This document shows positions 1-64,000 of a stretch of 64,000 bases of DNA, piece after piece. The translations under genes and the position numbers were made by a program. This DNA comes from Chiloscyllium plagiosum. Taxonomy: Eukaryota. Each line of letters begins with the position of its first letter. The first letter of the stretch is position 1. The DNA lies in contig NC_057715.1 of NCBI RefSeq assembly GCF_004010195.1, positions 21,344,034 through 21,408,033 of the forward strand, written 5' to 3'. The notes below the pieces were generated by a model. It made no database searches and was not told the origin of the DNA. It saw nothing but the letters and a program-made list of their open reading frames with translations.

Positions 1-160
1 TATTGTACTCTATGCTACTTTCTCTCCACCCCCATCCTCCTCTAGCTTATCTCTCCACGCTGCCTTTATTCCTGATGAAGGGCTTTTGCTCGAAACATCG
101 AATTTACTGCTCCTCGGATGCTGCCTGACCTGCTGTGCTCTTCCAACACCACTAATCCAG
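1..160 (+). mobile_element. Penelope-like element terminus (truncated arm) with minimal hammerhead motif
   Basis: attc-CTGATGA-a-gggc-tttt-gctc-GAAAC-atc-gaat at ~68-103. It ends taatccagaa, exactly like the short arm of the 63455-63677 element. Confidence 0.8.
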
Positions 161-189
161 AAGTATACAGTGCTACTAACAGACTGGAG

Positions 190-2235
190 ACAGAATACCC
201 AAAGCCTTGGTCATCGTAGCCAATGGTTTCAACCAGGCCAACGTCAAGAATGTGCTTCCAAAATACCATCAACATGTCTCCTGTCTCACCAAAGCTTTGA
301 ACATCTTTGACCATTGCTATACAACCATCAAAGATGCCTACCATTTCTACCCTCGTCTACATTTTGGCAAATCAAACTACAACACTGTGCTCCTCCTCCC
401 AGCTTACAAGCAGAAATTGAAGCATGAGGACCCAGTACAAAAAGTTGTACAGTGTTGGCCTGAGGCAATGGAAGGACTTCTACAGGAATTTTTAGAGTCA
501 GTGGAATGGTTGATATTCAAGAAGTCAGCGGCCAGCCTAAATGAGTGTGTACGACCATCACAGACTTAATTAGTGAGAGTGTAGAAGACACCCACACCCT
601 AAAGAAGTTAATCTGAATGTTCCCCGTACGAAAGCCATGGATGAACTGGGAGATCCGCTCTCTACTGAAGTTCCAGGTCTGAAGTGTACAAGTCAGGCAA
701 TACTGCCCAAGCTAGAAATCCAGATATAACCTTAGTAAGGCAATCAGAAATGCCAACAAGCAACACCAAACTAAGCTTGAGACCCAGATCACCCAATGTT
801 TGTGCCAAGGCTTACATGACCTAATAGGCTATAAAATGAAGTCACACAGAATCGTAGGCAGCAGTACATCTCTACCCGATAAGTTCAATGCATTTTATGC
901 TCATTTTAGACAGAAGGTCAGTGAAATAATGTCACTTATCCCAAAAACTCCAGATGCACTGTACCCACAGTCACCACCACCAATGTTAGATCATCTTTCT
1001 TGAGAGTGATTCCATGGAAAGCAACTGGCCCAGATGAAGTCCCCAGCTGTTCACGAAGATCCCATACAGGTGGGAGTATTCACAGACATCTTTAACTTCA
1101 TTTTACTGTGATCTGAAGTCCCCACCTGTTTCAAGAAGACCACCATCATTTTGGTGCCAAAGAAAAATCATGCAGTGTGCCTGAATGACTACTGTCTGGT
1201 GGCATTGACCTCCATAATTATGAAGTGCTTCAAGAGGTTAGTCATGGTTCACAATAAATCCAGACTCCAATCAAACTGCAATTTGCGTACCAGCACAGCA
1301 GATCTACAGCAAACACGATGTCTCTGACCCTACACTCATCCCTGGAGCATCTGGATAGCAACAATACCTACGCCAGGCTACTACTATTGACTATAATTCC
1401 ACCTTCAACACTGTAATTCCAAACAAACTCATCTCTAAACTCCGAGACCTAGATCTTGGCTCCCCACTCTGTAACTGGATCCTTGACTTCCTCACCCATA
1501 GATCGCAATCAGTAAGAATAGATGGCAACACCTCCTCCACCATAAGCATCAACATTGATGCCCCACAAGGCTGCATACTCAGTCCCCTACTATACTCCTT
1601 ATACACTCACAACTGAGTGGCCAAATTCCACACCAAATCCATTTATAAGTTTGCTGATAACTCCGATATTCTAGGTCAGATGACAAGACAGAATACACGA
1701 AAAAGATTGAGTGCTGAGTAGCATGGTGTAATCTCTTCATTAACATCAGCAAAATGAAGGAGTTGGTCATTGCCTTCAGCAAGTGGAGTGAAGGGCATGG
1801 CCCATTGGCATCAATAATGCGGAGGCGGAGATGTGGGAGGGTGTGAAGGTACTGGAGTGAAGGTCACCAACAATCTATCCTGGTCCACCCACGTTGATGT
1901 AACAGTCAAGAACATACAACAATGTCTCTACTTACTCAGGAGGATAGGGGAATTTCAACATGTCCACAAGGACTCAATTTTTATAGATGTGCCATAGAAT
2001 GCATCCTCTCTGGATGCATTATAATGTGGTTTGGTATCTGCTCTTCCCAAGACCTCAAGAAACTTGAGAGAGTCACAAACACAGCCCAGTCTATCAAGCA
2101 AACTAGCCTTCCATCCACTGACTCCACCTGTACTTCCTGCTGCCTCAGAAAGTAACCAATATAATCAAATACACCTCCCACTCTGGTTATGCTGTCTTCC
2201 ACCCTCTTCTACCAAAGGGTATCAAATTTTAAAGA
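190..2235 (+). mobile_element. Degenerate Rex1/Babar-type LINE (endonuclease end + reverse transcriptase), frameshifted
   Basis: Peptides FNQANVKNVLPKYHQHVSC...DHCYTTIKDAY...PRLHFGKS...[48 protein letters not shown] and FYRCAIECILSGCI are typical of Rex/Babar ORF2. Confidence 0.85.
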
Positions 2236-2244
2236 CACATATGG

Positions 2245-3613
2245 ATAGATTTGTCCTGCTTTTTGTGTACAGGACATACATGCAAAAATTTCCACATTGC
2301 TTGGTAAATGCCAGTGTTTTAACTACACTGAAACAGGGGTGTAACAAGTTCTGGAGCATAACTCTTCCATCGTATTGCTGGGCTGTTGTCAGGGTCCACA
2401 GCCTTTGTAATATCCAGTACCCCCGATCATTTCCTGATTTCGCATGGAGTGAATTGACTTCACTGAAGACTGCCGTCTGTGATGCTAGGGACCATTAGAG
2501 GTGGCTGTGATAGATCTTCCCCTTGGAATTTCTGGCTGAAAATTTTGCAAATACTTTCAACCCTATCTTTTGCTGGGTTCTCCATCATTGAGGATGAAGA
2601 TGATTGTGGAAACTACAACTCCAGTAAGTTATTTAATTGTCTACCAACATTCACAACTAGATGTAGTAAGACTGCAGAGGTAAGATCTGATCCAATGGTT
2701 GAATAATCACTTTGCTTTGTCTCTCATTTGTTGCTTATACTATTTAGCACACAAGGGGTCCTGTTTTGTAGCTTCACCAGGTTGACACTTAGATTGATGT
2801 ATGCCTTGTGCTGCTCCTAGCATGCCTCCCATACTCTTCATTGAAGCAGGGTTAATCTTCTGGTATAAAGGTAATGGTTCAGTAGGTCAAAACTCTGATT
2901 TGATGCAATGGTAGGGTGGAGGTTGTACAGGGCCAAGAGGTTTTAGATTGTATTAGAATACAATTCACCTGCAGCTGATGGCTCTCAGAATCTCATGGAT
3001 ATCCAGTCTTGAGTCACTAGATATGTTCAAAGTGTGTCCCATTTAGCATGGTAATAATGCCACACAATGGACTGTATTCTCAATGTAAATATGGGACTTT
3101 GTCATCATAAGAACTCTGCAGTCTTGCAGTGTAATCTTTCCAATACCATTACTGTCATGAAAAGATGCATCTGCAGTAGGTAGTTAGGTAAGGATGAAAT
3201 CAAACAGTTCTCTCAAGTATGCTCTTATAGGCTCCTTCACTACTTGCCATTGACCCAGCCTAGCAGCAATATTTTTTAGTACCAACATAGTCAGTAATGG
3301 TGCTGCTGAGCCATCCTTGGTATCCTTCATCCAAAATATATTTTACATCCTGCCACCCTCAGTAGAGTACTGGTTCTCTCCTGACAATGCAACACTCTGC
3401 CACTATCTCTGCTGGATCAGTTTTGCCAGTGGGACAGGACATGTTGATGGAGTTGTGTGGGACATTGTGTATAAGGCATGATGCTGTGAGTCCAAATTTA
3501 CCAGGCTTGACAAGTCTGTGAGGCAGTTCTCACAATTTTAACACTAACCTCAGATGCTATTAAGGAGGACTTTGTAGCATTGACAAGGTTATGTTTGCCA
3601 TTGTTATTTCCGG
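2245..3613 (-). mobile_element. Degenerate CR1-group LINE ORF2 fragment
   Basis: Minus strand gives RT-start motifs (KAVDPDNSP, APELVTP, GIYQAMWK, CPVHKKQDKS) across broken frames, with many stops. Confidence 0.7.
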
Positions 3614-3614
3614 C

Positions 3615-3827
3615 GTAGACAAGCAGGAGGTTAGAAGAACACAGCAAGTCAGGCGGCATCAGCAGATGGAGAAGTCAATGTTTTGGGTATAAGCCTCCTT
3701 CAGAACAGGTATTATACCTGAAATGTTGAGATCTCCACCTCCTGATGCTGCCTGACTTGCTGTATTCTTCCAGCCTTCTGCTTGTCTACCTTGGATTCCA
3801 GCATCTGCAGTTTTTTTTTGTCTCTAA
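3615..3827 (+). mobile_element. Palindromic Penelope-derived mini-element (old copy)
   Basis: Inverted arms gtagacaagcagg...cttgtctac (3615-3789), then a ~38 nt tail. Degenerate 16-bp TSD at 3598-3613 / 3828-3843 (12/16 identical). Confidence 0.75.
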
Positions 3828-3889
3828 CCACTTTTCTTTCTGGTGGCTTATTTAATGGCAGGTGATCCATCATTTTAATTTTTTTTACA

Positions 3890-4015
3890 GTCATAGTCAT
3901 AGAGATGTACAGCACGAAAATAGACCCTTCGGTCCAACCAGTCCATGCCGACCAGATATCCCAACCCAATCTAGTCCCACTTGCCAGCACCCAGCCCATA
4001 TCCCACCAAACCCTT
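3890..4015 (-). mobile_element. HER1/CR1 LINE 3' end
   Basis: Reverse complement of the CR1 3' UTR seen at 41200-41315 (gggatatctggtcggcatggac...gaagggtct...ctctatgact). Confidence 0.8.
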
Positions 4016-4029
4016 TTTCGTTACTCTCT

Positions 4030-4310
4030 AGCAGTTGATAATACTGAATAGCTTGGCAGGCTGTTTCAGAGGAATGGTGAGAGTCAACTACATTTCTGTA
4101 GATCTGGAGGCTCTGTCAGCCAGATCAGGTAAGGATCTTCACCAGAGAATATTAGTGGACCAGAATTTTTTTTGACAATCAGCAATGCTTCCATAGTCAT
4201 CATTAGACTTTAAATTTCAGATTTTTAATTGATTTCAAATTCCACCATGAACATTACCTAGCTGTCTAGATTACTAATCCAGCGACAAACCCATTAAGTC
4301 ATTATGTCCC
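4030..4310 (-). mobile_element. tRNA-derived SINE (same family as 60222-60540)
   Basis: Reverse-complement similarity to 60222-60540. Confidence 0.6.
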
Positions 4311-4389
4311 TGCTTTGTTGCAATCTTGAAAAGAACACTTCAAGTTAGAAGATAATTTCTCTAAAATTCCTAAAAAAGTGATTTTATTG

Positions 4390-4965
4390 AAACATGAAAT
4401 AATCAGATTGATCTTGATGAGGTGGACACTAGAAAGGCGTTATTAATGCTGTCATTTGAGTTAAGTGACGACATTTAAGAAGAAGATGTCAAGTGTTTAG
4501 GACAGAGATGAGGAGATTCAGTCAGTGGGTCACTATTATGGTAACTTCTTGTCCCAAGAAAACAATGCGAGCAGGTTCATTGAATTTATTTAAGTCAGTT
4601 AGATTTTTGACATACAGGGAAGTCAAGGGCTATAGGCAGCAGATAGGAAAGTAGAGTTAAGGCTACAGCCAGATCAGCCATGATATTGGAGACAGTAAGG
4701 ACTGCAGATGCTGGAAGTCAGAGTTGATAAAATGTGGAGCTGGAAAGGCAAAACAGGTCAGTCAGCATTGGAGGAGCAGAAAAGTTGATGTTTCGGGTTG
4801 GAATACTACATCAATCGTGATGAAGGTTCCTGACGTGGAACATTGACTTTCCTGCTCCTCTCATGCTGCCTGATCTGTTGTGCCTTTCCAGCTCCAGATT
4901 TTATCAGCCATGATTTTATTAAATAATGGAGCAGGCTTGAAGGACCATGGCCTACGCCCTATGTT
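4390..4965 (+). mobile_element. Degenerate CR1 LINE 3' end, interrupted by palindromic mini-element
   Basis: CR1 3' UTR motif gatcagccatgat...atgga gcaggcttgaag...atggccta split by the insertion at 4688-4902. Confidence 0.65.
4688..4902 (-). mobile_element. Palindromic Penelope-derived mini-element
   Basis: 37-nt tail (4688-4724), then inverted arms tgataaaatgtggagctgg...ccagctccagattttatca. TSD atcagccatgat(a/t)tt at 4673-4687 / 4903-4917. Confidence 0.8.
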
Positions 4966-5878
4966 CCATTGTCCACATTGCAAGATAGAAAGCAGGTGCT
5001 TTACTTTAGTTCCTTTCATTGTGCAACTAATTGGTAAGAAATATTATGAGTCATTGATTATTACACAGTGCATACAAGAATGCATTCCAAAGCACGATGC
5101 CAGATTAACTGATGCACCTGTATTCTATTTGTTGGGCTCTGTTTAAAGATGCTATCTCTCCCCAAAGGGGACTCTTTAGAAATCAATTATGAAAAAGTAT
5201 CATTAATATGAACATCTGTCTTGATTTTGCTCAGTCTACTCCTATCTTTTAATTTTTTTTGAATAAATAGTGACTGCTAACATCATCACAATTGGAGGTA
5301 TTAGATTAAATTCAGGCAGACACAGGATATCTTGGCATCAATTTTTTAAATAGACTCAGACACTGTGGTGCTGAAATGAGCTGGAATGTTATAATAATGC
5401 AGCTATTAAATGCCAAGTATTTGTTAAGATTAACTCCAAATTAGAACTCATTAAACACAAAAATAAAAGAACACCAACAATTCCTGCTTGGCTTGTTCAT
5501 TTTTGTCTTTGCAGATTTTATTCATTTGCTTCTGTATTTCAGTAGCTTAGTTTTATTTTTTTTTCTAACTTTAAAAAATTTTGCAACTTGCTTTGAGTTT
5601 TATGGATCACATGATCGACTAGAAATATTAACCTCCAACATCGGTCTAATGTCACCCACCATCCCTCTGTTCCTGGACCTGCATTGGCTTCTGGTTAAGC
5701 AACTCCTCAAGTTAAAAATTCTCTCCCATGTCTCCACATTCCCCCATGGCTTCATCCCTTTCTGTCACTTACCAAATTTGAGAAGATTTGTAGCTCAGGT
5801 TGAGGTTCTGGATATAGGTTTGCTTGCTGAGCTGGAAGGTTGATTTCCAGGTGTTTTGTTACCCGACATCTTCAGTGG

Positions 5879-6099
5879 CTAGATTAGAGTGGTGCTGGAA
5901 AAGCACAGCAGGTCAGGCAGCATCCAAGAATCAGGAAATTCGACGTTTCGGGCAAAAGCCCTTCATCAGGAATATTCGGGCTTTTGCCCAAAACATCGAT
6001 TTTCCTGCTCCTCGGATGCTGCCTGACCTGCTGTGCTTTTCCAGCACCACTCTAATCTAGACTCTGGTTTCCAAAATCTGCAGTCCTTGTTTTTACCTA
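5879..6099 (+). mobile_element. Palindromic Penelope-derived mini-element
   Basis: 83-bp inverted arms 5879-5961 / 5978-6060, 39-nt tail, perfect 13-bp TSD acatcttcagtgg at 5866-5878 / 6100-6112. Confidence 0.9.
5938..5973 (-). ncRNA. Minimal type I hammerhead ribozyme motif (intact core)
   Basis: Minus strand AUUC-CUGAUGA-A-GGGC-UUUU-GCCC-GAAAC-GUC-GAAU: stem I AUUC/GAAU, conserved CUGAUGA and GAAA, stem II GGGC/GCCC, palindromic ACGU in place of stem III, GUC cleavage triplet. Confidence 0.8.
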
Positions 6100-6484
6100 A
6101 CATCTTCAGTGGGCCTCATGGCAAAGCATTGTTGATAATTCCTGATTTCTATTTCTGTCACTGTAATCTCCTTCCAGTCTCACAACCCCCGAGATATCTG
6201 CACTTTTCTAATTCTGGTGCTTTGAGCTTCCACAGTTTGAATTATGTAAAATTGGTACTTATGCCTGTGGCTGTCTTGGCTTTTCCTAAACCTCTCCATC
6301 ACCATTTTCCCAATAAGATGATCATAAGCCTTCTGCTTACAATAGCTCAATGACAAATTTTGCTTGATGACACTCCTGGGGAAAACCTTGGGATGTTTTG
6401 CTATGTTATAATAAATATAAATTGTTGTGGAAAATGATTTCGCTTCCTAGTTTGCTGAAAGACAGAAACCTTTAGTTGTATTAA

Positions 6485-6620
6485 CGTAAAATGCTGCAGA
6501 TGCTGGAAGTCTGAAATCGAAACAGAAAATGCAGGAGAAATTCAGCAGGTCTGGCAGCATCTGTGGAGAAAGAAACTGAGTTGACATTTTATGTCTGATA
6601 AAACTCTTTTTCTTAGGAAG
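6485..6620 (-). mobile_element. Penelope-like terminus, single decayed arm
   Basis: ctgcagatgctggaagtctgaa...cagcaggtctggcagcatctgtggaga, same family as 31885-32012. Confidence 0.7.
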
Positions 6621-6658
6621 ACTCCAAATGTTAACCATAAGTTGTAATACATTGCCCT

Positions 6659-7182
6659 TGATAAAATAATTCCACAGAAGCTAGTATCCTATCGCCAAGT
6701 CACTTTTTATTTACATGTGCATATTACAGGACACTGGTTCAGCTTCATCAGAGCCAGCTCTCAGAGTTATTAGAACCCCTGACACTCCTGTCTATTTTTT
6801 TCTCTTTTTTCATGTTTTTTTTCTTTTTTTCTCATGTTCTATTTTTTCTTTATTTCATGTTCTACTTTTCCTTTTATCTTGTGTTCTATTTTCTTCTTCT
6901 CCACATTATTGCCTAACAGCGGTAGTGCTTCTTTTTCCCCTACATCCATGTCGTGTGTGTGCAGGTGTCGGACACAGTAAAAAACAACAAGTGTGTACAT
7001 CTTTATTTATATTCTACTACCAGGAAGAAAGGAAACACTCGAGTGGCCAGTGACCGGCAGTGGCCCTTACCCCTATGTATCTCTGTCAGCCAGGGCTCCC
7101 TGGTTGGACCAGGTTAACAGTCCCAATCAGGGAACTCAAATTCTGTGAGGTTTACCTGGCTGACATCATTACAATCACTGCA
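6659..7182 (-). mobile_element. Solo LTR (Gypsy-like), interrupted at TATA position
   Basis: Minus strand starts TG(cagtgattgtaatg) and ends ttatCA. It contains CCAAT-type boxes, then AATAAA about 50 nt from the end, and no internal genes. Confidence 0.6.
6793..7075 (-). mobile_element. 5'-truncated retroposon 3' end with A-rich tail (L1/Tx1-like), nested in LTR
   Basis: ~110-nt T-rich tract with repeated catgttct units (A-rich tail on minus strand), followed by ~170 nt of unique body. Confidence 0.55.
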
Positions 7183-9117
7183 CTCGACACAGCTTCAGAG
7201 CTGGTTTAAGTGTCTAGCCTAATCGATTATGGTTGTAGTGAACATCATAAACATGAAGTCTTGTTATAGCACTCTTTCAGATATCATCTGGAAGCTCAAC
7301 TTTTATTTTAAAAGTTATTGAGTTCCATCGGGATTCTAACAATTGCTGAGAAAATGATCAAGGCCTACCAGCTCTTCTAAGAATTCTTTTTAAATTGCTA
7401 ACTTTTCTTTTCAGAGATCTAATGTGGTGCAAATATAAAGTTTGCCGAGCTTAGTGTTAAACGGAGTCTTATTAAATTGATTTTATTGCTGGATGGGTGT
7501 CCAGCCACATGATAATTTTGCTTCATCTGTAGTGTCACAAGTTTAGTAAAAACCTTTACTAGGCAGCACACCCTAGGTTCTGTGCAGAAAAAAAAAGTCT
7601 ATTGAACTCTAAGCAGTGAGTTTTAATTACCATAAAGAAAAAAATATGTACCAGTTGAGCAACAGAATCAGCTCAATAAGACACATCTGAACATTGATTA
7701 AGTTGATCTTACAATTACATCATGTAAAGGACTTCTTTACATGATTTGTCTTGATGTGTCGGGCAGCATATGCTACTTGTTATTGTAATTCCCATCGAGA
7801 TAAATGATATTTCTCAAGAAATTTTAAATTCTTGTTAATAGCCAAAAGAATAACACAACAAGATTTCACATTTTCAGATTTATGCCTCAACAGACTAAAA
7901 GCTGCTTTTGTGCGCAATTTATAATTTAAATTACAAAACAGGACTTTTCACACAACAAAAATAAACCATGATTGGGAATGTGTTGTCCTTTGAGCAGAAT
8001 TCAATTCTCCCAGAATTCATCCAAAAATATTCTTAACAAGCAAACAGTTACCTCTGATCTATATCTTTCCCAGCTTGACAACTTGTAACATCACAAATGC
8101 CTTTCATGGTCTAAGTTCTTCTGGAGACTTTGTCCTCTCACTACAGCTTGGCAAATATTCTAGCCTCTATTTAATTCCACAAAATGTGCTCTTTCCAGTA
8201 TTAACACAAACTTCCATCTGCAGTCTGGAGCAGTGAACTGTCGATATTTTCAATCTTTTGCTGCATTCTTTTTTTCTCTCTCAGACCTGGCACCAAGCTG
8301 TTTCACTCGAATATTTTATGAGCACACAAAGCATAATATCACAACGGCGTCTTCTGTACCCTTTCCAGCTTAAAACCAACACCAGGGCAACACTAACCAG
8401 ATGGACATTGTGTTTAGGTAGAGACGGTGATTAGCTGTACTTGAGGGCCTAGCTTTCTTCCAATTTGGAATGATATGAACAGTTTTAAACACAACTACTT
8501 ACAACCTGAAATTTTCAACACATGCCTGAAATTTTGAAAATTCACAATCTACTCACTGTTTACTTACAGGCTGTGGCCATTATCTTAAAATGCTTCATAC
8601 CTTTATCTAGAAGATCAATCTACAGCTCCCCCCTATCCCACTTGACTCTAAGTAAACTACCCAGGCCCTACCTGTGCTGTCAGATACGCTCCAGCACTGG
8701 TCATTTTCATTTTGTCTTAAAGGCGTGGTCCTAATAATCTAATAATCCTCATGACTGTAATGTTGTAATGCTAGAACCGGTGAAATGTTTGATTCTCAGG
8801 ACAGGTGCAGTCGAGGCAGGATCTGACTGTTGTTCAGTCAGGCTATTGAGCTTATAATAGCTTGTTATGTGAAAGCATTCTTACTGCCAATTGGTTGACT
8901 GTGCAGAAAAAAATGGCAATATGGTTCTTGAGTCAAGCTAATTACATGCCACTGTTGGGAAGGCTGCTGTCTTGGGCAATGGTGTTAGTCAATATCCATG
9001 GCATTCTTGACACTTCTTGTGTGCCAGCACATGAATGAAGTGAGTCTAGAATTAGAATATTGGATGTGGTGTCTATTGAGTTGAGCATGTTTGTTGATTA
9101 CCTATTTGTCTCATTCA

Positions 9118-10134
9118 ATTCTGAAAGCTTTTGATAAAGTCCCAGAGGTTAGTGAGTAAAATTAGGGCGCATGGTATTGGGGGCAAACTACTAGATTGGA
9201 TTGAAAATTGGTTGGCTAATAGGAAACAAAGGGTAGTGATAAACGGCTCAATTTCGGAATGGCAGGCAGTGACCAGTGGGGTACCACAGGGATCCGTGCT
9301 GGGACCACAGCTTTTTACAATATATGTTAATGATATAGAAGATGGTATCAGCAATAACATTAGCAAATTTGCTGATGATACAAAGCTGGGTGGCAGAGTG
9401 AAATGTGATGAGGATGTTAGGAGATTACAGGGTCAGTCAATGAAGGCAAGCATGCAGGTACAGCAGGTAGTGAAGAAGGCTAATAGCATGCTGGCCTTCA
9501 TAACAAGAGGAATTGAGTATAGAAGCAAAGAGGTGCTTCTGCAACTGTATAGGGCCCTGGTGAGACCACACCTGGAGTACTGTGTGCAGTTCTGGTCTCC
9601 AAATTTGAGAAAAGACATTCTGGCTATTGAGGGAGCGCAGTGTAGATTCACGAGGTCAATTCCTGGAATGGCAGGATTACCTTACACTGAAAGACTGAAG
9701 CGACTGGGCTTGTATACCCTTGAGTTTCGAAGATTGAGAGGGGATCTGATTGAGACATATAAGATTATGAAAGGATTGGACACTCTGGCAGTAGGAAACA
9801 TATTTCCACTGATGGGTGAGTGCCGAACCAGAGGACACAGCTTAAAAATACGGGGTAGACCATTTAGGCCAGAGCTCAGGAGAAACGTCTTCACCCAGAG
9901 GGTGGTGGCTGTGTGGAATGCTCTGCCCCAGAGGGCAGTTCAGGCCCACTCTCTGGATTCATTTAAGAAAGAGTTGGATAGAGCTCTCAAAGATAATGGA
10001 ATCAAGGGTTATGGAGATAAGGCAGGAACAGGATACTGATTAGGAATGATCAGCCATGATTATATTGAATGGCGGTGCAGGCTCGAAGGGCTGAATGGCC
10101 TACTCCTGCACCTATTGTCTATTGTCTATTGTCT
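9118..10134 (+). mobile_element. Young 5'-truncated CR1 LINE (RT C-half + 3' UTR)
   Basis: 302-aa open frame with SGVPQGSVLGPQLF, SKFADDTKLGG, LVRPHLEYCVQFWSP, RRLRGDLIETYKI and TRGHSLK. Tail (tattgtc)x3. Confidence 0.95.
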
Positions 10135-10318
10135 AATTATAACAAAACCTTGAAGTCTGTCAGCTCCTCAAAGGAATTCTTTTATGAACTGCTTTTTCCA
10201 CAGCAAAATTGCATTAATGGATGTTACTATTTTTGCAACAAAGCCTCAAACAACTTTTAAGTCGCGTATTTTATTTCTAACACCAAGGAATCTGTGTTCC
10301 AGTCAAATCCTGGCCATT

Positions 10319-10676
10319 ATAGAATCATAGAGTTACACAGCACAGAAACAGACCTTTCAGTCCAACTCTTCCATGCTGACCAAATATCCCAATCTGACCT
10401 AGTCCCATTTGCCAGCATGTGGCAAGGGATGACCTTATAGAGGTTTATAAAATCGTAAGGGGCATGGATAGGGTGAATAGCCAAGGTTCATTTCTGAGGA
10501 GTGGGACTCCAAAACTAGAGGGCATAGGTTTAAGGACCTGAGGGGTAACTTTTTCATGCAGAGGATGGTGCATGTATGGAATGAGCTACCAGAGGAAGTG
10601 GTGAAAGCTGGTACAACATTTAAAAGGCACCTGGATGGGTATATGAATAGGAAGGATTTAGAGGGATGTGGGCCAA
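10319..10676 (-). mobile_element. HER1/CR1 3' end with inverted 5' part
   Basis: 10319-10423 is the 3' terminus on the minus strand. 10424-10676 is the adjacent upstream part (DLIEVYKI...RGHRFK) on the plus strand. Confidence 0.8.
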
Positions 10677-11154
10677 GTGAATTAAGCTCAAAATACTATC
10701 TCAAAGCAGGAGGGAGTAGAAATCCAGATAATTTCCTTTCACCTTAACTCATTGTTTAAAAATGTTCTATCCAATGGCCCAAGTGATTTATCAGACAATG
10801 AATTCTGTTTAAATTGGATACATTGTTAACAGAGGAATATTGGTTAAAATATCTTGTCACACTTAATTTGTAATCATTAGAGATTTTACATGAACCTTAA
10901 CTATAAACTTTATACATTTGTTATGATTATGTGATGGTATATTTCTCTCTGAATCAGGAGGTGGAATATTTAGTTCCGTAATAGAGACTGCTGTGTAAAT
11001 ATCTGGGCCGGCATTCCAATGTAACTCGAATGGTGGTGGTGGTGGTGGTGACGGGGTGGGGTGTGGGAGACAGAGACAGAAAATTCCACTGCATCGGATC
11101 AGAGGTATAATTTTGAAGAAAGATAAGAAAGTTATTCTTAATGCCTTGTAAATG

Positions 11155-11335
11155 AGTTATCCTCAGACAATGAACACAAAAAACAAATTATCTGATCATT
11201 ATCATTGATTTACATGCTTACTATGTACAAACTATGTATTCCATTATTACAACAGTTACTGCAATTCATTGGCTGCAACGTACTTTGAAATGTTCTGTAA
11301 TTGTGAAAGGTGCGATGGAGATGTAAGCTTTTCCT
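11155..11335 (+). mobile_element. Deu-domain SINE 3' part
   Basis: attatctgatcattatca...ttcattggctg...ctttgaaatgttctg...gtgaaaggtgc, similar to 13195-13545. Confidence 0.55.
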
Positions 11336-12393
11336 TCTTTCAAACAGGCAAACTCTCGGTCTTGTTTTCAGTTTTCAATTGAAATGCGCTCCCTCCACCC
11401 TCATCAAAAAAAAGGTTTATCCCAGGAATACATTGGGCTGGATTTCAATGTGAGGTCAGGATCCTGAAATCAGGATGAATTCCTGGTCTCGACCACATGC
11501 ACCAACTGTTCTTTTTAAACATAAATGTCTTAATTGGACAGAAGGTGAACACTGGTACCCAATTTGCAGAGTAGTATGCCTCTCGGAAGTGGGAGATACC
11601 TGTCTGATACCAGTAGCAAAAGCAGGAGGCAGCCATACTGAGGCCTGTTGCCTCCTAGCCAAAAAGACTAAATAGGTTTCCATAGGGTCATCAGCAATAA
11701 TGTGGTGCAAAGTGGTCATGCAGGTGAAATAAAGGTATAGTGATCAAACCAAAGGAAGTTGATCGATGAAACAACAGTTTTCAATGAATAAAAATTTTTT
11801 TGATATTGCTGCAATGAAACTGATAGCTGGACTAAAGAAGTGGATTAAATTACGTAGAAACATATAGCACAAATAGGGCATGGATTTTCTTCGATCTCTG
11901 CAGATGTTTAAATTTCTCAAATGTCTTCCTCCCTCTCCATTTCACCCACACAAAAACCTATAATAAATCTGGTTAAGCAATGAAATGAAAAAGAAAGGAA
12001 ATCTGTCAATTAGTCTTTTGAAAATCTTATCCTCGCCCTTCTTAACATGGTAACCAGCTCCTAAGAGACACTAACGGGCTATATCGTACAAGAGTGGGTT
12101 CTCCTCATTTTTGTTACCTCTTCCCCACTCACACTGGGTGCCAACCCTGTGCACATTTGAAGATCCAGGGCAGAATGTTGAAACTAATACAATGAAGATA
12201 AAGAAACACAAATTTTACCTGAAGGAGAAAATAAACCTTGAGTTTGATGGACATTTAAATTGATTAGTAATAATGGACAAATTGAGACTTGAAGAATATC
12301 AAGGTTTAATGTGAACCATTGTACCTGGGTAGCACGATTCAAACCTAGTGATGAATTTATAGAATAATACAACACAGTACAGAATGTCAAACA

Positions 12394-12399
12394 TTTATT
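12394..12399 (-). terminator. Candidate distal polyadenylation signal AATAAA with GU-rich downstream element
   Basis: Minus strand reads cAATAAAtgtttgacattctgtactgtgttgtatt. Confidence 0.5.
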
Positions 12400-13194
12400 G
12401 CAGAGCAGAATAACGGTAAATAACGTTGAACCAACAATGCAGTAACAAGGATAACTGCCATATATTTTTGCCATCTTCATCAAAACACTTCTTGCAGACC
12501 GACAGAATTTACTGTGACTACGCAGATCATCTGCAACCCACATTATAACAATTTGACAAAACCAAAAACACATGAGCTGCTTATACAAAGTATAGCATTT
12601 TGATCATCAAAACTTAAAACATGGAATTAATCTTTTCGTGCTATGCACAAACACAAATTAGTGACTTTTATATTTTTTCCAGTGCCCAGCATGTAAGTAA
12701 ATGTATATTTAAATTATATATGTATATCTTATTTATATATGTGTGTCTCTATGTATATGGGATTGTATCCCTGTCCTGCTAGATTTCTTTGCATACAGAA
12801 GGACATTAGGGATGCAGCACCCAAAGATAACATCTTTATTCTTCCTTTGCAGAAGAGTTTTTTTGGTTAATTTTTATTATTCATTTTGTTTGAAGACAAA
12901 TATTCCCCATTTGTTGGACACCATGGCTGATCAATGCAGGAGCATAATTATTATGTTTTGCTAGGCCTTGAAAGACATCAAGTTGCTCTTAATGGATCTT
13001 CTGTCTTCATGTCCCACAATCCTTTAGTTTGCTTGTCTTCCAGCTCAGCCTGTACCCTCACCTCAAAAGGACTGGGGAAACCAGCTATCAGGAACTGTAT
13101 TGTTAAACATCTTTCTCTATTTTAGCCATTCAGGCCTACTCCTTCAGATAGACTGCACCTTTCAGGACTTGACCATAATCGAGAATGATGATAC

Positions 13195-13545
13195 CAGTGT
13201 TGCACTATCTGAGGTATCACCTTTGGGATGAGAGGTTTTAAAGGCCAAAGCCTTGTCTGCCTCTCAGATGGATGTATGCAACCTCTGTTGTTTACCATGC
13301 TGAAGAAAATCAGGGCAGCTTCCTTGGTGTCCTGGTCAATATTTATCCCTAAAACTTATATTACTTAAAAAAAAAGTCATCTGGTTGTTCTGACATTGCT
13401 GTCTTAAAATTTGGTGTGCGCAGTTTGACTGCTGGGTTTCCTACATCATGACATGACTGTACTTCAAAAAGTGCTTCATCGGCTGTAGAGCACCTTGGCG
13501 ATGTCCTGAGGTCATGAAAGGGCCAATATAAATGCAAGTTTCTTT
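13195..13545 (+). mobile_element. Deu-domain SINE (SacSINE1/AmnSINE1-related)
   Basis: gttgcactatctgaggtatcacctttgggatgaga...ggtgtcctggtcaatatttatcc...gctgcgc-like core, L2-type tail tgaaagggccaatataaatgcaag. Confidence 0.75.
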
Positions 13546-13675
13546 AATCACTTGCACCCAAATACATTACTGGGTTCAAAATGTTTTCAACATATAACAG
13601 TTAAAGCTGTTGCTAACCCTTTTACTGACTGTATTTCACATGAATCCATTGTCAACTTCATATTAACATGCTATC

Positions 13676-13681
13676 TTTATT
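13676..13681 (-). terminator. Candidate proximal polyadenylation signal AATAAA
   Basis: Plus-strand tttatt, about 1.9 kb downstream of the stop and just before a SINE. Confidence 0.5.
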
Positions 13682-15577
13682 TCAAAGTTCAGTATTGGAA
13701 ACACCTTTAGAGTTGAGCCCTAACATTTAAGTTACAAGTTACATTTATGCTGTGGACATTTTTGTTAGCACATATTCTAAGAAAAAAATGTATTTTACCT
13801 GACAAGTATCCTAAGTTAAAAATATTTTTCAATGACTCTTTTACTGAATACAGATATATTAAAGATGTGTGTTGACATCGATACACAGAAAAACTGTCTC
13901 TGAAAAATCAGCAATCATCAAATTAAACTAGCAGGAAACTGCTTAGTACATTGCATTGCTTAAGGGGGGGGAATGTTATTCAATTGTAATATATACAGCG
14001 TACTGAACATTTCTGTACTTCCAAGCTTTTCTTTTGAATTTTGTGGCTTCAGTACCTATAATATAACCTACATCACAATAATGTTTGCACCAATTTACTA
14101 TCACTGTGTTAAGCTCACACCACCGACCTTTTTGTATATGTTATACTCAATGACAATTCCAGATTTCTCATATAAAAAGTACACTATATGTATTAAAATA
14201 CATAACAGCGGATACAAATAACTAATAAATTTGAATTACTGAATTGTGTTATTAAGTAGTGTCTCACTGCTCCTGGACTTTACAGCCTGAATCCGACCTC
14301 AGATTCCATAATGCAGACTCAGGGATCCATTAGTTTGCATGTAGATATGATTGGTCTGGAAATGATACCCCCTACCCCCTCAAAAAGGAGGAAATTACAG
14401 CTTTTAAATGACTGCTGGCTTTGTTTCTTTTTTTTTGGTTTCTTGTTTTATTTAGTTTTTTTTCTTTTTTTGTATGCATTTTTATTTTTTCCCCTCACTG
14501 TTACTATTATTGGAATGTGTTTGAAAAAAGTAATCAGCCAATTCTGCAAAACATGCTATCTACCAGATTGTTAAATTGGCTTTCCATGCCCAAACTGTTG
14601 AATTTTCTTTTTTTTTTGAAAGAAGCATTGATTCTTGTTTGCTTAAACATGCTGTTAAAAGCTGTGTTGGAAACTTCCTCGTACTCATGTAACAAATAAA
14701 CATGATGCTGGTACCTGCCAGGCATTGAACAAATGTACAGATAACTAGAAGTAGAGTTTTGCCCAGCACTCACAACGACCAGTATTATGCTTTAGTACAT
14801 TATGAAGGCACAACACATTAAATATTCTGATTGTGAAAAAAAAGTGGTCCTGGACAGATCACAAACACTCATACCACTTTCACTGGGAGGTCAGCGACAA
14901 GAAGCAACAAGTAAACCCAAAAGTATACAAACAAAGAGGGGAGAAGGACTGGGGAGGGAAGCAACTGTGCAACACACTGCCTTTTGCTACTGTTGGTGAA
15001 GGATATAATTACATAAAAGTAGGTCTCACTGATTTATTGTATTTACAAACACTTTGAGTGATGGTTGAAGTGTCCACTCGGAATATGTAACTGCACAAGA
15101 GAGACGTTTGTTTTGTCCATTTTGTAGCCATTGTCAGCATCACTCCTGTTTAGATTTCTTTTTTAAGTAGATCAGCAGCAATCGATATCAAGTAAAAGAA
15201 GCATTTTGTTCCCCTACACTTTCTACTTCAGTTGGCATCTCTCATTTCTCAGCGGCTCTGAGGACACAATCGTGAGACAATTCCACCGTTATGTTATCAT
15301 CTTGACATGCAGTTCAGGTGGAGCAATAAACTTGTGGTAGCCCCTTAATCAATCACAGTATTTAAGGTTTTTTGCATGTGAACTGACAGCGAGTGGACTA
15401 CAGAAATGATCAAACCTCGTAGTTCTAAAACACAAATAACTCCAAGTACTTGCTGCAACACTGATCTAAAGGCCTACCCGTAACACAGAATTCTGACACA
15501 CAGGATTCGCATATTCTACCACTATAGCCTATAATGAGGCTTGCATGAGTTAATGTTGGGTAAAGGAAAAGCACTCT

Positions 15578-15954
15578 TCATAGCTGATGTTCTTTAGGCT
15601 TCTCCATGGATGCTGGTGTATGTTTGTATGATTTCAGACTAGCCAAAGGAATGTCCGTCATTTGACTCCCACTGGTATAATGTCCCTCATTTCCACTAAT
15701 TAGTTTCCTGTCATTAAAATGATTTCTGTTCCCATCCTCCTTCCAGGCCCTTGAGAGTGCATGTCCATTCACTATCTTATCTTTCTTAATCCATTCTTTC
15801 TGAGATCCAAAGGTAGCGAGAGGGGACTTCAGCTGTTGATAGGAACCAAGCCCTGGAGGCATCCAACAGTTGTCTGAGTGGCCAAGTACCAAGCATTCTT
15901 GGGTGCACATCTCTGTTGCTTCAGCTAGACCTCTTGGGCCAAGTGGAACATCAC
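15578..15954 (-). CDS. PCDH9: Terminal coding exon of protocadherin-9 (delta-1 protocadherin cytoplasmic tail with CM2 motif)
   Basis: Minus-strand translation (G)[83 protein letters not shown]...[13 protein letters not shown]...PKEHQL* matches the recalled vertebrate PCDH9 C-terminus (CM2 motif [16 protein letters not shown], end KEHQL). It is preceded by the acceptor tatcctttattttcAG and ends at TGA 15578-15580. Confidence 0.95.
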
Positions 15955-15975
15955 CTGAAAATAAAGGATACAGAA
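15955..15975 (-). promoter_or_regulatory. PCDH9: Splice acceptor (polypyrimidine tract + AG) of PCDH9 terminal exon, phase 1
   Basis: Minus strand reads ttctgtatcctttattttcAG|GTGATGTTCCA. The AG is at 15955-15956 and the frame continues into the CM2 ORF. Confidence 0.9.
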
Positions 15976-16220
15976 AAAAAAATTATATCAGTGACACTGT
16001 ATGTAGATTTTTTAAATCATATAATGCTGCTTAAAAGTGCATTTGAAACCAGCTCAGAGTGGTGGGGTGAAGGGCTCCTCCCTCTCCTAATTATAAAGGT
16101 TTTGATTAAAATAAATGCGATTAATCTCAAATGAACCACTCAGTGTGGGTTGACATACACTTGATGAAAGTGCTATATTCCGCGTGGTTCGTATGAAATT
16201 CAGGAAAGTTTAAGGAAGGA

Positions 16221-16320
16221 ACTGAAGAAGGGTCACTGAACCTGAACCATTAACTCTGATTTCTCTCCATAGTTGCTGCCAGACCCACTGAGCCTTTCCA
16301 GCAATTTGATTTTTTTTTCA
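16221..16320 (+). mobile_element. Penelope-like terminus with decayed hammerhead
   Basis: CTGAAGA-agggtcactgaacct-gaacc-attaactctgatttctctcc. Confidence 0.7.
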
Positions 16321-18399
16321 AACCTTACCTTAACTGTGTCCAAGAAAAACAACTAAATGATTAATCAAAAAGGTTTAGTTTTTGAGGTCTGGCAGTCATA
16401 CTGGCAAGAAAATGTTTTGAAAGACTTAGGAGGAACATTGTTACATAATCACATGTTACTTGTTAATTAAATGCATGGAATGAACACCGGACAAAACAAC
16501 ATAGCTCAGGAACAAAGGAAAGCCAAATGTGAGCTGTATTTAAACATGGAGTTTCCTACCACTAACCAGCTATGTCTTGATCCTTCACTACCAGGCATTT
16601 CATACAAGATTGCTGTCACTAACAGATAACATTGCATACATTTTTTTTTAATGGAAAATATAGAAATGTCTCCAGGTTTTACTATCAGGCATTCCACTTC
16701 CCTGTTAATACTTCCAGAGAAGCAGCAAAATAGCTTTGCAAAATGTTTGGTCTTTCAGGTTTCATTTTATAAGAACATACTGCAGGGCACAAGTCCTGAG
16801 AGGACATTGAGTAAAGAGGAGTGGGTGAGCAAGACAGACATTGATGTTAAACCTAATTATAATGGCTGAAATACTGAACTATTTTTACCACAGTGGAATG
16901 CATTTTCATTGAAAGGAAATGGGCAGATATGAATTCATCACAGAAAGCTCGAATCAATACGATTGAAAGAAACAGATAAGTACTTCAGCATTTATTATTG
17001 TGAATTCAGAAATATTTTCAGCACAACCACCCTGAGGAAAATTTGTCTGTGCTTTTCTTTAGAAGAAACATGCTTCAATAGGCACATCTTAAAACAGGAA
17101 TGCTTGAAAGGGGAGCTTTAATACAATGGGAGTCACACAAAGAAAAAAAAAGAGAAGTTCCTCTTGCAGTTTTGAAAAGTAGGAGTATATTTGCCTTTCT
17201 ATATAAAGAAATACATTGGTAACAAACTTGAAAATTTATCCTGACTCTTGTTACATCCAGGTTTGAAGGAGTAATCAACTCTTTTTTTTAACCCGGTCAC
17301 TAAAAAAATTATTTATATCATGCAGCTATCAAATTCCAATTTTAAAAATTGAAACTTAAGGGACTAAGATTTTCTTGAGTGAAAGAACAAGGGAATGTAA
17401 AACTGAACCTAAGAAAAGTAATGAAAGCTAATATCAGGCACACATTCACAAACACAAGTATAAGATTTTTAATAAGTGTGTACAGTGATAAAGAATAAAG
17501 GCTATGCAGTTTAAAAGTTTCTAGAGTCCTGGTTGTGTTAGACTTCAACCTGAGACCACAGTTGCTTAGTTGGTGGCTGATAGCCTCAGCAGTAGCAATA
17601 AAGTGTAGATCTGATGGAGTTATTGGTAAAATGTCCATTTCTCTGATTTGCCTTTTCGTAGTGTTCAGTTTTTGAAAGGATGAGTAGGAAACAAAAAGAG
17701 AGGGAGATTTTTCAGACCTTGCTTTAACAAATCCATGCTCCTTTCTTTCTGTCTACTGATCTGCCAAGCAGCTATGGAAATATGTCTAATTTGTATATTT
17801 CTGCATCCAGCTGTATTGTATTTCAAAAGTGAATAATTGTAGGCAAACTTTTCATGTTCAATACATGCAACTTTTCATACAAGTGTGAAGTTTTTTGATG
17901 CTTGGCGCAGTTGACTGTTTTCAGAACTTTTGGATAAAATTACTTCAGTTCAGATAATTTTGTTTATGCCACATTGGTGCCCTGAACTTGCCTCAATCTG
18001 TAGTTAAGTGGTTGCTTAGACCACGAAAGGTTTCAGGCATTAATAATCAGATGATGTAGGTTGAGAATTGATGGCCCATATTTTACCACTGTTGTGGCAC
18101 ACTGCAATGACACTGTTGGAATCAATGGCTCTGAGGCCATTGAGAAGACAGTAAAGACACTAGATCTGAGAGTGAAATAGGCAATCCAGGGATTTCCTCA
18201 ATTCTCAAATCACTATAAAGATGGCAAAGGTAAGCTTGAGATGACAGTGATCTTATTCCCTTAATTCAACAATCTACTTTGTGAAATCTGCAAAATGAAT
18301 TGTCAGAAAACAGGCAGATTTCTCTGCTTGAGTCAAGAACTTGTTCTCAAATATCTTGCTATCACACAGTTTCAAAAGATTGTAACTTCAAGTTACAGT

Positions 18400-18760
18400 C
18401 CAGAAATTTGCACACAAAAAGCAGGCTGATCCTCAAAGAGCAATACTTCTCATGCATTGTCAGAGGTGCCAACTTTCACATCAAATGTTAAATCAAGGCA
18501 CTGTCTATCCCCACATTTGGTTGCATTGTAAATGGATCAATGACACAAGTACAAAGAATAGCAGGGGCTTATCCTTGGTGTCATATTCCTAAATCAAATC
18601 ATAAATACCCAGTCATTATCACATTGCTCTTTGTGAGAGCTTGCTCTGTGCAAATTAGACACCTTCTTTCAAATATTATAATCTACAAATACATTGCAGC
18701 CATTGAAATACTTTTGTAATTTGAGATGCCTTGCAGTCATGTGTTTTTGAAAATGCTAAT
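18400..18760 (+). mobile_element. Deu-domain SINE
   Basis: gcattgtcagaggtgcc...gcaggggcttatccttggtgtc...cattatcacattgct...gagcttgctctgtgcaaatt. Confidence 0.7.
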
Positions 18761-19479
18761 CATTCTCTCCTCTCTCTCTCACAGGGAACAGAAGTCCAGT
18801 TTGGTATTCATCCTGCACAATTTTCATTGATACAACAGGCATTTGAGTTGTAAAGAAGCACTAGATTAATGATAGAGAAAAATGTGTCTATTTCTACAAA
18901 GGGCAATTGCTCAACAAACAACTGTCTTATGCAAATGGAGTGTAGGATTGATGATCTGAGTGCCAGATTAGAAGCCAGATGATCTTGGTTTGGAATCATG
19001 GTTCAGTCATGCTTTCATTCTTCATAAGTAGTTACACACGGAAATTTTCAGCACAAAAAAAGAGCATTAGTCCAACAGACCTATGCCTGAGTTATTGTCC
19101 CACATCAACTCTTTCCCACACTATTTCATCAGCATATCCTTCCATTCCTTCCTCCTTCATAGACTTATCTAGTTTCCTCCTATTGCATCTATGGCATTCA
19201 TCTCAACCATTCCCTGCAGTACCAAGTTCCACATAACCACCACTCACTGACTAGTTAAGTTTATCTTGAATTCTTTATTACATTAATTAATTACCATTTT
19301 ATATTTATAGCTCCTAGTTTTGAATTCTGACACAAGTAGAAACATTTTATCTGATCAGTCCTAATAAACAGAAAACATCAGTCAGATTGTTTTATATTCT
19401 CTTGTGTTCCTGGCTATTTAAAGATAGTGGCTATAAGAGGAGGTCAGAGGCTAGGAACTCTGCAGTGATTACCTAAGCC

Positions 19480-19950
19480 CTCAATCCCTGAAGCCTGTCC
19501 ATCATCTGCAATGCACAAGTGTAATACAAACCTCTCCACTTTTCTAAATAAGTGCTACTCCAGGAACACTCAAGCGGCTTGACAACATCCAGGACATAGC
19601 AGCCTGCTCAATCTGCACCACATTCAAGACTTACTGCTGAAAATTCATCAAGGTTCCCCTCACTGCACTCACTACAATCTAGAAGGAGAAGGACAACGGA
19701 AATGTGGGATCAACACCATCTACCAGTTCCTCTCCAAGCCACTCATAATTATAATTTGGAAATGTGTCACTCACTGTTACTACGACAAAATCATTGAACT
19801 TCCTTTCCAACAGCATTGTGGATGTCTTGACACCAAATGGACAGAGGTAGTTGAGAAAGGCAGCCTGTTACCACCTTCCCAAGGGCAATTAGCAACGTGC
19901 ACTAAATATATACCCTGGTAGCAAAGCCACATCCCTTGAATGAATAAATA
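19480..19950 (+). mobile_element. CR1-group LINE 3' end (second family)
   Basis: Homologous to 55360-55850 (TLKRLDNIQDIAACS). Tail ccacatcccttgaatgaataaa. Confidence 0.7.
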
Positions 19951-20212
19951 AATTGTTCTCTCTGTGTGACATGAGACAGACAACATCTACTTAACTATAG
20001 GGGTTGGGTAACAGCAAATGCATGCAAGTGATCTCACCATGTAAACATAAACATTAGTCTTCGCTAGTTGCTCCTGCCTTGGTCAAAATATATGCTGGGT
20101 TTCTGCCCAAATGTAAAATACTCGTGTGTGTGTGTGGTAGGTGTGTGAATTATGATGCATCTCTGGGTGACTTATGGAGTTTGCAGAACAATTGGCAGTC
20201 CTGATGAATATG

Positions 20213-20426
20213 GCTGAAAATGTGTTGCTGGAAAAGCGCAGCAGGTCAGGCAGCATCCAGGGAACAGGAGAATCGACGTTTCGGGCATAAGCCCTTCTTC
20301 CTGAAGAAGGGCTTATGCCCGAAACATCGATTCTCCTGTTCCCTAGATGCTGCCTGACCTGCTGCGCTTTTCCAGCAACACATTTTCAGCTCTGATCTCC
20401 AGCATCTGCAGACCTCACTTTCTCCC
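20213..20426 (+). mobile_element. Palindromic Penelope-derived mini-element (young)
   Basis: 88-bp arms 20213-20300 / 20303-20390 with 2 mismatches and a 2-nt spacer, 36-nt tail, perfect 17-bp TSD cagtcctgatgaatatg at 20196-20212 / 20427-20443. Confidence 0.92.
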
Positions 20427-21531
20427 CAGTCCTGATGAATATGTTTAGTTTAATTGTCATGGGGGCGGATCAATTCAGGTTATCATCAAACAAACCACTT
20501 AAGTATTTCTTTGGTAGTGCCTTAAGCTTAAAAGAAATGGTATCCTTTGGGGAAAATTAAAGTAGGGAGGGTTTGGCTTTTTATTGTGAGCCTAGAAAAT
20601 AATACCGGTGATATCAGTAAATGATGCTTCAAACACTTAAGCGCCATACTTTTGCTCTTTGAATGAAGGAATTTTAAAGCTATAACATTCAACTCATCAT
20701 GCTTGTGCCAGCTCTTTGAAAGATCTGTCCATTTTGTCTCATTCCCCTGCTGTTTCCCCACTGTCCTTCAATTCCTTTTTACATTTTCAAATACTCCCAC
20801 TTCAAATAAATATATTTACCATGCTCCCCATTGAGTTAAAATAGCAGAGGAATTTCAATGGAACATAATCAATCATGGGTACTCAGGTATTGACAGTAAT
20901 CATTTCAAGGCTTATAGACCCGATTGACACTGATGTGTTCACTATGTCCAACAGTTCAGTTGGCACAGTTTCAACAGCTGCTTTGAAAGCAGTGTTTATA
21001 CAGTGTGACTCCAGCTGTAGCACAGACAATAAAATTGCCCACTATTCTTGAAATCTGACTCTGAAGAGAGCCTCCTGATTTCACGCTTGACAAGGGAATA
21101 AGAGTCGCTTCAGGGTAGCAGGACTGTTGGTATATACACATGCCCCTTCAGATTTTCCTTAAGAGGAAGAAATCGAGAGGATCAAGGTTTTGTTGGATGA
21201 AGGAACCAGCTGTGCTCCAGGGAACTTGCCTGAAAACCACCTGAGCACATCAATGGATCAGAAATGATTCACTTACACAAAACTTGCATCTTCCACAGAG
21301 GGCTAGAAGGACAAGAGATAATTGGGATAGAGCTATTCTTGCTAATCACATGTTTAAAAGGAAGTTATTTTAAAAATATGAATTTTTTTAAAAAGGCACA
21401 ATTTTCATCATTGTGTACTTGGTGAAGATAACAGTATAACCACATGACTCTCCTCTAAAATAAATTAGAAAACTTACTTAAGATCCCTGTATTATTGATA
21501 GACTGATGGATAAGATTCTGTCTTTTTTTTA

Positions 21532-21830
21532 AGATTACTTACAGTGTGGAAACAGGCCCTTCAGCCCAACAAGTCCACACCGACCCACCGAAGCACAACC
21601 CACCCAGACCCAGACCCTACACCTAACACTACGGGCAATTTAGCATGGCCAATTCACCTGACCTGCACATCTTTGGACTGTGGGAGGAAACCGGAGCACC
21701 CGGAGGAAACCCACGCAGACACGGGGAGAATGTGCAAACTCCACACAGTCAGTTGCCTGAGGCGGGAATTGAACCCGGGTCTCTGGCGCTGTGAGGCAAC
21801 AGTGATAACCACTGTGCCACCGTGCCACCC
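21532..21830 (-). mobile_element. HE1 (V-domain) SINE
   Basis: Minus strand gggtggcacggtggcacagtggtt...gggttcaattcc (Pol III A/B boxes), V-domain tgtgtggagtttgcacattctccccgtgtctgcgtgggtttcctccgggtgctccggtttcctccc, CR1-like tail. Confidence 0.92.
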
Positions 21831-24274
21831 ACTATAAGTCTTGTTATAAGTTGCCCCAAAATGTAGACCATATACTGATATTTCACTGCATAACTCTACT
21901 CCACCTGCTGTGAAGAAAGAGCTTTGAGATTTTTAACCTTCCTACAGAATAGCAGAACAAGCTCATTAGTGATCCCTTGATAGTGCAGCCGAGATCAAGG
22001 AATCACAGTTTGAACTATCGGGAGTCAAAACCTCTATCCTAATGGCATTTTGAACAGCCAGTAACAAGTCAGGATTATTCTCTGATCTTCTGTCTTTTTC
22101 AATATCATGCTGCTATGCTATTTCTGTTATTCCTCAGAGAAAAATGGAACTTTCTTGGGATTGACGCAATCTACAATTTAGAGATGGTTGGAACTACTTC
22201 ATCCTAGGATTATCAACATTTGACAATTTGGCAGCTCTAATCTGAGATGTAGACTTCTGTCATAGATATAATTACAGTTGAATTAGATGTTATCACTTGG
22301 CTGCATAGCATGACCAGGTGATTTCATTATATTCTTATTGTCATTCTATATTTTATCAGTTATTTGTTTTTCATTCTCCTTTACAATTAAATGAGCCATG
22401 GGATCAACAACAATTTTGTTCACATTCCAGGCAAGGTAAAATGAGAGACTGCCATAAAGGAAAATCTGTGTGAATATCTATAGTGCTAATAGAATCATGT
22501 TGCTACAATGTGATGTCCTATTATTTAACCTACTGCTTTCATTACCACTATATATGCTGGAAGACGCTTGACTTTCTTGCTTTTTTTAACCATCTCTTTT
22601 CTCCAATGACAGAATCAATGGGAATTATTAGTACAATCAAAAAGGTGTGAAATTACGACTGTTAATTAGATGGTAGAAAGATTGTAATTCGGTTTGTGAT
22701 ATTCACACCTAATGTAAAGGTGTTTGAAGGTTGGTGTAGGTCTCAGGCTCGAAATGAGATCTATAGTGAAGAGATTTCCTGTGAGGAAGCATCAACCAAG
22801 CCTTCCAGATGTAAGGGGTTGAGTTTTACAATTATTTTTTCAAATCATTGGGTCTTGAACAGGTGAAACCAATTGGAAAACAAAGGTAGTGCTGCTTGAA
22901 AACAGACCTCCACCCAGAATCTAAATAAATAATATATGATGCAATGAATGTAACTTAGATCTTCTGAAGAGAAATTTGTATTTTCTCTAAGAATTAATGA
23001 TAGATCAGATTGGATTATTACATTGAATATTTTTAAACATTCTGTTTATGGACAAAGAACTACAAATAAATTTACGAATAAATGCAAGAATATGTTCATT
23101 AGAGATGATCTATAAAGCAAACTTGGATCAAAACTTTAGTGCACCGGTCAGCTGTGGTATTTCTGAAAGACTATGTAATTGACAGATTCATTAGAAAGCA
23201 TCTAGATATTTAAAGATAACACAGAATCCCGTAGGTGTATCTCTGAGTTGTCATTACATTTTGATCACATCAGGCATTTTAGGTGTTTAGGTAATTCAAT
23301 TGCCTGTGAATTACCTAAGGCTACAGATTCAAGCTTCAGCCCAGGAGTAATTTAATGCAAAAATGTAGCAGAGATAGTGCGAGCTTGTCAGAGGTGCTAC
23401 CTTTCCATTAGAGCATTATGTAAGTCACTTTCTTAGACAGATGTGAAAGATCCCATGAGGAGCAGGGAATTGCGGGCACACACCCCAAGACTCAAATGTA
23501 ATATAATAAGGATAATTTGTAATTTCTTTTAATGGTCTGTAGAATCTAATTTTTTTTTAAAATGTTTTAAAAGACTTACTTAAGAATTTGCATCAATTGT
23601 AAAGAGATCATAGTAACTTTCTGGGATTGCAAGAAATACTGGCTCATGCACCCTGGTGACCCATGCTTTGAAAAGCAGTAACAGGAAGGATGTTGCAAAA
23701 GAAGCTACGTGGCTGGCAAACAGAAAGGAACGTCGCAAGCAGAGGAGCTGAAGAATGAAGGGAATCAGTGACAGATGCAGACACCAGGGAGACAGAAAGA
23801 GGAACACTGGATTTTTGCCAGAAGAAGAAACAAATCACTCTCAAGAAGAGGTCAATTACTCTTTCTGGCAGTAGGTTGGAACTCTTTGAAGCATATGTGA
23901 ACTGGCTTAGAAAGCTGTATGAATAACTCACAGATGCCAATGAGCTGGGTGCTTGCCCAGAAATGGCAAAACTGCGAATTGAGATGTTATTGGTCATTTA
24001 TTTTGAAAAGTAACTCCAGAAAGATACACCATCAGGACTGTATCGACCCAACAGTGACACGGGCTCCTAGAAGTGAGTTTCGCTGATGGTAATCCTATCC
24101 ATGAAAATCAAAGATGAAAACTTTTGTAAATTAGGTCTCCCCTGGGAATGAAGAACAGGAATTGTGTCACTATATGGTACAACATTGAAGTAGGGAGTGA
24201 TATTGCATGCCTGTGAAATGTGCAGGGCGTGTCTTTATTGCATCCACTATTTGCCTTCCAATTGGCTGAATGTG

Positions 24275-24545
24275 AAAGGGGAAAGTTTAAAAATGACGTG
24301 AGGGGCAACTTTATCATGCAGATGGTGCTGCATGTATGAAATGAATTGCCAGAGGAAGTCATAGATGCAGGTACAGTTACAACATTTAAAAGATATTTGG
24401 ACAGCCACATGGACAGGAAAGGTTTAAAGGGATATGGGCCAAACACAGGCAAATGAGACTAATTCAGTTTGTGAAACATGGTCAACATGGATAAGTTGGA
24501 CTGAACCATCTTTTTCCATGCTGTATTACTCTATGACTCTATGCA
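24275..24545 (+). mobile_element. HER1/CR1 3' end
   Basis: Similar to 41035-41315. Ends actctatgactctatg. Confidence 0.8.
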
Positions 24546-24769
24546 TTAGTATTTGCTTGTTATTTCATGCATAATTTGTTGATTATGATTCATGTTAAAC
24601 TAAAAGTTATAAAATATGGACATTTTTTAAAATTCTTCATTTTGGAAGCCATTCTGTAAATTGGTCATTTAGGTGTTCAGTTTTCCCTATGAGTTTGTAA
24701 TAACATGTCCTGGCTAACTCCATGAAATCCCAACCCAACACTTGCATCTCCACATCATGGCTTATATTA

Positions 24770-25245
24770 AAACAGATTAACTGTCCAACCTGTTAATGAG
24801 ATTCAGAACTAACTCTGTTTGGTGGGATATGTCATCTGCATGCCCAATACCAGACTCCTGAAACAACTGCTCTATACAGTCAGAGATCAGACAACTGCCT
24901 GGAGGAGAGAGCACCTCCTTTGAGAAGTCCTCAAAATGTCCATGGAGAGGTCAACCATGTGCATTGACTCATGGAAGACCCTAGATTGTAATTGACCAAA
25001 ATGGAGAAGGCTTACTCAGGAAGACACCAAACACATTGAAAGATTTTATCAGGGACATGCAGAATTGAAGTTAAGGCTATAATGAGAAAACACAAACAAC
25101 CCACCTAGTCAATCCTTCGAGCACAAATTGCCCCACATCTGACAGAATATGGCAATTGCACTTTGCACCAAACTTGCATTTCAGAACCCATCGAACTGAA
25201 GTAGAAGCATGTCATCTTTGATCCTTACAGACTGCCTCAGAAAAA
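24770..25245 (+). mobile_element. RTE-clade LINE 3' fragment
   Basis: VGYVICMPNTRLLKQLLY...PGGE...DSWKTL resembles the RTE WxGHVxRMPDxRLPKQLLY...DSWExLA motif. Confidence 0.7.
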
Positions 25246-26759
25246 AAGTTCAAAGCTTGTTTTTTTTTAATAAAGGCCTGCCTTCTGGGTGGCCAGATGT
25301 GACTTGTCTTTTTATCTATAGTATTTCCAATTATTGGGTTGTATAAAATTTGGCATGCCTAGAATTATAAATAACTGCTTAGGAGAAGATTCATGCTATA
25401 CTATTGATTATATGCACTGAGAGCCTTAGACAATTCTTGGCATTAGGAAGAGATCACATATTTTATTATCATAAAATGTGAATATCTGCTACAAACCTGA
25501 AAGCCAATTTTGTCACTTGCACGAAGTCTACATTTATCCATTAATCAGTAAATAATGTGACAGATTTGTGGAAGTCCAATTTTATACAAAATTGTGCAGA
25601 GTTTGTAGCTTCACTACTGTTCAATCACCTTTTCATTTATCCACAACTATCAGTTAAATTGCATAATGCAAATCTCCTGATTTGTCTTCACATATGCAGC
25701 TTAAAGTACTAAAGGACATCTGCTTTTTTAGCTTCTTCAAGTTAGTGTTCTCATCCCATAGACTCTAAGATTGAAAACTCATTCACCTTGTGAGATAAAC
25801 TGAAAAGAGCACAAACTCCTCTGCACAAAAATTATCGTCCACTCTGTACTGAAAGAGGTGAGTGTATTTTTTTCACTTCTTTTTACAGCCTCTAACTAAA
25901 TGGCCACTTTATTGATCTACATTGAGCAACTGAAGGTGGTTACTGGCAAGGTGATTGCCTGCTTTTCAAAGTTGGTCCATCAATACCCTATAAGTCTTAA
26001 AAATCTCTGAGCTTCTCAATTGCTGACCTACAAGAATCTTATTCCACAAAAACATGGAAACAAAGTTGAACTATTGGTATTTTATACCTTTTTGATTCAT
26101 GCAGCCTTATTAGACAGTGCCATAAAGTGTTGATAGCATACAACCTGCCAATTTGATGCAACAGAGGTTCACACTCTATATGAGACTCCACATACTCAAT
26201 TTCATTTAATCCTATACCCTATTACCTTCTATTCTTTTCTCTTTCTTGCAATTATTTAGTATCCCATTAAACATATTAATGTTATTTATCTCCTCTACTG
26301 GTAACATATTCTAGTTCATTTATTACAAGGAAACTATATTAAAAGTACTTCATATATACACATTTTGTGAACCAAATTGGGGGTGTCACACTAATTTTAC
26401 TTCAATATGACATATATATTCTTCTTCATTCTAACAACAGTCAGAACTGTCACTTGCAGAAAGTCAACATGTCCAAATTAACAGAGTCTAAAATTAATAT
26501 CAGTAGTCAATGTTTTAAATATTCAGTGAGAGTACATAGAAAATGCTTATTTTTAAGATCATAAAACAAAGCTAAGTTTGAACAATTCTCTGTAATCTGA
26601 AAAAACAAACAGCAGCAGTATTTTTCAGATTACAGAGAATTAGTTGAAATGCATCATCACTTGGCTGTCAAGGTATGAGAGCGCTCTCTGTAGTTCAACT
26701 TACATGACTTGGTTTCACACCAGTCGTATCACTGTAGCTGTAGCTTTCAAAAGCTAAAA

Positions 26760-26990
26760 GTTCTTTCATTCATATGACAGATTTCATAACCGTAGGATGC
26801 CCCAGATGTTTTATGACTATTGAAGTACTTTTGAAGTCTAGTCATCGTTGTAACATAGGAAAAGCAGTAGATATCTTGTTTGCAGGAAACTCCCAAAAAC
26901 AGCAATGTGATATTAACTAGACCATCTATTTTTAAGTGTTAACTGAGGGATAAATATTAGCCAAGGAACTGGGGAAAGAATTCTCTTCTG
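26760..26990 (-). mobile_element. Deu-domain SINE 3' part
   Basis: Reverse complement of the 13300-13545 region (tgaagtacttttgaagt...agcaatgtgata...gagggataaatatt). Confidence 0.7.
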
Positions 26991-27114
26991 CTCATTCCAT
27001 GAGTCTTTTTTGCCCAATTATTTTCAGTTCAGGTCTCCAGAGATGGCTCTGGAACCACAATCTGCTCGCTGAGAAGCAATAGTGCTTCCAGCTGAGCCAT
27101 GACCAATGCACAAT

Positions 27115-28370
27115 GATTTACTGGGTTCCTTTATATTTGAAGTATTGTGCGCAGTTTTGGGCCTCATATCTCAGGAAGAATGCCTTGGCCCTGGAGCGTG
27201 TTCAAAGGAGATTCATGAAAATGGTCCCAGGAATGGAAAGCTTAACTTATAAGGAATGTTTGAGGACTCTGGGTTTATACTCGATGGAGTTTAGAAGGAA
27301 TGAGAGAGGGATCTAATTGAAACATAGAGAACACTGAATGGCCTGGACAGAGTGGATGCTGGGAAGATTTTTTTCATTGGTAGGAAAGAGTGGGGGGGAT
27401 CCCCTTGATCCAAGGGAATCAAGGGTTACACGGAGAAAGTGGGAGAATGGGGTTGAGAAACATAAAAGCCAGGATTGAACAGTAGAGCAGACTCAATGGG
27501 CTGAATGGCCTAATTTCTGCTCCTATGTCTTATCGTCTTTACATTGCAATACTGCTTGCACTGCAATACAACCCGACAGTAATGCAAATAAATGCAAGTT
27601 ATCCACTTTGGCAGCAAAAACAGAAGGTACATTATTATCCGAGTGGCGATAGATTGGGAAAGGGGGCCATGCAAAAGACCTTGGTGTCTTGTACAAAATT
27701 CAGTGAGATAAGCATGCAGGTGCAGCAAGCAGTGAAGAAGGCAAATGGCTTTCAAAGTCAGATTCTAGTATAAAAGCAAGTATGTCTTGCTGCAATTATA
27801 CAGTATCTTGGAGAGACCACACCTGGAGTATTGTGTGCACTTCTGATTTCATCCGGTGAGGAAAGATTATTGTTGCTACAGAGAGAGTGGAAAAAAGATT
27901 TACCAGACTGATGATTTGGATGGCAGGACTGTCGTATGGAGAGAGACTGAATTGGTTAGGATTATATTCACTGGAATGTCGAAGAATGCAGGGGTTCTCA
28001 TAGAAATCTCTAACATTCTAACGGGACTACAAAGGACAAACATAGGAAGAATGTTCTTGATGACTGGGGAATCCAAAACCAGGGGTCACAGTTCACAGAT
28101 ATTGGTAACATCTTTTAGGTATGACTGAAAGCAGGAGAGGTTTCTTCACCTAGAGTGTGGTGAAGTGTGGAATTTTCTGCTACAGAAAGCAGTTAAGATC
28201 AATCATTGAATATTTTCAAGAATTAATTTTTAGAGCTGAAGGGATCAAAGGGCATGGTGATAAAGCATGAACAGAGTACAGAGTTGGCTGATGAGTTATG
28301 ATTATAATTATTGGCAGAGCTGGTTCAAGGGCCAAATGGCCTACTCTTGCTTCTAATTTCTTTGTTTCCA
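27115..28370 (+). mobile_element. Two adjacent CR1 LINE 3' fragments (27115-27535 and 27570-28370)
   Basis: LKYCAQFWASYLRKNALALERVQRRFMKMVPG; MQVQQAVKKANG, RPHLEYCVHF, KTRGHS. Each ends in the aatggccta..tgctcct CR1 tail. Confidence 0.85.
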
Positions 28371-29744
28371 TGTCAGCAAAGTGTTTACTGTCTTGTTGGC
28401 AGCAGCACTCATGTAACAGTGTGACAGCACAGAGGATATCAATACACAGTGACAGATAAACTGAGGAAAATGTGCCACTTTTAGTTGGCTGTTATCAACT
28501 CTTATTAGAACGAAAGATACCAGTACATTTTACTTCAATTATCTGAACTGCCACACAATGAAAGACATCGTTCACTCACATCAGCTGTTGGAGGAAAACA
28601 TACTCGCTGGCGCCATTCATGTGTGAAACACACCCCTTATACAGTTTGTAATTGTCTGGCCAAAAACAAACTGCGGCTTTCTGAGAGATAAAACATTTAA
28701 TTAGTCTCTTCAGCTTCAATACTTTATTTTAAAATCACCTGCCCTTATCTTTTAGTGACAGTTGCTTGTTAGGTACCAATGCCATTTTAACACAACAGTT
28801 AAACCATCCACACACGTTATCGTTTCATGTTGGAAAGCAGGCCGTAAACACATTCTGTTCCTTTGCTAGCATAAACACCTGCAAGGCTATTTGGCACATT
28901 AGGGTCTTAAACTCAGGCCCTTTTGCAAAATTAAGCAGTAAAGGATAGAATTTTGGAGTCTAGTCTTTATACACTTAAAGGCACACAATATATCACACAC
29001 CTCTAATCAATTGGCTCTCTTGTAGTCTACTCTCTCACATCAAAACATTTATTAAATCAATTCATTATGATACGTCTCCAGGATAGGACTGCTATGCCAC
29101 AAGAACGCCTTATGTTCCCATATATAACTGAGCACGGGTCATTTCCCAATTAATGCCCACCACCTGAATACAACTAACACCTATTTAATCCATTGAACAA
29201 ATCTGTAAACCCTTCTGTTGCAGTTGTAATGCCCCTTCTTCTTAGCCTGCAGGCCTGGGTTTAAGTCCCAACTGCTCCAGAGATATAAATAACATCTCTG
29301 ATCAGGTGCTTTAGAAAATACCTGCACAAACCTATACCATATCTAGTTTGTAGCTGAGACTATTGTCTCCATTAGGTTTCCTATGTATTGATCTTACTGA
29401 GCTATAGTCAAAGAACTTGTCACTTCATAAACCAATAAAAGAAAAATATGACAGAGCCATATTGTACCGTTGGAAGGCCAAATGGGCTGGCTTTTAGTCA
29501 TTAATTCCATTATACAAAATGAAAGGTCAGATGTGGCATAATAAGGATGGGTTTAAGTATTTTACGTTGGTCAATGATAAATTGGAGCAACTGTCTCAAC
29601 TTGATTGGTGTACGTGGAGTCATTGAATATCTTTGACTGGAAGCCTGTTGATGGGTTTCACATCCACTTATGTGGAGACTGGCATGCCTTCACTCGCTTG
29701 ATACTGTGATGAGTCTCTTACTAATTATTGATGCCATCACTAAA

Positions 29745-30240
29745 ACTTTCTATCACCGCCTGTGTAACATCACTTGACTTTGCCCCTGTTTTAGTTCATC
29801 TGCTGCTGAAATCCTCAATGTGCTTTCATTGCTTCTGAACTCCCCTACTGCAAAGTGCTCAGGATTGGTGTCCCATATTCTCCCCTCCATAAACTTAGAG
29901 GTTACCTAAATCTGTTGCTTGTGTCTTAACGTGCAGCAAGTCCAGTTTTTCTACCTCCTACGGAGTCACTGAATTCCACAAGGTCTCATTGAGAAACACC
30001 TTGACTATGCTTTTTGTTGCTAAAGCTGCATGCTTACGAATATTCTTCCAAAACCTCTCAATCTGTCTACAACATATTTCTCCTCTAAGACACTTATTAA
30101 AATCCATCTCTTTGAGACAAATATTTGATTATCTCAACTAATACCTCCTTTCCTTTCCCAGTGCCACCACCTTTCATAAAATTCCTTTTAAGTTCCTTCA
30201 GATTCTTTTCACATTAAAGGAAATATCAAAATATAAATTG
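29745..30240 (+). mobile_element. L2 LINE 3' fragment
   Basis: FYHRLCNIT*LCPCFSSSAAEIL resembles the L2 FYHLRNIARLRP...AAETL motif. Confidence 0.65.
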
Positions 30241-30289
30241 TGTTTGTGAACCAGACCTTGCAGATAGTGTGGATTGGAGGCAATAAGGA

Positions 30290-31100
30290 TATTTTGACTG
30301 CATCACAGAACACCTACATTCTGTCTGCAAAAAGAGACCCTGAGTTTCCTGTTGCTTGCCACTTCAACACACCATCTTATTCTCTGGCCAACATCTCTAT
30401 CTCAGGCTTGCTGGAGTGCTCCAGTAAAGCTCAGCACAAGCTGGAAGAACAGCACCTCATTTTCCACTTTGGGACACTACAGCCTTCTGGACTCAACATT
30501 GAGTTCAACAACTTTAGGGCTTGAGCTCTCCTGTGTCCTTCCCCAGCTCCCACACACCAAGCCTTATCACATCATCTGCTATTGTCCAACAGGTGTATTT
30601 GGAAGTGCAGGCTTTCGGAATGTTGCTCCTTCATCAGGTAGCTAGTGGAGTAGGACACAGAAATCATAGCAAAAGTTCATAGTGTCATATACTGAAGCGA
30701 TATATTGAACAAACTTTGTCCACTCCCCTGTCCAACACTGGCACCTTCAAATCATCTGTTAGTGCACACAACCCATTGTTAGCCACGGACAGTCTCCATT
30801 AACAACTATTCACGCTCTCAGCTTGATTATTATCCACTCCTTTTTCTATCCAACTGTTCTTCTCTCTCTTTGGGCTCTATCTCTGCCTATCCTTTACTTC
30901 TTACCCCCTGACCCCACTCTACCTTCTGCATAAAACCCGACATTTTCCTCACTACTTTAGTTCTGAGAAAGTGTCACTGGACCTGAAACCTTAACTCTGA
31001 TTTCTCTCCAAAGATGCTGGCAGACCTGCTGAGCTTTTCCATCAATTTCTGGGTTTTTTTTGTTCCTGATTTCCAGCATCTGCAGTTCTTTCGGTTTTTA
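30290..31100 (+). mobile_element. Penelope-like element 3' part (GIY-YIG C-terminus, 3' UTR, terminus)
   Basis: DPEFPVACHFNTPS...LEEQHLIFHFGTLQPSGLNIEFNNFR*, followed by decayed hammerhead ctgagaaagtgtcactggacctgaaacc and ccagcatctgcag tail. Confidence 0.85.
30585..30750. mobile_element. Short Penelope-like insertion (CTGATGA-AGGAGC family) nested in another PLE
   Basis: Minus-strand CCTGATGA-aggagcaacattcc-GAAAGC at ~30610-30640. 14-bp TSD atcatctg(c/t)ta(t/g)tg at 30571-30584 / 30751-30764. Confidence 0.7.
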
Positions 31101-31598
31101 CTCAGGATATTTTAATAACTGCCCTCCAATGCATATACAGTTCGCCAGATTTAAAAATAAAATCTTAATGTGGGGTGGAGCGGGGAGGGAAAAGGGGGAG
31201 CAATTGGCTCAGTGCTATTTTCACCAGATTTGAGCGCCAGGATTCTGATCGGTGCATCTGCGGTCAATGCGTGTGTAATTTAGAAATAAAGGCAAATTTG
31301 TGGTCATTAAACATCTTTTGTTCAGAATGTTTTAATGAACAATATTCACCAATAATGCAAACAATACATTTGATGGCAAAAATTAGAACTGTTGTACATT
31401 GTGCATTGAGATAGAGCTATTTAAACGGAGGAACGTCGTATGTATAGCTTTTGTATAAACTTTCTTTTCGCAAATTGGTGTCAGGTTATTAAACCCAGCA
31501 ATTTTACACCGCGGCAATCGGCAATGAAGTGATTGCAATGTCATTGCGGAGAATATAGAAGGATTAGTTTCAGTTCTGGACAGGATTCATCTGTTACA

Positions 31599-31633
31599 GT
31601 GTGTGTGTGTGTGTGTGTGTGTGGGGGGGGGGG
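31599..31633. repeat. (GT)n microsatellite followed by G-run
   Basis: gtgtgt x ~12, then ~10 G. Confidence 0.95.
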
Positions 31634-31884
31634 CAACTTTTAAATCAAGCATGGATAAATGTGTGGAGGACTCACCGAATCGAACAGCTGGAATGCATGT
31701 CGGAACCAAGGACTATGATAGCTACATAACAAAGAAATTATTTATAGGAAAAGTCATCGATTTGCTGTTAATCGCTGACCTTTTCAAAGTTCAGAAACCA
31801 TCATTTGACTGCAAGCCACACAATCAAATCTTTACGATCAAGTTTGCAGGAATAGCTCAAACCAGAGCTGGTCATAAAAGGATA

Positions 31885-32012
31885 AAAGCAAACTACTGCG
31901 GATGCTGGAATCTGAAACCAAAAGAGAAAATGCTGGAAAATCTCAGCAGGTCTGGTAGCATCTGCAGGGAGAGAAAAGAGCTGACGTTTCGAGTCTAACT
32001 GACCCTTTGTCA
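31885..32012 (-). mobile_element. Penelope-like terminus, single arm
   Basis: ctgcggatgctggaatctgaaacc...cagcaggtctggtagcatctgc...gacgtttcgagtctaactgaccc. Confidence 0.75.
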
Positions 32013-35000
32013 AAGCTAAAAAAAAGGGTCATGAAAGGGCTCCTCTCTCTCTCTCTGTCTTTGCGTCACAAACTTACTGTGTCTGGCCAGGACAGAGCAG
32101 CTGAAAGGTCCAAATTGTGACCTCACACAACTCGTACCACTCAGACACACTAGACGGTTGTAGTCTGTTGTATGTTACAGACAATAACACACCAGCTCTC
32201 GGAAATTAGCAAAACACTGAAATTATTCGGTCAGAATGTGCGTAAAGTCTATTATTATCAGTTATTTAAATCTCCAAATTCTGGAATTGACTAAATACCC
32301 GACTAAAAATATATATTTGAGATGGCGATGTAAAAATCCCACGATTCGTGGCTAATAATTGCTGCCTTTTATTTTGGGTTTTTTTGACCGCAGTGATGCT
32401 ACTCTGAGCATATTACCTCCAGAGACAACTACACCGAGGAACTCATTATTGTAACAGTGTGAGAATTAATTTATGGAGTGAACAGTTCAGCAAACGTCAT
32501 TTCTTTAAATGCACCGTGATTCAAGTCGGCTGGAAGACTGAATATTTATAAGTAATCCCATTTTGGAAATGCTTAACCCCGGCTGTGGAAATCATGTAGT
32601 TCAATGGTATGAAGTAAGTAGCTCATTGTGTTTAATAAAAAAGAAACTGACGTGAATGTTATCCCGCTGGGGAAGGGGGTGAAATAAAATTTGTTAGTTT
32701 AAATATGGATTTTGAGTTCTGTCTATTTAACGTTAATTTGCTGTACAGCAGCTACAGGGAAGCTGTAGGCGAGTGTTACGTGGGTTTGACTGCCACAGGG
32801 AAAGTGAAAGGGCAGCAGGTCCCAGTTTTCTACTAACGATTGCATAATTGACTGAATTAGCCAAAGATCTCTTCTTTCAAAATGCCATTGCCTACTGCTG
32901 GTCGCTGACGCCACTGTAGTATGTTTCTCTGCACATGGAAACACCAGCCTGAAAAGTAAGCCAGGTTTCTTAACCTCACCAAGGCCGTTTCCATCGGAGA
33001 TGAGTTTTACTAATACTTTAATCTTACAGAAACGGTTTTCGGTCTCTGCTGCAATAGGAGGAGATGATTCTTGCAAGCTTATCTTGGCTGTTTTTTAGAA
33101 GTAGCATTTAAAAAAAACTGTTTGGCTAAAATAAGTTGTGCTGATATTATCTTAAAGGGCATCGATACTCTGCAGCACATTAGCAAGGTATTTCTTTAAG
33201 ATTTGCACGCTTGCGGTCTTTAAAGAAGCCACTCTGTTTAAGGCAGAAGCGGCTATTTATGGCGAACTGCCTTCATTCTTTGTAGGTCTACTCCCACCTT
33301 GTCACGTTCTGGAATGGTTTTCATGATTCTTAGCATCCGATTCTCCACCCTAACTAATAAGTAACAAATAATAAGTACCTTTCACCTTGCTTATCGGAAC
33401 AAAACAAATGCAGACTGATTTTGCAAACGCGAAATTCAGACTGATTTTGCAAATATGCATGTTCCGAAACTGAACTGCTCACATTTGAATCAGGAACCTT
33501 GTCAACAGAATCCTCCTCAAGTGATCTAAATCTGTCCAGGAAATGATGTAGACAAATTGCCTTTCATATCATATAATTTATGCTCTAGTCATGAAACAAT
33601 ACATCTCCCTCCTACCAGTAAGATTTGGCACCCATCACATCAGCCAAAACTACATACCAGACTCTGGGAAAGGAAGAAAAACCAGGATGTAATCTCTTCC
33701 TAGTCTTACACATCCTAAACCCATGCCACCCCCTCCTCCCCAACCTATTAAACTCGAATAATCCATCAATACAGACACTATCCAGCATTTTAATTATTTT
33801 AATGACTTCTATCAGATTAACACTTAGCCTACACTACTCTAAAGTGAATAGACCAAGATTCTTAAGCTGGCCTGAGTTGGTTCTTTAATCCAGTAATTAT
33901 TCTTAGAGCTCCCTTCTGGATTCTTTCCAAGATCACTATATAACCTATCTTGAGAAGGGTGGAAAACAAGATATATCACTCTGGATGTGGCATGATCATC
34001 AAATTATTTGATTCAAAGTAAAGTTATTGATTTACACCAGGGGATTTTATTAAATCTGCTGAAAGAAGAGACATGCTTTCAAACTTATTCACCTTGCATT
34101 CACCAAAATAAATGCAAGAATGCCAAATTTCAAATAGAGCAACAATTTATATTTGAATTAGCGGGAGCAATAGTTTCCCGGTGCACTCTCCAAGGCAACA
34201 CCTTGACCAGACCAAACAGAGAGGATTTGCTAACCAATCATCACCAGTCTCTCATGCATATATATATTTGCTCACTTTGAAACCTGGCAAAAGACTTTAG
34301 CAATATCTTTTTTTTTTGACAACACTCGGTCTGCACTCCTAAGCAAAACAATTCACTATGTTAATCTCTCTAAATACAGTTTCACTGCAGCGGCAAAGAG
34401 TCTTCAGTGATCTGAACATAACAGAAATTGTTCCCTCTGAACCTCTTTCAGTATGTACAATGAGCCACTTAGAGTTGGGGAGGCGAGGAGAGAAAATATT
34501 CAAGGGAATCAATGAGGTACTTATTGAGAACCTCCTTGTGTTAAACTACAAGGGGGGTAAGGCAACAGAATTACAGTTAGAAAACGACTAACAAAATTTA
34601 ATATAAGAATAAATTACTTTAGATTTATCAGTTGTTATATTGTGAAAGAGACTGCCACCTAGTGCAGCAAAAGTAGACAGAAATATTTGGGAAAGCAGAA
34701 AACTTTCAGATAGTGAAAAATTTGGTACTTAAATGGTGTGACAGCAAAGTAAATATTCTGTAGTTCTTTATAATGGATTGAGAGGGGTCTCAAATAGATA
34801 TTCTGCATAATATGTGCCAGTTCCATACGCTTACTTTTGATTTCACTGTCATGATACTCACCAACTGTGAGGCAACTGGACAGACAAAACAAGCCTTCTT
34901 TAATATCCAGCAATTACATGACACTATCCATTTTAGAAGTGTTGAGTGGAGTCCCAAAAGGGAATCAGATGGTAGATATGTGCCCTCATATTCCCTGTGA

Positions 35001-35879
35001 AAAGCTTTATCAGTTTTATTTATATTACTTCGGTCTTTTTGGAAGTCATCCAGAACTCACATCTGAACCTTGTATTTGACCCACTGCATACGCAAATCCC
35101 AGGCTTATGACTTGTTTCAGGCCCTTTGTGAATCTGGACTATGAGTGCACCAAGCATAGTGAATTTGGTTTTGTCAAGTACCAAACAGCCCAGAAGCACC
35201 TCTCAGCTCTGCATGAATCCATTCCTTCCCAAACTCCTCCCACCTCACTGTCTCTACTCGGTTCCGTACGCAAGCTGCACTAGTGTCCTCAAACAGATGC
35301 TGGTGTAATGGGGCATTAATGATCCCATTAGTTGTGTGCAGAGTTGTCTGGATTTGGGATACATCCTAATCTGACTATGTTCCAAACCCTAACATGTTAT
35401 GAGAAATTAGGAACCTGAGCTTTTTTTTCAGTGAATTATGGAATTCATCTAACTTGGAGAACACAGTTGCTGAGTAGTCAATGTGACCAATGACATCACC
35501 TTGATTTGTTTCTGACATTCTTCAATGTTCTTTCAATTTTATCCACTCATCTGATACTTTTTCTTTTACCCTAAATTTCTCCTTCAACTGTTATTAGGAC
35601 AAGACTGATGGGTCTTCATTGGTTATCTTTCTCTCTTCAACAGTACATAGCAATTCATTTGATTCCCAAACATTTGTTCTTGATTTAATCCACGGATTTG
35701 ATTTTTTTGCTAATCTAGCTGAGTCAAAGTGTCTTTTGTCATAAACACATTTCGACGGATGTTATCCTCCTCTTTCTGAAGAGTCCAATTCTCGCCTCCA
35801 CACAGCACAACTTTCCATTGATAACAAAATGATATACTCCTTTCTGAAAGAGAAAGATGTAAGTAAACTTGATCACTTC

Positions 35880-36260
35880 AAACATAGGAACAGAGAGAGG
35901 CATTCAGTTCCTTAAGCATCCTATACCAATCAATGAGATTATGGCTAATCTATGACTTAACTCCATACAACGATATTTATGCAGTATCTTTTAATTCATT
36001 TGGATGATAAATATCTGTTAATTTCAGTTGTTAAATTTACAACTGACTCCGTGTCAATTTATGATTTCAGAAGATAGTCCCATCCCTCTATTGACTATTA
36101 TGTAAAGATGTATTTCCAGACTTCACTCCTGAAAGGGTTCGCTGTATGTTTTAAACAATGTTCCCCTGAGTCGCAGATTCCCCAACCAATGAAAAGTTTC
36201 TTTCTGATCTATTTCCTTTAACACCTTTGACACTTTGATAAAATCATCACATAAGCTTCT
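35880..36260 (-). mobile_element. Degenerate CR1 3' end
   Basis: acataggaaca...ggcattcag...gattatggctaatct is the reverse complement of the CR1 tail. Confidence 0.5.
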
Positions 36261-37629
36261 AATGTAACCCCAGTATTCGTGCAATTTACCCTTTGGGATA
36301 GAGTTGTCCCTTTTCTAGAGAGATGAGTCACAATCTAATCAGATTTTTTTTCTAAAAGCAATAACCTCTTGGTTTTGTTATCTTGCTTGCAAATCTTGTT
36401 TGCATTTTCTTCAGTACCTCTAGATCCTTGCAGAGATGTGGATGTGAAAACCGTGCACGGTATCAGTTTAACCACAGTGGTTATTAGGGCAGCTTGGTCT
36501 GCAAACTATACATACGTGAATTACAATTACATTTCCTCTACTTAATATATTCAGCACTAGGCATCCTATTTATTTTTATTCGATTCAAATTTGCATCCAC
36601 ATAGAAGATAGGTCAGCGTGCTAACCCATTGCACCCTTCATTCTTCCATTAAACAGATTGACTTAAAATTGTTAGAGTGCATTATGTGTGTTTCAAAAAG
36701 CAAAGCAGGGCCAAAAGCTGTTATGTTAATTCGAAGAGGTGTTAGTTCTGACCGAAGCTCTTGAATTTTGAAGACCAGATATTACTTTCTGTTGTTACCT
36801 AAATTATCTTAGCCTGGGAAATGTCCTTATCCACTAATGTACAAATTTGTTGTACTAACTCCCCTGGCAAAAATGATTTGCTGCATACAAATAACACCTT
36901 AGGCCTAACCAGGGGGTAAATCTGTCACTCTAACGTCATTTACATAGCCTGGCAGACAGGATTGTCACACCAAGAAGCATTTCTGAAAATCTCAGCAAGG
37001 TCTGGGAAGATATCCAAGTTCTCGGTCCCTGAATCTGAATTTGAGTCTTGTATTAGCTCAGGTGGCTTTTAACCACTAATTCCACTGGCAACACCTCCAA
37101 GGCAGCAAACGATATCACAAAAACACAATTTAGTACAAATTCTCCTGCATTTGCCTTTCAAATTTAAAACCGTTTTCAATTTCAAATGTCTGATAAAATC
37201 TCAAAATCACAAACTTGATATGTTTAGCCTTCCCACATTTTGATTTCTGTCAGTATTTGAGAATAATTAGCACAGGATTTTGAAGGAAAAAGCCAGTTTC
37301 CAGTAATATCCTCATCACTCTGTCACTCTGATTGCAACTATCACTATAGGTGGCAGAACCTGTCTCGCTGGGAGAAACAAGCACTTTGTGAATAGGCACG
37401 GGCTGCAAATGAAATCACCTCAAGCAGGAAGCGTTACTGTAATACATTGTTAGATACCTAACCTGATTTTTATTTAAAAACAGAGAAAGAAAGAAAAAGG
37501 AGAGTATGCAGACATGATTAACTGATTAATTAGTAAATTAACTATCCAACATCAGCCAGATAGACCAAAACTTTCATAGTTGGCTGCCATGAACTTTTTT
37601 ATTAATGAAAGAGCTGCTTGAGTGGAAAA

Positions 37630-37830
37630 AGGGTTGGTTAGCTCAGCTGGTTGGACAGCAGGTACGAGATGCAAATGATGCCAACAGTGCAGGTTCAGTT
37701 CCTGTCCAGACTGAGACCACCTTGAAGGTCCCATCTTTTCAACCTTGGCTGTGGCATGGTGCCACAGGTTGAACTACTGGTTGTCTCTCTGTAATCTAGA
37801 GAGCAGCCCTTGGGAACTCTGCTGACTTTG
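37630..37830 (+). mobile_element. tRNA-derived SINE
   Basis: A-box ttagctcagctggt, B-box-like ggttcagttcc. Related fragment at ~62955-63060. Confidence 0.6.
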
Positions 37831-38888
37831 GCTTTTCGAGCTAAGAACTGAGGAGTTGATAGGAAAATAACTGTCAGCTTTTGGATGATGGTTCAATCAT
37901 TGATCAATCAGCCACAGACATTTGGGATAGGGATTTGCACAAACAGTATTTTATTGCTCGACAAGGAAAGATGATGGTGGGGACAGTAGGGGGCTGGAGG
38001 GCAGATTTGCGTAGTGGAGGGTACTGTTGGGGGTTGAATTCAGCCAAGGCCCTGCTACCAGTCCCTCTGGTGATCTGTCTGGTTAAAGGCACAAATGGAG
38101 ATCGCGTGTACACAAGGCTATTTGTTTCCCCCTTATTGATCCTGCTGATGTCTCGCAGCTCAGTCTTTCCATTTTGTGTGAAATACCAGAGAGCAACTAA
38201 TACCTAAGAAATGGTGCTACACATGAGTCAGAAGTGGAGAAAAACACAAAGTAGTGTTGGGGGTGGAAGTATGACAATTTTATCATTTAATGCAAATGAA
38301 CTAAAATAGAGTGAGAGGTAGTCATTTGCACTCCACCATTTAAAGAAAAGCAGCAATAACTTATGCATGTGTGACTTGACAGATGGTGTAGGAGAAAGTG
38401 TTTAACATTTCTACAGCATTAGGACAAGTTTAAAGACAGGACTAAACTTTCCAAATGAAACAGTTTTCACACAAACTGGTGTTAATTTTTTTTTTCGGTG
38501 AAGGTAAGTGGGAGCAATGGAAAGATTATTTTAAACTAAGATGGTGAAGGATAAGTCAGGTGTTTGGGAGGTGCTTAGATAAATTTTAGCAATTGTCAAA
38601 GGTGGTTTAAAATAGTAAGTTAAAGGACTGAAACTACACAGGGTCTTACCTTTGGATAAATAAAGTAGTGAAACAAAAAAAAGGAGTTTGGCACTAATTA
38701 GAATTGATGGACGTAACTACTTAATGGGATAAAATTTGATTGCAGTGGGAGAGTTCCTAACATTGGGATAAATGCAGTTCTTAAGCCCACATGGATTGAT
38801 AATTGAGGTGGCAGTTTTTCTTTGCTGTAAGATACCTCTATTTGGCGCATAACGGTATCTCAATAAGGATGACATGGGTCTACATGAT

Positions 38889-39026
38889 TGCTGTATTCCT
38901 GATGAAGGGCTTTTGCCCAAAATGTCGATTTTACTGCTCCTCGGATGCTGCCTGACCTGCTGTTCTTTTCCAGCACCACTCTAATCTAGACTCTGGTTTC
39001 AACATCTGCAGTCATTGTTTTTACCT
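38889..39026 (+). mobile_element. Single-arm Penelope-derived mini-element beginning at hammerhead
   Basis: attc-CTGATGA-agggcttttgccc-aaaatgtc... tail ...tttttacc. Perfect 15-bp TSD atgggtctacatgat at 38874-38888 / 39027-39041. Confidence 0.9.
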
Positions 39027-39614
39027 ATGGGTCTACATGATACTGGCTCAATCAGAATACCACTGGTCACTGCTGAGAAATGCAGGAAACCTCAAGTCCT
39101 CAACCAGTAAGTTATAGAAAAACATCATGTGACCAAGGTCAGAGGGTAAAGCCAACAAACACAATCAAAGAGACTAAAAATAATTGGCCCTTCGCTAAAC
39201 TTTATCTGTAACTTTGATGAAAACGCCATTAAGAAAGTTGAAATAATGGAAGTTTGTTGCACAGCAACAAATTATCCGAAGGAATTTTAAATTTCAAGGA
39301 GCCTAAACTCCTTGAAAGCTCTTCAAAAGAATATGGGATGGTTGAAAGCTCAGTGCTGGAAACTTTGTTCTAAATGTGAAGATTTGAACAGAGTTGAGGA
39401 GCAAAATGATTTGCAGATGCAGATATCAAGATCTTTCAAGGTAGGTCTCCTAATAGAATAACAATTTGAAAAATATAAATGGGATTATCTTATTGATCCC
39501 TAAAGCCCTCATACCCCAATCACCCTCACATGCCCTCCACATGAGCACTGCAATTACAACAAAGAAATGGCCTTGAATTGCTTGTGGAAACCAAAACTGG
39601 AGTTAATTAAAATA

Positions 39615-40070
39615 ACAAAAGAACAATACAGCACAGGAACAGGCCCTGCAGCCCTTCAAGCCTGCACCAACATATTTTGTCCATCCATATTAAAACTGTC
39701 TTCACTTATACAATACATATCCTTCCTATTCATGTATTCGACCAGGTGCTTCTTGAATGCTGCAATTGTGTCTGTTTCCATCAACACTTCTGGCAGTGCT
39801 TCTAGGCAACCATGATCTTTTGTCTGAAAATCTTGCTTCACACATCTTTTTAAAACTTCACGCCATGCATCTTGAATCTATGTCTCCTGGTAATTGACCC
39901 CTCCATCCTGGGAAAAAGCCTCAGACTTTCCACTCTATCCATACCATTCACAATGTTATACATTTCTACCAGGTGACCTCTCAACCTCCTGTGAAAACAA
40001 ACCTAGTCGGCCCAACGTGTCTTCTTAGCTAAAATCCCCCATACCAGGCAACATCCTGGTAAATTCTGTG
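39615..40070 (-). mobile_element. CR1 LINE 3' end
   Basis: Minus strand ALPEVLMETDTIAAFKKHLVEYMNRK. Confidence 0.8.
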
Positions 40071-41034
40071 TGTTCAGGTCCCAAGAGATGCCATGACAAT
40101 TCATTAGGATGATACTGGGAATATATTTATGAGGAACAGCTCTTTTCACAATAACAAAGAAGATAATCAAGAGGTACCTACTAGACATTTGAGAGAATAT
40201 GGACATTTTTGACCATTTCGTCATATTAATAAAACATAAGAACTTAAGAAATAAGAAATGGATTCGGCTATTTAGTCCTCTAACTGCCTCACCATTCAAA
40301 ACAAGGCCTATCTTCCATATTTTCAAACAACTTCAAAATTCACTAATTCATGTAGTATCCAGTACATTGAGATGAGGTGAAATATATTCAATCACAAATG
40401 GCTGATTTTATGCTGCATGGTTGTGATTCCATGTTGGAGACTCAGCAGTCAAAGTAAACAGTTTCTCAGCAATTACACTTTTAATCACCTGAAGGACTTC
40501 TTTTTAATGTTTCAATTCAATCACTTCTTCTTTTGAAATCAACGAAACTGAGACAAAGTCTAATTCATTTCTCCACAGAGGACAATCCATTAATTTCATG
40601 CAGCAGTCTAGCAAACCTTTGTTGCACTTCACCTAGCACAGGAATGTCCTGCTTTAGTTAAGAAGAACAAACTGCACATGGTATTCTCGGGTTGGCCTCA
40701 CCAATGCCCTGTATAATTGCAAAAAGGACTTCTACATTGCTTGGAAAATCGGCAAAAACAATAGAGGCAGAAGGATTTTTCTGAGCATAGGTCAGAAAAT
40801 CAGTTATAGAATCATCACATTGGTTCCAATGGATTCTGGACACTAATGAGTTTGTTGTGAGTGACATTGGATCAGTTTGTCTGCCATTTAAAAGTGACTG
40901 AGGGCGTGGCAACATAATGCTATGGATTATAAAAGGAGGAAGATTTAATTAGTGATAGCTCAGTCAATGCTTGACAAGTTGGGGTTACAGATGTCCATGA
41001 CATGGTCATGCATGTGTAACAGGAAGTTCCTGCA

Positions 41035-41315
41035 CAGAAGGCATAGGTTTAGGCTGAGAGGGGAACGATACAAAAGAGACCTAAGGGGCAACTTTTCACA
41101 CAGAGGGTGGTACATGTATGGAATGAGCTGCCAGAGGAAGTGGTGGAGGCTAGTACAATTGCAACATTTAAAAGGCATCTGGATAGTTATATGAATAGGA
41201 AGGGGTTCAAGGGATATGGGCCAGGTGCTGGCATTTGGGACTAGGTATGTTGGGATATCTGGTCGGCATGGACGAGTTGGACTGAAGGGTCTGTATCCAT
41301 ATAACTCTATGATTC
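41035..41315 (+). mobile_element. HER1/CR1 LINE 3' end
   Basis: RHRFRLRGERYKRDLRGNF; WNELPEEVVEA..FKRHLD; 3' UTR. Confidence 0.85.
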
Positions 41316-42169
41316 TGCTAAAATCCAGGTCAAAATTTTTGACCTTCCCTTGAAATCTCTTTCACTGGATAGCAAAATTATACAGAATTTAATTGTTTCT
41401 ATTTAATGGCTAATTTGTACTTTTTGGAAGATATTGAAGTCAATGGAAGATTTGACTGCCTAATTGTTTAATGAAAACTGTACATATCAATGGGAATTAG
41501 TTATGTTTATCAATTTAACACTGGCTTTTTACTCAGTACATTATTTCTGACTACCACACAACATTGGCTTCAAACATTTAATGGAGTGTTTTTTTTGGCT
41601 ATTGTTGTTGCACTGAGCTACTTAAAAGAGGAGAGAAAGGCAAAAGGGGTATGTTTGGTTCACTGATTTCCCCTATTTTAGGAAAGTTAAAGTTGGCCTT
41701 GCCAGACTTTTGCTTTGGCATGCGAACAAAAATGCAAATCTTCTTAGCTGCTTAGATACACTTGAATTGAGTCGACTTATCTGTAAAATTATTGTGTTTT
41801 TATTGCCAAAATCAAACAGTGTGGTGTCTGACCTTTGATTGTCCTTGATTGACAATTCCACACCAGACCCACTTTTACAATTGTTCCTTATCTTAGTGAA
41901 ATCCAGGAACATGCAACAACCACTACTGTCTGTTTCCTATCCATGTCTCCGAAATGGCCTAAAGATATGAGTTCTGTGTAGGAACCCATGCTGCAAGTTC
42001 ACGCATCTTCATCTGAACGTTCTGGGCGTTGAAGTAGACACATTTCAAGTCACTTTCCTGCCTACCCGTACACTCCTGTGACCTTGAAAACTCAACCATG
42101 ACTGCACTACTCTCAACCTCCTGTACACTGAAATAACAGTTTAGGTTTCCACCCCGCCCCAGTTGAATG

Positions 42170-42650
42170 AGTTTAATTTCTCCTGAGGAAAATTAGTAAA
42201 TTTTCCACAAAAGATATTGGTACTGCTCTTGTTCAGGTGCAGACAATCCCATTTGGAGAAGTCCCTCGTTCAGAAAATATTCCCCAATTATGCAGGCATA
42301 TGAAAGCCTTCCTCCTGCGCCTTCGTTGTAGCCAGGGGTTTAACTCGTCTCTCTCCCCGTTTCTCGCCTCAGGAGCACGTGGCATGTGTAAAAAAAAGAA
42401 ATAAAAACTTTGTATATTCGAGGCCTGAGCTGTCGCCCCAACTTCCTGAATTTCTGTCTTGAAACGCCATTAATTTTCCTACTTGAGCTATTGATGTCTA
42501 CATAGACAACGACTTGGAGTGCTCCTCCTTCCCATTAATGATTCTAAAAACACGATCCGAGACATCACAAACCCTAGAACCAGTGAGGCCACACAGCAAC
42601 TATGAGTCTGTCTCGTCCACCCGGAGATTCCTATCTGTCCCCCTCACTCT
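42170..42650 (-). mobile_element. CR1 ORF1 fragment (SGNH esterase-like), abutting gap
   Basis: Minus strand DCLHLNKSSTNIF resembles the DGLHLN esterase motif of CR1 ORF1. GDR...DETDS*LLCGLTGSR resembles the conserved R.VCCLPGAR segment. Confidence 0.6.
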
Positions 42651-43150
42651 NNNNNNNNNNNNNNNNNNNNNNNNNNNNNNNNNNNNNNNNNNNNNNNNNN
42701 NNNNNNNNNNNNNNNNNNNNNNNNNNNNNNNNNNNNNNNNNNNNNNNNNNNNNNNNNNNNNNNNNNNNNNNNNNNNNNNNNNNNNNNNNNNNNNNNNNNN
42801 NNNNNNNNNNNNNNNNNNNNNNNNNNNNNNNNNNNNNNNNNNNNNNNNNNNNNNNNNNNNNNNNNNNNNNNNNNNNNNNNNNNNNNNNNNNNNNNNNNNN
42901 NNNNNNNNNNNNNNNNNNNNNNNNNNNNNNNNNNNNNNNNNNNNNNNNNNNNNNNNNNNNNNNNNNNNNNNNNNNNNNNNNNNNNNNNNNNNNNNNNNNN
43001 NNNNNNNNNNNNNNNNNNNNNNNNNNNNNNNNNNNNNNNNNNNNNNNNNNNNNNNNNNNNNNNNNNNNNNNNNNNNNNNNNNNNNNNNNNNNNNNNNNNN
43101 NNNNNNNNNNNNNNNNNNNNNNNNNNNNNNNNNNNNNNNNNNNNNNNNNN
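42651..43150. other. Assembly gap (500 N)
   Basis: Run of N. Confidence 1.
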
Positions 43151-43559
43151 ATTTGTACATTTAAAAACAACCTTGGATAGTAACAGACACATTGCAAAGC
43201 TTCTGAATGCAATGTTCCCTGGTCACTTAAAGCTCTCTCATGCTGCTGCCCTTATTCTTGCTTTGGTACTATAATCTGCTATTTGGCTGTCTCCAAAATG
43301 CCATGTTAAAAGGGCATGGTATTTTAAAATTTTCTTCTTTGTCTTCAAATTTCTCCAGGTTTTCCCGATCTTTAAACCTCCAGCATCACTGCATTCCTAC
43401 AATTCTGGCCATATACAATACAATTTCAAATTTTTCACAATTGTCAACCATCCCTTACTCCTAAACTATGAAACACTCTCTCTAAACCTCTCTATATCTC
43501 TCCTTTTTTTTAATTGATACTACGCAACTGGAGTATTGTATTTAGCTGTGGGCACATCC

Positions 43560-43995
43560 TTTCAGAAGAATGCAGATGTGTTAGCAAAGGAGCAGAAAAG
43601 ATTCACAAGAATGATTCCAAGGATGAGAAACTTTAGATGTATGGATAAATTGGAGAAGCTGTAGTTATTCTCATTCGAGAAGAGAAAGTTAATACGAGGT
43701 TTGGGAGAGGTATTCGAAATCATGAGGGTTGTGGGTAAGGAGAACTTGCTTCCAATGGTGGAAGGATTGGGAACTGAAGACACTGAGCTAAGTGGTTTAC
43801 AAAATTGGCAATGGCAATATGAGGAAAATTGTCTGTGTGCTTAAAATCTTGAATGTATTGCCCAATTTCTGCACTGTTGTTTTTCAAAAGAGAATTTGAT
43901 ATTACCCGAAGTTTGGTGGACCACAGGAGAAAGGCATTGTGTAGTATTGGGTGAATTGTTCTTTCAGAAAACATGCACAAAGACGATAGGCCTCC
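43560..43995 (+). mobile_element. Degenerate CR1 3' fragment
   Basis: KEQKRFTRMIPRMRNFRCMDKLEKL*LFSFEKRKLIRGLGEVFEIMR. Confidence 0.7.
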
Positions 43996-45179
43996 TTGTA
44001 TGAAAACCTACCTCTTTGATGAGGGTTTTAGTCAGCTGTCCTCGTGTGGCTCCATGTCAAATGTTGTTCTGTATAGTATTTTTGTGAAGTGCTTTTGGAA
44101 CATTTTCTTCCACAAAAGGTGTAATATAAATCCAAGTTGCCATTGTGCGCAGACATAAACTACGTATGTGCCAGAGTTTCAGGTGAAAGACTAAAACAAA
44201 AAGGCTTGGGACCAATTCTTTACGCCAAAATTGTTCTCAACATAACTAGTAAATTTGCAACAGCAAACAATAATCTTAATGCAGCCTGAATACAATTGAA
44301 TAGGGTCTATTGTGCATTAGTGTCATAAAGCAGATGCTTTTGCTTGCCCCAGTAATCAGCAGAATGACAGGGAACTCATCACAGTCTCTTTTCTTTGTCC
44401 TTGTATATCGAAGATTGTCGCTAACAAAAGTCGTGTTTTGACGAGCTCTGCTGCCAAACATCTCACTTGAATCCACGACTCAATAAACTTTCAAAAGCAG
44501 CTATCTCGGTGTGTGAAAATTTGGATGGCAGCGTTTTTTTAAATGTCCTCTCTCTCCCATCTAATTCCTGTCACCTAGCAACTGAAACTGGCAGCGGTAG
44601 CATTTTTTGCCAAAGCTATGCTGTCAGTTCCCAGTTGATGGCTTTGATCAAAGATTCTCGAAGTGAGGATTAGACATAGGTTACAGTTTAATGAGTGCAA
44701 GTTGAATGGAAGTGAATCAGTCAGTTGTGTGTGGCGCATCAATGTCCTGGAACTCTTACAATGCATTTTTCACTCTGTGCTGCATGAGTTCTGCTTCGAA
44801 CACGATTATTTTTGTTTCATTGCTACAATCTACCTACCGACCTAAATATACACATTCAAAGCTTTATCAGTCTTATTTGAAAGTTACACCCTTTTTGTTT
44901 CAGAGAAAAGCAATCCTTAACAAAAAGAGAAATATAATAGCAGTCATTTCCTGCTGATTGTATTAGTCTCTGGGAGAAGCAAATCATTTAGAATCCGCTG
45001 CCAATCTACAGAAAAACCATTGCTCTATAATTGCCCTCAGGATGTCATTAGGAACAAATAGGCTGTAAGGAACACAGGAACAGGAGGAGGCCATTCAGTT
45101 AGATTATTTCATCTGTATTGTAGCCCTACCAATCTGCTTTGTTTCTGAAACCCTTAATGTTCTTGCCTTGACAAAATCC

Positions 45180-46110
45180 TGGAAAGTGTGGACCATTCTT
45201 GCGAACCTCCTCAGGTGAAGGCAGACGTATATGATGAAATTCATCACTGCCTCTGATGTGCTAGCTCAGCCTTAAGTCAACCGAGGAAAATAATATTTGA
45301 AGGCCAGCATCTCAAACCCAAGTTTGAGTTCATGGTTCATTCGGGAACAGTGATCACTGTGCTCCTACATGATTTGGAGACTTGAACAATATCGAACAGG
45401 TACCTCAAAGCAATGTTATTACCAATGGCACCTTCATAATATCCCCTAAATTCAGTGGCAAGAAAAGCCAACATCAGTGTCCTTTCCCAACTCAATGCAC
45501 CCAGTATTGAGGACCTTTAATTACTCAAACCCATTGCACATACCGTGTCATTTGTATGCCTGACACCAGACTCCCAAATCAATTGCTCCACTCTGACTTG
45601 GTCATGGCAGGAGACTCGCAGCAGAAGCACTTTAGTGATGTCCTCAAAGCATCTCTGAGGATATTAAACATTCTTAGTAATTCATGCCATGCCACCAGCA
45701 TCTGCAGTTCTTTGTTTTAGTGAAATGGAGAGTTAATTCAAGAATGTACCAAAGATTTTGAGGGAGGGTTTTCATTAGGAATGTGCAGCGGTGAAACCAA
45801 GACATCCAAGAGAATCTTCAAGCCTTCACACACCTCGTTTACCTGACCCTTCAAGAGACACTTGCCCCTCACATGGCAGAGTCCACAGAACATGCACCGG
45901 ATTTATCAGCTACCTCAGAACTCACTGACCTAGTGTGGAGGCCCATCAACCTTGATTGAAAATGACCCTTCCAGATGATACTTGCCTAATAAAAGTCTGT
46001 CAGCTTCAGTGTCGAGGCTTTCAATTCATGTCTTAGCATCAACAGCTTTTTGGAGAACAGACACCAGATTTTCACAAGCCTTTGTGTGAAGAGATGCTTT
46101 CTGACATCAT
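45180..46110 (-). mobile_element. Degenerate RTE-clade LINE fragments
   Basis: Minus strand QTKLQILKQ...SGVRHT..CNGFE*LKVLN and KCFCCESL..DQVRVE, similar to RTE motifs at 24770-25245. Confidence 0.5.
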
Positions 46111-46899
46111 CCCAAACATATTAACATGTGTTGAATGCTTTAAAACTATCCAAACCTTTCTGTTCCAGAATTCCAAAGTTAGATGACCTAACCTCTTTGT
46201 CGAGGCCATAAAAGATTATTGGAAAGATCCCTATTTGGTTCCCAGTTAAGATTTTGAATTGAGAGAAGATGGCTCTGACATTTGGCTTTGCATCTGCGTC
46301 AGAATTACAGCTGAGTGATGTCAACTTGTTTTAAAGTGATTCAGTAGCTACTCATGTCAGACTTATATCACATTAATCACATTATTGTCATGTTGCATGT
46401 TCATATATCCTGCTCGATAGGAAATTAAAAACCTTTTCCTAATTTGAAAAACACAGCCTGCAGTAAATTCATTTGGGAGCACAGAAAAAGCAGGAAGTCA
46501 TTTAGCCCTTCTAGCCTATCCAATGAGATCATGGCTGATCTGTGACCATAACAGCATAGGCCATAATGCCTTTGGTAAACAGAAGTGCATGCATGTCCGA
46601 TTTAAAATTAACAACAGATCTAGCACCAATTGTGGTTTGCAGAAGAGAGTTCTGAACTCCTATCATTCTTCTTCTTGCACAGACATGATTTCTAATTTCA
46701 CTCCTGAAAGGTCTGGATATAACTTGTAAACTTTTCCTGCAAATCCTAGGGTATCCCCAAGAATGGAGAAAGTTCCTCTTTACCGATTTTTTTTCTCTCT
46801 TAATGACAATATAGTGAAAACCCATTCCAAGGCTTTTGTTTGGGTCTTGGAATATTTTGATTACTGTGCTTTTTTTCAACTGCTGTGAATTCTCCTGAG

Positions 46900-47070
46900 A
46901 AACAATTACACCATTTAAAAGGCATCTGGATGGGTAGACGAATAGGAAGGGTTTAGAGGGACATGGGCCAAATGCTGGCAAATGGAGTAGATTTATTTAG
47001 GATATCTGGTCGTCATGGATGAGTTGAACTGAAGGATCTGTTTCTATGCTGTACATTTCTGTGACCGTAG
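46900..47070 (+). mobile_element. HER1/CR1 3' end
   Basis: catttaaaaggcatctggatggg...gatatctggtcgtcatggatgagttg. Confidence 0.8.
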
Positions 47071-49129
47071 AACTGACAGAGAGAAGCCTGAACTTACATC
47101 TACTGTCCTCCACTCAACTCAGTTTACAGATGCTGATAAGACACATATTGGAAAGCTAATCTTCAGGTTAGGCATAAGAAAAATGGAGCAGCTTTGCCTG
47201 TCTTTCACGATCGACATGATTAAATCACAAGGCTGGTCAAGAGAGCCAACAACAGTCCTTGATTTACATTGAAGCATCCCATAAATTGCACAGTATAACT
47301 TGCATGCAATGATGCCAGTGTGAACTTTTGCACCACCTGCCAATTGTGAAATTTCACTTTTTTTTAGCAGTTTTGATTGTCAACAGTAGGAGGAGTGCTT
47401 AAGCATCACACTTCATACAGTCATTGCTTTCATGAAGTAGTCACAGCAGATTAAACATTAGAAACCTGAAATGTTAACTTTATCTCTTCTCTCTCTTTCA
47501 AGAAGAAGCTGCGAGACTGACTGAACCATTTAGTATTTTTCCTTTTGCTTAAGATTTCTCGAATCCATGTAGTTTTCTCTACTCAGTTCCAATCACAGAA
47601 GAGTAATGACTAATACTTCACATGCCAATACCCCCATCGGCTGTATCAGTCATTGTTTGATTTCTCAGAGTGAGCTCTCCAAGTTGTGTCAAACTAAAAC
47701 TAGTTCTGTGCTGCAAAAGCCATTACATCTTAAAACTGGAATTTTAAAAAAAAATTGTATTTATATAGCATTTTTCAGCACCTCAAGATGTCACAAAGTG
47801 CATTAAGATGGCAAAGCATTTTTTGAAACATAAGGCTGGATTTTACCCGAACCCATTAGTGGGTTTGAAGACAGGGTATGGAAATCTAGTCGGTGGCTTT
47901 CTTAACTGCTACATGCCCGCCTGCCTGATCTCAGTATGTTTGATATTTTATGGTGATAGCTGGAATGTGGGGTGGTGCCTTGCCCGTCCTTCGACCTATG
48001 AAGGCTCTAGAAATGGTCAATTACAGACCTTATGTCTCACCTCCCGGTGAGTCCCTGCAGGGTTCCTGGAGGTTAGCTCATCCTTTATCCTCCTCTTAGC
48101 TGCAAGAACTCAGCTTCTCTAAAATCCTTGCCTGTCCTGGACTCACCTAGGTTTCCCATACCATGGGAATGCCTACAGTCCCAGCAGCAATGCCTGCTCC
48201 GGGCTTGGGCAGTACGACTGCAGAGCTGCTGGTGAAATCCAATTGACGGATTTGTCTCGAAGGCAGGATTTCCCACTGTGACAGGAGTGGAAGTTTCTCA
48301 TTAAATTGCTGCTGAGCAGCCATTGAGATCATAGTGAGCTCCTTTTTCCTGTTTTTTTTCTCTTAGCCAATAATAGAGAGGCCGATGCTTGATTTTGAAC
48401 TAGGTTACAGGAGTTGCTCTTGCAGAGAACCAGAATGAATATGATGGGCTGAATGGCCTCCTTCAGATCTGGGATAACTCTATGATTCTAAGTGAAAGCC
48501 CAGTATCTAAATTGCTGGTATCTCTCAAGACATGGTTTCTAATTATGCTTCATTCTTTTCATGTAAACATTAACACAGAGCTTCCTTTTGTTCAGACTTG
48601 CATGAGAGCTGGTATTTGAAAGGACTGCATTTTGTTTTAGCAGGTCAGGAGGCATCTGCGGAGGGAGAAAATCCATGGTGATCGTCTGAGTTTTACGTTC
48701 CCCCTGGAATGGTTAGCAGGAATGAGGAGAAGAGCCATAAAGTAGGGACATAGCCATGGGCAACATTCTCAGAACTAGTCTGTCTGCCCGGTTGCAATTT
48801 CACACACGGCAAGGAGGAAAGCAATGATTCGGTCTGGCCAAAACTGCAATTTTAATCACATCTAATAGAGGCTAATGCCAAGTGTTAAGCATAGTCACTT
48901 TACTGTTTGGGCTTGTGAGGTAGGGTTGGCTTGGTAGGCAATGGCCCAGTGATTCTAATAGGGAAATGGTCTTTGCAGCAGCAATACTATTAACTCTGCA
49001 GATGTAACTCAGGAAGTTGAAATTTCCTCATGACAATTAACTAGCATCTGAAACTCTTGGAAAACTCTCCAACACTATGTTAGATTCATAGATTTTAGAA
49101 GCCTTCAACTCCCTGAAGCTTAAAAGTTG

Positions 49130-49650
49130 GATGACTGAAAACCTACTCTAACTCCTCGGGAACTCATCCTCCAACTCACCATTCACCCCCGCGCACTACG
49201 CTTCCCGACTCTTGACACCAACAGACCAGTCACTCCATACCAACCCAACCCAGCCCCTCTGACTTATCCTGAACACTCAACCACTTATCCAATACTTGAC
49301 TCTCTAACTTTCCTGCCACCCTATTCCTTCACCCACCTGAACCCAAACCTCTCACTCATCTGACATCACCACCTAACTGCTGCTTTGAACCCCAACCATT
49401 TGTTAACCCAATCCCAACTCAGCATTTCTCACACAGATTGCTCCTCCTGATAGCCATGCACTCAACACCCTCCCCTCGTGCCCATTCTGTTGAATCTAAT
49501 ATGGCTCTTCTATCCAATCCACTTGACCAGATATCCCCATCCCCAATGCTACCAAACCCATTCATCAGCCTACCTTAAGCACTAATACATTAACCTGACA
49601 ACCAATCCTTTCACCCACCTGGCACCAAAACCCATCATCTACCAGCCATC
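49130..49650. repeat. C/A-rich low-complexity tract
   Basis: Degenerate cactc/cacc/aaccc units with strong strand asymmetry. Confidence 0.6.
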
Positions 49651-52009
49651 CTTTCTTTTTACTCAGAAGGTCAGTGGAATGTTTCATACGTGGGGCCTTT
49701 AAATCAGCTTTCCAACTCCTGGGAATGAACTTCCGTTCCATATCCAGTCCACAGCTGGGAAATTATGGAACTTTTAAGATTTAGTCTCCAGCAGTTTTAG
49801 CATGCTCCCAGGTTGCCTTTTGGGGGAACCATTAAAATCGCCCATAGTTTTGGTAGTAATCATATTAATATCCTTAAGAAAGTTACCATAATCATTTGGA
49901 AAAATGCCCTCAATCATGTTTGCTTAAAGTTCTCCATTCAATAACAGCTTCCAGCCATGGCACTTAACATTTTTAGTGATCCTAATAAGCCAACACATAA
50001 GCAAAACTAGCTTTCATTGATAATATTCAAGCTATTATGTTATAACAGTCTGTTAATGATAAGTATTGATGTAAACGATATATGGGAACTTGTACAACTG
50101 CTCAAGTACAATAAAGGAAACAGCAATATTTGCTGACAGTGTCACATGAGGAACAGGTAAGATATTTCAAAAATTACAGTTAGAAAGATCGGTATTTCTT
50201 TTATGACCACCCCAAAAGCTTTAGTTTGAAGTTTTCATAAAAGAAATATTAACTGCAATTTTGTCCTTAGAGTTATTAACTATTCCCATCAGGTTCTGCA
50301 AATGATTGGTAACATGCAACAATACCCTTCAGCTTATGGTGCTACATCAACCCCTGTGACTTCAGGTCAATACATTATTGCAGTTGGCCACAAAAACTAT
50401 CAGGACAAAGTAACATCCATTCCCTTCCATTGTACTTCACTGACTAGGCAGTCAAAGTATACAATGAAACTCCTTCATTTCAAACAAGCAATGTGCACAG
50501 TGAACAGGCAAATTTATAAAAAGCATTACTATTGAAAAGAGATGTTTCTCTCTCACTCCCTCTTGCTTCCTGAAGAAGCTGTTTGCAATTCTTTAGTGCT
50601 GGTCTATAATGTCGGGAGCTGCCTCTAACCGCAACTTATTGCTGGGTCGCAATCTACTGAATTGGGTTAATGAATTCTTCCAATTGATCTATCCATTAAA
50701 TGACAATCATAGTAAAGAACAGGGTCATAATCAATACAAATTTATACAGATGCTGTAAAACTACTCTCCCTAACCAGAGAGGGCAATCCACCTTTTTAAA
50801 GATTTGAAGAACTAATCAATCACAGACAGGAAAAGGTCAAATAGTATTGATTGGTGAATCAGCACAGACTCATCATCCTCCTCCCTGCTGTTTTAATTTC
50901 CTTGTAATCAGAGTATGATTTCTTTGCAATACATGTTTTCCAGAGAGTGTATTTATGTAGCGGTAGATGCTGCAACAATGGAATGATTTATTGACAGTGC
51001 ATTCAATATTAGAGCTGCTTAATATATTGAAACTGAAAATACTGTAAAAAAGGAGGGAAGATCTACAAAAACAAATATAATGTTTTCACATTCAGCCTGC
51101 TGTGTTTGTTGATGAAGGTTTGGAGAATTATAAACCTGTGTTGTCTTCTCTCAGTTTCCCAGTTCCTGCACAGTAGGAGTGAAAACTATTAATAAAGAAG
51201 GGAAAGCTGCCTCTAATCAATTTGGTCAGTGGCAACTTCTGACGAGTTGCCCAACATGATGAATAACAGTCAGGGTGCTTCAATAGGAATCTTCTCAGAA
51301 ATCAGCAGGGAGAATTTCCTTCTCGTAACAGCCCTCCTTGTTAGTAAAAGGTGGCATGTAGCACAAAGGTTAATGGAAAGCAAATGCCTGTCGGGCCAGG
51401 CCTTCCTTGCTTTCAAATCACACTGCTGTTGCATAGTAACTGATAGTGATTGGTCTTCCATCTATTAACTTGGCAGAATCTGTAGTTGATCGAGACTGAA
51501 TATCTTGTGTGTAACCTGTAATATATATTATTCCCCAGTTAATGCACATTCTTTTATTCAGTGTTGCTTAAGTGGATTTGATCCAGGTTTATACCTGCTG
51601 AGAATGTAATTCCATTAACTGAATAGAACTTCAAACTAATTCCCTTTGCAATGTTATCCAATCAGTTCTGTTTACTGTAGTGGGTAGAATAATGGAACAT
51701 CATGCATGTATTGTGAAGGTGTAATCAGGCAAGGCTGCTTTTCATCATGTATATGTGTGAATAAAAGTGTCAGGTGGAGCCCAGTTGTTAACACTTTCTT
51801 GAGTCAGAAGGCTGTAGGCTCAAATTAGATGGAGCACCAACTCAAGGCTGACAGTCCAATGCATGAGAAGGCGATCCTGGTATAGTTTTAATGGTACTGA
51901 ATGATCCAGAAGGTCAAGTTATCCCCTGGGAACATGACTTCAAATGGCAGCAGGCAGAAGTTACATTAAATTAATTGATACATTCATTAGAATTATACAG
52001 GACATTGAC

Positions 52010-53030
52010 GGATGGGTCTAAGACAAGGTCCTGATTCCATTGCACCTCTCTAGTGGTTGCCCCAAGTTTTACTTTGCCTCTCAATATGTAGTCCTGCATA
52101 TCGAACTGTCCAGCCTTCAATACTTATTTATTAACTACTCTATACACTCGAATTTCTGCAAGTTTTAGGCAGAACAAAAGGCATCTCTCACTGAGTTGAC
52201 AGTCCTCCAGCTGCATGCAGATTTATCTTTGTGTGAATCCATAGAAATGGCCAGTATAGCCCAGAGGCCTCTGATAGAGGATGAACTACAAGAAAAACCA
52301 CTGCCTTACCATTCCAGGCTTTCTTTGCAAATGAACATTCCAGAAGGAGTCTTGCCCCACCACAGCCAACTTGAGGGCAATGTGCAGAGTGGGTGATACA
52401 CTGGGCATGAAGGAGGGTTCAAACATGAAAACCCTTCCTCATCACCAGCCAAACTACTGCCTGAAAGTTCTGATGATGAAGCTTTTCTCCAAAATGGCTT
52501 TGACAGATTGCCATCTGCCAGCATTCACTATCTTCCCGATTCATGGTCATGGACCTTTACCTTGGGAACCATTGTCTGATGGGCTGGTCAAAGGTGTTTC
52601 TCTGCACAAACTTTACCACATGGAGCATTCAGTGGCAATATGGCCAGCCCCTTTTTTCACAACACTGTGGACAGCAGGTATCTCAGTACATAGTGACATT
52701 TCACTCAGTGCTTAGCTGGACACAGTCACACAATGGTGATCCTCAGCTTGATAGTGACACTTAGTTTTATTCATCCTTTGTCTACAAACTTGCACATCAT
52801 AACCCCATGGACACAGTCGATATTTTTAATCCTGGATAAAATCACAGATATCTCATCACTGCACAGGAGTGGAGAATGGGCCAGACCTGTGCTGTGTTCA
52901 GCAACATAAAGAAAGCTTTGCATCCAAGACCAGGATTTTACCTGCAATGGAGGGTGAGCATCAAAAAAAGAAGTCACTGTTTTATCATAGATGTTTCTCT
53001 TTCTGGGTTTTGGCACATGCCCTGCTCCCC
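52010..53030 (-). mobile_element. Internally deleted, degenerate Tx1 (L1-clade) LINE
   Basis: Minus strand has a zinc-knuckle-like CPQCCEKGAGHIATEC (ORF1) and, ~300 nt later, SWRTVNSVRDAFCSA*NL...MQDYILRGKVKLGATTREVQW, resembling the Tx1 ORF2 C-terminus (W..INSVKDALWSARNL...QDYVLRDALKLGA...W). Confidence 0.6.
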
Positions 53031-53096
53031 TGACCCATTTTAGGTACTCTGACCTGAGTAGTGATTGTCTGATTTACAGCATCCGCAGTTGTTTTT

Positions 53097-53421
53097 AGAT
53101 TAGATTTCCTACAGGAAACAGGCCCTTCAGCCCAACAAGTCCACACCGACCCTCCAAAGAGTAACCCACCCAGCCCTATTCCCCCACCCCATACTTACCC
53201 TTGACTAATGCACCTAACACTAATGTGCAATTTATCATGGCCAATTCACCTGACCTGCACATCTTTGGACTGTGGGAGGAAACCGGAGCAACCAGAGGAA
53301 AAGCACACACACACGAGGAGAACGTACAAACTCCACACAGACAGTCACCCGAGGTGGGAACCGAACCCGGGTCCCTGGTGCTGTGAGGCAGCAGCGCTAA
53401 CCACTGAGCCATTGTGCTGCC
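53097..53421 (-). mobile_element. HE1 (V-domain) SINE, older copy
   Basis: Similar to 21532-21830. (agatt)n tail. Confidence 0.88.
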
Positions 53422-53531
53422 TCTGACAGTGAAGGGGACAAATGATCTGCTGACCTGCTTCCCAAAGAACAGGGAGCAAGAGCAGGCACTTCAGCCCTTC
53501 GAGCTTGTATATTATATTCATTGTTGATTTC

Positions 53532-55110
53532 ACAAACAAAAACAGATGTTGCTGGAAAAGCTCAGCAGGTCTGACAGCATCTGTGAAGAGAAATCAGAGT
53601 TAACGTTTTGGGTCTGGTGACCCTTCCTCAGAACTAATGTTAGCTAGGAAAATGTCAGTTTATGTGCAGAAGATAGTATGGGGAGAGAAGCTAAGGAGTA
53701 AATGACAAGTGGGGACAGAGCCCAAAGAGAGAGAAGAACAGCTGGATACACAAAGGAGTGAGTAACAATTTGACTGGGAGGGTCAATAGCTGTTAATGGA
53801 GACTGTTAGTGACTAACAATAGGTAGTGTGCAATGTTGGACTATGTGATTATAAGGTCTGGTGTAAGGGGTTAGGGGCTGGGACATGGGGGAGGTAAAGA
53901 CCCCCTCCCACTGCACCAATGACATGCAGGTCCTGGGCCTCTCCCATCGCCAAACTCTCCGACGCCTGGTGGGAGAAAGCCTCATTCTTCCGATTTGGGA
54001 CACTTCAACGGCATGGATCATTGTGGATTTCACCAGTTTCCCCATTTCCCCTCACCCCACCTATCCCAGTCACAATATCCCAACTCAGCACCGCCCTCTT
54101 GAACCGCTCTGCCTGTCCATCTTCCTTTCCACCTATCTGCTCCACCCTCCTCACCGACCTATCACCTTCACCCCCACCTTTATCTACCTATTGCATTCCC
54201 AGCTGCCTTCCCCAGCCCCACCCCCCTCCCATTTATCTCTCAGCCCCCTTGGTCCACAAGCCTCATTCCTGATGAAGTACTCATGGCCAAAATATCGACT
54301 TTCCTGTTCCCGAATGCTGCTTGACCGGCTGTGCTTTTCCAGCACCACACTCTTTGATTCTGATCTCCAGCATATGCAGTCCACACTTTCTCCTAAAATT
54401 ATTGAACTTGATACTGAATCCGGAGGGCTGCAGGTTCCCCAACTGGAAAATAAGGTGTTGTTCTTGTGTTGGCCAGGGAACATGGTGATGTGTTAAAACA
54501 GTAGGCAACTGGTAGCTCTGGGTCTTTTTTTTTTATGGTAGAACGTAGATGTCCTGCAGTGGTCACCCAATCTATGCTTTGTTTCCCCAGTGTAGAGGAG
54601 ACCACACTGTGAGCAATGAATATAGCAGACTAAATTGTGAAAAGTGCAGGTAAAATGCTGCTTTGTCTCTGTCACATATGTTTTGATGAGGCCAACTTTA
54701 ACAAGGGAGCCTTTGAAATGTCCACCTTCTTCCTCAACCATTGTCAACAAGGCCCTAAACCAGGTCCGACCCATTTACTGCACTTCCACCCTCCCCCCAC
54801 GCTCCCCTCAATATGGTGTCCTTACCTACCATCCCATCAACATCCACATTCAGAAGATCGTCAGTCGCCATTTTCACCACCACCAGCAGGATGCCACCAC
54901 GAGACACATATTCCCCTCCCTTGTCCGCCTTCTGCAGGGACTGTTCCCTCCAGGACAACCTGGTCCACTCTTCCTTCACTCCCAACACCAACCCCCACCC
55001 CCAAAGCCCCAGGGAACCTTCCCCTCAAACCACTGAACGTGTAACACCTACCCATTTGCCTCCTGCCTCCTCAGTATCCAAGGGCCCAAACATACCTTCC
55101 AGGTGAAGCA
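53532..55110. mobile_element. Nest of Penelope-like elements: minus-strand copy (53532-54680) with inverted upstream part (54680-55110) and nested plus-strand copy (~53893-54393)
   Basis: GIY-YIG-type peptide HFTCTFHNLVCYIHCSQCGLLYTGETKHRLGDH and DPELPVAYCFNT (minus). VLTYHPINIHIQKIVSRHFHHHQQDATTRHIFPS (plus). Hammerhead-like termini at ~53590-53634 (minus) and ~54265-54300 (plus). Confidence 0.85.
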
Positions 55111-55359
55111 GATATGGTCATAAAGCTTTGGACTCCAACTCAAGGTTGCTACAAGCCTGCTGACAGTTGAGATACTTTCAGAGGACAGTCACATGGCTCT
55201 GGGGTCACATACAGGTCAGATTGGGCAAGGACAATAGCTCTCCTTCCCTAAATGACACCCACTAATTAACCAGATAAGTATTTAACAACAATACATGATC
55301 ACTATTACAGACCCTAAGATTTTTCTCATTTTGGACTAATTTAATTAATTGAAATTAAT

Positions 55360-55850
55360 CTTGCCTGGATGAGTACAGCCCCAACAACACTCAAGAAGCT
55401 TGACACCATCCAGGACAATGCAGCCCGCTTGACTTGGACTATATCCACAATCTTCCACTCCTACCTCCACAGACACTCAATAGCAGTAGTGTATACTATC
55501 TACAAGATTCACTACAGAAGTTCATCAATGATCCTCAGACTGCAACTTCGAAACCCATGACCACTTCCATCTGGAAGGACAAGGGCAACAGTTGTATGGC
55601 AACACCACCACCTTCAAGTTCCCTTCCAAGCCGCTCACCATCCTGACTTGGAAATATATCACCGTTCCTTCACTGTTGCTGAGTCAAAATCCTGGAATTC
55701 CCTCCCAAATGGCATAGTTGGTCAACCCACAGCAGGTGGACTGCAGCAGATCAAAAAGGCAGCTCACCACCACCTTCCCAAGGGCAATGAGGGATGGACA
55801 ATAAGTGCTGACCCAGCCAGCAACACCCACATCCCACAAATGAATTTTTT
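55360..55850 (+). mobile_element. CR1-group LINE 3' end (second family)
   Basis: WMSTAPTTLKKLDTIQDNAARL...RHSIAVVYTIYKIH; SFTVAESKSWNSLP. Confidence 0.8.
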
Positions 55851-57762
55851 TTTAAATTGCCTAAACTGTCATAATGACATTATAACTCATATTTATGAGC
55901 TCAGTCATTTCTATTATTGATCTACTTTCACCACCATCTCACTACTTATCATATCTCCATTGTTTAGAACCTCAAGACTAGATATTGGAGTTCCTTTTCC
56001 TCCCAAACACCTCACAATATATACAGGACCAATATTTTACAATTAAATGAGCTTAACTGGATTGTCTGTACTATCTTTTCTAAAGATTGAAAAAGGTAAA
56101 GATAAAATAAAGCTTTGATCCAAATGAGAACTATCTTTTAGAAATGGGTGTTATCCTTACTCTCCTGACTACTTAGGCTTGTAAAAAATTTGCTTTCACT
56201 CAACAGTTCATTGCTAAATAGTTCTCATGTTAAACATTTTCCTTGTCACAATACAAGTACATACATTTTACTCATGTTTTCTGACAAGTTAGATGATTGA
56301 ACAACATTCATTAATCACCCTTCACCTATGAAACCATCACTAAGAATTAATTTGTAATATTCTCTGGTTCTCAATCTTGGTGTTGTCCAATTGACTGTCT
56401 GAATACGATACATTGCAGAAGGCATAGAATGGAACACAAGTCTTTTGTTGCTTTCTGTGTCTGCATCTGCTCCTGCACAGAGGAGCCTTCTGCAATCATC
56501 CCAGTTAATCCACTCAAAGGTCGCCTTTGATGAGATTATTTGTATTATAACACACCCACTTTATGTCCTCCTTGTAAATCGATGGTTTTGTGAATACTGC
56601 CACACAGCAGGAACAATGTAGCGTATTAAATAGACTGAAATCTTATCAGACTGAAACTGGGTGGTCGTATTTCTTTCTGTTGTGTGTACTGAATCATTGA
56701 ATGCTCGTGCACAGTAAACAGTCCATTTAATCTATCAGTTTGCAAATTACTTGTCGAATTCTACTCTCCTACTTTGCTTCAAAAATCCTTTAAATGAGCA
56801 ATTCTTTGAGTATTTGCAGATTGATTCAACGAAGGTTTGTGTCAGATAATTCCATTTTCCAATCAACCTCTATGCAAAGAAATGTATTCTTTAATTATTT
56901 TTCATTAAATTAAAATTGTATCCCCGTATTATTATTAATGTCAAGGGCTTAAAGTGAGGTTTATTACACAGACCTTTATTCCTGACTCTGCCAAGTTGCT
57001 TTGTTTTTTGCCTCAATATTTGTTTGCAAACCTCACTGTGAAACTTCAGTTAAAATACAAAAAGGTGTCAGCATGGCATGAATTGATTTGTTTAGCATAA
57101 AAGTGCAATAAATATGCAACGAATCAAGGAAAAGGGTTAATGTTCAATCTTATCCAAGTCATATGTCTGTTTGTACTTCCATTTTTTTGTTATAAAGACG
57201 GAATAGTATAGAAACTACAGCATAAAAATAGGCTGTTTAGCCGAAAAGGTCTATGCTCCACATAAGCTTCCTTTCACCCATCTTAACCTAAACCTATCAG
57301 TTTATCATTCTGTTTCCTAATTCATCATGTGCTTCCTTTCCACTGAATTCAAGGGATACAGCAGACACCGTTACTGGATTTTCTTTAGCTGTCTTATGTG
57401 TCACAAGGTCTCATTGCATACAGGAACATTGTAACCTAAGCTCTCTCTAATGTTTCCTGTCACTGCACAGACCTTTAAGGTCCATGCACAGCAATGCCTT
57501 CTGGAATTGGAAGTTCATGCATTCGGACGGCAGCTTAGATTGTGACCATAACTCTTTGTACGTGAATACATTTTATGATATGTAGAGGACATTGGCTGTC
57601 AATCATTTGCTGCTCTTAACCTGTTTTTCTAACTAACCTGTTCAGAGACGTTATTATGCACCTCTGGAGCAGGTGGGACTTGAATCTGGCCTGCTGCCCC
57701 ATGAGTAGAGACACTATCAATGCATCTGGAGCAGCTGAGCAGATGTTGAATCTGCTCATTGT

Positions 57763-58083
57763 GGGCGGCACGGTGGTTAGCACTGTTGCCTCACAGCGCC
57801 AGAGACCGGGGTTCAATTCCCGCCTCAGGCGACTGACTGTGTGGAGTTTGCACATTCTACCCATGTCTGCGTGGGTTTCCTCTGGGTGCTCCGGTTTCCT
57901 CCCACAGTCCAAAAACAAATTTGTGCAGGTTAAGTGAATTGGCCATGCTAAATTGCCCGTAATGTTAGGTGAAGGGGTAAAATGTAGGGGAATGGGTCTG
58001 GCTGGGTTGCGCTTCGGCAGATCAGTGTGGACTTGTTGGGCTGAAGGGCCTGTTTCCATACTGTAAGTAATCTAATCTAATCT
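57763..58083 (+). mobile_element. HE1 (V-domain) SINE
   Basis: gggcggcacggtggttagcac...gggttcaattcc, V-domain, tail gtaatctaatctaatct. Confidence 0.92.
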
Positions 58084-58239
58084 GCAGTGATCTTTTGAGA
58101 GAAGTGGCCTGATGGGTCAGGGTCCTCTAACAAATGCTGGTGTCCGCAAGTATTAAACAAAGCTTCTGCAATGTCAACTTTGATAGACTGGCCATTTGAA
58201 AATCATCCCCCTTCCTCGGCCCTGACCTCTCACTCTCAG

Positions 58240-58590
58240 TTTGTAAATGTTTCAGGAAAGGCCATGAAAACACTTCACACACATTGTGAAACTCTCCTTG
58301 AAGCTTGGCAGCTTTGGCTTTAATGAATGGGAGGAGCTTGCTAACAGTTGCTCAGAGTGGCAACAACTTGTCCGTGCTTTATGTCTCAATGCTTTAATGA
58401 TGAGACAGAACAACATCAGAGAAGTAAAGGAAGCAAACTCTTCTCTTCTGATTGCATTACTCAAACGGTAAGCCTGCTCCAGTTCCTTAAATTCCTGCAG
58501 GTCAAGAATCCATCCATTCAACACATGGCAGACAGAGTCAAAGCCCTGGGTAGACCACATCCTCAAACTGGGAAGCAGCCACCACCAATG
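58240..58590 (+). mobile_element. RTE-type LINE 3' fragment
   Basis: RP*KHFTHIVKLSLKLGSFGFNEWEELANSCSEWQQLVR resembles the RTE C-terminal GRPxKRxxDxxK...WExLAxDRxxWR motif. Confidence 0.55.
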
Positions 58591-60221
58591 AACCATTTGC
58601 TTCAAATGCATACTTACTACTTTACTACAGTCCCTGTGGTAGTGAGCTGTATAAAGAATACAGCTGTATAAAGAATAAAGTGAGTGGATAAAGGAGTTGC
58701 TTATGAATTTCCTTTCAAATTTATTGGTGACATTTTTTTTTTGTTTACCCCACAGTGGAGATTTCTTCTCCATATTCACCACGTCAAATACCAAACTTTT
58801 GCATGCGTTAAGAAAAGCTTGCCTCATTTCAATGGTTATTCTAGTAGTTAAGAGCAGACTATAGTGGCTAGGCTGAACCTGTGGCTGACACCGATGGGAA
58901 AAGCGATCACATTGCCAAGCAGAGCTTGCTACTTCTCCATTGAATAACAAACACATCTCTCTTCTGGGTTGCCGCAGGACTATCATTGTTCAACCTATTC
59001 ATACGAGCTTCACATCAACTCCACTCCATGGGTTTAGGCCACATATCTTTCTGAAAGCAATCCCAAAACAAAAGGTTGAAATATCAGAAGTTTGCAAATT
59101 GAAAAAAAATAACTGCTTCTATGGTGGTCTGGTGTGACACTGGCCTCTAACCACGAGAAGTCACATCATAACGCAGCTTCCCAATGTTGATCCACTTACT
59201 CCATAAAAAGAATCGCAGCATAATGCATGACAGATCATTTGGCCCAACATGCCTCTCCCGGCATTTGAAAAGAGCCAATAGAAACAATTAGTTCCATTCC
59301 AGCGGTCCTTGTCCATAGCCTTAACATTTACTCGTCTTTAGGAATGTATTGAACTCCCTTTTGAAAGTTATTATTGAATTTGTTTCCACAACTCTTCAGG
59401 CAATAAATCCCATATCATAACAACTTGTTGCATAAGAAAAAAAACCTCTAATGACCCCTCGTCCCCTCTGGCCAATTATCCTACATCTGTGTTTGATTAT
59501 ATACCCTACAGCTACTTATAGATGAAAGATTACACTGCACTTTGACCAAACAACAGCTCAGTTCGTAGACATGCCCACTAGCTGATTACAGAAAATCGGT
59601 CTGCTTCTGCTTTTAGTACGGCAGAAACATCAACCATCAACTTCTTCAGTAACTGTCAGCATTTCAGCTTGTCAGAAAGAAGAAAGAATACTTTTTTCCA
59701 CTGGAGGACATAACCTTTGAATGGGTTTACTATTTTGAAGGTGCTTATAAATGGACATTGTTGTTATTGCAGGTTGGAGGTCAAGACTAAAAGCCATCAG
59801 AACAAATCAATCAGTGGTTAGCTCTTCAGTTGTCCTTTGTGACTGAATTTGAGGCAGAAAAGGAAATTTATGACTGCTGAGAGTAAAATGGTTTTTTTAA
59901 AATTCCCTCTTGGGATACAAGTGTCACCTGCAAGGCCAGCATTTATTGTCTATTGCTATTTTCCCTGGAGAAGGTGTTGCTGAGACACCTACAATTCAGT
60001 GGCTTGCTAGACTTTCTCAGCAGGCAATTAATAGTCAACCATTTTGGTCAGGACTGGGAATTAAAGTAGATTATATTATTTGCTAATCTGCCTGTCAAGG
60101 AGAGAAGCAGGAACCAATCTATCTTTCTCATAGGTTTATTCACAATACCCAGGGCCGTTCAAATGCAGATTATGTTTCCTTTCCACAGACCAGCCCTTCC
60201 TAGGTTCTTATCTGTCTGCAA

Positions 60222-60880
60222 GGGAGGCAATGGCTGAGGTACTATCACTGCACTATTAATCCAGAGACATAGGTAATGTTGTGGGAACCTGGGCTCAAAA
60301 CCTGCTATGGCAGATAGTGGAATTTAAATTCAGTAACAAATCTGGAATCAAGAATCCAACGATATCAATTGTTTGGAAAAAAAAAACCATCTGACACACA
60401 AGTGCCTTTTAGGGAAGGAAACTGCCATCCTTACCTGGTCGGGCCTATATGTGAGTCCAGACCCACAATAACATGGTTGACTCTTAACTGTCCTCTGGGA
60501 TGTGCATTACATGCTGGCCCAGCCAGTGATGCCCTCATACTTTTTTAGATTAGATTAGATTACTTACAGTGTGGAAACAGGCCCTTTGGCCCAACAAGTC
60601 CACGCCGCCCTGCCGAAGCGCCACCCATCCAAACCCCTACATTTACCCCTTACCTAACACTACGGGCAATTTTAGCATGGCCAATTCACCTGACCTGCAC
60701 ATCTTTGGAATGTGGGAGGAAACCGGAGCACCCGGAGGAAACCCACGCAGACACGGGAAGGACGTGCAAACTCCACACAGTTAGTCACCTGAGGCGGGAA
60801 TTGAACCCGGGTCTCTGGCGCTGTGAGGCAGCAGTGCTAACCACTGTGCCACCGTGCCGCCCATACTGTGAATGAATATA
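60222..60880 (+). mobile_element. tRNA-derived SINE with CR1-group tail, interrupted by HE1
   Basis: tRNA-like head gggaggcaatggc...gggctcaaaacc. The tail tgctggcccagccagtgatgccctcatac|tgtgaatgaat matches the LINE tail at 55805-55845. Confidence 0.7.
60542..60862 (-). mobile_element. HE1 (V-domain) SINE, young, nested
   Basis: Full-length copy with (agatt)n tail. TSD atact at 60537-60541 / 60863-60867. Confidence 0.92.
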
Positions 60881-61329
60881 TTAAAAAAGATATTTCCCCA
60901 ATTAATATCAATTGCTCTCAATCCCAACTATAGCATGCATATATACACGCTCAATTAACAAAGATTAGACTTGGTCATCTGAAGGCTGAATGAACCTTTG
61001 GATTTTTTTTACTGATATCCCATACATTTATTAAGCCTAGCATTTATGAATTTACTTGAACTTAAATTCCCCAACTGCCAACCTGTTGGGATTTGAGCTC
61101 ATGTCCTGGTTAGTTAGTATCAAACCAGGCCTCTTTAACATTTGCATCCCATCACTAATTTTTCTGCAACATTTATACCTAAGTAGCTGAAAATATACAG
61201 CATTTAAAAACTTCTGATGTCGCTCAATGCAAAGATTTAGTTTTTATTTAAATTAATTACACATGCTTGGTTGAGGAAAGAATGATTCTATTCTAATTGT
61301 AGAAGGGTTCATTTGCATATTTCTATTGC

Positions 61330-61775
61330 AATGGCTCAATTGCTGGCACTCTCATCTCTAAGTCAGAATATGAGTTCAAGTACCACTCCAAGACTTGAAC
61401 ACAAAAGTGTAGATTGACACTTAAGTGCATCCCTGAGGGAGTGATGCAGTGCTAGAGGCATTGTCTTTTGCATAAGATATTAAACCAAAGTCCTGTCAGT
61501 TCTTTCAGAGAGACATAAAAGAAATCACAGCACTACTCTGAAAAAAAGAGGTGAGTTCTCCCTGTTCCCCTGACAAAAGTGCCTCCAGAAGTAACATCAT
61601 AAAAAGCAGACAATCTGATTCTTATCACATTGGTATTTGCAGGTGTTTGAATTGAGTAAATCGGTTGCCTTGTTTTCTACATTATAAAGTTGATAATGCT
61701 TCAAGTATATTTCATTGACTGCAGAGTGCCTTATGGTCTGCTGAGGTCACGAAAGGTGCTACATGAATGCTTGTC
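61330..61775 (+). mobile_element. Deu-domain SINE, near full length
   Basis: tRNA-like head (tggctcaattg...gagttcaagtacc), Deu core, tail ctgaggtcacgaaaggtgctacatgaatgc. Confidence 0.75.
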
Positions 61776-63454
61776 TAATTTATGTGTGGAATTATAGTGA
61801 TTTGAAGATGATATAAGGAGTGAAATGAGATGAGCCTTTTAAAAAAAAACTGATGGCCATGTGAAATATTTTACCACAATGTTCCAGTTTGATCCGTGAT
61901 GCAAAAGATTAATCTGTTTCTTTGTAAATGGCAAGACCTCATTGTTTTCTATTTTGTGCAAAGCTGTTTTTCAGTTTGCTTCAGCATGCATGACATGGCC
62001 TGTTTGCTTAGTGAGCACAAACTATAGAAAGAGGGCACATGTCATTTATATTAGAGCAGTTAACATTCAATTTCAGAGGATGAGGTTAATGATCAAAATG
62101 TATTGCTAACAGATTGAAAACTAGAGACTGACAATTTTGCTCCATCCCAGTTCACTTGAGGGTTAATAGATTTAGTTGGGTACAGTTCTCAGGATTTCAT
62201 CATAAGATTACATGGCTTTAACTGTTCCAAGCAGTTAGCAGCCTTCATACCATACCACCCCACCACATCCCCCTCCCTGCTTATCTCCACTATGTTTAAA
62301 CTAATAAGTAGACATGTTCAAACACACTTTGTTCTTAATGATCATCTGAGTTATTTTCTGTCTGGTTTGCAAACAATGTGTTCCAGGACAATAACTCCTG
62401 GAGATTTCAAGATTAAGTCAATTTTGGAATTAATTTCACGCTCGCCTCTTGACAGCTGGTACACCAAGGCCATGATTGACACATTTTTTAGGGTGGTAGT
62501 AAGAGCCTCAATCTTCCCTAATCTGGGAGTAGAACAGGAGGACAGGAGGTAGCTAATGAAAGCCAGATTGCATACATTTCTTCACTGTCTTTGAGCATTG
62601 TGTGTGAAGTGACTAGAATTGTTGGAGATGGAACAAAACTGTTGCAGGGTGGGTGGTCACCTATCCAAAATGGCAACTTTAGTGAGGACGGATACTCTTT
62701 TTTAAATCCCACAAATATAGAGACTGTCCTTAATGTGTGGTGCTGTACATTAAAATAAAAAGGTTGCCTGCATTTCCAACCTTGTTGTCAATTATCTTAA
62801 ATCGTCGTCTGCTGCTTACTGACCCTCCTTCCATTGCAAATAGCATTAACGTTATCAAAACATTTCATGACTTGTAACAAATCTATTCGATCTGCTCCAA
62901 GCTTCTCCATTCTAAGGAAACTTTCTCACTCCATAATCTGAAAACTTTTGGTCTCAATTGGGATGTGGTGTAGAAAGATGCCAATGGTGTGGGTTCAATT
63001 CCTGTGGAGGCTGTTTATGGAGGGCTGCCTCTTTGCTTTGCACCACACCCCAGCCTCACTCCTGAAATATTTAAGGAGGGAATTCCACAGATTCAGAATG
63101 TTGCATGAGACCAATCAAGTTCACCTTCCCTCTTGGAGTTTTGGACTTCAAACTAGGAAAAATGATCTATTCCAGATACTTGTACAATTTAATTTTATAG
63201 TCTAATTGCAATGAATAAAGAAAATAAATTCATGTTTTACAGCCACCCGAAGGTATTTAGAAATCTGCCTTTTTGATCTTTCCACCCACAAGTTTTTCAG
63301 CTGTTCACCTCAACACAGTCTCCTGAACACTAGTCAGGGAACAGGGAATTATAAGAAGGATGCACCTACAATCAATGAGAAAAATCATTGTTCAGCTACA
63401 TACATCTGTTCAGAAGCAATTACTGGAACCCAACCAAATGACATTATTATTTTG

Positions 63455-63677
63455 GTAAAAACAATGACTGCAGATGCTGGAAACCAGATTCTGGATTAGT
63501 GATGCTGGAAGAGCACAGTAGTTCAGGCAGCATCCGGGGAGCAGTAAAATCGACGTTTCGGGCAAAAGCCCTTCATTGCTTTATTCCTAATGAAGGGCTT
63601 TTGCCCGAAACATCAATTTTACTGCTCCTCGGATGCTGCCTGAACTGCTGTGCTCTTCCAGCACCACTAATCCAGAA
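63455..63677 (-). mobile_element. Palindromic Penelope-derived mini-element
   Basis: 34-nt tail (63455-63488), 88-bp arms 63489-63576 / 63590-63677, perfect 15-bp TSD gacattattattttg at 63440-63454 / 63678-63692. Confidence 0.92.
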
Positions 63678-64000
63678 GACATTATTATTTTGCCTCCTGC
63701 ATCTATTCAAATTACCACAAATCATTGTTTTTTTTCAGTCTTTGCCTACCAAGTCCTGAAAATTCATGAAGCATGCCATCAAGTAATAGTCAGTCATTGC
63801 ATTCACAACAAAAATAAGGTATTATAGTCATTGCTTTCAAACTTGGAAGCATTTAATGAAGGAATGGCAAGTGCGTCAGAATACCAATTTCAATTATGTG
63901 TGTATTTGCTAGAACAAAGTCATGATGCAACTGTCAATCAAGAAACAATTTAAATTTGATGTGTATTTCACATTAATTGACCAGAGCTGAACAATAAATG

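Follow-up and report, generated by a model that had tools for sequence, protein, structure and literature searches.

Hairpin-shaped insertions of about 215 bp from the hammerhead-bearing end of Penelope-like elements in Chiloscyllium plagiosum

The stretch of DNA analysed here (the window) comprises 64,000 nucleotides of the Chiloscyllium plagiosum genome (NC_057715.1, positions 21,344,034 to 21,408,033 of the forward strand). It contains five hairpin-shaped inserts of approximately 215 bp, designated e1 to e5 (213, 215, 221, 214 and 223 bp in window order), as well as other ends and copies of Penelope-like elements (PLEs), the copies being fragments only (Table 1). The five inserts, hereafter called stubs, are insertions that lack coding sequence and derive from the PLE end carrying the hammerhead. 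This end adjoins coding fragments (30348-30506, E = 2e-10; 54553-54663, E = 4e-7) that match P0142, a protein of 813 amino acids with RVT_1 and, at its C terminus, a GIY-YIG domain above cut-off. The type A end, which is the nearest to e1-e5, gave a weak protein match (P0122, E = 0.03), and its link to PLEs also rests on the common hammerhead and on the alignment of arms and tails. Pfam searches with the window's own coding fragments returned no match, and the identity was assigned via P0142 and P0122. The exon at 15578-15982 was without a match in the Pfam and Atlas searches. An earlier note on this DNA had placed the same terminus behind GIY-YIG coding sequence at two sites; this held for 53893-54393, where the terminus is of a related type (60-73% to the arms), and failed for 30290-31100, which belongs to a different subfamily, type B.

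Table 1. Stubs and other PLE-derived features of the window (positions within the window; duplications as left / right copy, with matching positions in brackets)
Feature	Position	Strand	Structure	Flanking duplication
Stub e1 (old)	3615..3827	+	antisense arm without tail 3615-~3706; sense arm ~3707-3789; tail 3790-3827	3598-3613 / 3828-3843 (degenerate, 12/16; score 6, within null, missed by scoring script)
Stub e2 (old)	4688..4902	-	tail 4688-~4726; arm with tail to ~4812; arm without tail to 4902	4673-4687 / 4903-4917 (14/15)
Stub e3	5879..6099	+	arm without tail 5879-~5976; sense arm 5978-6060, from stem II; tail 6061-6099	5866-5878 / 6100-6112 (13/13)
Stub e4 (youngest, arm identity 97-98%)	20213..20426	+	arms 20213-20300 and 20298/20301-20390, 3-nt overlap; tail 20391-20426	20196-20212 / 20427-20443 (17/17)
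Stub e5	63455..63677	-	tail 63455-63488; arm with tail to ~63577; arm without tail 63577-63677	63440-63454 / 63678-63692 (15/15)
Minimal type I hammerhead motif, intact, in e3	5938..5973	-	4-bp stem I, CUGAUGA core, unpaired A, 4-bp stem II, GAAAC-GUC; features as in passages of PMC4209133	
Single-arm stub	38889..39026	+	arm and tail, uninverted; starts ~10 nt upstream of hammerhead core; 95% to e3 tail arm	38874 / 39027 (exact, 15 bp)
Single-arm stub, type B-like family	31882..32026	-	starts at hammerhead	31870 / 32027 (11/12)
Type B arm with tail	6481..6632	-	inverted partner of just ~17-20 nt	6467 / 6633 (12/14)
Type B single arm without tail	16219..16320	+	begins at core	looked for, none found
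Type A arm without tail	1..162	+	93% to e5 arm without tail; runs upstream into pyrimidine-rich PLE 3' region, past window edge	
Long type B PLE 3' fragment	30290..31100	+	endonuclease coding end, 3' region, hammerhead, arm, tail	
Long type A PLE 3' fragment	53893..54393	+	weak endonuclease match (E = 0.03); nested inside type B copy	
Type B PLE copy	53530..55110	-	GIY-YIG motif region 54553-54663; 5' segment 54670-55110 in opposite orientation	

A scan of the window for inverted pairs within 1.5 kb returned 16 pairs, of which the top five by score correspond to e1-e5: 88 nt at 98% (e4, 20213), 89 nt at 94% (e5, 63489), 89 nt at 91% (e3, 5873), 78 nt at 83% (e1, 3615) and 99 nt at 78% (e2, 4715), the last with an extension overrunning into the flank. 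Each stub is a single head-to-head unit whose two arms copy the same segment and always come from one subfamily. A tail of 34-39 nt (~40 nt in e2) is attached to one arm only, outside the inverted repeat, and the alignment placed (CCAGC/CCAAA)ATCTGCAG in every tail. The arm-pair scan and the alignment confirmed that inverted arms, a one-sided tail of 34-39 nt and flanking repeats of 13-17 bp are common to all five inserts, as the earlier note had described. A hammerhead motif occupies the centre of all five, intact in e3 (5969-5942, minus strand), near-intact at 20301 (e4) and 63587 (e5), and decayed at 3703 (e1) and 4810 (e2), where it was recognisable by alignment only. In e5 the arm without tail reaches past the hammerhead core by 10 nt on the upstream side. 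The stub ribozyme is a prediction from the motif. An Rfam search of the stubs returned no hammerhead family, only sub-threshold hairpin matches, the best of them to microRNA families. Folding of the hammerhead as a single strand gave a non-ribozyme hairpin (z = -2.3), which is uninformative, as the motif is expected to work as a dimer. Nine of the 13 PLE ends recognisable in the window, a number that excludes four weak matches (45691, 47463, 48639 and 53068), stop near the 5' edge or core of the hammerhead, and four of these nine are without a full inverted partner.

The four good duplications scored 12-17, compared with a best score of 10 among approximately 490 random 215-bp placements. The empty site of e4 was found in a related species (organism B), in which 20195 is joined directly to 20427, and the 214-bp element together with one 17-mer is missing; it was seen in two studies with one contig each (2/2 runs), e4 being the only stub of the five examined. 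Because the empty site carries a single copy, the 17-mer repeat of e4 is a true target-site duplication. That the direct repeats are target-site duplications was borne out for e4 and is backed by above-random scores for e2-e5; the degenerate repeat of e1 lies inside the null.

The central junctions were different in all five stubs (5/5), and by the junction comparison proposed in the earlier note this makes formation anew at each insertion likely within the window. The sequences of e3, e5, 38889 and 1-162 are 84-95% alike, yet they have four different 5' structures. The identity of one arm to the other did not discriminate between one RNA and two. Between 55,481 and 67,887 read-derived contigs match these sequences, contig depth not being taken as copy number. 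The tail end of e4 is sharp, with 384-455 contigs per run diverging at 20425 into unrelated flank. On e4, 414 distinct joints were recorded, and none of the 15 best-supported exceeded four contigs per run; gap-free crossings of its centre fall outside this count, and a family with e4's own junction could go uncounted. In the consensus of loose ends, the PLE sequence persisted as far as about -8 to -11 (about -14 in X12), with an agreement of 0.34-0.46. Counts of loose ends under-represent long copies, since high-copy sequence interrupts the contigs. RNA run X22 placed 0 reads and is uninformative on expression and on self-cleaved linear and circular RNA.

Similar stubs of unrelated PLE families were present in metagenome contigs, with a total size of 174-251 bp in 31 loci. 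The pattern search for head-to-head hammerheads yielded 113 loci from the 8 of 64 parts scanned (approximately 1000 estimated overall). Three duplicate rows were dropped from the size set and five from the duplication and arm-reach sets, as were 40 rows with arms below 40 nt, which represent chance hits, decayed copies or arms truncated where a contig stops; the duplication count also drops loci with less than 100 nt of flank. Since the pattern demands head-to-head hammerheads, it selects the position of the centre and favours a complete left arm, and the set cannot reveal a size mode relative to long copies. Duplications were found at 32 of the 62 eligible loci, 29 of the 32 being offset by a tail of 23-43 nt, as opposed to 0/39 in the shifted control. 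In one family (L020, L029, L038, L043 and L110), the arms are near-identical and five junctions occur at five loci. The upstream reach had no sharp limit (unexplained centre of 1-31 nt). Two junctions were recurrent: the first in L024, L042, L092, L096 and L102, with the same core change on the same arm in all five, and the second in L046, L049, L065, L082 and L105. Two pairs at distinct loci shared a junction among the 119 within-family pairs examined, and a third pair proved to be one locus. Exact searches for the arm sequence of this genome gave no hits in the metagenomes or the viral contigs, and the head-to-head hammerhead pattern had no hits in the viral contigs. The 38 exact arm matches in prokaryote genomes showed no similarity beyond ~44 nt and were treated as chance.

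Taken together, we consider it probable that two primings made each stub at the site where it inserted and that no palindromic master was copied. The GIY-YIG endonuclease of the element would cut the target with a stagger of 13-17 nt, corresponding to the duplications observed, and each target end set free would then act as primer for reverse transcription, starting at either of two internal sites. Counted downstream from the hammerhead core, these sites lie at ~90 and ~125 nt, and the 35 nt between them equal the tail. Passages on the anole PLE PAc (Poseidon of Anolis carolinensis; Frangieh et al. 2024, PMC11167929) report that in vitro both strands are cut and extended, that uncleaved RNA is the main template and that the distance between two internal start sites equals the tail; the families studied here may well use the same two starts and extend both strands. 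Both cDNAs would mostly end within ~15 nt of the 5' edge of the uncleaved hammerhead, where the arms are seen to end, owing possibly to the RNA 5' end or to a stall at the hammerhead fold. The transcript of the D. virilis PLE starts well upstream of the hammerhead (passages of PMC2377424 with PMC4209133), and an RNA end at -10 is therefore not general. The facing cDNA ends would finally be joined via microhomology, which amounts to 0-3 nt at the observed junctions, with trimming of either arm. Retention of one priming would leave a single-arm stub, and copying past the hammerhead would give a long copy with coding sequence. Because the start sites lie at set distances from the hammerhead, a constant size (~90 + 125 nt minus trimming) would follow. 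The earlier note offered two readings. The second, in which PLE reverse transcription yields the inserts as a stereotyped by-product and a second priming takes place ~35 nt away from the first, is supported and agrees with the two internal starts of PMC11167929; its placement of the priming near the RNA 3' end is likely wrong, as the starts of the single PLE tested in vitro are internal to the RNA, on the downstream side of the hammerhead. Several points speak against two primings: later deletions at the palindrome centre could mimic trimming, the upstream reach at the metagenome loci has no sharp limit, the D. virilis transcript starts further upstream, self-priming is the published view for rotifer PLEs, and two junctions recur among the metagenome loci, the first of which, with its shared core change, looks inherited.

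An alternative that also operates anew at each insertion is fold-back, in which one cDNA halts at the hammerhead, folds and self-primes the inverted arm. Self-priming is the view put forward for rotifer PLEs in passages of Arkhipova et al. 2013 (PMC3846280), it accounts for both arms of a stub always being of one subfamily, and the junction microhomologies of e3 and e4 fall in the self-complementary hammerhead stems. However, fold-back of a cDNA with a tail would leave a loop on the tail arm, whereas the arm without tail reaches further in four of the five window stubs and clearly so at 13 of the 31 metagenome loci, where the core is missing from the arm with the tail but present in the other (in three cases with arms 100% identical). 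A cDNA without a tail, for its part, cannot template one, and one recurrent metagenome junction would require a 1-nt loop. As the arm without tail so often reaches further, fold-back fits worse than two primings, and we regard it as unlikely.

Replication of whole palindromes by PLE enzymes, which would make the stubs non-autonomous elements (the first reading of the earlier note, as a MITE-like family), seems still less plausible. The size is narrow, passages of PMC3846280 indicate that PLE ends can mobilise sequence in trans, and the same-junction pairs within families and the two junctions recurring at five metagenome loci each, the first with its altered core on the same arm, mean that some palindromes may replicate whole. 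For the five stubs of the window it was not supported, as all their junctions differ, including those of the close relatives e3 and e5, and no joint was dominant among the 15 best-supported of 414. Moreover, the second recurrent junction has its tail on the right in L065 and L105 but on the left in L082, and no evident signal would end copying exactly at the end without tail. Long palindromes are unstable, and longer inverted insertions could have collapsed or been purged, leaving the short ones; an arm without tail exceeding 160 nt is indeed present at 1-162. This is very improbable, since the uninverted single-arm stubs (38889, 31882 and 16219) end at the same place and e4, the youngest and absent in organism B, is already of modal size. 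DNA-transposon MITEs that happen to resemble PLE ends would likewise be short, with inverted arms and a very high copy number (cf. the contig matches above), but are close to refuted by the unpaired tail at one terminus outside the repeat, the long and variable duplications (13-17 bp), the single-arm and coding-linked copies, and the same layout in several unrelated families.

Beyond formation by two primings, we propose with considerable reserve that the PLE hammerhead serves across animals as a stop-and-pair signal more than as scissors. A dimeric enzyme would carry two RNAs paired via their palindromic helix III, each of them priming one target strand and both stopping at the ribozyme. The outcome would be pan-animal 'double strong-stop' palindromes of ~200 bp, a few of which might become self-propagating non-autonomous units, as the loci of the first recurrent junction suggest.

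The layout of the stubs has already been published for PLEs, and they do not constitute a novel kind of mobile element. The literature search found no named family of such stubs, although Repbase reports, subscription papers and supplements (especially Fig. S2 of PMC11167929) may describe them. The origin of PLE inverted repeats is called an open question in passages of Craig et al. 2021 (PMC8557442) and PMC11167929. The stubs are minimal and very numerous fossils of inverted-repeat formation, whose junction counts could separate two primings from fold-back, and they predict specific products in an existing in vitro system. They are prone to misannotation as MITEs or microRNA hairpins, and with clean empty sites they are usable as presence/absence markers between related species.

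In LINE-1 twin priming, the second target strand primes on the RNA, giving a 5' inversion that is joined by microhomology, and the two segments follow one another on the RNA. The arms of a stub, in contrast, both copy one segment and not consecutive non-overlapping ones; the LINE-1 pattern was seen in a sole case in the window, the PLE copy at 53530-55110. The insertion unit of EN+ PLEs consists of an inverted pLTR, a direct pLTR, a tail of 30-40 bp and a target duplication (passages of PMC3846280 and PMC8557442). The stubs share with it the head-to-head inverted end, the tail at one end, the duplication, the hammerhead in the repeat and the link to RT and GIY-YIG, but PLE units carry an ORF between the repeats, whereas stubs lack one, concentrate around 215 bp and have their break at the hammerhead; their duplications are 13-17 bp, compared with 8-10 bp in the rotifer. 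PAc, as far as covered by the passages of PMC11167929, is alike in its two internal starts bounding the tail, ~110-150 nt past the hammerhead, in cutting and extension of both strands and in the uncleaved RNA template; inverted products and a hammerhead stop, not described there, are deduced in this work from the stubs in the genome. Minimal PLE hammerheads (passages of Cervera and De la Pena 2014, PMC4209133) likewise combine a short stem I, an unpaired base preceding stem II and a palindromic helix III, and occur as opposite-strand pairs 100-700 bp apart, with many single motifs in Schistosoma. Unlike these, type A stubs have a 4-bp stem II, and the passages contain no tail, duplication or junction analysis. 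Non-LTR retrozymes, as presented in passages of PMC7229834 and bioRxiv 10.64898/2026.07.22.740005, are similarly small, non-coding and PLE-related, with a type I hammerhead and long duplications; they are head-to-tail tandems with circular RNAs, whereas e1-e5 are head-to-head single units with no tandem.

The five inverted-arm stubs (e1-e5) are real and derived from Penelope-like elements (PLEs), and their layout is mostly known already. The inserts were recovered where the earlier note had placed them, at lengths of 213-223 bp, and each consisted of two inverted arms (complementarity 78-98%) with a tail on one arm that could be aligned across all five. Together, arm and tail make up a PLE terminus, and the PLE ends of the window fell into two types, both containing a minimal type I hammerhead motif. 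The flanking direct repeats, which the note had read as target duplications, matched at 17/17, 15/15, 13/13 and 14/15 positions in four inserts, and these four exceeded all of the ~490 random placements; for the 3615 insert the match was only 12/16. The decisive control was provided for e4, the youngest stub and the only one of the five to which it was applied, by public contigs aligned to 19960-20760. In organism B, a related species, 20195 was joined directly to 20427 (one contig in each of two runs, from two studies), and these contigs lacked the 214-bp insert together with exactly one 17-mer, confirming the empty site expected in a relative. An organism A run from another study contained the flank-to-arm joint at e4.

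Features of the window, with junctions numbered from the core C (+1); e1 and e2 junction values are approximate
Feature	Position	End type	Tail-less arm to	Tail arm from
Stub e1	3615..3827	A	about -5	about +7
Stub e2	4688..4902	A	about -4	about +2
Stub e3	5879..6099	A	about -5 to -7	about +9
Stub e4	20213..20426	A	about +3	about -3
Stub e5	63455..63677	A	about -10	about +4
Other PLE ends	1-162, 38889, 54266	A
Other PLE ends	30960, 53530, 6481, 16219, 31882	B
Stub with short inverted partner	6481-6632
PLE copy (inverted 5' part)	53530-55110 (-) (54670-55110)	B
Nested PLE copy	53893-54393	A
CWMP-motif open frame, taken to be a protocadherin cytoplasmic exon	15578-15982 (-)
Open frames presumably resembling LINE reverse transcriptase remnants	9125-10039, 180-569
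Assembly gap (500 N)	42651-43150

A search with a profile made from PLE ends returned 13 insertions, the profile's seeds, plus four weak matches that were left unclassified. Nine of the 13 stopped no more than ~15 nt from the hammerhead core. Besides the five palindromes, these were three stubs with a single arm and one whose inversion was very short, and three of these four had a duplication of their own. The other four insertions extended further, to include 3' region or coding sequence. Stem II was kept in all arms and the core in most, indicating a template uncleaved at the ribozyme site. At each of three central positions, 98-179 contigs per run left e4, and their consensus followed the PLE upstream sequence (54255-54268) to about -8 to -11 before decaying, the agreement extending to about -14 in run X12; at the tail end, 384-455 contigs left. 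These loose ends favour a mode at the hammerhead edge, but long copies are under-counted because contigs break in high-copy sequence. The short inverted partner in the table measured just 17-20 nt and ended near the ribozyme cleavage triplet. The inverted 5' part of the larger type B copy ended at codons just before the start of the direct part, the twin-priming pattern of LINE-1 but in a PLE. No duplication was found at this copy. The type A copy was nested at its reading-frame end. The CWMP-motif frame had no match in Pfam or Atlas.

In PMC11167929, an anole PLE was shown in vitro to cut the two strands of its target and extend each of them, starting at two internal sites bounding the tail and using uncleaved RNA. 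We propose that two primings, one per internal start site, would each run ~90 or ~125 nt up to the hammerhead edge, on one RNA copied twice or on two RNAs, and that the two copies would then be joined. Such events would yield the arm-arm-tail layout, the head-to-head polarity and the long duplication, and the two lengths would add up to nearly 215 bp. The stop might reflect an RNA end or a stall; in D. virilis, PMC2377424 and PMC4209133 place the transcript start well upstream of the ribozyme. The junctions of e1-e5 were all different, with overlaps of 0-3 nt. At e4, 414 joints were detected, and none of the 15 listed occurred in more than four contigs per run, gap-free centre crossings lying outside this count.

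A generic head-to-head hammerhead pattern, run on 8 of 64 metagenome parts, matched 113 loci (~1000 estimated), presumably animal DNA, which had no sequence kinship with the window arms beyond the hammerhead. The pattern fixes the centre, leaving outer ends, tail and duplication free of selection. Arms extended at least 40 nt beyond the motif in 70/110 loci (three duplicates dropped), and a duplication was present in 32 of the 62 with enough flank. A one-sided tail of 23-43 nt accompanied 29 of these 32, versus 0/39 shifted controls. Stub size was 174-251 bp and duplications were 9-21 bp (31 loci), while core-to-end distances were 68-110 nt without and 113-134 nt with the tail (89-91 and 125-128 in the window). 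In one 731-bp locus, L002, the tail was apparently on both arms (91/92 nt). Three five-member families had five junctions each, and a junction was shared in 3/119 within-family pairs, one of which was a single locus. When loci with cut arms are included, two types of junction were found five times each. Loci of the first type (L024, L042, L092, L096, L102) had unlike flanks, and in 5/5 the hammerhead core was altered on the same arm; this type looks inherited, and its loci are candidates for a palindromic stub replicated whole. The second (L046, L049, L065, L082, L105) had a 2-nt overlap, various stem II variants and a tail on either side; given the overlap and the variable tail side, it may have recurred de novo. 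As a fold-back of one cDNA, this junction would need a 1-nt loop. Fold-back is unlikely. Under it, the arm with the tail should in every case be the one that extends furthest; this direction was clear in 5/31 metagenome loci, but the tail-less arm reached further in 4/5 window stubs and 13/31 loci, and in three of these loci the arms were identical. The picture could be blurred by later deletions at the centre.

In the literature outside Repbase, subscription papers and supplements, the search found neither a size class of coding-less stubs that break at the hammerhead in unrelated families nor the arm-length argument against fold-back. The hammerhead traits of both end types match those given in PMC4209133. 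The PLE layout published in PMC3846280 and PMC8557442 comprises an inverted end, a one-sided 30-40 bp tail and a duplication, all three of which the stubs share.
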